Source: Sphaerodactylus townsendi (lineage: Eukaryota). From it: 64,000 nucleotides of DNA. Made by a program: the position numbers and the translations under genes. The notes beneath the pieces were generated by a model. That model searched no databases and had not been told where the DNA came from. It worked only from the letters and a program-made list of their open reading frames with translations. Positions 1-64,000 of this stretch are shown piece after piece (position 1 is the first letter of the stretch; the number at the start of each line of letters is the position of its first letter). The stretch lies in the NCBI RefSeq assembly GCF_021028975.2, contig NC_059426.1:159216001-159280000 (forward strand). Direction: 5' to 3'.

Positions 1-2729
1 AAGGCTTTCAGGAAACTGCTTCAGCTACAACCTTGCTGAATCTTCAAATAAAGAAAAAAACGTCTGGCAGGTATTCTACCTGTAGGTATTACAACTCTAA
101 AAACTGGTGAAGCCAACCTAAATAAAACATGGTGCAGAATGTATCTATGGAAAGTAGACTTAGACGACCGCACATCTTCTAATGTGAGTCTGTTCCCATG
201 TTTAATACTATACAGCAACACAGGCACACATTTAGAAGAACGTGACAGTTAAGAAATAACAGGTATATCCTCCAGCATATTACTGTTAAGAAATTTCTTT
301 TTAAAAAATCCAGGTCACATTCCATCATTAGGTAGACTGAAATTAGATGGAATCCCTTTGGAAGCAGAAAGAGATGCAAGAGCAAACATTACGTAACTGT
401 TCTTCAGGTTATAACCAGCTAAGTCTCCAACTGTTCCTCAACGCGTTTCTAACTTCTTTCAAAGTCCACGCTAGGATCAAAATTAATTATTTATGGAGTA
501 CAAGAGCCAAAGAAGATTTACGATTGTCGAAGGAAAAGAGTGGCTTTTAACATTCCCAGCTCGTTTACGACACCTAAGCCAGTTTCACGGCATAAAAGCT
601 TATTCAGAGATGTAATCTAAAAGTGTTCCTGACATGTTCAACTAGTCTGCTACTATTCCTTTGCAGAGAGCAACAGTGTATTATATTTTGCACAGACTGC
701 CAAGAGTTGAAAGCAATACCTAAGTCAGAGGCAATGCTTGGGAGTATGGAGTAGAGCTTGAATCCATACAGAAGAAGCCTTTGGATTCTCAAAAACCAAA
801 AGGAGGACACAGTAACCAAGGAAACTCTAAAAGAAAGCAGGTTAATTAAGCAGAAGACATGGCCTCCAATATTTTTCCTGTTTCCTAAGAATATAACTGC
901 CCCACTAAATTGAACCCAAAATCTCATGTAGCCCAGCTCTCAGTGGGAGACGGGCAGATGCCCTTGAGAATCTCAAAGCAGAACACGTTACGTCATTTCT
1001 CGCTAGTCTCCAGAATTTGACAGAGATGTGCTGCCAATGAATATGGAAGCCAACTGCCAGTAATCTGAATCTGTGTTGTACTTTTATCATTTCTGTATGT
1101 TGCGTGCTGTATTTCTGTAGATGGGTGCTGCACTTATTGCAAAGCATGAAAGGATTTAGGTGTCAGATCCCCAAGAATTGAAACAAACTCCATGTATAGA
1201 ACAGTAGTTTATTCATCCAGCTTGGAAAAGCCAGAATAGGGCTTTTCCCGCACAACGAACAGTAATAAGAACCAGCCTCCCCGCCCCCCCATGAGAAGAG
1301 AAGAAGAAATGCAGACAGCAAGATAACAGCGTGGCCTTGGCCAGCACCTGCAGATGCCAAGCCAAAGCAGAATATTCCCAACCCCCAACACCAGTAAATA
1401 CAGTAACTCTAAGCCTGTCCCAAAAGCTCCAACTACTAGGCATCCTGACATTAGGCCAACGCCAACAGAAAGTATGTGTTGCAATCTCCCTAATTTAGCA
1501 CTTGGGCTGATGTAACTGATACAGTGACGAAGCTCTTCCTTCATATTCCTTTCACCAAGGAAGTAGACGTTCGCCACACAATGATTTCGCCAGAAGTTTT
1601 ATCTTGCAAAGATTCTACTGGTGTTAGCTATCACAGCAGCTTTGCCTGCCACTCAAAGCAGCACTTCCCGGAACAACTTAAAACTGGGCAAAAATGAGCT
1701 TGGGTAGAAAAGTCTTCTTCAAATCTCAAAGAATAGGATCCTCTCATATTAAGCCAATACACTAGAGGTGCACCTCGTCTTGGTTAAGTACAGTGTATGG
1801 CAGTTATGTTGGTGTTATAACTTTTACATATTAATGTTTTTAAATACTGTATGGTAGCCTGAGCGCTCATTAGAAGGCTAAGATAGAAACTGATTAAAAA
1901 ATAAGCTTCATGCTTCAAAGCTGTAGGTAATCCAAAATCAACATTTAAAATAAATGGGAAATTTGATATTAATGGCAGTATTTCCAAGCGGGTCTCTTAG
2001 ACAGGGAGCATAGACATTTGTTAAATAAAATCTTATTATAGCCATAGTACTGCAATGCAAAGTCAAATATCTGAATGTCCTTCTAATATTAACTTCTTAA
2101 CATAAAAGGTGTTTTGCTGATCTTGCATAGAAGAAAGTCTTAAAGATCATTAATTAGCGGGTACCCCTTGAGCCAGCACGGTGTAGTGGTTAGAGCACTG
2201 GACTAGGCCCTCGGAAATGAAGGGAAATCTCCAGAGACAGCCTGAATGAAAAATCAGATAGCTAACATATTACCATGTTAGAACCAGTACATGCTACAGG
2301 TACCTCCAGAACGAAGAACAATAGGTTAAAAGCAGATGGCTTAAGGGATCCAGTTACACCATTTGCTATTAAACAAAACAGTTCCAAAAAATCATCACAT
2401 TTAGCAGCATGTGTGTGTCAATTTTTTTACACCTGCTTGGTGCTGTATGTGCACATCAAGCTGGGCTGAAAGATGTAAATGGAACAAAGATGTCACCAAG
2501 TGTGAAAAAGAATCTATGTTAAAAGCTGACATCGCCAAACTTCAGCTAAAGATGCAGTTCTGTTACCACAACGGTGAGAAGGCAGCAGATACACTGATCT
2601 TCTATCATCACAAAAATACAGTAGCTGAGAACCGATAAATGTGGTCAAGGGGATCCTGGCAATGAAATACATCAGAGTTACCCAGATACACCATTCCCCA
2701 GAGCTCTATCCAGATGATGATATAAATAA

Positions 2730-3300
2730 AATACATACATACATAAAACCTTTATTAGGCATAATACCAATAACAACCAGCAATATCCAGACAAGTGTTC
2801 CATACATAAAACCGTCACAGGTATTATTCCACAATTCCTAAAAGAAACCTAGCTACATAAGTTAAAATCACAGAAGAGGAGTTGTTTAGTACAAATATAA
2901 CCTTCCCAGCAGCGGAGTATTCCTTAAACTTGACAGGAACAAGAGCCAAGAGCCTGGTCCTAGCTTCCTCGTATTTAGGATAGTCGAGCATTATATGTTC
3001 CATGGATTGCACCACTGTAATACAGTGGGAACATTTCCGCTCTTGCGAGTCAATTTTAAGAAACCTCCCTTGAAGTACGGAACAAGGGAAGGAATTACAA
3101 CGAGCCCTAGTGTATATCCATCTAAGCTTGGGCTCTTGGAGTATACTCAAATAGTCTACCATCTGGTTGGTTTTAAATTTGATGTTGAAGAAGAGGGGGA
3201 GATAAATAAAATAAAGAAATGTAGCAAGGTGACAAAAAAAGGCACTGTGAAGGAAAGCAAAACATGAATTCCTCAAAAGGGACCGTGATAAAAGTATTGA
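2730..3300 (-). mobile_element. 5'-truncated non-LTR retrotransposon 3' end (RTE-X-like ORF2 C-terminus)
   Basis: ORF 2824-3276(-) has a LINE C-terminal zinc-knuckle-like segment (ARCNSFPCSVLQGRF...RKCSHC...MEHIMLDYP). It ends in AATAAAGGT plus a (TATG)n tail on the minus strand. Confidence 0.65.
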
Positions 3301-4132
3301 TTCAGAATGAAAAGTTTAAGAAAATAAACAAACTCAACGATGCCCTAGAAATATGGCTATTGCAGGTAAAAGCCAAAAATGGAAACTTTAAGTTGTTTTG
3401 AAAAAAAAGGAATAGTTTCCAGTGTTTAGACGATGAAAGCAAGAATCCAATACAGGAAAAACTTATGCTCAAACAAGAATTAAACAAAAACCTTCATCTT
3501 CACCCCTAATGTAACGGAAACATAGAAATGAAACTACCATACACACAAATATGACCCATAGGGTCAGAACTACGAACTTTATCTGAAATAGTAGGTTCTG
3601 AAGACGGATCTCTTAAGAAGCCAAAACAGAGCTGGACAATATGAAGTTTGGCAAAGGAAGAAAACAGACACTAAGATCTGGTTAGGATGATCACTCCCAC
3701 AAGGTCTATGGAAAGGGGCAGCAAAGTGAAGAAATCACTGAAAAAGATGACTTTGGTGTCAGTAATAACCAACAAAATCATAGGTTAATTCAGGTGACTT
3801 GAACTTGAAAACCAATTAAGTTAAAAGTGAAGAGACAGAAGCAAAATGACAAATATTAAGACTAGTGTAGAAGTAAGGTTCTACAAGGCAGTTAAGAAAA
3901 CTGAACTGCACAGCAAGGGATGACGGGTAACTCAGCATGGACCCCATGGGAAAGGATTACTGAAGAAAACATGCCAAGGTGAAACTAAAAAAGTAGATTG
4001 GGAGATTTTATGGGACAGCAGCCGCTTGTGTTAAGGAACAGTGAAAATTTGGACACGAGGAAAAATGACAAAGAGGCGAAAGGTAATGTCATGAGGAGCA
4101 GTCACTTGGACAGAAAAACTATGAAAGCAGTT

Positions 4133-4339
4133 TATTGTCGAAGGCTTTCACAGCCAGAATCACTAGGATGTTGTGGGTTTTCTGGGTTGTATGGCCGTGT
4201 TCCAGTATCATTTTCTCCAGATGTTTCACCTGCATCTTCAGAGGATCCTCTAAAGATGCCAGCCACAGATGCAGGTGAAACATCAGGAGAAAATGATACT
4301 TGAACATGACAATACAACATGGAAAACCCACCACACCCT
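4133..4339. mobile_element. Penelope-derived fold-back element (degenerate)
   Basis: TATTGTCGAAGGCTTTCAC tail, inverted arms around GAGGATCCTC, near-perfect 13-bp TSD TATGA(A/T)AGCAGTT at 4120-4132 and 4340-4352. Confidence 0.8.
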
Positions 4340-4936
4340 TATGATAGCAGTTATTGCTTGATAACAACAACAGAGAGAACGGGTAGAATGAGCCAGAACA
4401 CTGGACAGAACAAGTGAGGGACAGAAGCCTCAAGATGAGCATGGATCAGGGGAAAAGCTTGTCCAACACAAATGTGCGTGGGGGGGGGGGGGATGCAGTG
4501 AAGGATATTCTTAGAAATTAAGGTCTTAGTTGGAAAAGTAAGGATAAAAATATTATTCATTTTCATTTAAAAGGATCTGTATGAAAACCACATTCTTCAA
4601 CAAGTTAATAACACACAAAAATGTGCACACTTGACTCTCTGTAAGGAAGACTACAAGCAGCATACATAATTAATAAACAAAGTGACCCATGGAGGTGGGG
4701 AGACGGCTGGAAAACAGCAGTGCGGCAACCAGGACTGAAATTTTAAGCCTGCTCGTTCAGGAACACGTTCTATCAGTAACACAACCTACACAACAGTCAA
4801 CATGAATGCAGGGTCTAAGTTTGTGTCATGCCCAATCATTTCCACTGTTACTTTGGCAGTACTTTCCACAGGCAATTTATAGCACTACACATTACTGGAC
4901 TGTAATTTTGTAAAAAAATAAATTAATATGTAAATA

Positions 4937-5239
4937 TTGTCTAAGGCTTTCACAGCCGGATTCAACTGGTTATGGTGGGTTTTCTAGGCTGTGTGGCCGT
5001 GGTCTGGTGGATTTTGTTCATAACGTTTCGCCTGCACCGGTGGCTGGCATCTTCAGAGGTGTATCACAGAGAAAAGTCTGTTTCACACTGTGTCTTTCCC
5101 TTCTCACTTAGACACAGTGTGAAACAGACTTCCCTCTGTGATACACCTCTAAAGATGCTAGCCACCGATGCAGGCGAAACGTTAGGAACAAAATCCACCA
5201 GACCACGGCCACACAGCCCGGAAAACCCACCAGAACCAG
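4937..5239. mobile_element. Penelope-derived fold-back element
   Basis: About 130-bp inverted arms with a 14-nt loop. 12-bp TSD AATATGTAAATA at 4925-4936 and 5240-5251. Confidence 0.85.
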
Positions 5240-5764
5240 AATATGTAAATAATTATTTTTTTTTGGGGGGGGGGGGATGCAATTTCCCAATTTTTGACAT
5301 GCGAGCCCAAAAGAGAAGCTGCAAGAGTACGGAAGCCCTAGACTCGAGTATCACCTTCCCTCCACCATCACCTTCATACAGTGAGACCAGATCGCGGCAG
5401 AAGCGCCAGCAGCAGCAGCAGAGCAACATGAGGGGCGTAACCTGGATTAACAGACACGTGTTATGATCGTGTGAATAGGGTGGAACGGGGGAAAGGAAAC
5501 AGAGGGGCGAGGCAGCCCGTTGACACCGAGCACGGCCCCCCGAAGGCGCCGGGCCTCTGGCTCTCCTCCGTCCAGGCAGACTGTAATGGCCCCCCGCAAC
5601 AGATGGAGAGGAGAAGGGAGGGGACAGGGCTCAGGCCCGGACCAGTGCCCCTCCCCTTCTGAGGGGAGGCGTGCGCGTGAGGAAAACGGAAGGAGCCCCT
5701 CCCCCATTTACCTTTCAACGACGACAAGGCGGGCCCTCCCCGCCCCAAATACAGTTCCTCTCAC

Positions 5765-5900
5765 CGGACGGCCCTGCCCGGGATGGGGGGAGGGGAAGGG
5801 GGAGAGGCAGTGGCGGCGGCGGCGGCGGCAGCGAAGTCAACCCCAACCCCGCCGCGCACGCTCCCTGCTTGGCCCCAACCACTCCTCTTGTCAGTCTGCG
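5765..5900 (-). other. SETD3: Probable non-coding first exon of the divergent gene (SETD3 by synteny)
   Basis: Minus-strand donor CCG|GTGAGA at 5764 (alternative AAG|GTAAAT at 5711) and a (GCC)6 tract at 5812-5829. The gene name is inferred only from the recalled vertebrate order SETD3-CCNK-CCDC85C. No SETD3 coding sequence was seen. The start is approximate. Confidence 0.45.
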
Positions 5901-6439
5901 CTTCCGACGCGGCCATTGGATGCCACCCCTTCTCTCGCACTCGGGCGGCCGACCAATCCCAGTCGCCGTCGCCACCTCCTCAGTCTTTCCCACCTATGGC
6001 CAAACAGGGAGAGAGGCGGAGGAAAGCAAACACACCCGAAGAGAGAGTGTAGATGCGTATGAGACTTCTGATTGGTCGAAACCACCGCTCTACCTGTCCA
6101 CCCTCTCCCACCCTCTCCGACGATTCTCTTTGCTGATTGGCTGAGGTGAACCACCCAGCGGACGGTTTGTTCATTCGGGGACGCCCTATTCTGAGGAGGG
6201 ACAGTTTCCAGATCAAAGCAAACGTAGGCCCACCCTATTTCCATTCCTCCTCCCTCATTGGGCCCAGAAGGGGTGGGGCTTAGCCGTTCGAGGCTTGGCT
6301 TGTGATTCGTCAGATCAGTTGGGATTTCTCAACGCGCGCGTGAGTCTGTGATCTCGCGGGGCCCGCGCACCACAGGCCCGCGCCTCCTTTTCCTTTCGTG
6401 CGTCGACGTGATGACGTTGACAAACGGTTTTCAACCTCG

Positions 6440-6532
6440 GCTCTCCCAAGATGGCGCCGCGCAGGAGGTGTCGCTGACGGGTTTACCAGGGACTCTGGCG
6501 CCGGTGTTGCTTTTGTGAGTGTCCCGGGAGAG
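6440..6532 (+). other. CCNK: CCNK exon 1 (5'UTR), start approximate
   Basis: Right edge of the CpG island, YY1 motif, strong donor GAG|GTAAGG at 6533 (alternative GTGAGT at 6515). Confidence 0.7.
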
Positions 6533-6679
6533 GTAAGGAATCGAAGAAATGGATGACCGGCCTTTCGTTGCCCAGTGAGCTCCTGAGTGTGTGTGTGTGT
6601 TGGGGGGGGGGGGCAGGCTTTGACGGGAGCTAGCGGCGACGGCAAAGACGGTTGAAGAGAAAGTCCTCTTTGTTTAAAG

Positions 6680-6795
6680 CAGAGGTGTCCAACTCTGGCG
6701 CTTCGGATGTTCGTGGACTACAATTTCCATGCCAGCAGGGGCTGATAGGAATTGTAGTCCATGAATATCTGGAATGCCAGAGTTGGACACCCCTG
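6680..6795. mobile_element. Palindromic hAT (Charlie-like) MITE
   Basis: TIRs CAGAGGTGTCCAACTCTGGC / GCCAGAGTTGGACACCCCTG, 8-bp TSD GTTTAAAG. Confidence 0.9.
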
Positions 6796-7149
6796 GTTTA
6801 AAGCTTTGTGTCAGTGGGTTACCGTTGTTTATTATTATTATTGCTTACTTACTTATTCGACTTAATAAACCGCTCTCCCCCAAAGGACTCAGTTGGAAGG
6901 TTTACCTTCCGTTCATTACCCAGTTTTTCCTTTTTCGCCTCCGCTGTATGATATTTTAGATTACATTCTCCAGGGGCCAAAACTCGTTGTACCCCTATTG
7001 ACACATGTAATATGTAACCTATTGACACATACTGTGGCTCTCGAGATGGTTTACTGTAGTAATAATTGACACTGAAGGAGGGAGGCTCGATTCAGGAAAG
7101 CCCTTCCTGCTGGATGCTGGTAGCAACAAAAGAAAACAGGCTAATTTGA

Positions 7150-7239
7150 CAGCTCAACTGTGCAGAATAGCAAAATCCACTTGCAAACAATTGTGAAAGT
7201 GGATGGAAAGTGCATTATTCTGCATGTGCGGAAGGGGCC
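7150..7239. mobile_element. PIF/Harbinger-like MITE fragment
   Basis: Matches the right half of the element at 52021-52161. Confidence 0.6.
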
Positions 7240-7613
7240 TAAAAGTGAGTGGATAACTGGCTGGTTACTGGTGACTAAATAGCAACGCAGCCTTTGAAGA
7301 CCAGCCAATTTGGTTTTGGTAGAGTCTTTCGGTGAGCTGATAGTTCAGATGCCCAGTGTATGATGGGCTCATGGGCTCATTGTTGAATGTTTTGGTCTGG
7401 TGTAGCGGATTCTGAAGTGTCTGGTCTTATGTGCCTCTTTGCATTCTGTTCAGCATTCATTGAAGTGTGTTTTTTGGTGATGGGAAGGAATCTTTTTTTT
7501 TTATTTGCAGACTGTGTTCTAGTATATCTGGGTTATTCTCCAGTATGTAAAAGCTTCTGCCTTGTCTGTGGTTGGCCCGTTCACCGTTGTTGCTGTTTTA
7601 CTTGCATGTATCC

Positions 7614-7935
7614 TGTGAAGGTATGGGGTAAAGCCCCTATAGCAGAGTAGCACAGTATACTGGAATGCAGTAGGAAGTCAGATGCACACAGCAGCCCAGC
7701 TTCACAGAAGCGGTCCTACTTTTATTAGTTCACAAGTATAGCTCACACAGACAAAGTTCTCCACCAGGCAGTGCGAAGACAAGTGTCTCTCAGACCTCAG
7801 TACACTGCAGCCTTATATCTGGTTTACCAGCCAATCACAGTTCTTTACCAATCAAACCCAGAATGAGGCTGTGTCAGGTGATACCTGTCAGTTAGATTTT
7901 GATGATCAGACACCAGTTTCAACAGTGCTCTGACA
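7614..7935 (-). mobile_element. Putative solo LTR (antisense to CCNK)
   Basis: TG...CA ends with near-TSD TATCC/TGTCC. On the minus strand, CCAAT boxes (7848, 7831), a TATA-like ATATAAG (7812-7818) and AATAAA (7721-7726) occur in LTR order. Confidence 0.55.
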
Positions 7936-8205
7936 TGTCCTTTATTAGCAAGTTTGCTAATAATCAAGTTTATCAAGGGAAATAAATGATCTTGTGCTGT
8001 AACCAACTGGGAGCTTGAGAAGTCTACTTTCCCTAGTTCCTCCCTGCTTGAAACTGACTTGCAGCTTCTCTCCACTGTCGTTGGATAATCCTGCTACAGA
8101 TGCATCAACCTTTATTTGCTGTAACTGGAAATGATCACAAGGAGCACCATCATGCGGAAGCTCTGGCATTTGTTATGAAATTTGCTGTCAGAGCAAACAA
8201 TGATT

Positions 8206-8427
8206 GTATTGTCGAAGGCTTTCACGGCCGGAATCACCGCTTTGCATTTCTAGCCGTTAGTTCTAGCAGCATTCTCTCCTGACGTTTCGCCTGCATCTGT
8301 GGCTGGCATCTTCAGAGGAAGATGCCAGCCACATCTCCTCTGAAGATGCCAGCCACAGATGCAGGCGAAACGTCAGGAGAGAATGCTGCTAGAACACGGC
8401 CATACAGCCCGGAAACCGCACAGCACC
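8206..8427. mobile_element. Penelope-derived fold-back element with hammerhead core
   Basis: 12-bp TSD CAAACAATGATT (8194-8205, 8428-8439), inverted arms, CTGAAGA...GAAACGTC. Confidence 0.85.
8334..8380 (+). ncRNA. Minimal type I hammerhead ribozyme motif (Penelope-type)
   Basis: TCTCCT-CTGAAGA-T-GCC(13 nt)GGC-GAAA-CGTC-AGGAGA. Conserved core boxes, stem I TCTCCT/AGGAGA, stem II GCC/GGC, palindromic ACGT as minimal stem III, GUC cleavage triplet at 8372-8374. Activity not shown. Confidence 0.6.
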
Positions 8428-8512
8428 CAAACAATGATTAATTTTAACCTCTAGAAAATAATAACAGATATTGTGTGTGTGAAGAATGTTAAGGTAGCTT
8501 TTCACAAACTCT

Positions 8513-9190
8513 TGTCAAGTGTATGTTGTGTAGCATATTAACCCTGCGCATATGTTATCAGCGCTTATTTGCACACCCTCCTTCTCAGTCTGAAAGAATG
8601 TATTGCCAGAGTAAAACCATGAGCAAGTCCCATAAAGCACAAACCAAACATAGGAAGCAGTACCACGGTTTGTGTCTTCCAGGGAACCTTGCAAGGTAAA
8701 CATAGCACGGCATCCTACAATGACAACAGCAACAAATGCTTCCACAGGAATCATGCCAACATGATGACAGTAATTCAGATAAGTTAGGCAAGAAGACAAA
8801 GATACCTGTACTGTCTTTTACAGGATATAATTACTGACCGTTAACACCATTCTGACCTATTTGGTCTAAGGCAGCCTGGAAGTTCTAATCAAATCTTCCA
8901 ATTGTCCCCAAAGCACCTGCCCAATACATGACTCATCCTAGCATATCCATGACTCATCCTTTGTAATCCTGAATTATAATTCAAGCAGATGCTGCTCTTC
9001 CTGGTTGTGTTTAGTCTGTTCTGTAGATTGTCCAGTTCCCCCCCCCCCCCCCCCCGCTATTGTACCTAATCTCTTAATAAACTTTGTATTCTGTTCAAAA
9101 TTACGTTTTTGTCCTTTTCCAACTGAATACGTGCTGCTCCCAGCAACCTCTTTAGTTAAATGATGTTGGTTTGCCGTGCACTACACAAGC
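8513..9190 (+). mobile_element. Possible LTR remnant (boundaries uncertain)
   Basis: Starts with TGTCA, then CCAAT (8921), two TGACTCA (8929, 8950), TATAAT (8975) and AATAAA (9076) in LTR order. No clear TSD. Confidence 0.35.
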
Positions 9191-10086
9191 ATACAGGCTA
9201 ATTCCCCCTGTTAATCTGAATGTAAGCTCATATGTTTGTGGGGGTCTGGTAACATATTGTACTAGTAAAAACAGCAAAAGGCAGTTTTTGGCCGCCTGGA
9301 GCAGGCAATCTCAAATATCATACAGGGAAGGCAAAAAAGGAAAAATGGGTGATGGAAAGGAAGGCAAATGGGGGAAGAAGATTTATATAGATTTTGTTGT
9401 AAACCAAATGTTTGACATGAGGGTTTTACATTAAAATATAATTTTGGAAGGAGGTAAAGATTTGTGTAAGGTAGTTCTTGTATTGTAAATAGCCAATAAC
9501 AGTGTTTGCAGGAACTCTGTTAACCTGCCAAAGTGTTACCCTGAAAAGGCATTTCTAGTATATTTTGCAGATGAGGTTTCAGGCATCATTCCTGGTTTCA
9601 TACTAACATAGGTGGCAATCTATAAATTTCTGTTTGCTTTTGAAGTTTTCCTTACTGTCAGATCACCCACCTATACAGGAACTAAGGGGACAAACTGTGA
9701 GTGCTCTCCATGGGAACAAGCATTTTACTAATTATTTGTCACTTCCTGGAGGGATAGGAATAGAGCTGGAATATGTAGTTTTTGAAATACTCAAAATAAA
9801 CATAATGTGCTAATGTCTAGAAATGTAGGAGACATACTTTGGAGTTTTTGAGTCTCAGAAAAAGCACATTTTCTGTTTGCTTCCAACCTGGCTTTACAAA
9901 GGATTAAGTTAATAAAATAATTTTGTTTTAGTTAGGATATAATTCGATGTGAAACATCTGTAGAAAGAAAATCTTGTAATGTCAAAAATGTAATTTTCTG
10001 AATGCTACCTCCCCAGGCTTTAAACTTGCCATATGAAGCGCAACCCTTGGACTATTGATCAGGGAACAACAGCTCTGCATCAAGAA

Positions 10087-10283
10087 ATGAAGGAGAATAA
10101 AGAAAACTCCAGTCCTTCTGTAGCTTCGGGAAACTTGGATCATACAAAGCCATGCTGGTACTGGGATAAAAAAGACTTGGCTCATACACCATCACAGTTA
10201 GAAGGACTTGATCCAGCTACTGAAGCAAGATACCGCAGAGAAGGTGCCCGGTTTATATTTGATGTAGGAACCCGCTTGGGACT
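10087..10283 (+). CDS. CCNK: Cyclin K, exon 2 coding part (exon probably begins at 10017)
   Basis: [66 protein letters not shown] matches the cyclin K N-terminus. 197 nt. Confidence 0.97.
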
Positions 10284-10879
10284 GTATCCTTTGATTTGTG
10301 CAATGTACTGATTGAATTTATGTTCAGTTTAACACTTTATTTCTTAACAAAACTACATAGTATTTTGTATTGGGTTTTATTAGTGACCTCCTCTGGTATA
10401 TTTTTAATCAATGAAGGATGCACATTCTTAGCTTACATTGTAACTGCCTGCAAAGACAAATATTTCACAATGTAAACGTTGTTTTAAGTAGGATCCTGCA
10501 CAATTGCAGCATCTTGTGGAACTCTGCAATCCTGTACTCACTTGCCTGAGAGTAAATCCTGTTGAACTTAATGGCATTTATTCCCAAGTGTACTTATTTT
10601 AGTTTGTTCCCTCAGTTAAATAAGTGTCTCAGTCAATCTGATAGATTATAATGTAAGGTTACAGGTATCTGCAAAGAAGGCACTTATTATCAGGGTCCTG
10701 AAAAGAGTATATTAACTCCGTAGTTATTTTTACAGATATGCTTAAGCATATACTAAACATTATTACAAATTTGAATCACTCTGCAGAGGTTTTTGATGCA
10801 TTGTTCACTTCCATGAGAAGTTAGTATTTGTAGTTTGGATTTTAAAATAATTTGTAGAAATCCTTATTGGCTGATCCAG
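10284..10879 (+). other. CCNK: U12-type (minor spliceosome) GT-AG intron, CCNK intron 2
   Basis: 5' splice site GTATCCTTT is the U12 consensus. Branch-site-like TCCTTAT at 10861-10867 lies close to the AG (10878-10879), with no polypyrimidine tract. Confidence 0.9.
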
Positions 10880-10961
10880 ACATTATGATACGCTGGCAAC
10901 TGGAATAATTTATTTTCATCGATTTTATATGTTCCACTCCTTCAAACAGTTCCCAAGATAT
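10880..10961 (+). CDS. CCNK: Cyclin K exon 3
   Basis: [27 protein letters not shown], 82 nt, donor GTAAGT. Confidence 0.97.
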
Positions 10962-11316
10962 GTAAGTATAAATGAGTTGCCATTGCATGAAAAGTATTTT
11001 GCATTGTGACATTCAATTTTGTATGTTGAATTTGGTAGATGTGTTTCCATTTCAATGGTCTTTGGGTGTGAATAGTGTTTGGGTGGCACCGTCTGTCACA
11101 CAAGAAATTTCCTTTTTGGGTGATTTTACTTACAACCTTTGTGCACAAGTGTGCCACTTTGGATTTAAGGCAGGAGGAGATTTCTACAGGTCTGAGAGGA
11201 AAAAGTCTCATGAATATTTTTTTAAATAAAATGTTTGTCACAGTGGACTTTTGTCTGCTCTGGTAAGGCAGATCTTCTGGTAATATTTAAATAGCTGCTT
11301 ACTGTATCCTATATTA

Positions 11317-12251
11317 CCGTGGAGATATACCTGTATATAGTTTACCATTCACATATAAGTCGAGGCACCTAATTTACTAATCACAAAAACTGGGAAAACT
11401 TATTGACTCGCGTATAAGTCGAGGGTGGGAAATGCAGCAGCTGCTGGTAAATTTCAAAAATAAAAATAGATACCAATAAAATTACATCAAGTGAGGCATC
11501 AGTAGGTTAAATGTTTTTGAATATTTATTTCAAAAGAAAAAACAGTAAACTGGCCTCTGTAAGTGGAAAAGAGGGTCAACAAGATGGTCTTCAACAGTAA
11601 CTTTAAAAGTACAAAAAACCTTTTAGCCTCAATCAGGAACTAAGCTAAAACACAGGAGTTAAAATCCTTTCAAAAAACTGATTCCCTCATCAATATCATA
11701 TGTATGTCCAAATGTAACCCTAACTTAGATTTTGCACGAGGGATATTATCAGAAATGAAAATCTAATTATTAGCTTCCCATTGTAAACAACTGTATAAGC
11801 ACCTTTTGGGGATCTAATAACTTTGGATTCTGACCCAAACTTTCACCAAACCTGGCTAGTATCATAGCAAAGATCTCCCTTCCTGATGAGACCAGCCAGG
11901 TCTGGTGATGGTCTCAGAGGGTCCTAAAGTTATGGACCCTCAAAAGGGTAGCTCTCATCTACTAATAATAGCCTCCCATTGAAAACAACGGGAATGGGGG
12001 CACCTCCTTTGGGGGACCATAACTTTGGATCCCCGAACCAAACATTACCAAACTTGGCTGGTATCATCAGGAGTATCTTCTGAGGGTACCCTGAAATTTT
12101 GGTGTCTCTAGCATAAAAAAATCCGCTTCCCGCTGGCCAGCAAAAGTAAAAACACACAATTTTTTTTTAATGACCCGCATATAAGTCGAGGGGAGCTTTT
12201 TCAGCATTAAAAATGTGCTGAAAAATGCGACTTATACATGAGTATATACGG
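11317..12251. mobile_element. Non-autonomous Tc1/mariner-superfamily (Tc2-like) DNA transposon
   Basis: TA-CCGT...ATATACGG-TA ends with TA TSD, and repeated TATAAGTCGA subterminal motifs. Confidence 0.7.
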
Positions 12252-12938
12252 TAATTGTGAACAGTAGTGGGATGGATGCAGCAGAGTTGTCAGTTGGAAG
12301 AGTATGACTGTTTGCTGTGTTAATCTCTTGCCAGCAACCCCTTCCTGCCCTTGGGATGCAGTTCCCATCATCTTGGGCATCCACATCCATACTGAGTGGG
12401 GAAAACAGCATTGAACCCTTTACCCCACTCTTCACTGCAGTCTCCTAACTGGTGTGACTGTTGGTCCTTGTGAATCACAAAACCCTCAGGGCCAGATTTT
12501 CCATGGTTGGAAGGAACTTTGTAGGCAAAGGGGACAAAAATCTGCATCTGCCAGTGGTTGCTGCTGACAAATCTCTGGGCTCATCCTAGTGTGTATTAGA
12601 GGCATTTTTTTGTTGGTCTCCCATAACAACAATAGTCATTGTGTCAACACATTTTTATCATTTTAGCTAAGGGGCTCGAGTCTTTGGCCTATGTATGTTG
12701 CTGCACACTTTAAATTCTTGTAACTGTATTAACTGTACATGTAAAAATACTGAGATGGCTATAAGTGTAGCTGCTTCTGAGGATTATCACCTTTGGTTTA
12801 AAACAGTGGGAAAGGAGGCCCTTGCTTTGTACCTTGTGACAACCATTCTTGCTTCCTGGAGAACTCAGAAAACCAGTTTTGATTGTGTTGTATGATACAG
12901 TACTGGTTACAGTTCAAAATTATGGTCTTGGCCTAGAC

Positions 12939-13022
12939 CACAGGTGTCAAACTTGTGGCCCTCCAGATGTTATGGACTACAGTTCCCATCATCCCCTGCC
13001 AGCATGATGTTTGACACCTATG
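12939..13022. mobile_element. hAT MITE (internally deleted)
   Basis: TIR CACAGGTGTCAAAC / GTTTGACACCTATG, TSD GCCTAGAC. Confidence 0.85.
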
Positions 13023-13364
13023 GCCTAGACAGTCCTGGAGTTGGTGCCTTATATAAGCCAGGACATTGATAGAATAGAATAGAATAGAATTTTACATATT
13101 GATATTTTGATATTTTGATATTTCAACTAGCATTTTACATTTTATATACATTGACCCAGAGGAATTGTTTGATGGTTGGCAGCAATAAAATAGTCCTTGA
13201 CAGCATAATATCAATTTAATGCAGCTGGTATGGGGAAAAAATTGTGACTGATAGATATAAGTGTATTTTAATGAAATGTAAAAAAATTTCCTAAAGATGT
13301 AACACATTTTTCCCCGTTTGAAATGTTGCAAATACAACTTTCTGAAGATATCTTTTTTTGATAG

Positions 13365-13496
13365 GTGACTGGAGCTTGCTGTCTTTTCCTAGCAGGGAAA
13401 GTGGAAGAAACACCCAAAAAATGTAAAGATATCATCAAAACGGCTCGTAGTTTACTAAATGACGTGCAGTTTGGACAATTTGGAGATGACCCCAAG
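13365..13496 (+). CDS. CCNK: Cyclin K exon 4
   Basis: [48 protein letters not shown] bounded, 132 nt. Confidence 0.97.
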
Positions 13497-15361
13497 GTAA
13501 ACTGGCGTGGTCTAAAGATCGTCTTGGTTAAATTGTTATGATACAGCCCTAATTTTACTGTTGGCTGTGGGTGTTTAACACATGGTTTTAGTGGTGCTCT
13601 TGGAATTAAATAGATTAAACTAATGTAAGGCCCAAGACAGAACAAATTTTGAATTATTTTGTGTACAGTTTTTGCAAGTCGATATTTAACAACTGAGAGA
13701 TTTCAGCGCTTGTTTTTTTCCAGATAGTGTATCCATCTAATGTTGTTTCCCAAGGCAAAATGTGTACTGCAGTGCTTGTGTTGTTCTCCTGTTGCATTTG
13801 CCTGTCTTTTCAGCAAAGAAATAATCCACTGCACAGGGGAAGCAGTGAAACTGGCCACACAGAGTGCAGCCATATGCATACAGTAAGCAAACTGGAAAAA
13901 AATAAACTTTTTTGTCACTTATTTCTTTGTTGTAGTAATTATAGACATTTGTTAGTCACAAAGTCTTCAGACAACTGAGTCACAAAAGGTAACTTGTACA
14001 CAATTAACATGCGCATCTTGCAAGTTACCATGAATGTCCTCGGCTTAGTTCTGCATAATTAGTTAAATGAGATGCGGGTTGCTGGATTGCTCCCACTGTG
14101 AGCAGCTTCAGACACATGCAGAAACTTCTGAAAATTCTTATGGGCGACCAAAATAGTATCCGTCTTAGTTTATATTATATCAAATTCTGTAGATCTAAAG
14201 TTTTGTCCAGCCTCAAGGCACCCATATTGCCAGTATTCAGATCCTGCCATGATTCCTCTGTAGTACTAAGAGGGGGTCTTTGGGTGCTTCACCGCAAACC
14301 AATGGAATTTGTTTCAGATTGAGATGCTCCTGCCACTCTTTTATACTTATTGAGAACCCTCAAATTAAATAACAAAGTAAATAATGGGGAAAACGAAAGA
14401 AGCCCTTTAGACTTGCAGAAGAATTAGCCTTAACGGAGTTCTGAAACAGAGTATGCCTTCATGCTTCAGGTTTGACTTTGAAAGTCATTCCAGAAATAGC
14501 TGAAGGCAAGACTTGATTCCTATTTGTTAACTTTTGACTGCAGATGTGTGCAGTTTCACTCTTTCCCCATAACCGTGCAGCGATATTATTATATGTTTTA
14601 TTTGCTCTTCCCCACCCCCCCTCCCAAAATGGGGTGGAACAGCACAGATCAGCAACTGGATTTGCTGATCGGTCACCTTGTAGCTGATAGAAGAGGTTTT
14701 GGCTCATGTCAGCTGATGGCAGAATAAAATGTTTAGCTCTTAATATGCCTCAAGGCTTGTCATAGTGGAGCAGAATGCTGAGAAGGTGTCCCCTCTATGG
14801 GATCCCCCACACCGTTGCTTTCTCATTTTCCCTTCCTCTATCCCTTGTTGACATCTCCCCAGTAGCCAAAGAGTTGTCCCACCCTGAAGGAGGGAAACTT
14901 GGGAAACATGAGGCCCTCCCCAGCAAGAGTCTCCTGTTTCTTACAATGCAGTCTCAAACCAAGTTGTATCCCTCTGGGCCCAGTGACTTCAGTAAGCTTA
15001 GAAGGAGTTAATCCTTCATTGGTTTGCACTGTTGCTCTCACAAGCAAACATTGGAGCCACACTGATACCCGGTGCATGATTTCAAGTTAAAGGGGTTACT
15101 CATCATCAGCCAGTGAGTTAGGAGAGAAAATCCTGTTGCTGAACTTTGTTGCACAACTTACCAAAAGGCACTTACACTAAGAAAATAAGTATTAAAGAAA
15201 AAACAACCCTGAAAGTTGCTGCAGTCTAGGACAATAGAAAAACATAGGCATTATTTCTCTGGCATTACTGTGTAATGCCATCTGGAATGTATGTAAGCTA
15301 GAACTGTAGTGAGTTTGCTTTTTGGCATAATATAGTCTCCCCCCTCCCCCTTGCCTGTTAG

Positions 15362-15467
15362 GAAGAAGTTATGGTTCTGGAGAGGATCTTACTACAGACA
15401 ATAAAATTTGACTTGCAAGTGGAGCACCCTTACCAGTTCCTCCTTAAATATGCCAAGCAGCTGAAAG
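15362..15467 (+). CDS. CCNK: Cyclin K exon 5
   Basis: [35 protein letters not shown], 106 nt. Confidence 0.97.
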
Positions 15468-16973
15468 GTAAGGAAATAGCTGGTATTACTGCCTAGTAGT
15501 TTGGGCAGATGATTTCATATTCAGTTCTGTTTTCAGACTTAAGAGAAGTGAAATAGATGAAACAAGCAAAAATATAGAAATATGTACATTACGTTCAATC
15601 TTGCTGGTTGGAGAGTTATACGAATGCTGTAGTAATGAAGCTGACAGATGAGTCACATTCTTTGTATCACTCAGGCCCACTCCGCACAGCAAATGTAGAG
15701 TGCATAGGTGTGTAATAGTTCGCATAGCCCTTAGATGAAACCCATGGACTGCAGTTCCCGTTCATCATCCCTGCCAGCATCATGCTGGCAGGGATAGATG
15801 TGTAAAACATGTATCCCAACATCTGAGGGTCATGAAGTTTGACACCTATGGTGATAAAGTAACCCACTTTCCTGTTTTCGCGTTTGCATGATCCGTGCAG
15901 GAAGCAACTGGAGCCCACAAAAACAATACGGGTTGCTGTTGTGCATTTGCATGGAAGCGCATCTATTTTTTAAAATTTAACTGCCACTGATGCATAGCAC
16001 AAATGAACCCCCTCAGCTCTGCTGATGTCTCACAATATGACCATCTGCACCTGTGTGGCTATGCAGATGTAAGCCACGGATTTGTTTAAAAAAGGAAAGT
16101 GCAGCAGAATAAAGCTCCTTTTGCCTTGGCCGTTAGTTTGCAAGCGGCTGCAATCCGGGATTTTTCAAAAGACTCGCTAATAGCGTGATTCTCAAAAAAA
16201 AAAACCTGGTTTGGGGAAAACAACATGAGGCAGACTCTATTTAGGGGCAGTATCTGTACGAAATGGCCGTCCCCAATGGATTTTTTTCCTGTTCTAAACC
16301 CATGTTTAATGGCTTGTGCGGAGTCGGCCTCTGTTGCTGCAGCTTCTATTTTGCTGATCCAAACAATGCCACAAATTGCATTTGTATCTGGGATGTACAA
16401 TGGAGCAGAACTCCATTGTTCAGTCTTTGCCTGGATCCCTCTCCCAAGAGTTTGTAGGGATAGACAGGAAGCATCAGGTGGAAGAGGGATCAAAATGCCA
16501 ACTCACCACTGGAAATTGATGTTGTGATCTTTGTCTCCCCACCCACTCCCATCCCTGCTGGAGCTGTGCACACAGACCTCTTTGATATAGGTTTAAATGC
16601 GCCAGATCAGATCAGTTGTTATGGGAAGAGGGAGGAAAGGAGCGAGTGCCACTCACCACCCACAAACTGACTTCTGAAAGTTTACCCTTTCTGAAAATTC
16701 TCAAGATAATCCCATGAAGCTGGCTTGTGCACATAGATTTGCCTCACTTAATACTCTCACTTTTGTAGCTGCTGTTGTTTGCCTGGCGAGCTGCTGATTG
16801 GTTCTCCTCTGCAGTGTATGAGCCAACCAAGTTTGATAGTCATCAAAATTATGAATTGCTGGTGCATATTAATGACTGAATTCTCAGTATACTTGAACAG
16901 GAGTGATTTGCATATCTGCTAGTCACAAAGTTTGTCTTAATGTAGTAATTTTATTTAAATAATCTGCTCACAG

Positions 16974-17031
16974 GTGATAAGAACAAAATTCAAAAAGTGG
17001 TGCAAATGGCATGGACTTTTGTCAATGACAG
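16974..17031 (+). CDS. CCNK: Cyclin K exon 6
   Basis: GDKNKIQKVVQMAWTFVND(S), 58 nt. Confidence 0.96.
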
Positions 17032-18071
17032 GTAAAAATTAGTGCTAATTTTTGCTTTAAAATACTATTAGTGGTTGCCTCACTTATTTGAACTTCATTG
17101 TGTTTGTGTTCATAGACATGTAAAAGTTCATACCCCATATTTTTAGAGCGCTTTGTTTTACATAATTATGTCTTGATTTTATTTATGTGTATCCTTCTTG
17201 TCCCCCAACCAGGGTCCAAAGTTGTTTATCCCATCTTTCTCCCAACCTCCATTTTGTCCTTTGCAACAGCAACCTTGTAAGGTCGGGTAGGCTGAGAGAT
17301 TGTGATAGGCCCAGGGTCACCCATCAGTCAGAGCAAGGATTCAAACCAGATGTCTCAGGTCCTTGTCCATATCGTACTGGCTGTCATTGGCCACAGTGGC
17401 ACTGAAACATGGTTGTAGTGCATAACAAACTGCAATATATGAAGCAGCAAGTGATGTGTTTAGTTGAATGTCAATTCTGAACATGTAGTTGGGCACTGTT
17501 TGCACCAAACGGGGATGCTTTTACGCTGTTGAGTTGTTTTACAGCACCTTGCAGTAGAAGGTGGGTAACAGCACTGGACCTTTGACCTTTCTGAGAATCA
17601 CTGAATTTCCGAATTACCAAGCTGAACATTAATTTGGGTGACTACATTCACCCTGATGTACAGCAAAGTATGCATTAAATGTTCCATGCTGAGCTTCTCT
17701 CTTTCAGTTGCTTCTTCCTAGAAACCCTCCTTTGGCAATGTGTTCTGTTGCTTGTTGATTTGCTGCAACCTAAAAATTTTATGTCTGTTACATTGGAGCG
17801 TGTCCCAGTTGACTTGAGTATGGCTAGAATAGCTCCTAGTTCAGAATTCCAGACTGCATCTGGTATGGACACCTGAAAATTGGACTTATAAATTGTTCCA
17901 CGAAATTACTCTCTTCCCTCCAGTTGTCATTAGTCCTTTGGAAGTTGCAGAATAAATATAGCATGTGTACCTCTCCTCCCCCCCCCCCCACCCTAAAACT
18001 AATTGGAGTTTTGGTAGGGAAATGCTTTACTCCTTGCTAAATGCACCCCATAATTCTTTGTGTTTTTCTAG

Positions 18072-18241
18072 CCTGTGCACTACATTGTCGCTGCAGTGGG
18101 AACCAGAAATCATAGCGGTTGCTGTGATGTACCTGGCGGGCCGCTTGTGCAAATTTGAGATTCAGGAGTGGACCTCAAAGCCAATGTACCGAAGGTGGTG
18201 GGAGCAGTTTGTGCAAGATGTGCCTGTCGATGTCCTGGAAG
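18072..18241 (+). CDS. CCNK: Cyclin K exon 7
   Basis: [56 protein letters not shown], 170 nt. Confidence 0.97.
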
Positions 18242-18769
18242 GTACTTGAAGCACTGGCGACTCAAACATTTTTATCTGAATTGTTTGCTTCACTTGTGTA
18301 GTTTATGCCCTTGCTATACAAGCCAATTTGTGCAAATCCAGAATGTGGCATTTAAACATGCTGATACTTTTTCAGCCCTTGTGTATTGTTCCATGCGGCT
18401 TGTTACCTCCAGAAAGTTTTTATGTAAGATATACAATTTTGTTGTATCTGTCCTGCACATATGGAAAGCTTTCATGTGCTTTAAAGGGGTCTGCCCTCAA
18501 AAATGTTACTTACTTCATTTACAGTACTGATTCAGAAAATATGCATTGCACACCATGTGCTGGATGAATATATATTTTTACTTTTATCATTAAGTGGAAC
18601 AGCATATAGTTTCTCTGAGTTCTCTCAGCCCCACCTTCTTCACAAGATGTCTGTTGTGGGGAGAGGAAGGGAAAGGAGTGTGTAAGCCCCTTTGAGTCTC
18701 CTTAAAGGAGAGAAAGGGGGGTATAAATCCAGACTCTTTGTTTCCCCTCATAAAACAGGACCCAATTGT

Positions 18770-18985
18770 ATTGTCGAAGGCTTTCACGGCCGGAATCACT
18801 TGGGTGCTGTGTGGTTTCCGGGCTGTATGGCCGTGTTCTAGCAGCATTCTCTCCTGACGTTTCGCCTGCATCTGTGGCTGGCATCCTCTGATCCTCTGAA
18901 GATGCCAGCCACAGATGCAGGCGAAACGTCAGGAGAGAATGCTGCTAGAACACGGCCATACAGCCCGGAAACCACACAGCACCCA
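18770..18985. mobile_element. Penelope-derived fold-back element with hammerhead core
   Basis: Perfect 13-bp TSD AGGACCCAATTGT (18757-18769, 18986-18998). Hammerhead core TCCT-CTGAAGA...GAAACGTC-AGGA at 18892-18934. Confidence 0.9.
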
Positions 18986-19084
18986 AGGACCCAATTGTTT
19001 TAGAGGACTTTCCATGTGGAGTAGACTTGGTAGAGAAGCTGTAAAACAGACTGCAGGCAGCATGTTGTCTGAAATTTCCTTGGC

Positions 19085-19495
19085 TTCTTGGGAGAGGCTG
19101 TGGGGCAGCGGCAGAGCATCTGTTTTGCGTGCACAAGTCTACAGATTGTCCCTGTCATCTTTAGGGGAAAGGGTCAGGTAGTAAGTAATGTGAGAGATCC
19201 GTACCTTAGTCCCTAGATTGCTGCTGCCAGTTCGAGTGGACAGCTCTGACCCCAACAGACCAATGGGCTGATTCATTGTAAGGTGACTTCATGTTGTGGG
19301 GTGGGGTCATAACCCAGTGCTGGAACCTGCTTTGCATGCAGATGGTCCAAGGCTCAATCTCCAGTTAAAAGGATCCGGGAGATGTGAAAGAGGTCAGCCT
19401 GAGTTCTTGGAGATCCACCACCAGTTAGAGTAGACAGTACTGACCGTGGGAGAGCAATGGTCGGAACTGTGTATGTGGCAGCATCATGTGTTCAT
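19085..19495 (+). mobile_element. Two tandem degenerate tRNA-derived squamate SINEs
   Basis: Two similar units (...CTGCTTTGCATGCAGA...GAGTAGACAG...). A related minus-strand copy lies at about 44467-44620. Confidence 0.55.
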
Positions 19496-19619
19496 AAAAC
19501 TACTAGTTGAAATGAGTTTTATTGATTTTTCAAAGAGGCTTCTTTTTAGCTGTTCAGAAGAATGTTTCACTTTGGTTCTTGTTCTCTCTTGTCTCCCCCC
19601 CACCCCCCCACCCCCCAAG

Positions 19620-19903
19620 ACATCTGCCATCAGATCCTGGACCTGTATTCACAGGGGAAGCAACAGATGCCTCACCACACACCCCATCAGCTGCAGCAGC
19701 CTCCTTCCCTTCAGGGGTTGACTCAGGTAACTCCACCCCAGCAGACCCAGCAGTCCCAGAGTTCTGAGCCCTCGCAACCACAGCCGCAGAAAGAATCTCA
19801 GCAGGCAGGGCAGCAGCAGCAACCACCGCCGCCACCACAGACTCCGCAGTCCAAGAAACCATCTCCGCAGTCCAGCCCTCCCCGGCAAACGAAACGGCCA
19901 GCG
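19620..19903 (+). CDS. CCNK: Cyclin K exon 8 (Q/P-rich)
   Basis: [29 protein letters not shown]...[11 protein letters not shown], donor GTAAGT, 284 nt keeps frame. Confidence 0.95.
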
Positions 19904-19983
19904 GTAAGTGACAGTGTTACCTAGACATTAGAGTATCAGCGTTGTTGTTGAAGTTCATCATCTAGGCTTTGATCCTGTACTGA

Positions 19984-20267
19984 GAGCCAGTGTGGTATAG
20001 TGTTAAGAGCAGCAGACTCTAACCTGGGATTGATTGCCCACTCCTCCACATGAGTGGCAGACTCTAACCTGGAGAACCAGGTTTGTTTCCCCCGCTCCTA
20101 CACATTAAGCCTGGTGGGTGACCTTGGACTAGTCAAAGTTCCTTCAGCCTCACCTACCTTACAAGGTGTCTGTTGTGGTGAGGGGAAGGGAAGGAGTTTG
20201 TAAGCCGCTTTGAGACTCCTTAAAAAAATTGAGAAAAGTGGCGTATAAAAACCAACTCTTCTTCTTC
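19984..20267 (+). mobile_element. tRNA-derived squamate SINE (Squam/Sauria-type)
   Basis: A-box-like TGGTATAGTGTT head, duplicated internal B-box region, (TCT)n tail. Many similar copies occur in the window. Confidence 0.85.
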
Positions 20268-20619
20268 CTAAATAGCGGCCTTTTCTGCACAAGTTGCTTA
20301 AAATGTTTCAATGTGTTCATCTGCACACCTCACTTTCAAATGTTTCACGTCTGGTGTTTGGTTCTTTGTTTTTTAGCTTTTTAATTAATCCCTAGCTTTA
20401 TTGCTTCATTGAATTGTGTGTCCCCCACCCCCCAAAAAAGAGAAAAGATGAGGCAAGGGGGAAACTTGAGTGACAGCACAGGGGGCTTGTGAAACAGGCC
20501 AGCTTTTCAAGTTTGACTTAACTTCAAGGGAAACCAGCTTGGAAAAAAAGTTATATTGCTTTTTAGTATTTTTTTATGATTGGACTTTTAAATTCTACAA
20601 ATTGTTGTCTTGGTAACAG

Positions 20620-20653
20620 GCTGTATCTCCAAAGGAAGAAACCAAAACTGCAG
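20620..20653 (+). CDS. CCNK: Cyclin K exon 9
   Basis: AVSPKEETKTA(E), 34 nt, AG/GT bounded. Confidence 0.92.
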
Positions 20654-20829
20654 GTAAATAGATTTTCTTTCGATTTTGTACTGAATTTGTTTGTAAGACC
20701 ATGTTCAGTTAATTTAAATTCTGTAATTGTTTTGTTAGGCACTGGACTTAAAAGTACTTTTGTTGTTATGCTACCTAAGAGTTGCTGTATTATTGGGGCT
20801 CACGGTCTAAAGTCTTCTCTGTTTTTCAG

Positions 20830-20901
20830 AAGCGCCACCTCCTAAGATTGCTAAAATGGAGACTTCACATCCACCGGCACCTCCCGCCCACCCTCCACCT
20901 G
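20830..20901 (+). CDS. CCNK: Cyclin K exon 10
   Basis: APPPKIAKMETSHPPAPPAHPPP, 72 nt, donor GTAAGT. Confidence 0.94.
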
Positions 20902-22294
20902 GTAAGTTTCACTGTGAGCTATTTCCCCAGGATGCTAGAAGACTTTTTCCTGTTGTCTTTTGTTGTAACAAAGCTAGCCTTTGTTCAGTCGGTTGCTTGC
21001 TGTTTGACAAATTAGCAATTTATGCTTGTGGTCATTTGATTCCTGAAATGTCAACATGGAATTCCTCATTCTTATCCAGTGTATTCCTCTGGTGCCTTAG
21101 CTTCAGGTGGCCATTTTCACAGAACACCTGCAGGGACTGATCATCCCATCATCTGTATCGACTTCAGTAGATATACTGTTGTAGGAGCTTCAACAGATGG
21201 ACCAATCCTCCATCCACTTCTGGAATTTAAATTACTCGTAGTGGGTTGGAGAGTTATGAGCTGCATGCCTCTCCCATTCCAAATGTTCGGCTGCCCTGAA
21301 ATGTTCACTTCATACCTGCGTTTAGTTGACATTAGAACCAATTCCATTTCTTGTGCCTTTTAGGCTCGCTGTGATTTGAAAAGCACTCAAGCAGGGATTC
21401 ACGGTTTCTTGCTTTACAGTTTGATTGTATTAAAGAGCAGCTTTCCCTTTTTGTCGCTCAACGGGTCAGCGCCTAAACAGAATTAGAGTTGCTGACTCTT
21501 GTACAGTGTCAGCGTGACAGGATGTTGTTCCCTTGGCTGTTTTTCAAGGCCAAGCACTGACCCTGATTGTAGTTCCTCTGCTTTATGTTTGGGAAAGGAT
21601 CAGTAATATTGCATAAACATGCTACCATTCTTTGACCTGTGAGTTTCCTTACGGGAGATAAAGGGGAGGTATAAATCCAAACTCCTCCTCCTCCTCTTCC
21701 TGACTCCATGAAAGAGCTTAAATAATTTATGGAACAGGTGCTTAATATAACCTTGCATTGACTGATCTGAACTTGATCAACTGGTGTTGACTGCAGAGCC
21801 TCCCGAGGCACAGTACAGACTGTTGCGTTGGTGGTTTTTGTGCGTCAAGCTGTCTTTTTTCTTGTCAAAATAGAAGACTCCTGCTCTGGCATATATAGTA
21901 CCTTTATATAAATTACCTGCCCTCTAAATGAAATCTCTCAAAAATTTTCATTTGTTACTGGAATCAGCAGAAATCACTTCTGAGGCATGGAATGTGGTGA
22001 GCTACACAGAGGTACATTTTCCCAACTGTTGCTCAGATGGTAGCAAAATGTCAGTTATGCACCAGCATCGAGTTTTCCAGTATTTTTCCAGGTCTGACTT
22101 ACAGCCTTGAAATATTTCAGCCCTGAAGCACTGTAGAAGAAAGCAGTGCGTGTGATTTGTTTGCTAGTCTTCCACCAAGCTCGGGAGAATTTCTACAGAT
22201 CATTCTTGGAATGTTTTTTTCAAAGGCCAAACAATAGAATTGGAATGCAGGAATGTTTGATTTTAATTTCATCCCATCTTCTTAGCTAATCTTG

Positions 22295-22637
22295 GAGATG
22301 GAAGTGTTGGAGAGGAGGTGGAGTAGCGCTGTATATGAGGAGAGGGCTTGTTTGTCAGGAAATACTGGAGAAGGAGGCTGACAGGCCAGTGGAAAATATC
22401 TGGGTGAGGATAAGGGAAGGAAGAACAAACAGAATTATTGTGATTGGAATCTGCTGCAGACCTCCTGACTGGAGTGAGGAGGAGGCTGCTTCACACCTCC
22501 TTGAACAGCTTGAAAGGGTATCCAAACAACATGACCTGATAATTATGGGTGATTTCAGCTTTCCTGATGTGTTCTGTGAGATAAACTCTGTGAAGTGTCC
22601 AAAGTCTTGCAAATTCCTGACCTGTCTGGCCAAATGA
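22295..22637 (+). mobile_element. CR1 LINE endonuclease fragment
   Basis: ENIWVRI...IVIGICCRPP...IIMGDFSFPDV matches the APE domain of CR1 ORF2. Confidence 0.8.
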
Positions 22638-24581
22638 TGAAGCTACAAGGGGCAGTTAAGGAAAGGCAAAACTAAGGCGGATTCTGTGTGGGCCCAGGGA
22701 GCGGCAGAACACCAGTGAACGTGATACCGGTGCAGCCCCGAGGCCCTTTGCACACATGTGTGCAAGCTGCTGCGGCCTGTGGCAAAGCCTCTGCACAAGA
22801 TGCACCGCTTTTTTTTTAAGCCTACCTCCTCTTCCTACGTAGCTGTGTTGGGATGAGGGGACACACCCCCATGACCCTGGCAACGCCCCAGGGTTGGAGG
22901 GCAGGAGGAGTTTCCCCTCATCTTGACGGAGCTACATAGGAAAAGGAAGTAGGGTCTTTTTTTTAAAAAAAAAGAGGCACACCAAAAACCAGTGCCTTCC
23001 ACCCGATGCCTTTCGCTCAACACTGGGTGGAAGGCACCCTTTTCCAAAAGACTTGCTTGTTTAGCGAGTCAAGTAAACACCAGTTGGGGGAGGAAAGAGC
23101 GGTGCTGCCTTGATTTGGAGGCGGCAGGCGTGAGAAATTCCCCCCCAAATTGGTGTTTTTACCGGGCTGACGCCAATGATTTCAGCCCATTCAGAATCCA
23201 CCTAACGCTCACCTCGCGAGCAGCTGTGTCCTGTTTCTCTTCCAGCCCAGCTGACTCGGTCCTGCCTCTGGTGAGGAGGAGCCTTACAATGCAAAAGCTC
23301 CCAGCACCCACCTCTCATCAGCAGAGGGCGGGGCCAGCAATCAACTCCCTGCAAACATCTCTCTCATCAGCTGACTTGTCAACAGATCTGCCCTCTGCTC
23401 TTTCTTTCAGCTGAGCTCACTCAGCGCTTGAGCGTTGCAGATCTCAACAAAGTCTCAGTCCTTCCTGGTCACATCTTTTTTCTTAAACTGCTTCAACCCA
23501 AATGGTGTGTTGGACTAGATTACCCCATGAGAAGTAGGGGGAGGGTTGGTAAATGTGTATGAACTACTACAATGCCAGGGACTATGGTTGGTTTTGTAAT
23601 AATCTCTGGTTGTGCTTCTCTTCCCCAAGTTATGGACTTGCTCCACTGCTTCCAGGATTTTACTTCTTTCTCCCTCTCTCCAGAAAATCCTGCCGTGTTC
23701 AGCCATTACTTCCCTGATGTTTTCTTTTTCAAATGGTGGCTCTCTTTTCTACCACTTGCACAAGATAAAAAATTAAGGATAACATTCTCCCCTCCCACCG
23801 TAAAAGTTCACTTTATGTTCACCCCAAACTGCTTAAATATTTCTCGGTGTTATGAAATATGAAAACCATGGAGGAGAGGTTGGGAAGACAAGCTGTTCTG
23901 TGGCTCAAGGGAATTTTTTTCCCCATATATAGGGTCACCTGCATCAGCTTATTAATTCAAATGACCATCCACCCATGTAGGAAAAGCAGGAAAGACTGCA
24001 ACTCCTACCATTCACAAGAATGTATGGCAGGTACACCACACATTTCGTATCTACCTCCTGTGGCTGCTCTGATGTTTGTGCTGCTTTTAGCAATACTGAC
24101 ATCCAAGCAGGCACACGGTAGAAAATCTACCACATGGTAAGCTTGTCACTTGTACAGGGTCAGAGGCTGACCATACAACATTTAAAGTCTCATCTAAACT
24201 CTCTTGCCTCTAAACTGCAGAATACATTATAAGGGTTTTAGGTTGACAGTGTGTTGTTTCCTATGTGTGAGAGGAAAACCTTTGAATAATACTTTGGTTT
24301 TCTGTCAAATTATTGGATTCCAGACAATTCACTTGCATGGTTGGCACTCTGTTCTATCTTGTTCAGGGCCTCATGAGTTCATGGAAATGAAACAAAGGAA
24401 ATAGAACTACCTTGTGTCTTAAATTCCCTCGTTGTGTGAAGCTCTTTTACGTTCCTGTTTACATTCTCATAGTTTACTCTGTGATGCTAGTTTTTAAACA
24501 CGTGCTCTGTCATCGTACTCTCTCTTTGCACATGCACTGACTAAAGTGTGTTGGACGTTCTTTGTTTCTTTTTCATTTCAG

Positions 24582-25201
24582 AACATAAGCCGCCCCTGAC
24601 AACTGCAGTTTCTATGGGAGGTGATCAGGCTACCACAGTCGATTCTGTAGAGATGACCAAAGTCCCGATTGCACCTCCGTCTCATCCAGCTCCTGTGCAT
24701 CAACCGCCACCTCTGCCTCATCGTCCGCCGCCGCCGCCCCCACCATCCAGTTACATAACTGGCATGTCCACAACCAACTCATACATGTCAGGGGAGGGAT
24801 ATCAGAGTCTTCAGTCAATGATGAAGACGGAAGCTCCCACCTACGGAGCTATGCCACCAAACTACGGACCTCCGGCTCACTTACCGTATCACCCTCATGT
24901 GTACCCTCCCAACCCTCCTCCGCCTGTTCCTCCTCCTCCACCCACAGCATTCCCCCCACCCTCTATTCCTCCTACTCCTGGCTATCCTCCTCCACCTACC
25001 TACAATCCTAACTTCCCACCCCCTCGATTGCCTCCCTCTCATGCTGTCCCACCACACCCACCTCCAGGACTAGGGATGCCACCGGCAAGCTATCCCCCTC
25101 CCACAGTGCCCCCTGGTGGACAACCTCCAGTACCACCTCCAATACCACCCCCTGGCATGCCCCCTGTAGCAGGACTTGGGCGGGCTAGTTGGATGAGATA
25201 G
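24582..25201 (+). CDS. CCNK: Cyclin K exon 11 (proline-rich C-terminus, stop)
   Basis: HKPPL...[18 protein letters not shown]...[18 protein letters not shown]. The joined CDS is 1755 nt, an open frame of 584 aa. Confidence 0.97.
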
Positions 25202-25846
25202 CAGTTGTACATACCAGTCAGGATAGCGAAGCAGCAACCAGCAGCAGTAGAGTCTGATACTGGTATGGAAATCTAGAAGGCAGTGGTGTAGAATCCTTGC
25301 TGGTCTGCTTACGTTTAGGTCACTAGAGAACAATACGGGCGTTTTTGTTTCAGTATTGCAAACTTTATTAAAATGCAAGTTGTTCCAAGTTTAATTCTAG
25401 CACTGGATTACTTTGCACTAGTACAAATGTTTTAAAAGCCATATTGGCTCAGTTATATTGGTAAGAAGAAAATTTCCTTCTAGAAATCAGTGCCTACTTT
25501 TTTGAATATCGAGATTTAGGATATCATTCCATCTGAGAAAAAGGAATTGTTCTGGTTTTCATTGCGTGATGTTCCGGCAACACTTTGTTGTAAGTATCAG
25601 AGCCACATTTATTTAATATATGAAGTCTGACAACCCATAGCTTTCCAACACCCCTTGCTGTTTGCCTTTTTGTCATTTTTGTTTTGGAATGTAATGGGAT
25701 CTTGACCTATAATGTATGTTTAAATCTATGTGCAAATTCCTGTACATAAATGACTATATTTTCTAAGTGTGGAAGTCTGAATGTAACAACATACTGTGAT
25801 TTACATCTTTGTTTTTAAAAAAGTTGAGTTTCTTGACATGCACATA

Positions 25847-25852
25847 AATAAA
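25847..25852 (+). terminator. CCNK: CCNK polyadenylation signal (proximal ATTAAA also at 25367)
   Basis: AATAAA at the end of an AU-rich 3'UTR, with upstream TGTA elements. Confidence 0.7.
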
Positions 25853-27149
25853 GCTGGTTCTGTAATCGGCAGTAGTGGAGGAAATGATGAATTTTAAATG
25901 TCTTAGCGTACATCAACAAGGTAATTTCCACAAGATCATGTGGAAACGTCCAGTTTGTTGAATATGAACTCTTAACCAAATTAAAGCTGGATTAAGGGAA
26001 TCCAAGGAAGTAGCTGTTGCGAGTTTTCCAGGCTGTGTGCCCATGGTCTGATAGAAGCATTAACACTTTAAAAAGTAACTAGTCACTGGATGGGGTGCCA
26101 TGTATCTGAAAACACTTAAGGGAATTAGTCACCTGTTAGCTAAAATATGTAATTTATCCTAAGGTTAGCCTCCATGTTGGAGAGCTGGTAAGTTACCAAT
26201 GTAGCACCAATTACATACATATATGCCTGTGTAATGGACCCCAAGGACACTGCAGTACTATATACTCATTTTCTCTGGGCGAAATAATGGGAAGTATTAA
26301 TATTATAAATGGCCCTCAGGGAAATCCCACCATGCTTTCATTCCACTGTATGGGAATTGCTTATTCTCAATAAACTTGGGTCATTGTTTTTAAAAAATCC
26401 TGATTTTCAGGATGGTTATTATTTGGGCAACATGTGCTCTCTGCTGCAATATTTTATTACTCATGGAAGCTTACAGGAAGCTTTATTAATAAAACAAATT
26501 CTAAAAAGGCAATTTAAAACTAGCATCAAGCTCAAGTCCAGAGCAACAGCAGGCTACTAAAATACTGTGCTGATCAGACCAGTAGCCTGAGCAGTAGATA
26601 CCAATAAAAATTAATAAGCTTTCTGAAATCTCTTATCCAGATGTTGGAATGGACTAAATGAGCATCTGGTGGGAGGCCACTCGACAGTCTGGGGGCACAT
26701 TTACTCCATAGCCTCTGTTTCATGGGCCCACTTGTAAAGGTACACAAAGCAAAAGGCCACAGTGGAAGACTTAAGGACCACAATTGGGCATGTCCTTCGG
26801 GATTCTGGTTACAGTTTTTAAAGGTCATCACCAGCACTTTTAATTTGTACTCAGCAACCAAAAGGCAGCTAATGGAGCACACAGAAAATGTGGCCCTGTT
26901 AGGAATATTACTGCTGTGCAGTTCTTACACACTTTTCAGAGGTCACCCCATACTAGAGATCAGTCATCCAATCTGATGTAAGATGTGTTAACAATGGCCA
27001 GATTGGATCTCCCCAGAAGCAATCTGATGCATCAGCTGCAGCAGTAAACTTGGAAAAAAATCTTTTCTGACCCCCTCTAGAAAACGTTCAGAAGCAGAGC
27101 TGAATTCAGGAGATTAGAGAAGCCCCTGGTAAAAGTAATAACAATTACA

Positions 27150-27395
27150 GTGTTGTGGGTTTTCCAGGTTGTATGGCCATGTTCCAGTAGCATTTTCTCC
27201 TGATGTTTCGCCTGCATCTGTGGCTGCCATCTTCAGAGGCTGCTACACATGAAGCCCACTGGGTGACCTCGGGCTAGTCACAGTTCTCTCAGCCTCACCT
27301 ACCTCCTAAGGTGTCTGTTGTGTGGAGGGGAAGGGAAGGCAATTGTGAGCCACTTTGTGTGGAGAAAAGCTGGGTATAAATCCAAATCCTTCTAT
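27150..27395. mobile_element. Penelope half-arm abutting a SINE 3' half
   Basis: 27150-27239 matches one arm of the fold-back family. It is followed directly by a SINE body and tail. Confidence 0.65.
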
Positions 27396-28372
27396 AAGCA
27401 TCCCCCGGTTCCCAGTCACTGCAAAACAAATACCTTCCACGCATTTTTCCTACGCCCTGAATTGTTTAATGTACACGTGTCAAACTTACACATGAAATGC
27501 AGAGTCCCTCTTCTGTGCAGGTGTTCTTGGTCTGCCATCAGATTGTTAGCAATCGTGCCAACAGTCAGGAGCAGAGAACTGGATTCAGCCCTCCTTGCAA
27601 AATGAATGATTGGCACTACTGCTGTTAAGCTGCCTGGGGCTTCACGTCCTTAGAACCAAACTGCATGACAATTTTTAACAAGCTGGCCCTGAGTTTTCCA
27701 GACCCTGCTGGCTCTCCCCAGAGCCACGCAGCAACTGCAGGGAGCTGCTTTTTAAAGAACCATGGCAGCGTTCAAAATGAGGCAAAAGAACTCTCCCCGC
27801 CCCTGGGACTTCAGTTTGGGACGACGGTGCTGGGTGGAAGCCTGGAGTCCCTCCCGCCACGCCACACTCCCAAGCCAAATTGGAGCCTTGCAGTCCTTTA
27901 AAAAACAGTTTCTCACATCTGTGGTGGGGAAAGTCTGTTGCATCTGGGAAATGCAGGTCCAACTAACTTTTTAAAAAAGCATAGTTCAGTCCTTACTCCT
28001 GCATTGGACTTTTAAACTCAGAGAAACAAATGTACATTACATATCTGCTTCTTCATGCAGCCAAGCACATATAAGTTTCCTTCCTTGGTTATAATAATCC
28101 CCATTGAACTGAATTGAGGGAGCAGGACAAGACTTGATGTGGAACCAGCAGCATGGCTTCTTCAAAGGGGAGCATTGCTTTACTAACCTTTTAACCTTCT
28201 GTCAAGGAGTCTTAAACACCATTTGCTGGGGGCAATCTGGCAGACTTCATAGGGTTTGATTTTCACAAAGCATTTTCCAAATGCTCTGTTACGACCTGTG
28301 AACTTAACTTCATATATTTTAATGCTGTATCAAAAATCCACAAGCATCACAGCTCAGTTACAAAGAATGTAC

Positions 28373-28378
28373 TTTATT
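28373..28378 (-). terminator. CCDC85C: Probable CCDC85C distal polyA signal
   Basis: Minus-strand AATAAA with a downstream GU-rich tract, closing a TE-poor U-rich region (about 28.35-30 kb). Confidence 0.55.
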
Positions 28379-30158
28379 TTCTTCAACTGAATGTATACAC
28401 TATCACAATCTCTTACTTAATTTTTACTAAAATATCTCAAAATGAAGGTTTTACACACTTATCAAAAAATCTGCGTACATTTCTCTCCTCCCCCGCCCTC
28501 CCCCAAAAGCAAAAAAAATGATTCAGTAAAAGGTATAAACATATGCTAAGCTCTAAAGACATTGCTTATATACATGAGCAGAGGTGCTAATTTATTCCAG
28601 TTCTTCTATTCATCAGTCATATACAGAAAATATAGTGGGGGTTGTAAAATCACAGGTTTAACAGAAATCATAATTTCATACTGATTTCCAAAAGCAGCAC
28701 AAATAGACTTTCCCCCCACATTATGAAAAATATACAATTTTTATCACTTTACAGTCATGCACTATGTTTGAAAAAAGATCAGTAGTACTTTCCCCCTCCC
28801 GCTTCTAAAAAGATAAAAGGTCACTTTAAAACACTGATTTTATAGCTATCATTTGGCTAAAGATGTGCCATTCTGAAACAAGGTTGTGCTCTTTTCTTTT
28901 TTTACCAAGGTGCAGAGGGGCCACCTGAGGTTTGTTACACCACCATTTTCATTTTTAAAACTGTGAAAGGGGGGGGGGGGGTCCACAGCTTTATCCTGCA
29001 GTTTTTGGGCAGATACACGTCCATTGGAACGCCAGCATACTTTAGGGGTATAAGCTTTTGAAAACAGATCGGAGGCTTCCATAAATGGGGTTGAAGAAAC
29101 CCCCTTTTTCCCACAAGAATGTTGCCGATGGCTGGGGGTCTTTCCAGAATAATATACCCTGCATTTTAGGGAGCTGCAGCAGGAAGAAGGGAATATGAAG
29201 AAATCCCCTCACCCCATGACTTTTTGTTTGGTTACGAGAGCTTCCTCCACTAGTGCAAGAAGTTAAGTGAGCTGTCTGTCATTCTAGTCACCGCAGCCTC
29301 CAGTGGTAGATGAGTCTGGAATATCTTTCAACTCTCCCTTGCAGTTTTTTTTTTGGGGGGGGGGGGGCACAGAAAGCTGTTAGGGGGTGGAGGTGGTTAA
29401 AAATCTCTTTTGCAAATGTGCTCCATTCACAGAAGCTTGCCTTATTCTTCAAGATGTGAAGTAGATTGTGGGTTGTTGGGGTTTTTTTGAACTGTCAATT
29501 TTAAAAAATGACCTTTGTTTTTATGGGGGAGGAGGATTTCCCCGAGCCAAATATGCGGACTTTCAGGTGGGTTTTCTTTTCTTTTTACTTGAGAGCACAG
29601 TTAAGAGTGGCTTCCAACGCGCCTAAAACTTTTCCTTTAGACAACTGAAATTTCAGCACCCAAGTCATACTGTAAAGTCATTGAGTGTCATTTGTTTTTT
29701 TTTAAACATGAGGAAGACTCTGGTTTTAGCTCAGCTCGAGCTAAATATAAGGTAAGAATTTAAAAAAATTACAGCACTACATATGTAAACTCTACCACGG
29801 ATGTTTTGTATTTGGGTGTGACTTATGTTTTCACATGTGGAAGATACTTAACTTTGAGTTGCAGATATGACCACAGAACTGCATTTTGCTGTGTACTTGG
29901 GGAGCGCTGTTTTTGTGAATGTGGTTCAGGCATTTCTGCTTTTGTGGTCTTATTAAATTCTGTATTTTAGCACAGGGGTCTCTCATACCAGATTTCCCCT
30001 TTCCCGTCAGATTTAAAATCTCTTTACAAAGTCAAAATGTAGGTAGGTACGTGTCCTATTGAATCCATGTTGTCAACTGACATCTCTGCTCCACCAAAAC
30101 ATCTGGGCCAGGAGCCCTGATTGAAGGATCACGCTTTCCCCTACATGCATCAAAGTTG

Positions 30159-30448
30159 AAAGCCAATGTGGTGTAATGGTTAAGGGTGGTGGATGTGAAT
30201 ATGATGAACTGGGTTTGCTTCCCCACTCCTCCACATGAGCAGCTGACTCTGATCTGGAGAACCAGGTTTGTTTCCTCACTCCTTCACATGAAGCCTGCTG
30301 GGTGACCTTGGGCCAGTCACAGAACTCTCTCAGCCCCACCTACCTCACAAGGCGCCTGTTGTAGGGAGGGGAAGGGAAGGTGATTGGGAGCTGCTTTCAG
30401 ACTCCTAATATGTAAAGAAAAGCAGAGTATAAAAACCAACTCTTCTTC
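30159..30448 (+). mobile_element. tRNA-derived squamate SINE
   Basis: Same structure as 19984-20267. Confidence 0.85.
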
Positions 30449-31109
30449 GTCCAGTTTCTCCTTTTCACTGCAGTTCCTTCGGCTGCACTGAGGATTGTTA
30501 TAGAAAGATCTTTGACTTTTCAGAACAGGTTTTCAGAGGGTGGCACATTAAGGAAGGGTTTGCGACTGAAGCATATCAGAATTTCTACTGCAGATCTTTG
30601 GATCCTTTCCCCCCATGGTTGTTTTATAGATTCTAGGCTTATTTGAAGTAGGGGTGGGAGCTACACTCCACAGGGAGCAATTATGAAACGTTTTCTAGTT
30701 AATTTCACATTTCCCTACAGGAGGCTACATTTCTGCATAAATAACACTCCTAATTTTTTGAACAACCTGGTCCTGTGATGGAATAATCACTGGCATCTCT
30801 GCTCATCACTTAAAAATGCTTCAAATGATCCCAGAGGACCGCTCCCAGCTATCGTTTTAAAAGGTTCGGCAAATAGGAGGATCAAAGCAAATCTACGGCA
30901 ATCTTAAAACATCAAGAAAGGAAAGCTGAGGCTTTCTCTGTGCCTTGCGGAGCTAGTCACGCCCTTCTACCTCTTCATCTGAACACAGGAGAGAGGACAC
31001 AGATAGAAGCGTATGGGAAAAGAATGCGAGCAGAATAACAACAGGCCAAAGAAAGATCCTATACTGTACTGAGAAGGAATCTGGAATACTAACAGAGGTC
31101 ACTGGGGTT

Positions 31110-31310
31110 GGAAGAAGAGGAGTTGGTTTTTATACCTTGCTTCTCTCCACCTTTAAGGAGTTTCAAAGCAGCTTACAATCCCCTCCCCACTGGAGACACC
31201 TTGTGAAGCAGGTGGGGCTGAGAGAACTGTGACTAGTCCAAGGTTACCCAGCAGGCTTTGTGGGGAGGGGTGGGGAAATCAAACTCAGTTCTCCCGATCA
31301 CAGTCCTCTT
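31110..31310 (-). mobile_element. tRNA-derived squamate SINE (partial)
   Basis: Reverse complement of the SINE body and tail. Confidence 0.7.
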
Positions 31311-32174
31311 CAACACAACATCTCGCAGGCATGTTGTTTCAGAGTGCCAGAAGTGGTATGAAAGAACCATTGCTGCCCATGATTTCTGCCCTCGTGCCAT
31401 TATCGTCCCTGGCAAACTGGCTATGCATCTTTAAGGAAACCTTTGAAAAATGACAGCAGCAGGTGACATGGAACAGAAGCACGTCTATGTCACAGAAGAA
31501 TAAATGCCTCTGTCTTACTGGTTTCTCCATTCTTAAAACTTCTTCTGTCTCCAGCCAAACTGGACTGTAGTGTAAGCTAGATTTTGTTGTTTTGTTCACT
31601 TCTCAATTCAACCGCAGTGAGCCCTCAACGGTTAGCAAATTCAGTGGAGGAAGCGGGACCAGATCTGCAGGCCCGTCATCTTCCCCACGCCAAGAACAAA
31701 AAAGATATTTGCAAAACGACTGACCAGATAGGACTCAAGAAGACTTGAGATCCAACTTTGATAGTCTTTGCTGCCTATTTCCTGTGTCTGCTGCTATGAC
31801 TGATATAAAGCATGAAGGACACCTATGCAGAGAGATGCAATAGTGGATGCATGCCAAGCTGTGTCATCAATCTTAGTTCTGCATCATGCATCCACTGCAT
31901 CCCAAGTTGTGTGGACGCCTGTTGGTCCTCAGTCTGAAAATGCTGAACCCAGTTGCCTTGTCCATGGTGAACTGGCTCCAACATACATCCCTGAGCTTCT
32001 ATCAGCTTCACTCTCCAGAGGGAGAACCATTCGCTTAAACAGGCTTCTTCTGCTGCTATAGCCATTATTTTAAAAGATTACCTCCAGTGGATCTGGAAAT
32101 AACTAAGGTCAGCTGCTTTGCTTTGTGTTTTGCTTTATTGATCACTGACAACCTTGTCTGTGCAGTATGTCATC

Positions 32175-32335
32175 AAGTGGCAGGAGGTTTATGGTGACGC
32201 CAGCAATGGGCTTTCAAGGCAAATGAGAAGCAGAGGGGGTTGGCCGTTGCCTTCCTTTGCAGAGACTCCCTCGTGGTTTCCCTTCCAAATGCCGACCCTG
32301 CTTAGCTTCCAAGACCTGACGAGATCAGGCTACAT
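32175..32335 (-). mobile_element. 5S rRNA-derived SINE
   Basis: Minus strand GCCTGATCTCGTCAGGTCTTGGAAGCTAAGCAGGGTCGG resembles the 5S internal region and is fused to a SINE body. Confidence 0.65.
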
Positions 32336-32803
32336 TATTCCACCTTCCCTCTTGTTATAATATTCTTACTGTTAGGTTAATTACATCTCTTTGTCTAAAA
32401 AAAACACATTTGTAATTCCTTCGCCTCCCGTATTTGTTTCTATCGTTTCTTTTGCTGAGTTGAACTTTTGTCTCGAGTAAGGATCTGTTGTTCTAACAGT
32501 ATGATAAATAAAGCACAGGAGGCGGAATTCACGGTGTTGACCCGCGGGGAAAGAGGCCCCCAGATATAAGTTGCAAAGCCAAGCTGTTGCAGCCTGAGTT
32601 GTTCCAGAGCCTGATGAGTTAAGAGCCCCTTTGGAAAGCACGGCAGGGGAATAGCCTTGACTTGCCACCACCTCATGGGGGCAGGGAGAGAAAGAGGGAC
32701 TGGGCAATTCCTAATGATTTGAACTTGGGATCTCTCATTCATTGCTCCCCATGGGAAGAGGAGGAGAGGGAGAGGGGACACAGAAATCTTGCATGCTCTA
32801 GAC

Positions 32804-32936
32804 CCGTGGTGGCAAACCTTTGGCACTCCAGATGTTATGGACTACAATTCCCATCAGCCCCAATTGGCCATGCTGTCAGGAGCTGATGGGAATTGTAGTC
32901 CATAACATCTGGAGTGCCAAAGGTTCGCCACCACTG
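32804..32936. mobile_element. Palindromic hAT MITE (in the CCDC85C 3'UTR)
   Basis: TSD CTCTAGAC, about 55-bp inverted arms. Confidence 0.9.
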
Positions 32937-34815
32937 CTCTAGACCAATTTCTCCCTGAGGACAATCCCAGGATGTAACTCATATTGAAATATATCCAGCG
33001 TCTGAGGATGGGATTACCCTGTAAATCCAACGAGGAAGGCAAAGCCCATATTTAAGGAGCAAGTAATATAGGAGCAGCATCTACAAAAGAGGGAGATATA
33101 CTGGATAGCTTTTGAGAGAACGTCTCCAACTATTTACCTATGGGCTGGAGATCTATGTATAGTACTCGATATTAGTAAACACCAATCTAGAGCATCCACC
33201 TAGTTTTACTGGTCCAACCAACTGCACCATTCTGAAGCAGTTGTAATATGCCAGCTGGAGCCTGGAACTAATAACAACAACAACAATTTAAAGCAAACTT
33301 CCAAAGAGGGAGCATGAAGCCTACGGGCTCCTCTGGTAAAAATTATTTCATAGACATGGGATTTAATAGATGGTTCTGCAACAGTTTAAGGGAAGCTTAT
33401 GAATATTCAGTGATTAGACGAGACTGGGAAAGGGGATTGAAATCTTGCTTGGGGGTTACAAAAAGAACTGCTCCATTGTAACAGAATGTCAGCCCACCAT
33501 TCAAAGGAAAAAAAATGGAATGGCGGCAGCAGTTCTGGCTGCAGCTTGGATGACTATCACCTCAGCTTGCAATCACTGAATTGTGTGTATCGTTTCAGTG
33601 ACGACATGATTGATTGGAACTCTCTGTGTGTCGGCTCTTCATGTCACCGTTGTCATATAAAGGACTGAACATTACAAGAGCAGGTCCCGAGGAACGCTAA
33701 AAGACCATTTCGCGTGTCTCTCTTTCTTTTCAACAGGGATTTAACTTCTGCACAAACAAAGAAACACTCATGTAAGCTGGAGAGTGATTTAAAGGAAGAC
33801 AAATTTCCAGCAGCCGAAGGGGTAACGTTAATAGAAGCATAGAAAGGTTAATTTTGACCCGAGGGGGCAAGGATCGTAAGCGCACCTGGAAGTACTTCCT
33901 TTTACGACACAACTTTTAAGAGGCACAGGAGCCGTGTCATTCTTTGTAACAGCCTCCACTGTCCACTTGTGAGGGGAAGTTGCGTAAGGGAGTATTTTGT
34001 TGAGGCCATGCATACTTGGAAAGCTGTGGAGTTTTAATTGCATGAAAACAGACTGGTTATGCAAGACGGGGTTTTCTTCACACAAGTGGCTCGCTCTCAT
34101 GTGGAAAGTGCCACGTGTGCCACATGTTTGCATATAAAACAGCTGCGGCTCAGACCTTTTAAACTTGTGGCCCATCTAGTTGAAGAGGGCTCAGCAACCA
34201 CACACTTTGGCCTGCCAGACACCCGACCAACTCCTTGCTTCTCAGCTGTGTCTGCTGTTGTTTTGGGCTGTCCTAGACAAGAAGTAAACACAGGATGTTC
34301 GCCGAACGCCGGACAGGCTACAGGACTAACGTCTGGCTTGATGGGTCAGAAACCTCAGCCAAAGATCTCAGGACAGAGAATCGCCCTTAAAAGCGGTCCA
34401 ATTTCCGTGTTTTCATTTTGTTGGGTGTTCCCCCAAACCACGCTGTGAGCGAGTGGCTGGGTTGTAACATGGTTAAACAGGTCAAAGCCAGACAGTGTAA
34501 CCTCTGCCACAGGTTCCTTGATTTTTCCTCCTAGGAATTCACTTGGGTTTAGGTGTTGTCTACATTGGACCGCACAACAAAAGCAGGTTTTTCACTACGA
34601 CACGACTGATACAAGTTTGCCATTAGAGGATAGTTATTCACTCATTTAAACATTGTTAGGGATCAGCACAGCCTCCAGGCTACGCCTTCAGCTGCCTTAT
34701 TTACACTATAAACAGTTAACAGGACAGAAAATATATATAACCCTGGCAGCCAGAAGAAGAGCAGTCTCTCGTGTCTCGTCTTCTTTTCATTCCCAGCCTG
34801 GCAGGAAGGGGGCTC

Positions 34816-34935
<120 letters not shown>

Positions 34936-35207
34936 TTAATAAATAGTCCCTACAGTAGCTAGACGTTGCAATTCCAAGGAAATCCTGCAACAGAGTTGAG
35001 ATTTCTCTTTGATCCACTAGATGGCACTCAATCTCCGAGATAACTTGGCTAATTTTCTTTTAAAATGCTGATCCTATTAAAGCCCTCTGAAATTAGAACG
35101 AGAGACATGCCTTAGGTAATGGTATCAAACCAGTAAGTTGGGCTCAGTTCAGTACGAGGTCAGCTGCTGGGAAAATTCCCCAAAATTGTATTCCCTTCCA
35201 TCAAATT

Positions 35208-35523
35208 ATAGAATCAGAGAGATAGAAGAGACCCCCAAGGGCCATCAAGTCCAACCCCCTGCAATGCAGGAATACACAATCAAACCACTCCTGACAGATG
35301 GCCATCCAGCCTCTCTTTAAAAACCTCCAAAGAAGGAGACTCCACCACACCCCAAGGCAGTGCATTCCACTGTCAAACAGCCCTTACTGTCAGGTAGTTT
35401 TTCCTGATGTTTAGGTGGAATCTCTTTTCCTTCACCTTGAACCCATGACTCCTGGTCCTAGTCTCTGGAGCAGCAGAAAACAAGCTTGCTCCCTCACCAA
35501 CATGACATCCCTTCAAATATCTA
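35208..35523 (-). mobile_element. CR1 LINE 3' end
   Basis: YLKGCHVGEGASLFSAAPETRTRSHGFKV... plus TTCTA-type tail. Same subfamily as 62225-62697. Confidence 0.85.
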
Positions 35524-36268
35524 CAAATGTTAGTAGTGAAGCAAGGGGTGGGTGGGGGAAGCAATTGCACTTCACATACTAGGGTCTCTTGCAGTATAAT
35601 TTGTGAATGCTTAAAGCATAGCAGAAATGCAGCAAGGCCCCAAAGCTAACCACAGACTTCTCTGGATTTGCGGTGCTCCTCCCCCCCCCCCCCAATTAAG
35701 AACATACTTCTGCCTTGGCCATAAGAACATAGGAATAGTGTTGCCGAATCAGACCACGTCCACCTAGTACAGCTTCCTGCTCCACAAGAGGCCAACTATT
35801 TCCTCCAAATGTCCAACAACAGGGCATAGAGTGCTGCGGCCTCCTGGCACTGGGATTTAGAGGTGGAATGCCTCTGAATGTGAAGGTTCCCGTTAGTCAC
35901 CATGGCTAGTAACCATGGATAGACTTGCCCTCCATGAATCTGTCGAACCCTCTTGGCTGTGGCAATCACTACACAGGAGCCAACACGGTGTAGTGGTTAA
36001 GAGAAATGGACTCTAACCTGGAGAACCGGGTTTGATTCCCTGCTGCTCCACATAAAGCCTGTGGGGTGACCTTGGGCTAGTCACAGTTCTCGCTGAACTC
36101 TGTCAGGGACACCTACCTCACAAGTTCTCCCTGAACTCTCTCAGGGACACTGGCACTGGCAGGGCAGATCATCAAGGGGCAACCTTGATGATAGCTTTGA
36201 GGGGCTGAATAGTCCACACTGTGCAACCTCAATAGAAAAAGTGTTTGGAATCCTAAAATCCCCTAGAG

Positions 36269-36695
36269 CAGTGGTGTCAAACCTATGGCACGGGTGCCAG
36301 AGGTGGCACTCAGAGCCCTCTCTGTGGGCACGCGCGCCCAGAGTTCATTATGGGGGGAGTTCATCATGGGGGGGGGTGGAAAATCACCCCCCCACACACA
36401 CACACACATCTAGGCTGGCCTGGGCACGATCTTTTACCTGGGAGTAAGCTCAGTTGCTGGCAACGGGGCTTGCTTCTGAGTAAACCCTCCTAGGGTCATG
36501 ATTCACCCATTCAAAGCATTGCACGGTTGCTTCACCAAGCTTACTCCTGAGTAACGTACACCCTGGAGCCAACTGTTTTTTCTAAACTAAAACCTCAGTA
36601 TTCAGGTTAAATTGCCGTGTTGGCACTTTGCAATAAATAAGTGGGTTTTGGGTTGCAATTTGGGCACTTGGTCTGGAAAAGGTTCGCCATCACTG
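36269..36695. mobile_element. Non-autonomous hAT-Charlie transposon
   Basis: TIRs CAGTGGTGTCAAACCT / AGGTTCGCCATCACTG, perfect TSD CCCTAGAG. Confidence 0.9.
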
Positions 36696-38461
36696 CCCTA
36701 GAGTGTTCTGGAATAAAGTAGGATTCAATTAGACTCCTGGGGGTGGGGACCAGTTTAACCAGACCTCCTCTTCTGTAGGGGCTTCTAGTCACATTGATGT
36801 TGGCTTTCAGTATGTAGTGTACAGATGATGGCTCAGGGTTGAAACTCGAGCCTTGAAAATCAACCTTTCCTCAAAGGCTCCATTCAAAAAATTAAGCCCA
36901 AGGTGTGACCTCCTCCTTGCATTGGGCCAGCCACAATTTAGGAGAAACCCAAGCCAGATAAAGCATTTACACCCCAACTTTCCCTTTGGCTTAGGCTTGA
37001 AGCCGGCCTCAGGGCCAATGAAGTGACGGGGATTGTAAACCGCTTTGAGGTTTCCTTAGAGAAAAGCGGGGTACAAAAACCAAATTTTCCCTTCTTTTTC
37101 TACCTCCTCTGCCAGCAAGTTCCACATTTTAATCACCCTCTGGGCAAAGAAGTAAAAGCACGCCATGTGCTTCCCTCTTCTAATCCCCACTTTGTGCCAG
37201 TACAACGAATACTGAATAGCAGGGAGGTTTCATTAGGAATGGCAGCATGCCAGAGCCCAACTTGACGGGCACTTTAAACAGACCTGAGCTCCAGGAAGCA
37301 GCCCAGTTTGCAAAGACTGAGGAAAACTCTGTTCTGCAGGTCTCATTTCCAAGACCACAAACAAGGAAGTATCCACAATGTCCTTGAGAAAACTGTTTCA
37401 CTGTAAAATACCTGGCTCCTTCCAGGCTGTGCAAACAACTTTTGTTTTTGTTTTAAAGAAACTGAGCGACCAAGGTGTGGTCTTCGATTTCTACCTGCAA
37501 GGTGGCCATTTTGAAAGACAGCAAGATTTGGTTGTCGCACAAAAATCCACATCCTGCAGGGGGATTAAACGCAGCGATCGCAACACAGGACTTGCTGCCG
37601 GGCTGACATAAAACCACCTGGGTTTCAGGGGAATGTTCTACTGTGGGTTTTTAGCATACGTTTTTCCGTGTGTTCTGGTCTTTATGAGATGAGAAACATC
37701 GTACCTCTTCTGTCTCGTCAGAGGGCCTTCTGTTTATGACTAACTTCCCTACAGCATCCCACAAACCCACAAAGTTCACAAATTACATGGCTCAGTGGTG
37801 TCTCACTCGTCCTTTTTAACTAGACAGGCAGTAGGGTCTAAACCACAAATTCTACTAGGGTGGCTGTAAGTGCTACATAACGATGCCACTGGACTTCTCT
37901 GAAGACGGCCAGGATTCTCCATGTCAACGGTACAGGCCTTGAGCAGTTAAAAACGAGAAACACCTTCTTACGACAGCTGCGTGATAAAGTATGGACACGC
38001 TCAAAATGGACGTCATGAGATGTGATTCTAAATAAACATAGAATCAGGCTGCAACTGTGCATCGCAAGGCAGGCTTTTGACCTCCTTAAAAAAATAACTA
38101 GACACTTGTGCCACAGAGAATGCCATTAGTCAGTTTCAAAAGTAGTTTATGTGTAAGTCACTGGATCACCCATCTGCTTAGTGTGTATATACCAAGCTTG
38201 CAATGGCCGGGTCTGGGTCTGGGAAATCTGAGCTTCTCCCATTAGCCTTTTTAAATGGAGAAAGCTTATCCATGTGCGTATTCCTTTGCATAACGTAACT
38301 AGCTTCCTTCACTGAAATGGCTGGGGGAATGGTCCATTGGATACTTACCGTGAAAGGCCTTTCTACTGGTAGGCTAGGAGGACATCTTGTGTGGAGAAGA
38401 CACCCCACACAAGGTGCCCTCCGCCTCCATGTGCCTTTCCTTTTAAGGAATTGGTGTTTAA

Positions 38462-38680
38462 CTGGTTGTTGTGGGTTTTCCGGGCTGTGTGGCCGTGGTC
38501 TGGTAGATCTAGTTCCCAACGTTTCGCCTGCATCCGTGGCTGGCACCTTCAGAGGTGTATCACAGAGGGAAGTCTATTACACGTTAGGAACGTTAGGAAC
38601 AAGATCTACCAGACCACGGCTACACAACCCCGAAAACCACCACAACCAGTTGAATCCAGCCGTGAAAGCCTTCGACAACA
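38462..38680. mobile_element. Penelope-derived fold-back element (tail on right)
   Basis: Perfect 13-bp TSD AATTGGTGTTTAA (38449-38461, 38681-38693). Confidence 0.85.
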
Positions 38681-38985
38681 AATTGGTGTTTAAGCCACAT
38701 TTTCTCTAGAATGGAGCGGAATGTGTGGCACGTCCCCACTGGAAGAGGCTGGATATTGTTGCAATCTCAGCTGTTCACCAAAGTACAATTCCCAAGATTC
38801 TTTGGGAGAAGCTACGTAAGCCACCCCTGATTTAAGCTTTCCAGGTCAATATAACTTCCAATATCTTCTGTATCCTGGCATTCTGGGAGTGTTAAAATTA
38901 AGTTCTCCGCTCCTTACCCACAAGCAACAATTACTAGTCCTCACAGTTATTCCATCGCCTTGTCAATCAATCTTGGGGGAGCTTA

Positions 38986-39198
<213 letters not shown>

Positions 39199-39627
39199 CT
39201 ATAGACAAACACATTGGACATGGGATTATAAAATGACATTGCGCACGGTGATGCCAGAAAGGTCTCCAGCAATACGCCCGATACATCTTGAAGCAGTTGG
39301 GTACATGTTGGGGGGGGGGGGGGCGCAAGGACATAAGATCTCAAAGCACACACATGGAGTGGGTCAGAGTGTTGCAGGAAACCCCCCCCCCCATTGCAAC
39401 CCCAGCTAAATGTTTCATCCACATACATCAGTTAACTTGAACTCACAGTAAACAAGAAAGGACAAATGTGATTTACTCGTTGCACTGTACACACATGGAA
39501 CCACCAAGCGTATCATCAAAGGATCTTGCGTTTACATCCCTGAACTTGCCCAGTTTTGGGCAGAGAAGAGTAAGGATTTAAGGATCAACAGTCTGACTTG
39601 CTGCCCACATTTCCTGCTCATAAATCA

Positions 39628-39926
39628 TAGCCAGTGTGGTATAGTAGTCGCGGGTGGTGGACTCTGTTCTGGAGAACCAAGTTTGACTCCCCACTATTCC
39701 ACATGAGCGGTGGAGTCTTATCTGGTGAACTGGGTTTGTTTTTGCACTCCTCCAAATGAAGCCTGCTGGGTGACCATGGGCTAGTCACAGTTCTTCAGAA
39801 TTCTCTCAGCCCCACCTGCCTCACAAGTTGCCTGTTGCGGGGAGAGGAAGGGAAGGAGTTTGTAAACTGCTTTGAGACTCCTTACAGGAGAGAAAGGTGC
39901 AGTATAAATCCAAATACTACTTCTTC
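39628..39926 (+). mobile_element. tRNA-derived squamate SINE
   Basis: Head, body and tail as in the other copies. Confidence 0.8.
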
Positions 39927-40850
39927 TAGCTGGTATAAACTGCAAACAACAAAGTCCTTGGTCCAAAGACTGACTCTACCATGAACTCACTAATGGGGCC
40001 ACATGCAAGCTAACCTTTCTCAACCTCTAACTGGCAGTGAGGGTATAATAATACTGACCTACCCACCTTGCAGGGTTGTTGTAAAGATTACAGCCTGACA
40101 ATGGCTTGGATCTAGTGGTGTGCAAGTGGAAACATAAACAGATAGTGGCGGCAGCTATTTGTATTCTCTGCAGAAGTTCAATAACGCAACACAATCTGTT
40201 GGATGCTTTCTTAAGAGGTATTCTAATACTTTTCAATTTTCAATTACGCTTTTAAAATGTCTGTATTAACAGGATAATTGCATATTCAAATGACAACAGT
40301 TGGGCATTTTGAATTGTACCAATCGTACCTTTGCCTCTCATTTCCAGATGGCGGGGACAAACGACAGTGAATTGTTTTCAGAACCATTGCCCTGCTTCTC
40401 AAGGACATCTGATCAGCCAGCACTGGAAAGAGAATGCTGTACTAGATAGATTTTTGGTCTCATCTAGTACAAACGTCCTTACGCCTAACCAGTGTCCTTT
40501 GTGCAAAACAGGGGAAGAAATAAAACCTGGCCACTCACAGAAAAAGTAAAAGGGTCTCGACGTTCATGACCTTGTAATTTAACCAAAAAAGAAAATGGCT
40601 TAGTGAGGACAGAATATATTTTAGAAGCAGAAAACGTTGAGAGTCAGTTACAGGGAAAAGTGGAAGGGAATAAAGAAAAGGGAGAGGCTTTACGTTGCCA
40701 AAATCCTGGTGGGGCGTGGAGATCTGTCAGAATAAAACTGATCTCCAATCTACACAGATCAGCGACTCTGGAAAAAATGGATGCTTTGGAGAGTTGGGTC
40801 TATGGCATTTTGTACCCCAAATGTCTCTCCTCTTCCCAAACCACCCCCTT

Positions 40851-41658
40851 TAAGAACATAAGAACTTAAGAACTAGCCTGCTGGATCAGACCAGAGTCCA
40901 TCTAGTCCAGCTCTCTGCTACTCGCAGTGGCCCACCAGGTGCCTTTGGGAGCTCACATGCAGGATGTGAACGCAATGGCCTTCTGCTGCTGCTGCTGTTC
41001 CTGAGCACCTGGTCTGCTAAGGCCTTTGCAATCTCAGATCAAAGAGAATCAAGATTGGTAGCCATAGATTGACTTCTCCTCCATAAATCTGTCCAAGCCC
41101 CTTTTAAAGCTATCCAGGTTAGTGGCCATCACCACCTCCTGTGGCAGCATATTCCAAACACCAATCACACATTGTGTGAAGAAGTATTTCCTTTTATTAG
41201 TCCTAATTCTTCCCCCCAGCATTTTCAATGGATGCCCCCTGGTTCTAGTATTGGGAGAAAGAGAGAAAAATTTCTCTCTGTCAACATTTTCTACCCCATG
41301 CATAATTTTATAGACTTCAATCATATCCCTCCTCAGACGCCTCCTCTCCAAACTAAAGAGTCCCAAACGCTGCAGCCTCTCCTCATAGGGAAGGTGCTCC
41401 AGTCCCTCAATCATCCTTGTTGCCCTTCTCTGCACTTTTTCTATCTCCTCAATATCCTTTTTGAGATGTGGTGACCAGAACTGAACACAGTGCTCCAAGT
41501 GCGGTCGCACCACGGCTTTATATAAGGGCATGACAATCCTTGCAGTTTTATTATCAATTCCTTTCCTAATCATCCCCAGCATAGAGTTTGCCTTTTTCAC
41601 AGCTGCCGTGCATTGAGTTGACATTCCCATGGAACTATGAACTAAGACGCCCAAATCC
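40851..41658 (-). mobile_element. Young 5'-truncated CR1 LINE, inserted in an older hAT-like element (about 40690-41722)
   Basis: Uninterrupted 203-aa ORF2 C-terminus (DLGVLV...RPHLEHCVQFWSPH...), (TTCTTATG)n tail. Flanks read GTTGCCAA...TTGGCAAG. Confidence 0.9.
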
Positions 41659-43216
41659 AAAACCTTTCCCGGGTTTCACTCCAATGTCTCCGGGAATTTC
41701 CCAACCCAACGTTGGCAAGTCTAGACTAACATGGCTACCTATCTGAAATTATGAATCAGAAATCAATAGTCTTTCACAGCTTTATTATTGTTATTGTTAC
41801 GTTGTTGAGGAGGAGGAGGAGGAGGAAAGTGCATTTCCAGGCCCTGAAAGCATCCTTAATAATGTTTAAAACGTAGAGAGGGCAATCTCGGGAGCTAAGT
41901 GAGAACAGAACAAGTATATTAAGTGGCCAGGGCTCTCTGTGCCCATTGCTAGCAAAAGCACAACAATTTATCATTCGGATTATAGAAGCTGGGTTCTCCT
42001 GAGGCAATTTTGGGTTAATTATGCAGTGGATTTTGATTCTCTTGGAGCAGGAACACAATGTCCTCAGCAGTGCTAGATACTTTACAGGGTTCCGTTTCGC
42101 CTTTCACTGAAGTATTGCAGATTGACCACTTAGAAACAGGACACCCGAACGGGATTGACGTCTCTTCGCCCTGCTTTGTGCTAAACGTTCCGGTTACACA
42201 AAATAGGTCACTTTCTTCAGGCCCTCAACCTACTTTGAAAGCGGCACTTTGCTGATATATATTGGGACCACTCTGCCCAAAGAATGGGCAGCCTGGCTTA
42301 AAATAACTCTTTCCATTTTGCTTCCCCTTCCCCTGATAAAAGGAGGGTGATGCACTGAAGAGGATATGAAAGACACCGGCTGCTGACAAAAACTAGAACT
42401 CTGATGAAAAGGAAAGAATTAATTATTGATCCAGCTGGGCTCAGAATGTGGAACTAACTCTTCTGGCCTCGGTACGCCTGCGGTACTGAACAGCCTGGAC
42501 GATCAAATCCCAGCGCGCGGCCCCAGAAACGTCATGCTGGGAGCCAAACATGGCCTGCATCCACAGGACAAATCCACAGGTCAGACTGAGGTAGCTTAAT
42601 TAACGGTCACATGTAATCCGCCCCCATCACCAGCATGAAACTTTCCACTGAACAAACTAAACGTCTCTTTCCCTACAGTAACACCTAAGTATGATTTCAG
42701 GATTTAATGACCATTTCGCAAGTTGCGCTTGGAGGGAGCTGTTTTCAATATGAAACCTACTAGGGTTTTAGTACATCAAAATGCACTGGTGCATGAGCTG
42801 CACCTGTTGGACATCTGTCTGCAACGGAGCAGGGTTTCTGCTGGGGGAAGGGAGGCATCCTAGCTGGTCATTTCTCTCTAAGCATTGCTATTTTTTGTTT
42901 TAAACCTGGGGCTGCTGTTGTGCCTTCAACAATGCAGTGATGTGCAAATAATTAAGGTGATAAAGCTTTCCCTGGCATGCAGATAAAGCCATCTGTTTAA
43001 TCCCTGCAGGTCATGCTTTTACTGAAGACAGAGGAGCCGGGCCAGAAAAAAAGTGGCAACCCTAGGAAAGACAGAGATGTCCAGCGAATGTTGCTATCTT
43101 TCTTCCTGACCCGGTCTCTCCGCCCTTTTAGAAAATACCCCTTTCATCCTCAACACATTTTAACAACCCTCTGTGTTTGCCTTCTTCGTATTAAAAACAG
43201 AACCCTGTACCTAGAA

Positions 43217-43349
43217 CAGGGGTCTGCAACCTGTGGCTCTCCAGATATTCATGGATTGCAAATCCCATTAGCCCCTGCCAGCATGGCCAATTGGCTGATG
43301 GGAATTGTAGTCCATGAACATCTGGAGAGCCGCAGGTTGCAGACCCCTG
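43217..43349. mobile_element. Palindromic hAT MITE
   Basis: TIR CAGGGGTCTGCAACCTG, TSD ACCTAGAA. Confidence 0.9.
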
Positions 43350-43904
43350 ACCTAGAAACCCACACTGATTGGGCAAGCCGTAGAAGTTAGTAAGCTTGAA
43401 TCCAGCTGTTCTACTGCAAACTAACACAGCTGTCCTCTGAAACGGTGTGTTGTGTTTCTGCCACAAAGCAGAGGTGGTGATTTTAAGTGAAAACAGAGAA
43501 GAGAATTAAATAGCCCCTTCTCGTCTCCTATCATGTTGGTCTCCCCCATTAAAATGTTCTGTTCCTTTTTTAAAAAAGTGGAGAAAATCATGGAATTTCA
43601 TGTGAAGGCTCTGCTCTCAGACAACGCATAGGCAGCAGCTGATCCCAATACTTTTGTTTCGTTTCTTCCCTCCTTCCATGCAGTGGTGTCACTACCATTC
43701 TGAAACTTCAGAAGTGAGGAGGAGGAAGAGGAAGGAGAAGAGGAGTTCAGATTGATACTCTGATTTTCTTCCTTGTAAGGAGATTCAAGGTAGCTTACAC
43801 ACTTTTTTCCCTTCCACTCCCCACAACAGACACTTTGTGAAGTTGGTGGGGCTGAGAAAGTTCTGAAGAACTTTGACTGGCTTAAGGTCACCCAGCAGGA
43901 ATGC

Positions 43905-44326
43905 AGAATTTTTTCTCTCTTTCTCACAATACTAGAACCAGGGGGCATTCATTGAAAATGCGGGGGGGAAGAATTAGGACTAATAAAAGGAAACACTTCT
44001 TCACGCAACGTTTGATTGGTGTTTGGAATATGCTGCCATAGGAGGTGGTGATGGCCACTAACCTGGATAGCTTTAAAAGGGCCTTGGACAGATTTATGGA
44101 GGAGAAGTCGATTTATGGCTACCAATCTTGATCCTCTTTGATCTGAGATTGCAAATGCCTTAACAGACCAGGTGATCGGGAGCAACAGCCGCAGACGGCC
44201 ACTGCGTTCACATCCTACATGTGAGCTCCCAAAGGCACCTGGTGGGCCACTGCGAGTAGCAGAGAGCTGGACTAGATGGACTTTGGTCTGATCCAGCTGG
44301 CTTGTTCTTATGTTCTTATGTTCTTA
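43905..44326 (+). mobile_element. CR1 3' end inserted inside a minus-strand SINE (43728-44442)
   Basis: Near-identical to the reverse complement of 40851-41280. SINE halves continue on both sides. Confidence 0.85.
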
Positions 44327-44609
44327 GGAGTGGAGGAACAAATCCAGTTCACCAGAGAAGACCCCGCTGCTCATATGGAGTGGGGAATCAAACCTGGTTC
44401 TCCAGATTAGAATCCATCTGCTCTTAACCACTGCAGCACGCTGGAAGTGAACACATCAAGTTGATTTATACTGGATCAAATCACTGATCCATCAAGGTCA
44501 GTATCGTCTACTCAGACTGGCAGCAGGTCTCCAGGGACTCAGTCTTTCACGTCCCCTTCCACATGATCCTTTCAACTGGAGATGTGTCGCATTCCAAGCA
44601 GATGCTCTA

Positions 44610-44888
<279 letters not shown>

Positions 44889-45434
44889 TTATGTTGATCG
44901 ATAGCCAGATGGGACTGCCCTTATTTTCCCATTGTTTTCATTCTTTTGCCCTTTGCAGAGATATTTGAGGTGTCTTATTAGCATGCAAACCCACGTTTTC
45001 TTCTGATTTGGGTACCTTGTTCCACAAATCCCCAGATCCTCAGGAGCTGAGATGAACACTTCAGCATTCAAAACATCACGAAATGCTACAGCACAGTTCC
45101 CGTCCCATCTCCCTCACAGCTATCTATCACATTTCTTTATGGCGTCCTTCTTCCAAGCATGTCAGGGCAGCATTCACTGTTCTCCCACTTAATCTCCATC
45201 ACAACACAGCGGGCCGGAGAGACGGAGAAAAAAAGCAATCAGTCCAAAGTCACCAGTACATTTTCATAGAGGAGGGGGGGATCTGAACTAAGGTGTCAGA
45301 CTAGGAGACTCAGATACAACAACACTGCCATGTATCCAACCATTCCTGAATGGATATTTCTCCATGTTCCTCTCCATTCCCACATCCCCTTTCGATCCCC
45401 AGAATAATTATTCTTCAGATCCCAGGATCTCTGC

Positions 45435-45732
45435 AGAAGAAGAAGAGTTTGGATTTATATCCCCCCCTTTTCTCCCCTGTAGGAGACTCAAAGGGGCTAA
45501 CAAACTCCTTTCCCTCCCCCCCCACAACAAACACCCTGTGAGGTGGGTGGGGCTGAGAGAGCTCCGAAGAACTGTGACTAGCCCACAGTCACCCAGCTGG
45601 CATGTGTTGGAGTGCACAAACTAATCTGGTTCACCAGATAACCCTCCGCAGCTCAAGCAGCAGAGAGGGGAATCAAACCCGGTTCCTCCAGATTAGAATG
45701 CACCTGGTCTTAACCACTACGCCACTGCTGCT
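45435..45732 (-). mobile_element. tRNA-derived squamate SINE
   Basis: Minus-strand head GCAGTGGCGTAGTGGTTAAG and (TCT)n tail. Confidence 0.85.
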
Positions 45733-46564
45733 CAGAAGAACCACCATGCACGTTGGTGGGATGGAGGAACAAGAGGAACACATTGACCCCAGAGCAGAGA
45801 GTGCAGAAGAGGAAGGAGGAGTTATTTCACACCCCTGGTTCTTTTTCACTCCCGCCACTCCAAGCCCCATCCTGCTCCTGCAGGTCTGGAATTGGTTATT
45901 CTGGGGGATAAACAGGGCTGCAGTGACAGGTAGGACTGCTTGGAACCACCATGTTATGTCCACCACGGACTCTGATTATGGCTGCAACTTATCCAGACAT
46001 TTAATGTGCCTGAACATGCGGCAGCAGCTAGTCTATAAAAAGTATGAACAGTAAGGTTGTTTGTATAAGTCAATGTTCTATTAAATGTTCTTAATCTGAA
46101 AACAAATACATAAAATAATGGTCAGTTCCATCCCATTTGCTAATATACACCACTTCACGCTGCAGTGTACAGCAGGCTATTACAGAGTAAATTAATATAC
46201 CAAATTGTAGATGGGAAAAAATCTTTAGCAATAAGTAATGAGCGGAGAAGCGGTCCTTGGTATGAGAATAAGTGCCAAAGAGTATAAAAGCATCACTGTT
46301 TTTATCTATGAAATGCTGGTGTTTGTGCACATGTATACAGATAGAGATCCACTGATCCCCCTCACAAACAGTTCAAGGCGCTTCTGCTAAACACATTATA
46401 AACAGGAATGACCACTATGTAGGTCATTACCGACCCATGGTTCATTGATGCCATGTTTACTGTTATAAAATACTGATGTTGTTATTATATTGTTGTACAC
46501 CGCCCTGAGCCTTTCTGGGGAAGGTGGTATATAAATCAAATATACATATACAAATACAAACTTG

Positions 46565-46802
46565 GGTGCTGTGTGGTTTCCGGGCTGTATGGCTGTGTTC
46601 TAGAAGCATTCTCTCCTGACGTTTTGCCTGCATCTGTGGCTGGCATCTTCACAGATGCCTGCATCTTTACAGATGCCTGCATCGCGAAACCACAGATGCA
46701 GGCGAAAAGTCAGGAGAGAATGCTGCTAGAACACGGCCATACAGCCCAGAAACCACACAGAACCCAAGTGATTCCGGCCATGAAAGCCTTCGACAATACA
46801 TT
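46565..46802. mobile_element. Penelope-derived fold-back element (tail on right)
   Basis: 13-bp TSD AAATACAAACTTG (46552-46564, 46803-46815), rearranged centre. Confidence 0.85.
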
Positions 46803-47856
46803 AAATACAAACTTGCCTCATCCAAGTCGTTTCTCTTCCTAAAGGGCTCCCTGCCACATCTCTGATTCCAATCCTCTCCCCCCACCCCGAAGTAGGTTTT
46901 TTCACTTTAAAAAAATATAAATGACCATTACGTACTGCGTGCAATGTATGATTTGGTGCTCAGTGGAATGCAATATTTGTTCAGAAACACCAAAAGAATT
47001 TCCAACCTTGGAAACCCATTTAATCTTTGAAATGGCTCTTGGCAGTTCATTTTACTAGGAAGGTGCATACTCTCTGAGATAAAAGGGTGGGGCAGGAGAA
47101 TAATTGGCATCCACTTCACTGGTTTCATGGCAACTTTCTTTAAAGAGCCCTCTTCAACGAAGGTTGTGAGGGCAACCAGAGAAATAAGCACATACACAAA
47201 ACGGCAGCCAGGGAGGGCTCACTTCCAAAATATGTTATCTGATTCTCTCACATCTGGCATCTTATTGAGGAAAAGAAAAAAAAGAAACTCGCCGCTTTCA
47301 TAGCAAGAAACTCAAGTAGCCGAAGAGTCTGATGCGCACCTTTGATACGGCCTATCCTTCTTAAGGTCTCTCTGAAACAAGATGAGATACAATGTCCCTA
47401 TTCAAAGAGATGCCCTACCTGTCTTCATGATTTGCACTGAACTATTTAGAAAAACTCACAATGGGTCCATTGAAAAATCGCAAAATTTTGCCTTGATGGA
47501 AAGAACAAAGCAGGATTATCCTTTTCTGCTGTAAGGGTACACTGGGGATGACAGAGTGGTATGTGCATCTTTTCAGCAAAAGACTGGGGTTTTTTCCCCT
47601 AGCTTTTTCCCCTAGTACAAAACAGCTTCCTTGTAAAATCTCTGAATTGTGTCGAGAATGGCCGAGGCTGCTGCTTGGAATTCATTACTCGTGTCTCCTA
47701 GTCAGCTTTCTCACTCAGTTCGCCAACTACGACAGGATGATAATGAAGAACCTGGTTACATCTCATACCGTGTTCTACCATATCTCAGGAGTGTGAGACG
47801 CTTCAACTAACCGTAGTCAGCCTGGAAGAGTCATTCTTAATCAATAGCTTGGACAT

Positions 47857-48280
47857 CATAGAATCTCAAGAGTTGGAAGGGGCCATACAGGCCATCTAGT
47901 CCAATCCTCTGCACAATGCACGGTCAGCCTAGGGCCATGCTGGCAGGGGCTGATGGGAATTATAGTCCATGCACATCTGGAGTGCTATAGGTTGGCCACC
48001 CCTGGCCTAGGGCATTCCTGACAAGTATTCGTCCAGTTGCTGCTTGAAGACTGCAAGCAAGAGGGAGCTCACCACCTCCCAAGGCAGCCAATTCCATTGC
48101 TGAAGTGTAAAACCTTTTTTCTTAATGTTCCCCTGGTAGCTTTCCCACAACTTATACCCATTATTCAGAGTCCTATCCTCCGCTGCCTTTAAAGAGAGCA
48201 ACCATGTCCCTCCTCAACTTCCTAGTTTCCAGTTTGAACATTCCCCAAACCCTCAGCCTTTCCTTGTAGGGCTTGGTCTC
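47857..48280 (-). mobile_element. Old CR1 3' end containing a half-MITE (47935-48004)
   Basis: CR1 3'UTR motif and degenerate ORF2. A related + strand copy lies at about 49070-49385. Confidence 0.7.
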
Positions 48281-48388
48281 CATCATAATCTATTATGAAA
48301 CATAATCTATCAGCAACAAGTGTCAGACCACCGATCTCACAAATGTTCATTGGATCAGTGGTAAACAGGGTCTGCCAGTTGCTGCTAA

Positions 48389-48917
48389 TGTAACCCCCAT
48401 GCTCAGAATGGGTTGACCCAGAAAGGGGTGGAGACTCAAAGCAGCAGAAGGCTGCAGAGCTCATGTAGTTTGGAGGAGACAAGGCTACCAGACTCGGACC
48501 TTGATTTGTATAAGCCCTTAACACCTTGTTAAGGTAACTGCAATGTTGTTGGGAACTAGTGGGAAGATAGTTGTTTATTTTTGCTATGTTGTAAATGTTG
48601 GAGTTTATTGTTTCAGGGTTTTTGTGGTTGTAATGGGTGAGAGTTCTCCTGGAAACCTTCATCATGTTGAATCCTGTTCACCAAGCCCTTGGAGTCTTCA
48701 GGAGCAAACCCACTTGCAGGAAGAATTGGACTTGGCAATATCTGAAGACTGTAACTAGAAGGACTTGAAATGAAACCTGAACAGGACCTTGAAGTGTGAT
48801 GTTAAATGTTGATGTTTGATGTTATATGTTAAGAAAGTAAACCATTTTGTTTTTTTAATTTGTTGTTGCAAACTCATTCCAAGTTCTGCCCCACAGAACC
48901 CACAGATAGAGGTTACA
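48389..48917 (+). mobile_element. Solo LTR (529 bp)
   Basis: TGTAACC...GGTTACA inverted termini, 4-bp TSD CTAA, TATAA at about 48509 and AGTAAA near the 3' end. Confidence 0.85.
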
Positions 48918-49668
48918 CTAACTCTGGTTTGAGTCCACAGTTTTAAAGAGAACCATGGCTAGCGTTACTGAAGTTAGCATTGGTGAAGGCAAAGTGCTAT
49001 CCTGTAACAGCTAATACTAACTAGGCTAAGGAACCAGTGTAGCACATGGCACAGAGAACATTGATCTTTTTAAATATTTGAAGGGCTGTCATTTAGAGAA
49101 GGGCAGGTAGCTGTTCCTGTTGGCACAAGAGTATAGGGGTCACAATAATGGGTATAAATCATGGACGGAAAGATACTAGGTGGACAACAGGGAAAGGGTT
49201 TTTATGGTAAGAGTAGTTCAGAAGTGGAATCGGCTGCCTGAGGAGGTGGTACGCTAACCCCTCACTGGCAGTCAAGAGTGGCTGGCTGAAGGCTTGCCAG
49301 GGATGCTCTTGGCTGATCCTGCATTTAGCAGGGGTTTGGATTAGATAGCCTATCTAGCCCTTCCAACTCTATGGTTCTATGATTAAATGCTAATTTGTTT
49401 GCTTCAAAGTCTGCAGGGTGAAGAAAAACAGCAAACTGGGAATCTGCAACTGTCCCTGACATGTATCCTGTGCATTCAGCAATTTTAGCACTGATAGTTT
49501 CCTAAGCTATGTTTAGAAAGAAAGAACGCTTGCAAGAATGTGTGAAAAGCAAAAGTACAGAGTAGAACAAGGACGCACCACTCTAACTCCAGAACAACTT
49601 GCTCTTGTTTCATGACAGCGTTGTACATGCGATGTGCTGGAAACCATTCCGTGTAATCAAGCCCTTCT

Positions 49669-49814
49669 NNNNNNNNNNNNNNNNNNNNNNNNNNNNNNNN
49701 NNNNNNNNNNNNNNNNNNNNNNNNNNNNNNNNNNNNNNNNNNNNNNNNNNNNNNNNNNNNNNNNNNNNNNNNNNNNNNNNNNNNNNNNNNNNNNNNNNNN
49801 NNNNNNNNNNNNNN
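49669..49814. other. Assembly gap (N run)
   Basis: 146 N. Confidence 1.
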
Positions 49815-50369
49815 ACTTTCTCTCCTGTAGGAGATTCAAAGGGGCTTACAATCTCCTTTCCCTTCTCCCCTGGGGCTGAGAGAGCTCCGCAGAACACCCA
49901 CTTTCTAAAAGCACTTGGTGGGCACTACAACGGGAACCCTCGCTGGATAGGAGACCTATGGTCTTGAGCCCTAACCTAGGTTCTGATTATTTCTGGGCAG
50001 AAAGCAAGTGAGGCACAGGGGCAGTTTTGTATTTGACACGTGAATTACGATTACCACCTGTCAGGTGACTTCTAACATTATATCTGCACTAAATCAGATA
50101 AAATGCACACATACACCCTGCTCAGAGCTGCTCAATCATGCTCCTGGCTATATTGTAACCACATGTCAGCATTTGTTTCTAACAAGTACACAAGTATTTA
50201 CAAGATTAATAGGAGTCACAGAAATAGAGCTCTCCTTTTATGGTTTAGACTATTTTAAGAAGAGCAGAACCTGGTAGACAATATTTTCTTAACCCTTCAA
50301 GGAAATTGGGGAAGCAGCCCTCTTCGGCCCCAAATGCAATTCCCGATACTCTTTTTCCTCTCAGTTCAG

Positions 50370-50980
50370 ATACAGATACCTTTACTGGCATACCTAACAT
50401 AGATTAAGATCACAACTCATTAAAATCAGTATGTTAGAAAGAAAAAAATCAATAATAGTTCAGACAACTTCAAATTTTAACAGGCCTTTCTTTTTAGTAC
50501 AAGAGAGAGAAATCTGGCAACGCAGCCGGTAAACCCTGAGTCTTTATCTCATGAAAGACATGTTTCTTTTTGCTTAAAGCTGTTTTGGCCTGTATTTCTG
50601 GGATGATCAATTTCTCTTGAAGATCGTTAAAAAGCTGACAGTCGAGCAGTATATGGGAAATTGAGTCAGGTGTTTCCCCTCCACAGGAACAGAGCCATTT
50701 AGAGTATAGAACATGAATAAACCTTCCAGAGAGAACAGATGATGGAAAATAATTTAGTTTTGCCATCATAAAGGAACGTCTATGAGAAGGAGAGACAAGG
50801 GCAAGTAAATAAGGAAGACTGGAATTATGGTTAACCTGAATACCTAGAAATTGAGGAGAACAGATTTTTGGATCAGATGGAAATAGACCTGCTGTTTCAT
50901 GTTCTCGAATTCTTTGTGTTATGGTTTTCAAGATGCCAGATTGGTCAGACTTCATTAGAAGGTCAAGACTGATACCAATG
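50370..50980 (-). mobile_element. RTE-X-like LINE 3' end
   Basis: ORF 50494-50955 has RRSFMMAKLNYFPSSVLSGRF...LCSCGG...ISHILLDC (CCHC-like). AGTAAAGGT plus (TATCTG)n tail. Confidence 0.65.
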
Positions 50981-50988
50981 GATTGAAT

Positions 50989-51529
50989 CAGTGGTGGGAT
51001 TCAAAGAAATTTAACAACCGGTTCCGGTGGTGGGATTCAAATAATTTAACAACTGGTTGTTTACAAGCATGATTTTAACAACCGGTTCTACTGAAGTGGT
51101 GTGAACCTGCTGAATCCCACCAGAGGCGAAGCTAGGCCAGAGTGCGCCCGGTGCACACTCTGGCTCCCCCCCCCCCCCCCCCCCCCCCCCCCCCGTGGCA
51201 GCCCCCCCCTCCCCGCGGCACTTCATTCCACTTACTTTTAGGAAAGGAGCAGGCCGAAGAAGCCTGCCTGCGTTGCCTGGGCCTGGTGGGAACTACATTT
51301 CCCAGGAGCCCCTGGGAAATGTAGTTCCCACCAGGCCCAGGCAACGCAGGCAGGCTTCTTCTCTGGGATGTTCCATTCCTAAAAGTAAGTGGGGGGGGGG
51401 GTCTTGCCGATGGGGAGGAGCACTCTTGAGGCGGGGATTTTTCCAGCTGCATTGACCAGAATCGGTGCACCCGGTGCGTTGCGCACCCCCCCTTCCCCCT
51501 GGTGGCTTCGCCACTGAATCCCACCACCG
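50989..51529. mobile_element. hAT element with a second hAT element (51121-51516) nested in its right TIR
   Basis: Outer TIR CAGTGGTGGGATTC with imperfect TSD G(A/G)TTGAAT. Inner TIR CAGAGGCGAAGC / GCTTCGCCACTG with perfect TSD AATCCCAC. Confidence 0.85.
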
Positions 51530-52020
51530 GTTGAATCGTACAAATAATTTTTCTATGCCAATTATATATTTCAACTTATATACTGCCCAACCCCCGAAGG
51601 GCTCAATTAGATTGAGTATCTTCTAACATTGATGACAGCAGGCTCAAAGGTTAAGAGTTGAAGAGCACATTCAGCCAGTATTTGATGGTGATTTTCCAGG
51701 TTTTCGTTTTCATAGGGAACTGTTTGGTTTCTGCACACATGGTAAAACAGCTAACACATCTGGGCATTCCTGTTATCTGTCAAAGAAAGTGTGCCTGTGG
51801 GTGTTTGATTGTGTTGTTATAATGCATGAATTCACACAGGTGTTTCAAAAGGAAGTTGTGGGATGACTTTTGCTTTGAAGATCATGGTTGCAGCAGGAAG
51901 AAGTTGGTTTTCTTGGTGGAAGTAGAAGTTTGTGATTGTCGATGCTGTGCTGGAGTAATACCTTGGGATCTGTGGAATGACCAACTATGATTGTAATTGA
52001 AGATAGAAGATTGTATCCCA

Positions 52021-52161
52021 GACTCATTCCGCATATGCAGAATAATGCACTTTCAAACTGCTTTCAGTGCTCTTTGAAGCTGTGCGGAATGGCAAAATCC
52101 ACTTGCAAACAGTTGTGAAAGTGGTTTGAAAACGCATTATTTTGAATGTGCGGAAGGGGCC
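52021..52161. mobile_element. PIF/Harbinger-like MITE
   Basis: About 27-bp imperfect TIRs (TTCCGCATATGCAGAATAATGC / GCATTATTTTGAATGTGCGGAA), 3-bp TSD CCA. Confidence 0.7.
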
Positions 52162-52959
52162 CCAGATTGAAGGAATGTACTGTTCTTTGATCAAGGATAT
52201 ACAATAGCTGTGCTCCCTTGCTAGAATCTCCAAACAAGCTCTCAGTGCATTACTCGCAATATTCATATACCTTCTGGCTTCAGTTTTGCTGACTATTTGT
52301 AAAGCCACCATCACTTCTATTACTACTACTGTAAATACATTAACTCATTTCCACAAAAACCTCTCACAATGATTCTCCTTGAAAAGATGTAATCATTTTC
52401 TCCAAAAGATGCCAGAAGTCAGCAGGCAGAAACCGTCAAGAGAAGTTCTGCGATATCAAGTCATTTCAACAGACTTCACGTGGATCATTTTAATGTGTTT
52501 TTAATGCATTAAAAAAGCAAGCAAAGTTGCAAGAGGTGACGTTAATTTGTGAAAATCACAATGCTGAAATAATTGCAATATCAACAAAGGCACATCCACT
52601 CTGGAGTGTTGCGTCCCGAAGGTTAATGACACTTCTGTGACAGAATCAAAGGTAGTATTCTAAAATGTATTTCTCCTGGAAACTTCTGGCAAGATTGATA
52701 GGACAGGAATGGGGAAATGGATCTTTTGGATGCATGGCAGAGGATTCTGGGATGCAATCTAGAGCACATGCTGAGTTGATGCAGGAAACCACCCAGGCCT
52801 GTAGGCCTGACTGGTGTTTCACGTGCAAGGAAATGTGCCCAACCCGTCCAACAGCTGCACATGGCAGAGAAAAGGTCATAACGGCAAACAAGCTGTCTTG
52901 CACCATTAGTGATTTTCTCAGTGAAGACAGGCTGATTATCTTGCAAGGATTCTCGGAGT

Positions 52960-54817
52960 TTTTAGGGAGATTGCAGGGAGATTGCAGAGAAGCTGAATGA
53001 ATTCTTTGCATCTGTCTTCACCCAAGAGGAGGTGAGGAACATTCCTGCACCTGAACCAAGCTTCTTAGGAGGCGAATCCGAGGAACTAGCGAAGATAGTG
53101 GTAGACAAGGAAGAAGTTCTGGCAGCCATTGATAAACTAAATGTTACCAAATCCCCTGGCCCAGATTGCATTCACCCAAGAGTTCTTAAAGAGCTCAAGC
53201 ATGAAATTGCTGATCTTCTCACTTTAAATATGCAACTTAGCTTATCCCCTGAAATCAGGCTCCATCCCTGAAGACTGGAAGATGGCCAATGTCACACAAT
53301 CTTTAAGAAAGGGATCTAGGGGGGGGACCAGGGGGTACAGACCAGTCAGTTTGACATCTGTTCCTGGTAAATTAGTAGAATCTATCATTAAAGATAAAAT
53401 TATAAAACATGTAGAAGCAAGACCTGCTGAGAAAGAGTCAGCGCTGGCTTTTGCAGAGCAAATCCTGTCACCCCTGGAAACTTACTAGAGTTCTTTGAGG
53501 GTGTAAACAGGCATGTGGACCAGGGGGGGTGAACCGATTGGACATTGTCTACTTGGATTTCCAAAGGCTTTTGACAAGAGTTCCTCACCAGAGACTGTTG
53601 AAAACTCAGCAATGAAGGGAATAAGAGGGGAATTCCTCCTATGGATTAAAAACTGGTTGAGAAACAGGGAAACAAAGAGTGGGTGTAAATGGGAAGTTCT
53701 CACAATGGAGAGATGTGGGGTGGTGTCCCCAAGGGATTACGTTTTGGGACCAGTGCTCTTTAACCTATTCATAAATGACTAGGTAGAGTTGGGTAGCGTG
53801 GTGACTGAAGTTTGCAGATTTTAATTATGTAGGATGGTGAGGAACCACAAAGGATTCTGAAGAGCTCAAGCAGACCTTGATAAATTGGGTAAATGGGCTC
53901 AGAAATGGCAAAATGCAGTTCAATGTAGCAAAATGTAAAGTGATGCACATAGGGGCAAAAAATCCAACTTCACATACAGCTACAGGGGTCGGTGCTATCA
54001 GTCTGAACCAGGAAGGGGATTTAAGTCTTAGTTGATAGTTCCATGGGAATGTCAAATCAATACATGGCAGCTGTGAAAGGCAAACTCTATGCTGGGGATG
54101 ATTAGGAAAGGAATTGATAATAGAGCTACAAGATTGTCATGCCCTTATGTAAAGCAGTGGTCGACCGCGCCGGAGTACTGTGTCCAGTTCTGAGTGCAGC
54201 GCATCTCAAAGGATATTGAGGAGATAGAAAAAAAGTGCAGAGAACCTTAAGGATGATTGAGGGACTGGAGCACCTTCCCTATGAGGAAGGCTGCAAGCGT
54301 TTGGGACTCTTAGTTTTGGAGAGGGCTGACTGAGGGGGGGATATGATTGAGTCTACAAAATTATGCATGGGGTGAAAATAATGGAGCAGAGAAATTTTCT
54401 CTCTTTCTCACAATACTAGAACCAGGGGGCATTCATTGAAAATGCTGGGGGAAGAATTAGGACTAATAAAAGGAAACACTTCTTCCATGGTGTGATTTAG
54501 TTGTTTGGAATATGCTGCCTGCCACAGGAGGTGGTGATGGCCACTAACCTGGATAGCTTTAAAGGGGCTTGGACAGATTTATGAGAAGGGAGAAGTCGGT
54601 CTGTGGCTACCTGTCCGCAGTCCTCTTTGATCTGAGATTGCAAATGCCTTAACAGACCAGGTGATAAAGAACGGCAGCTGCAGAAGCCATTAGTTCACAT
54701 CCCATGTGAGGCTCCCAAAGGCACCTAATTTGGAGCCACTCACAGTAACAGAGTGCTGAACTAGATGGACTTTGATTACAGATCAGCTGGCTTGTTCTTA
54801 TGTTCTTATATGTTCTT
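52960..54817 (+). mobile_element. CR1 LINE (RT region to 3' end), heavily frameshifted
   Basis: KSPGPDCIHPRVLKEL, YRPVSLTSVPGKLVE, FPKAFDK and LGPVLFNLFIND motifs, CR1 tail. Confidence 0.9.
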
Positions 54818-54928
54818 TGGTACATTATTTGGAAACCATTACAGCCAGCAGTTGTTTTAACGTGCAATAAATGCATAATCTGGTTGGTTGGATCCAGACT
54901 AAATTTTCTGATGGCAGAATGCAACCTT

Positions 54929-55332
54929 TAAGAACATAAGAACATAAGAACTAGCCTGCTGGATCAGACCAGAGTCCATCTAGTCCAGCACTCTGCTACT
55001 CGCAGTGGCCCACCAGGTGCCTTTGAGACTCCATTTTGAGGAGGTGAAAACAATGGCCTGCTGCTATATACTCCCTGGTACCTAACTAAAGGCATTTGCA
55101 ATCTGAGATCAAAAGGAGGATTGGTGGTATACATAGATCGACTTCTCCATAAATCTGTCCAAGCCCTTTTTAAAGTTATCCAGGTTAGTGGCCATCACCA
55201 CCTCCTGAGACAGCATATTCCAAACACCAATCACATGTTGTGAGAAGAAGTGTTTCCTTTTATTAGTCCTAATTCCCCCCCACCCCACCCCAGCATTTTC
55301 AATGAATGCTCCCTAGTTCTAGTATTGTGAGA
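54929..55332 (-). mobile_element. CR1 3' end, inverted relative to its neighbour
   Basis: (TAAGAACA)n tail and CR1 3'UTR, same subfamily as the neighbour. Confidence 0.85.
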
Positions 55333-56072
55333 CCTGCTCCCCCTACCCACTGCAGCCTTTTGATCCCCACAAAATGCTCTTCATGGAAGACAGGAGACAC
55401 ACACGCCCAAAATGGTTTGTAATGGGAAGAGGGTATTGGTGGAAATGGCTATAATTCAGTCTGAATCCAATCAATATTTTTTGACCCGGGGGGGTGGTGT
55501 TAAGGAAAATGAGGACAAAATCCTAAATTGCACTGTTGTCAAAAAAGCTGATAAAATTTTAGAACCAGCCCCCCGCCCCTTATGTCCAGGTAAGAATAAA
55601 ATTCATTGCTGTGATTTTCATGCCTCTTTGTTAACACCATTTCAAATTTTATTTGGTTCACCAGATTACTGAGTATTTTTATTTTACTTCTATGCAGCTG
55701 TGCGCATGCAGGGGAAGGGGTAACTGTTCTCCTATCAAATCCTTTTCGGAATCGCATGAGAAACCTGACCAGAAGCTATCATCAGGAGCAATATTTAGAG
55801 CTGTCCTTGACCAAAAGGGGGAAAAGGGGGGGGGGGAATTGCCCAGTCTTCTATGCTGCTTGTCCAGGGTTGAAAACGGCTAATAAAGGGTCTCTTTTTA
55901 TTGTGCATTGAGCAGCCATAATGTCAAATGCACAATTTCCAGAAGAAATGTGAATAAAAACCCATCAGAAAATACCCAAGTTATTCATCCACACATTCTG
56001 TGGCACTTTGTTTCGATCTCTTTCCCTTTGTACTTCCTTTCTACTCTCTTTCCCCTTTCCTGAAGTGCATTA

Positions 56073-56086
56073 GTTGCTATGGAAAC
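56073..56086. promoter_or_regulatory. RFX X-box motif
   Basis: GTTGCTATGGAAAC matches the 14-bp X-box consensus and is not within any repeat I recognised. Confidence 0.5.
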
Positions 56087-56819
56087 AACCATTAGTATAG
56101 GCCCCATTCAGATGCATTCACTGGTGCTATATAAACAGTCGGTTTAGATAACAGCACAGCAAATGCCAGTATGTGTGACCTGACCAGCCAAGTGCCACAA
56201 TAATATTTTTAAAAGAGGCCGGGGACAATGGTTCACTCACTTGTTGTACTACATTAAGCACCAGTGCACGGCCTCCCAAAGCATCCAATACCACACAACT
56301 TTTCTATATCTACCATTGCCACACGATCCTGCCAACAAAAATTATAAATTTAGGAGTAGGTTAATGGGTCTGAAGAAAGAAAATGGGGAAAAATGTTTTA
56401 AAAATAAATGGACAACACGCAGGCTCATTGTCCCATAATAGGTATTTCAGAACACTTTTCCTGAAGTTCCAGTTTTAATTAAAAAGAAAACAGATCCCTT
56501 TTATTTCCAGAGATATAAGAAAAAACGCCCACTTCTCAGTGCTTGGTTTTACTTATTGATTAATGCTTAGTTTTATTGTTTTTTACATTATTATGATGTT
56601 TAATTTCAATAACATGTATGAGATTTTGCGGTGTCACGATGACTTGTATCCCCAAACATGATACATGTGTTACCATAAGATTTTGGTCTGGAATAGTGCA
56701 ATTTTTAAAAGTACAACTCTTTGAACGGAATATGTTTATAAAATATTTTAAATGAATGTTTATATAATTGATTCAGTTTGACTAGAACTTCATTTAGAGG
56801 ATTATATGACATTTTAGAC

Positions 56820-56929
56820 CAGGGGTCTGCAACCTGCGGCTCTCCAGATGTTCATGGACTACAATTCCCACTAGCTGATGGGATTTGTAGTCCATGAACA
56901 TCTGGAGAGCCGCAGGTTGCAGACCCCTG
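56820..56929. mobile_element. Palindromic hAT MITE
   Basis: TIR CAGGGGTCTGCAACCTGCGG, TSD (T/A)TTTAGAC. Confidence 0.88.
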
Positions 56930-57177
56930 ATTTAGACAATTTATGTGAAAATTTAGAAGGGCAGACTCTTGGGTGATCGAGATGAAAAAATAAGGATCTG
57001 AAGCTTTGAATGAGGGGAACACTTACTGAGGAACCCCCTGCCACTGAAAATGTATCAAAACTTGTTCCTTCTTTGTTTTTTGTTATTGTCTTGTGGCTTG
57101 TCTATGTTAGAGGTCCTTAATGTGGTGCCCGTGGCTACCGTGGTACCCATGGACACTTTTCATGGCACCCACCAAAT

Positions 57178-57449
57178 GCCAGAGTGGTGTAGTGGTTAAG
57201 AGAGCTGGACTTGAAACTGGAGAACCAGATTTGATTCCCACTCCTCCACATGAGTGGCAGACTTTAATCTGGTGAACTGGGTTTGATTCCCCACTGCTGC
57301 ATGTGAAGCCTACTGGGTTACCTTGGACCAGTCACAGTTCTTTCAGAACTCTCTCACCCCTGCCCACCTAACAAGGAAAGGTGATTTTAAGCCACTTTGA
57401 TAATCCTTTTGGTAGAGGAAAGCAGGGTATAAAACCAACTCCTCTTCTT
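57178..57449 (+). mobile_element. tRNA-derived squamate SINE
   Basis: Head, body and tail as in the other copies. Confidence 0.8.
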
Positions 57450-58639
57450 TAGAAAGTTGACGAAGCTAAGTGGGGCTTTTGCCTAGGCCTCACAATACGA
57501 CTAACTAGTCAGTAACTGTTTTATCTGTGTGGCTGCACTGAAAGTTTAAATCTGCTTTTATGTTATTGTTCCACTGTTTTAATATGAACTGTATTTCAAA
57601 TTAATATCATTTGCAGTGAAAGCAAACTGTTGTGAAAACTGTTTTGAGGCTTTGTCTGAAGACAGAAAAGTAAATAAAAATGTCCTAGAATCTCAAAGAC
57701 CAATATATCATGAAAATTGCCAGAGACAAAGTAAAAAAAGCAGCCTTTATAGTGATTACTTCAACCTTTTGAATTCATGCTTGACTCACACATCACATCA
57801 GTAAAGAAAGGATTTAAAAAAACAAACCCCCAAACATCTCCTTAGCTCAATCGGCAGGATGATTCATTCAGAAATGTGAGGAGAAATCACACCATTTAGT
57901 TTTAACACACTGTCATCACCATTTGGTGAGAAGTATTTTGGTGAGAACATGCTGAAAAATACACTTTCTTCCTCTGGATCAGGATAAGCAGGAGCGTCGC
58001 TGTCTTTTGGAAGGAAAATGTTGCCCAGCTGGGGAAGATACTGAACTGTGAGTAAAAAGAAATGCACAAAAGCCACAACATCACACGGAAAATCCTGCTT
58101 CCTTGCAAGCACACAAGACGTGAAAATGAAGATGGAGAAACTTGGCATAATGATTTCCCTTCCACTCAACTATAGCTGTCTATATTGAAAAGCTCTTTCA
58201 ATATTTGGAAAAGGATTACGGGAAGGCCTAGTCATGAAGGGATTTATATGACTAAAATTTAATGCCTCAGCTGGCAGAAGACCCCCTCCCTCCTAGCCCA
58301 GCTGTCTCCCCTTCCTCCAAGAAAGAAAGGAGGAACAGGAATACCCTCAAACGTATGTGGCCAGACCCCAAGAGAAATGCTGTGGTTTTCAAGGTCCCAT
58401 TCCTTCCTGAGAAATGAAATGGGCAAGGAGCCACATGAATATATGATGGGAACTTCAGAGGATAAATGTCTAATCCTTAAACAGGGCTGGCCCTGCCATC
58501 AGGCAGAGTGAGCCAACCAGTCCCAGGCTGCGGCTCTGGGCATTGTACTGCACTGTCAATCATTGAATTCATCATTATATTTTGCATCATAAACGGTGGT
58601 GGATTTTCTGCCTCAGGCACCAAAGGATCTCGAGCTGTC

Positions 58640-59320
58640 TCTGTCGACAAACTTGTCACTCAGGAAATAAGATCAGAAGGTATTTGAAGAGTATTTTGTA
58701 TGGAGGGGAGCTGTACGTAGGGAAGAATGTAGTGGCTAAGGTATTGGGTATCAGTGTGGGAAATGTGGATTCAGATGGATCCAGTAGGAGCAATGAAGAA
58801 GCATGACCTTTATCTACATGCAAATGGACATCATCAGCAAAAGCCAGCAAGGCTGTCTGTGCCCCACAATCCCGCCTGAAACCAGACTGAAAAGGGTCCA
58901 GAGCCCTTGAGTTATATGAGAAGAACTAGAATTGATCTTGGCCATAATAATTTTTCTGCAGGGATAGGTGGGTTTTTTTTAAGCAGTGAACCATCTCTTT
59001 GAGTGGCTGGGGGAAAATACCATGGGTTAGTGACTGATTTGTGATAGACATCAAGACCTGGTTCATGTGATGTTTACATGGTATTAGAAGCCAGGGTAAA
59101 CAAAGATCCAGTGCACAAGGGATATCCTTGTCCATAGGGATATCCATAGAGATATCCATGTCCATCTCAGCAACAGGTCAAAATGGCCCATGAGAAGCCC
59201 AGATGGAGTATTTGGCATTTCATCCACATGGCTTATTTTACAGGTGACAATGTCCTGATGTAGTTTATCAGCATAAAACTTTGCAGAGGTATCACAGCTA
59301 ATTATCTCTTCTGGAGACAT
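58640..59320 (-). mobile_element. Old L2-type LINE RT fragment
   Basis: CALDLCLPWLL...ITNQSLTHGIFPQPLKE and SLLLLLDPS are degenerate L2 RT motifs. Confidence 0.6.
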
Positions 59321-59325
59321 TAAAG

Positions 59326-59463
59326 CAGGGGTCTTCAAACTATGGCCCTCCAGATGTTCATAGACTACAATTCCCATGAGCCCTACCACTTGGCCATGCT
59401 GGCAGGGGCTGATGGGAATTGTAGTCCATGAACATCTGGAGGGCCATAGTTTGAAGACCCCTG
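59326..59463. mobile_element. Palindromic hAT MITE
   Basis: TIR CAGGGGTCTTCAAACTATGG, TSD CATTAAAG. Confidence 0.9.
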
Positions 59464-59534
59464 CATTAAAGGCTTGAATGTAAGGCTCAAAGGACGTTGA
59501 CAGCTGGACTGCCCTGTCGCGAATAGCCCAAGCT

Positions 59535-59690
59535 AGCCTGAGCTCATCAGATCTCAGTCGCTAAGAAAGGTTGGCCCTTTTTAGTGGTTGGACGGGAGAC
59601 CGCCAAGGAAGTCCAGGATCACAGGCAATGGCAAACGACTTCTGGAAGTCTCGTGCCCTGAAAATCCCCCAGTATTGCCATAAATCAGCT
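59535..59690 (+). mobile_element. 5S rRNA-derived SINE
   Basis: GCCTGAGCTCATCAGATCTCAGTCGCTAAG...GGACGGGAGACCGCC resembles 5S rRNA boxes A and C. Degenerate, not a gene. Confidence 0.65.
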
Positions 59691-59724
59691 GCGATTGATG
59701 TTTAAAAAAGAGGATATCAAGATC

Positions 59725-59910
59725 AATGTATTGTCGAAGCCTCTCACGGCCGGGATCACTGGGGTGCTGTGTGGTTTCCGGGCTACATGGCCATGTTCTA
59801 GTAGCATTCTCTCCTGACCTCTGAAGATGCCAGCCACAGATGCAGGCGAAATGTTAGGAGAGAATGCTGCTAAAACACAGCCATACAGCCCGGAAACCAC
59901 ACAGCACCCC
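59725..59910. mobile_element. Penelope-derived fold-back element
   Basis: 12-bp TSD GAT(A/G)TCAAGATC, CTGAAGA...GAAATGTT core at 59821. Confidence 0.8.
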
Positions 59911-60879
59911 GATGTCAAGATCCCTTAAACAACTGGGATGATTGAGAGCTGGCTGATGCAATAGCCACAGAGAAATAATGTTTCTTTCTTGCTGTTATTG
60001 CCACTTCACAATTCCTCTGAATGGCTCTATAGCTTGTCTACAACAACATGAGACTGCTGAGGGAAATCACCTAGGGATTTGGGCTGGATTGAAATCAAGA
60101 GAAGATCATATTCCGCTCTATCTTGTGCTTTCAGAGGATCCCAGGGAGACTGTAGAACTGAAGTGGAGGCAGTATTGGGATGGCTGAGGGTTAATAAATG
60201 GAATCGTAGTCCTGATAAAACAGAAGTGCTAGTAAGTAGAAGGAACTGAAGGTTGCCAGTGTTGCAACAACACATGCCAGGAGATACTGAGGGCAGTGCA
60301 CTAGCATATGATGGGGCAAGCCAGGGCATGAGCTCCAGGTGCTACTTGCCTAAGCGTGCCCAAACCGCCCTTTGCAAAGCAAGAAGCCTCTGCCACTCGG
60401 GGGGCTGGTCTACCTTCGATTAAGGAGCAATATGTAGCCCTTGGCCCCATGGAGGTAAGAGTTAGTAGACCAAACCTCTGGGGAGCTGGTCCAACTGCAG
60501 TTGAAAGTGATGGGTAGACCTGGCATCCAGGAAGATCAGACGTACCAATACTTCTCAACGGCAGGTAGACCAGCCCTCTGGACCCATGGCTTCAAGCTAA
60601 AGAAGACTAATCAGATAGGGGGAGGGGGCACAATTTTAGTGCTTGTTCTGAGCGCTATTTTCTGTAGATACACCCCTGGGGCAGTTCCTGGGAGTTTGGA
60701 GCAGAAGTGTTGTACAGTTTCCAACCTCCAGCTAGAGAGTGGAGATCTTCCGAAATTACGACTGACATCAGTTCCTCTTCTCCATAAAGATATGGAGAAA
60801 TTCCTAGAATATAACCACAAAGACCATTTTCCAGCCTTTTCTTCCACCACTCCTCACCATCTCACAGGGAGGAAACAGG

Positions 60880-61790
60880 GGCTGAGGATGGAGGTTTTCC
60901 TGGAACAAGGAAGCAAATTGTTCCCTGTTCTGGATGAGGTTGCATTCCCCCTAAAAGAGCAGGTTCATAGCTGGGGGGTGGGGGTTTGCTGCTGCTGCTG
61001 GACACAGGCCTCCTGCTGGATAAGCAGGTAATACCAGTAGCCACAACTGCCTTCCACCAGCTTTGACTCGCGAGGCAGCTGCAGCCCTTCTTAGGGGGAA
61101 AAAAAAGGATCTTGCCATTGAGGTGCATGTCCCAGTAACATCTAGATTAGATTACTGCATGCTCTATATGGGGCTGCCACTGAGGAGTGTCTAGAACAGT
61201 GTTTCCCAACCTTTTCGAGGTCAGGGTACCCTTGACCTCACTCTTCATATCTCACGGTACCCCTGCCACCACCCCCCACCTTCCCCTCCCATTGCTCCTG
61301 CTTGCCACACACCCCACCTTCCCCTCCCAGGGTGAAGGGAAGCACGGGGGGAGCGGGTTGCTGACCTTGTGGCAGGCCCTGCCCCATGGGCCAGCTCCAT
61401 GTCCTTGTTGGCACCGGTGGGAGACACCACAAAAATGAGGGGGAGGGGCAGTAGTGTTGCCGCGGTACCCCTGCAACATGCTCACGGCACCCCAGAGTAC
61501 CACGGAACCCTGGTTGAGAATGGCTGGTCTAGAAGTTAAAAATGATGCAGAATGCAGTGGTCAGAATGCGGAAGGAATCAGATCAGATCATTCCAGCCTT
61601 GTTCCAACTACGCTGGCTCCCCATTTGCTTCCAGGCCTAGTTCAAGGTGCTGGTATTGACCTTTAAAGCTATGTGAGGCATGGGACCAGCTTTTGGGACC
61701 TATATGAACCTACCTGAGCACTAGAATCATCTTCAGGGGTCTTGCCTTTGGTGCTACTATCAGCTGATACCAAATCGGTGGCCATCTGGG
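60880..61790 (+). mobile_element. L2-type LINE 3' region interrupted by a hAT element (61197-61526)
   Basis: L2-like TCTAGATTAGATTACTG (SRLDYC) motif. The insert has TIR CAGTGTTTCCCAACC and perfect TSD GTCTAGAA. Confidence 0.7.
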
Positions 61791-62224
61791 TGGTACCTCT
61801 CCCTCCCCTTAAACTCCCTTTTTGTTTTTTTGGGACCTGTACCAGATCCCTCCTGGTGTTAACTCCAATCCCAGCCCAAACTCAGAAGTTTGTTGGGGTG
61901 GTCTCTATGTGGCTATGTATTTTTAGGAGGGGGGCTGGAATGGGAGATGATATATTAGTGGAATTTTAAGGACAGTTTTTATATAATTGTATTTTATTGT
62001 GTTTTTATGATTGTACCCCACCCAGGGACTCTGGTGATAGAAAGGAAATAAATTTACCGAAATAATTTTTTTTAACTTAAGAAAGAATCTTGGTTGAGCC
62101 ACCAAAACGATGGAATTCCTCCTCAGAGAGATTCATTTGTCTCCCTTGATCACTGCCTTTTTGCCAGTGGCTGAAGACTTTTCTGCTTTGTTTGGCATTC
62201 TCTCTCTGATCCTCTTCCCTGTTT

Positions 62225-62697
62225 ATGCAGAAGGATATTGACAATCTGGAAGGCGACCAAAGGCGACCAGAGGAAGGTAAAAGGTCTGGAATCCGTGCCC
62301 TACGACTTAGGGAGCTGGGTATATTTAGTTTGGTGACGAGAAGGTTAAGAGGTGACATGAAAGCCGTGTTTAGATATTTGAAGGGATGTCATGTTGGGGA
62401 GGGAGCAAGCTTGTTTTCTGCTGCTCCAGAGACTAGGACCAGGAGTAATGGGTTCAAGGTGAAGGAAAAGAGATTCCACCTAAACATCAGGAAAAACTTC
62501 CTGACAGTCAGGGCTGTTCAACAGTGGAATGCACTACCTCGGAGTATGGTGGAGTCTCCTTCTTTAGAGGTTTTTAAAGAGAGGCTGGAAGGCCATCTGT
62601 CAGAAGTGCTTTGATTGTGTGTTCCTGCATTGCAGGGGTTGGACTTGATGGCCCTTGGGAGTCTCTTCCAACTCTATGATTTTATGATTCTATTCTA
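62225..62697 (+). mobile_element. CR1 LINE 3' end
   Basis: LRELGIFSL...RRLRGDM...RFHLNIRKNFLTVRAV, ATTCT tail. Confidence 0.88.
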
Positions 62698-63272
62698 TGT
62701 TCCAGTCTGTTGTGCTGGAGCATAGCAAAAAGCAAACATGTTTCCTTTCCATTTTGTTTAATTGTTATATATAAAAGATTTAATGTTTTTTATTGGTTTC
62801 CATATTGGAGACCCTCAATTAGATGGAAGGGCGGTCTAAAATGATTTAAATAAAGTAATTCTAGTGAGGTAGCTGTGTTCGTCAACTGCAGCAAAATTAA
62901 ACACCAATCTTGTGGCACCTCGATTATATTTCAGCATAAACTAGAATTCATATAAACATTTGTAGCACACTGTCGGTTTTCATGGAGAGAGCATGTACCT
63001 GTCCTGCTAGGCATGAGGAACACAAAACATACCACACTATTTCCCTCACAATTTAAATGAAAATATCCATTCACTGCTACTTTCTAATCAGTTTTTAAAT
63101 TAGCTTTGCAATTCCAAAGCACCCAAGAACATGCCAACTTTTCACTTTGCCAGCCCTCTGCCCAGCCTGCCCACTGACCAGCAGAGCAGTTGATGCAAAG
63201 AGATTGTGACATTTCATTATCGGGCACCCACTATTCGGATGGACTGAGGGCATCCAATTTAAAACAAACAAA

Positions 63273-63298
63273 ACACACACACACACACACACACACAC
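63273..63298. repeat. (AC)n microsatellite
   Basis: About 13 AC units. Confidence 0.95.
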
Positions 63299-64000
63299 TA
63301 ACCCTCTCCCAGTCTCTCTCTCCCTCTCCCATATTTAATTTGGTTTGCTGTCCTAAATCATGTTGTGATGAATTTACAACTGTGAAAGCAAAATGCTCGG
63401 CCACAGGGCACATGCTGGGAAACACCAATTTTTGCAGAGCAGAGGATAAGGTCAGAAGAGGAGTAATATGGATTCTGCCTCAATCAACAGACTGTTCCCT
63501 CTGTTACACTGGATTTCTCTGCAATTCCTGATATTAGCAAGGATTTGGGTTTTTTTTTAATCCCGGTCTTTCAATAGAGGAGAACTTTTCTCCAGTTGCT
63601 TACCACATTCATCTGCTGTTTAATTTGCCTCCCATTAATCATGCCGAGCAGCCGGCCTTGTAAACATTCACATTCATGAATTAACCATCGAGTTTGTCCA
63701 CAAGCCAAGCCACGGCAAGTGCCGTCTGCCTGTGCGGCCCAGACATCATCTTGTCAGACCCAACATATCTTCAGGGCCTTGGCAGAGTTTTAGTGAAATC
63801 GACTTAAGAAGAACAAGGGTTTACATCCCCTGCCTTTGATTAATAACAATGAAAACCCCTTCTTTTTAAAAAAAGCCTCCTTTCCTGTTACACTTGCATA
63901 TATTTAACTGCTTCGCTGCTTTGTGGAAGTGATTCTGTAAGGACATTCAGAATTGAAAATGTACTTTAATACACATGCATCCACACCATTGTCCTGTACA

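Follow-up and report, generated by a model that had tools for sequence, protein, structure and literature searches.

The seven short fold-backs found in a 64-kb window of the Sphaerodactylus townsendi genome (the whole stretch of DNA that was analysed) are probably best explained as separate dead-on-arrival insertions by a Poseidon-type Penelope-like retrotransposon, primed from both nicks in its target. All are head-to-head, measure 186-303 bp between their target-site duplications (TSDs), against an earlier estimate of about 185-300 bp, and begin exactly at the positions given in the original prediction (4133, 4937, 8206, 18770, 38462, 46565 and 59725), whose view of them as independent, extremely truncated insertions is supported. 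The half copy that had been claimed near 27150 was likewise recovered, and one further old arm fragment was added. The individual features are as follows:

4133-4339, fold-back E1, subfamily C, tail left, TSD 4120-4132 / 4340-4352 (13 bp, 1 mismatch); axis a GATC palindrome, left arm with a 13-nt deletion, right-arm core with G5A
4937-5239, fold-back E2, subfamily B, tail left, TSD 4925-4936 / 5240-5251 (12 bp); arms extending to -45, loop of 14 nt
8206-8427, fold-back E3, subfamily A, tail left, TSD 8194-8205 / 8428-8439 (12 bp); axis with a templated insert of ~15 nt, intact minimal hammerhead in both arms
8278-8318, minus strand, intact minimal type I hammerhead of the E3 left arm; C3 at 8315, predicted cut after 8281
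8337-8377, plus strand, intact minimal type I hammerhead of the E3 right arm; C3 at 8340, predicted cut after 8374
18770-18985, fold-back E4, subfamily A, tail left (18770-18800), TSD 18757-18769 / 18986-18998 (13 bp); the least diverged copy, flanked by two cyclin K coding exons
18893-18933, plus strand, intact minimal type I hammerhead of the E4 right arm; C3 at 18896, element ATG at 18902, predicted cut after 18930
26013-26063, minus strand, old degenerate arm fragment (nhmmer E=5.6e-6)
27149-27240, minus strand, half copy E5h, subfamily C; single arm without tail, joined head-to-head to a 5'-truncated SINE-like repeat (27239-~27400)
38462-38680, fold-back E6, subfamily B, tail right, TSD 38449-38461 / 38681-38693 (13 bp); tailed arm reaching inwards to +24, tail-less arm to about -36
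46565-46802, fold-back E7, subfamily A, tail right, TSD 46552-46564 / 46803-46815 (13 bp); axis of several short element-derived pieces, no complete hammerhead
59725-59910, fold-back E8, subfamily A, tail left, TSD 59713-59724 / 59911-59922 (12 bp, 1 mismatch); tailed arm ending at +27, adjoining the hammerhead cut site

From the direct repeats flanking each fold-back we infer TSDs of 12 bp (E2, E3, E8) or 13 bp (E1, E4, E6, E7), five of the seven perfect and two with one mismatch, just as had been predicted. Their scores range from 9 to 13, and none of 150 random position pairs reached 8 in the same search. These repeats are AT-rich (64/88 positions versus 56% for the window, p=0.0009). Around the half copy with its SINE no TSD was found (best score 3).

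Within a copy, the arms are 86-100% identical over their aligned parts, and the predicted extra tail of ~30 nt (measured as ~31 nt) is present on exactly one side in all seven fold-backs, on the left in five and on the right in two. Tailed arms end on the outside at +114 to +120 in raw coordinates, with E3 at ~+117 once its net loss of 13 nt is corrected, and tail-less arms at +82 to +85. The two sets of ends are tightly clustered, with a spacing of 31 nt, and ORF sequence beyond +120 is absent from every arm in the window. The inner ends lie at -9 to -12 in seven of the 11 arms of subfamilies A and C and none of these passes -12, a limit measured relative to the arm of E4 itself. Near-equal inner ends occur in E1, E2 and E3. 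In the other four copies (E4, E6, E7 and E8) neither arm is contained in the other, the outermost sequence being found in the tailed arm only and the innermost in the tail-less arm only. The further 5' reach always belongs to the tail-less arm in these four untied copies (one-sided sign test, 0.06), an asymmetry that could stem from later tip deletions. As predicted, the axis junction differs in each of the seven fold-backs, and its pieces are element-derived in E3, E4, E6 and E7.

Each arm corresponds to the ORF start (~120 nt) of a Penelope-like element of the Poseidon type, with the ATG lying within the minimal hammerhead. Compared by eye and ungapped with the template of PAc (Poseidon_Ac), a Penelope-Poseidon clade element of Anolis carolinensis (PMC11167929), the arm matches at 107 of 127 nt from -9 to +118, split into 33/38 in the hammerhead and 74/89 downstream. 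This supports the predicted origin from Penelope pLTRs and, at the level of sequence, a narrowing of the family to the Poseidon type. Common to PAc and the gecko copies are an ATG where hammerhead stem II begins, the cut site at +29, AT-rich targets and a tail lying between two internal reverse-transcription start sites. Reverse transcription by PAc begins at +111-118 and also at a second site, which delimits the tail (PMC11167929); the gecko tails end at +114 to +120, and the second site is matched as the tail boundary rather than by coordinate. PAc also cleaves AT-rich DNA on both strands and extends both, but no difference in start sites between top and bottom strand was observed (PMC11167929), and hence the rule of one tail per insertion is not predicted by that work. 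Unlike PAc, the gecko copies lack the ORF body, two opposed ORF-start stubs being the whole insertion, their sequence upstream of -9 differs and they fall into three subfamilies. The PAc description covers tandem loci and contains neither short fold-backs nor TSD length.

Inverted pLTRs with a short tail had been put forward as a known Penelope product, and the published text available bears this out, TSD included, so that the gecko stubs are a further case. Penelope of D. virilis and Pen2/Pen2a of A. vaga (PMC3846280, PMC8557442, PMC2377424) are described there with head-to-head inverted pLTRs, a tail of ~31 nt at one end, a short TSD and the first ORF codons inside the pLTR. However, those examples flank an ORF or captured DNA, whereas the gecko copies consist of the inverted pair alone, and the A. 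vaga TSDs given are 8-10 bp as compared to 12-13 bp in the gecko. Short ORF-less Penelope fold-backs in lizards were not found described in the literature consulted, which is weak evidence given that Repbase, Dfam and most subscription papers lay outside its scope. A palindromic motif in the accessible part of PMC2997562 proved unrelated to the gecko fold-backs.

In the proposed mechanism, a protein with reverse transcriptase and GIY-YIG domains would nick AT-rich DNA on both strands, with 12-13 nt between the nicks, and each 3' end would prime reverse transcription at one of two internal RNA sites (~+84 and ~+116). Both cDNAs would halt after ~90-165 nt, in most cases where the hammerhead begins on its 5' side, and their two ends would be joined via microhomology and short templated jumps, giving a hairpin with flanking TSD and one tail in which the ribozyme would be a passenger under neutral decay. 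Judging by the precise positions of the ends, the element appears to copy its RNA into either side of the DNA cut that it makes. In L1 twin priming, which yields the order TSD, inverted piece, sense piece, TSD, priming likewise occurs at both nicks, and the two pieces are adjacent, non-overlapping parts of the RNA. The gecko pieces instead show almost complete overlap, with starts offset by 31 nt. A more tentative proposal, and one rather less likely to be true than not, is that the fold-backs are fossil strong-stop products of the usual Penelope reaction, in which a dimeric enzyme would make two cuts, one per strand and spaced by 12-13 nt, and start two rounds of reverse transcription on a single RNA from sites close to the 5' end of that RNA, and that they are the main self-contained source of the dsRNA behind the heavy A-to-I editing of lizard Penelope. 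The polymerase starting at +84 would lead and the one at +116 would trail, which would account for one tail per insertion and for the tail-less arm reaching further 5'; for both, copying would cease at the 5' end of the RNA or at the hammerhead edge (~-12), where a template jump would normally carry on into the ORF. If so, tail, inverted pLTR and TSD would be explained in one step. The origin of the inverted pLTRs and one-sided tail of Penelope is called unresolved in PMC11167929 and in the available text of PMC8557442.

Other origins can be weighed against priming from both nicks. Snap-back self-priming, by which one cDNA (or antisense template) folds and is copied back into the second arm, has been proposed for head-to-head Penelope repeats with junction palindromes in the part of PMC3846280 available, and fits the GATC palindrome at the symmetric axis of E1 as well as the near-equal inner ends of E1, E2 and E3. 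It requires, however, that the copied arm lie within its template, and the non-nested arms of four of the seven copies count against it; together with the further 5' reach of the tail-less arm they favour two RNA-templated primings. Since snap-back also leaves the constant end of the second arm at +82 to +85 unexplained, it appears unlikely. Loss of the ORF from longer insertions (inverted pLTR plus pLTR-ORF-pLTR) by recombination between direct pLTRs or by deletion is quite unlikely: the published text available gives such long insertions, with a single inverted pLTR, a tail and a TSD, as the usual structure and also reports solo pLTRs, and the scar in the E3 left arm and the half copy demonstrate rearrangement at such loci, but the collapse would be needed in all seven copies, the least diverged of which (E4) is already short, and it has to contend with the absence from the window of any arm continuing past +120. 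A non-autonomous palindromic family, MITE- or retrozyme-like, spreading as a ready-made hairpin is suggested by the similar size, fold-back shape and high density (seven in 64 kb), yet it is largely refuted here and scarcely credible, given the seven axis junctions, the asymmetric ends, the 12-13 bp TSDs and the direct identity to a Penelope ORF start. MITEs and DNA transposons have symmetric TIRs and common internal sequence, neither of which is seen. Non-LTR retrozymes (10.64898/2026.07.22.740005) are likewise small, non-coding and derived from Penelope-like elements, with a type I hammerhead, but are made of head-to-tail tandem units, whereas the gecko arms are inverted, with one sense arm per strand, and give no sign of being re-copied as a unit.

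As to the ribozyme, the predicted hammerhead consensus is correct, but only nine of the 15 arms span it, and three of 15 satisfy a stringent descriptor of the minimal hammerhead, which requires the core boxes, both stems (I and II) and a palindromic 15.2-16.2 and which gave no match in 100 shuffled windows. As in the minimal type I hammerheads of metazoan Penelope-like elements (PMC4209133), there are CUGANGA and GAAA boxes without stem III, an extra nucleotide before stem II, G10.1-C11.1 and a palindromic 15.2-16.2; unlike them, the gecko motifs have a stem I of 4-6 bp and an A.A mismatch in stem II, and stand beside their own complement. The majority letters of the three subfamilies agree at all 11 core positions. 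After insertion the core was not conserved above the arm background (4/130 versus 39/863 changes, p=0.64, with low power and for window copies), and its rate of decay is about that of the remaining arm sequence. Rfam gave no match at gathering score over the whole window, hence no hammerhead; around E4, 23 matches at E<=10 all lie below gathering score, none is a hammerhead, and most are miRNA-precursor models, which were rejected as fitting the hairpin shape only.

Formation of long hairpins is supported in silico by the E4 fold of -196 kcal/mol (z=-23.9, equalled by none of 200 shuffles), and a host transcript from either strand would meet the antisense arm first, so that a long dsRNA stem should be expected. 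The original prediction had added that the fold-back could keep the ribozyme inactive inside host pre-mRNAs. Sequestration is energetically real, the hairpin being favoured over the hammerhead fold by 63-67 kcal/mol in E3 and E4, but its being a function is unsupported. The idea that fold-backs are retained for their antisense arm, as the silencer of a ribozyme able to cleave host pre-mRNA if left free, would agree with that energy, with the position of E4 within the cyclin K gene and with antisense cover of all three intact hammerheads, none of the three uncovered ones (E5h, E6 left, E8 right) being intact; in E6 and E8 most of the ribozyme is left uncovered by the opposite arm. This reading is nevertheless very unlikely. 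Half of the six covered hammerheads are broken too, as are most arms, the intact ones are simply those in the least diverged copies, the core does not stand above background and compensatory changes between arms were not seen. Moreover, cleavage by the PAc hammerhead depends on its protein (PMC11167929), and a single minimal hammerhead is inactive in published cleavage work. The modelled hairpins should form, but shielding is unnecessary as an explanation for them.

The value of such stubs is that they preserve both ends and the junction within 200-300 bp and hence serve as a genomic readout of the Penelope insertion mechanism. At the density of the window (seven per 64 kb), a gecko or anole assembly should contain copies in numbers sufficient for a direct tally of nick spacing, of the pairing of start sites, of which arm leads and of the number of templates. 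They are also a candidate simple reason for the heavy A-to-I editing of lizard Penelope. In the text available of PMC5625713, Penelope is the sole massively hyper-edited LINE-class repeat in lizard brain, with >40,000 sites versus 8,663 in all SINEs, and a palindromic consensus is invoked for frog Harbinger only.

Instead of the two subfamilies claimed earlier, three were found (A with E3, E4, E7 and E8; B with E2 and E6; C with E1 and E5h). Arms of the same subfamily A copy differ by 0-7 in 54-60 columns (0/60 in E4), similar to arms of different copies, with the scarred left arm of E3 left out of the comparison. Gene conversion between arms is unsupported, since same-copy arms are no closer than between-copy arms in this subfamily. 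Coding sequence in the arms is limited to 39 N-terminal codons; a HMMER search with this 39-aa N-terminus gave nine proteins, none a full Penelope-like ORF and none with a Pfam reverse transcriptase or GIY-YIG domain, and a word-index protein search with a 40-aa N-terminus gave no match. An exact 24-nt pattern had no match in metagenome or viral contigs. Among the 20 sequencing runs listed, four contained at least half of the element words, with no RNA run listed among those containing them. The reading frame of a contig protein, P0106, runs through a related fold-back in which each arm has a tail, a point against the proposed mechanism.

All seven fold-backs of the original prediction and its half copy were recovered at the coordinates below using BLAST, repeat finding and a search for target-site repeats (TSDs), and the nhmmer set for the window comprises these plus one older arm fragment.

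Fold-backs and related fragments in the window, with body length and inner ends of the tailed/tail-less arms (positions counted along the element, cut site +29; the left arms of E1 and E4 were read from the junction rather than by automatic walk)
4133-4339: fold-back E1, 207 bp, inner ends -12/-12
4937-5239: fold-back E2, 303 bp, inner ends -45/-45 or further
8206-8427: fold-back E3, 222 bp, inner ends -10/-10
18770-18985: fold-back E4, 216 bp, inner ends -1/-12
38462-38680: fold-back E6, 219 bp, inner ends +24/-36
46565-46802: fold-back E7, 238 bp, inner ends +8/-5
59725-59910: fold-back E8, 186 bp, inner ends +27/-9
27149-27240: half copy E5h, nhmmer
26013-26063: older arm fragment, nhmmer

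The seven bodies, 2.5% of the window, all have head-to-head arms with the antisense arm first whichever strand is read, and a tail of ~31 nt confined to one side. As predicted, each is flanked by direct repeats of 12-13 bp (five perfect, two with one mismatch; 73% AT), which score 9-13 in a search where 0/150 random pairs reached 8. Pairwise distances resolve three subfamilies (A: E3, E4, E7, E8; B: E2, E6; C: E1, E5h) instead of the two proposed, differing from each other at ~20-35% of alignment columns 77-136, and the two arms of any one copy always belong to the same subfamily. The half copy and a 5'-truncated SINE-like repeat, presumably a Sauria SINE, are joined head-to-head and share 2 nt at the join; this pair (27149-27400) is arranged like a two-template insertion, but no TSD was found around it. 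In the left arm of E3, ~33 nt are replaced at 8238-8257 by a ~20-nt filler that includes short local motifs and looks like a scar left by end-joining repair within the stem of the hairpin.

The fold-backs are real and correctly assigned to Penelope, an assignment that can be refined to the Poseidon type. The arm carries the start of a 39-codon frame whose ATG lies within the hammerhead, and for PAc, the Poseidon element of anole, the consulted parts of PMC11167929 place the ORF start at hammerhead stem II, the cut 26 nt past the start codon, and two internal start sites of reverse transcription, one at +111-118 and another that bounds the tail. An ungapped comparison by eye of E4, with its core taken from the right arm and its tail from the left one, against the printed PAc template gives 33/38 identical nt over -9..+29 and 74/89 over +30..+118. 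Counted directly, tails end between +114 and +120 (E3 at about +117 once its net 13-nt loss is counted), with 2/7 at +120 slightly outside the PAc range as given there, and tail-less outer ends lie at +82 to +85. Protein searches with the N-terminus of this frame gave no hits by word index and nine by HMMER, none with reverse transcriptase or endonuclease domains; six of the nine retain residues translated from the non-coding hammerhead box 5' of the ATG, which fits constraint at the RNA level. One of them, the anole caspase-14 isoform X3 RefSeq model XP_008116504.2 (P0109), begins with 39 residues 64% identical to the Poseidon ORF start, followed by the caspase domain, possibly an exonised pLTR donating its ATG, or a gene-model artefact; the S. 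townsendi 'caskin-1-like' model (P0104) ends C-terminally in the same peptide.

By analogy with standard target-primed reverse transcription, the order TSD, antisense arm, sense arm, TSD is what would result from cDNA priming at both 3' ends of a staggered cut, and PAc is described as cutting and extending both strands, preferring AT-rich DNA and forming a predicted dimer (PMC11167929, in part). In the four copies with untied inner ends (E4, E6, E7, E8), each arm has sequence that its partner lacks, the tailed one on the outer side and the tail-less one on the inner side, so neither can have been copied from its partner. This speaks against snap-back as modelled in PMC3846280. The direction of this asymmetry, identical in 4/4, is suggestive only, as later tip deletions could mimic it. 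Since the seven junctions all differ, the hairpin was not copied as a unit. A later collapse of longer insertions into fold-backs is a less likely alternative. Short element pieces, in either orientation, are present at the junctions of E3, E4, E6 and E7, as expected for microhomology jumps. Inner ends fall at -9 to -12 in 7/11 A/C arms and never pass -12, suggesting that the RNA has its 5' end there or that the edge of the hammerhead acts as a block, and E8L and E6R terminate a few bases from the cut site. Antisense then sense arms are read through in protein hits P0108 and P0112, hence fold-backs exist in other genomes too; P0106, from a short contig, runs through a related fold-back whose two arms are both tailed and counts against a strict one-tail rule, although short-read assembly can symmetrise a hairpin.

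The predicted hammerhead core holds in part: 9/15 arms span the motif, the other six being cut or deleted inside it, and a minimal-hammerhead descriptor derived from the consulted text of PMC4209133 matches only E3L, E3R and E4R, with none in 100 shuffled windows; the Rfam search reported no hammerhead. Between subfamilies the hammerhead is more conserved than the following 34 nt (2/38 versus 9/34, p=0.02; 2/38 versus 7/34, p=0.07; 4/38 versus 12/34, p=0.02), in comparisons that are not independent and are confounded with coding, whereas changes after insertion show no such difference (core 4/130 sites, elsewhere 39/863; p=0.64, low power), so the source elements were under constraint, of which the copies show no sign. 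The proposed role of the fold-back in keeping the ribozyme inactive is not supported. In the complete E3 and E4 hairpins the hammerhead stems are predicted at probability 0, and forming them would cost 63-67 kcal/mol; even the E4 arm folded alone forms stem I in only 1-2%. The PAc hammerhead is described as not cleaving without protein and as dispensable for insertion in vitro (PMC11167929), and a single minimal hammerhead as not cleaving (PMC4209133). Shielding by the antisense arm agrees with 3/3 intact motifs being covered and 0/3 uncovered ones intact, yet 3/6 covered motifs are broken as well and the intact ones occur in the copies with the least divergence. The ribozyme is a passenger undergoing decay. 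Intact sense hammerheads at 8337-8377 and 18893-18933, both on the cyclin K strand with ~10.5 kb between them, could in principle be dimer partners in one pre-mRNA, but each is locked by its own antisense arm.

Inverted pLTRs, a one-sided tail (30-40 nt), short TSDs and a pLTR that includes ORF codons are shared with Penelope as described in the consulted parts of PMC8557442, PMC3846280, PMC2377424 and PMC8969392, and dispersed as well as opposite-strand minimal hammerheads in truncated Penelope-like elements are reported in PMC4209133, while retrozymes, in the text consulted, form tandem units (10.64898/2026.07.22.740005) unlike the head-to-head arms here. In the mainly open-access papers searched, outside Repbase and Dfam, ORF-less fold-backs are not described as a frequent product in lizards, and supplementary figure 2 of PMC11167929, mapping genomic ends, may already show them. 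Massive hyper-editing of Penelope reported in a lizard of another species (PMC5625713) may be tied to fold-backs. The useful content of the fold-backs lies in the pairing of two start sites, the 12-13 bp stagger and the non-nested arms, which make two-end priming testable by counting.

Cyclin K coding exons run from 10087 to a stop codon near 25200 (exon at about 19.6 kb; best match an S. townsendi protein, 98% identical), placing E4 in an intron; E3 precedes the first coding exon and probably sits in intron 1. Peptide motifs of CCDC85C on the minus strand at 44774, 39114 and 34899 place E6 inside an intron, where E7 and E8 probably lie too; by synteny, E1 and E2 presumably lie inside SETD3. 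An assembly gap of 146 N occupies 49669-49814. Young LINE-like 3' fragments, assumed to be CR1-type (40847-41675, 43905-44326, 54925-55281; 35256-35523, 62210-62638), form direct and inverted pairs 87-94% alike, of which that at 41 and 44 kb, 2.6 kb apart, could be another dsRNA source. A second dispersed family of short, MITE-like repeats with inverted ends (D6, D16 and D19 of the repeat finding) occurs at 6725, 32866, 43212, 47933, 56815 and 59321.
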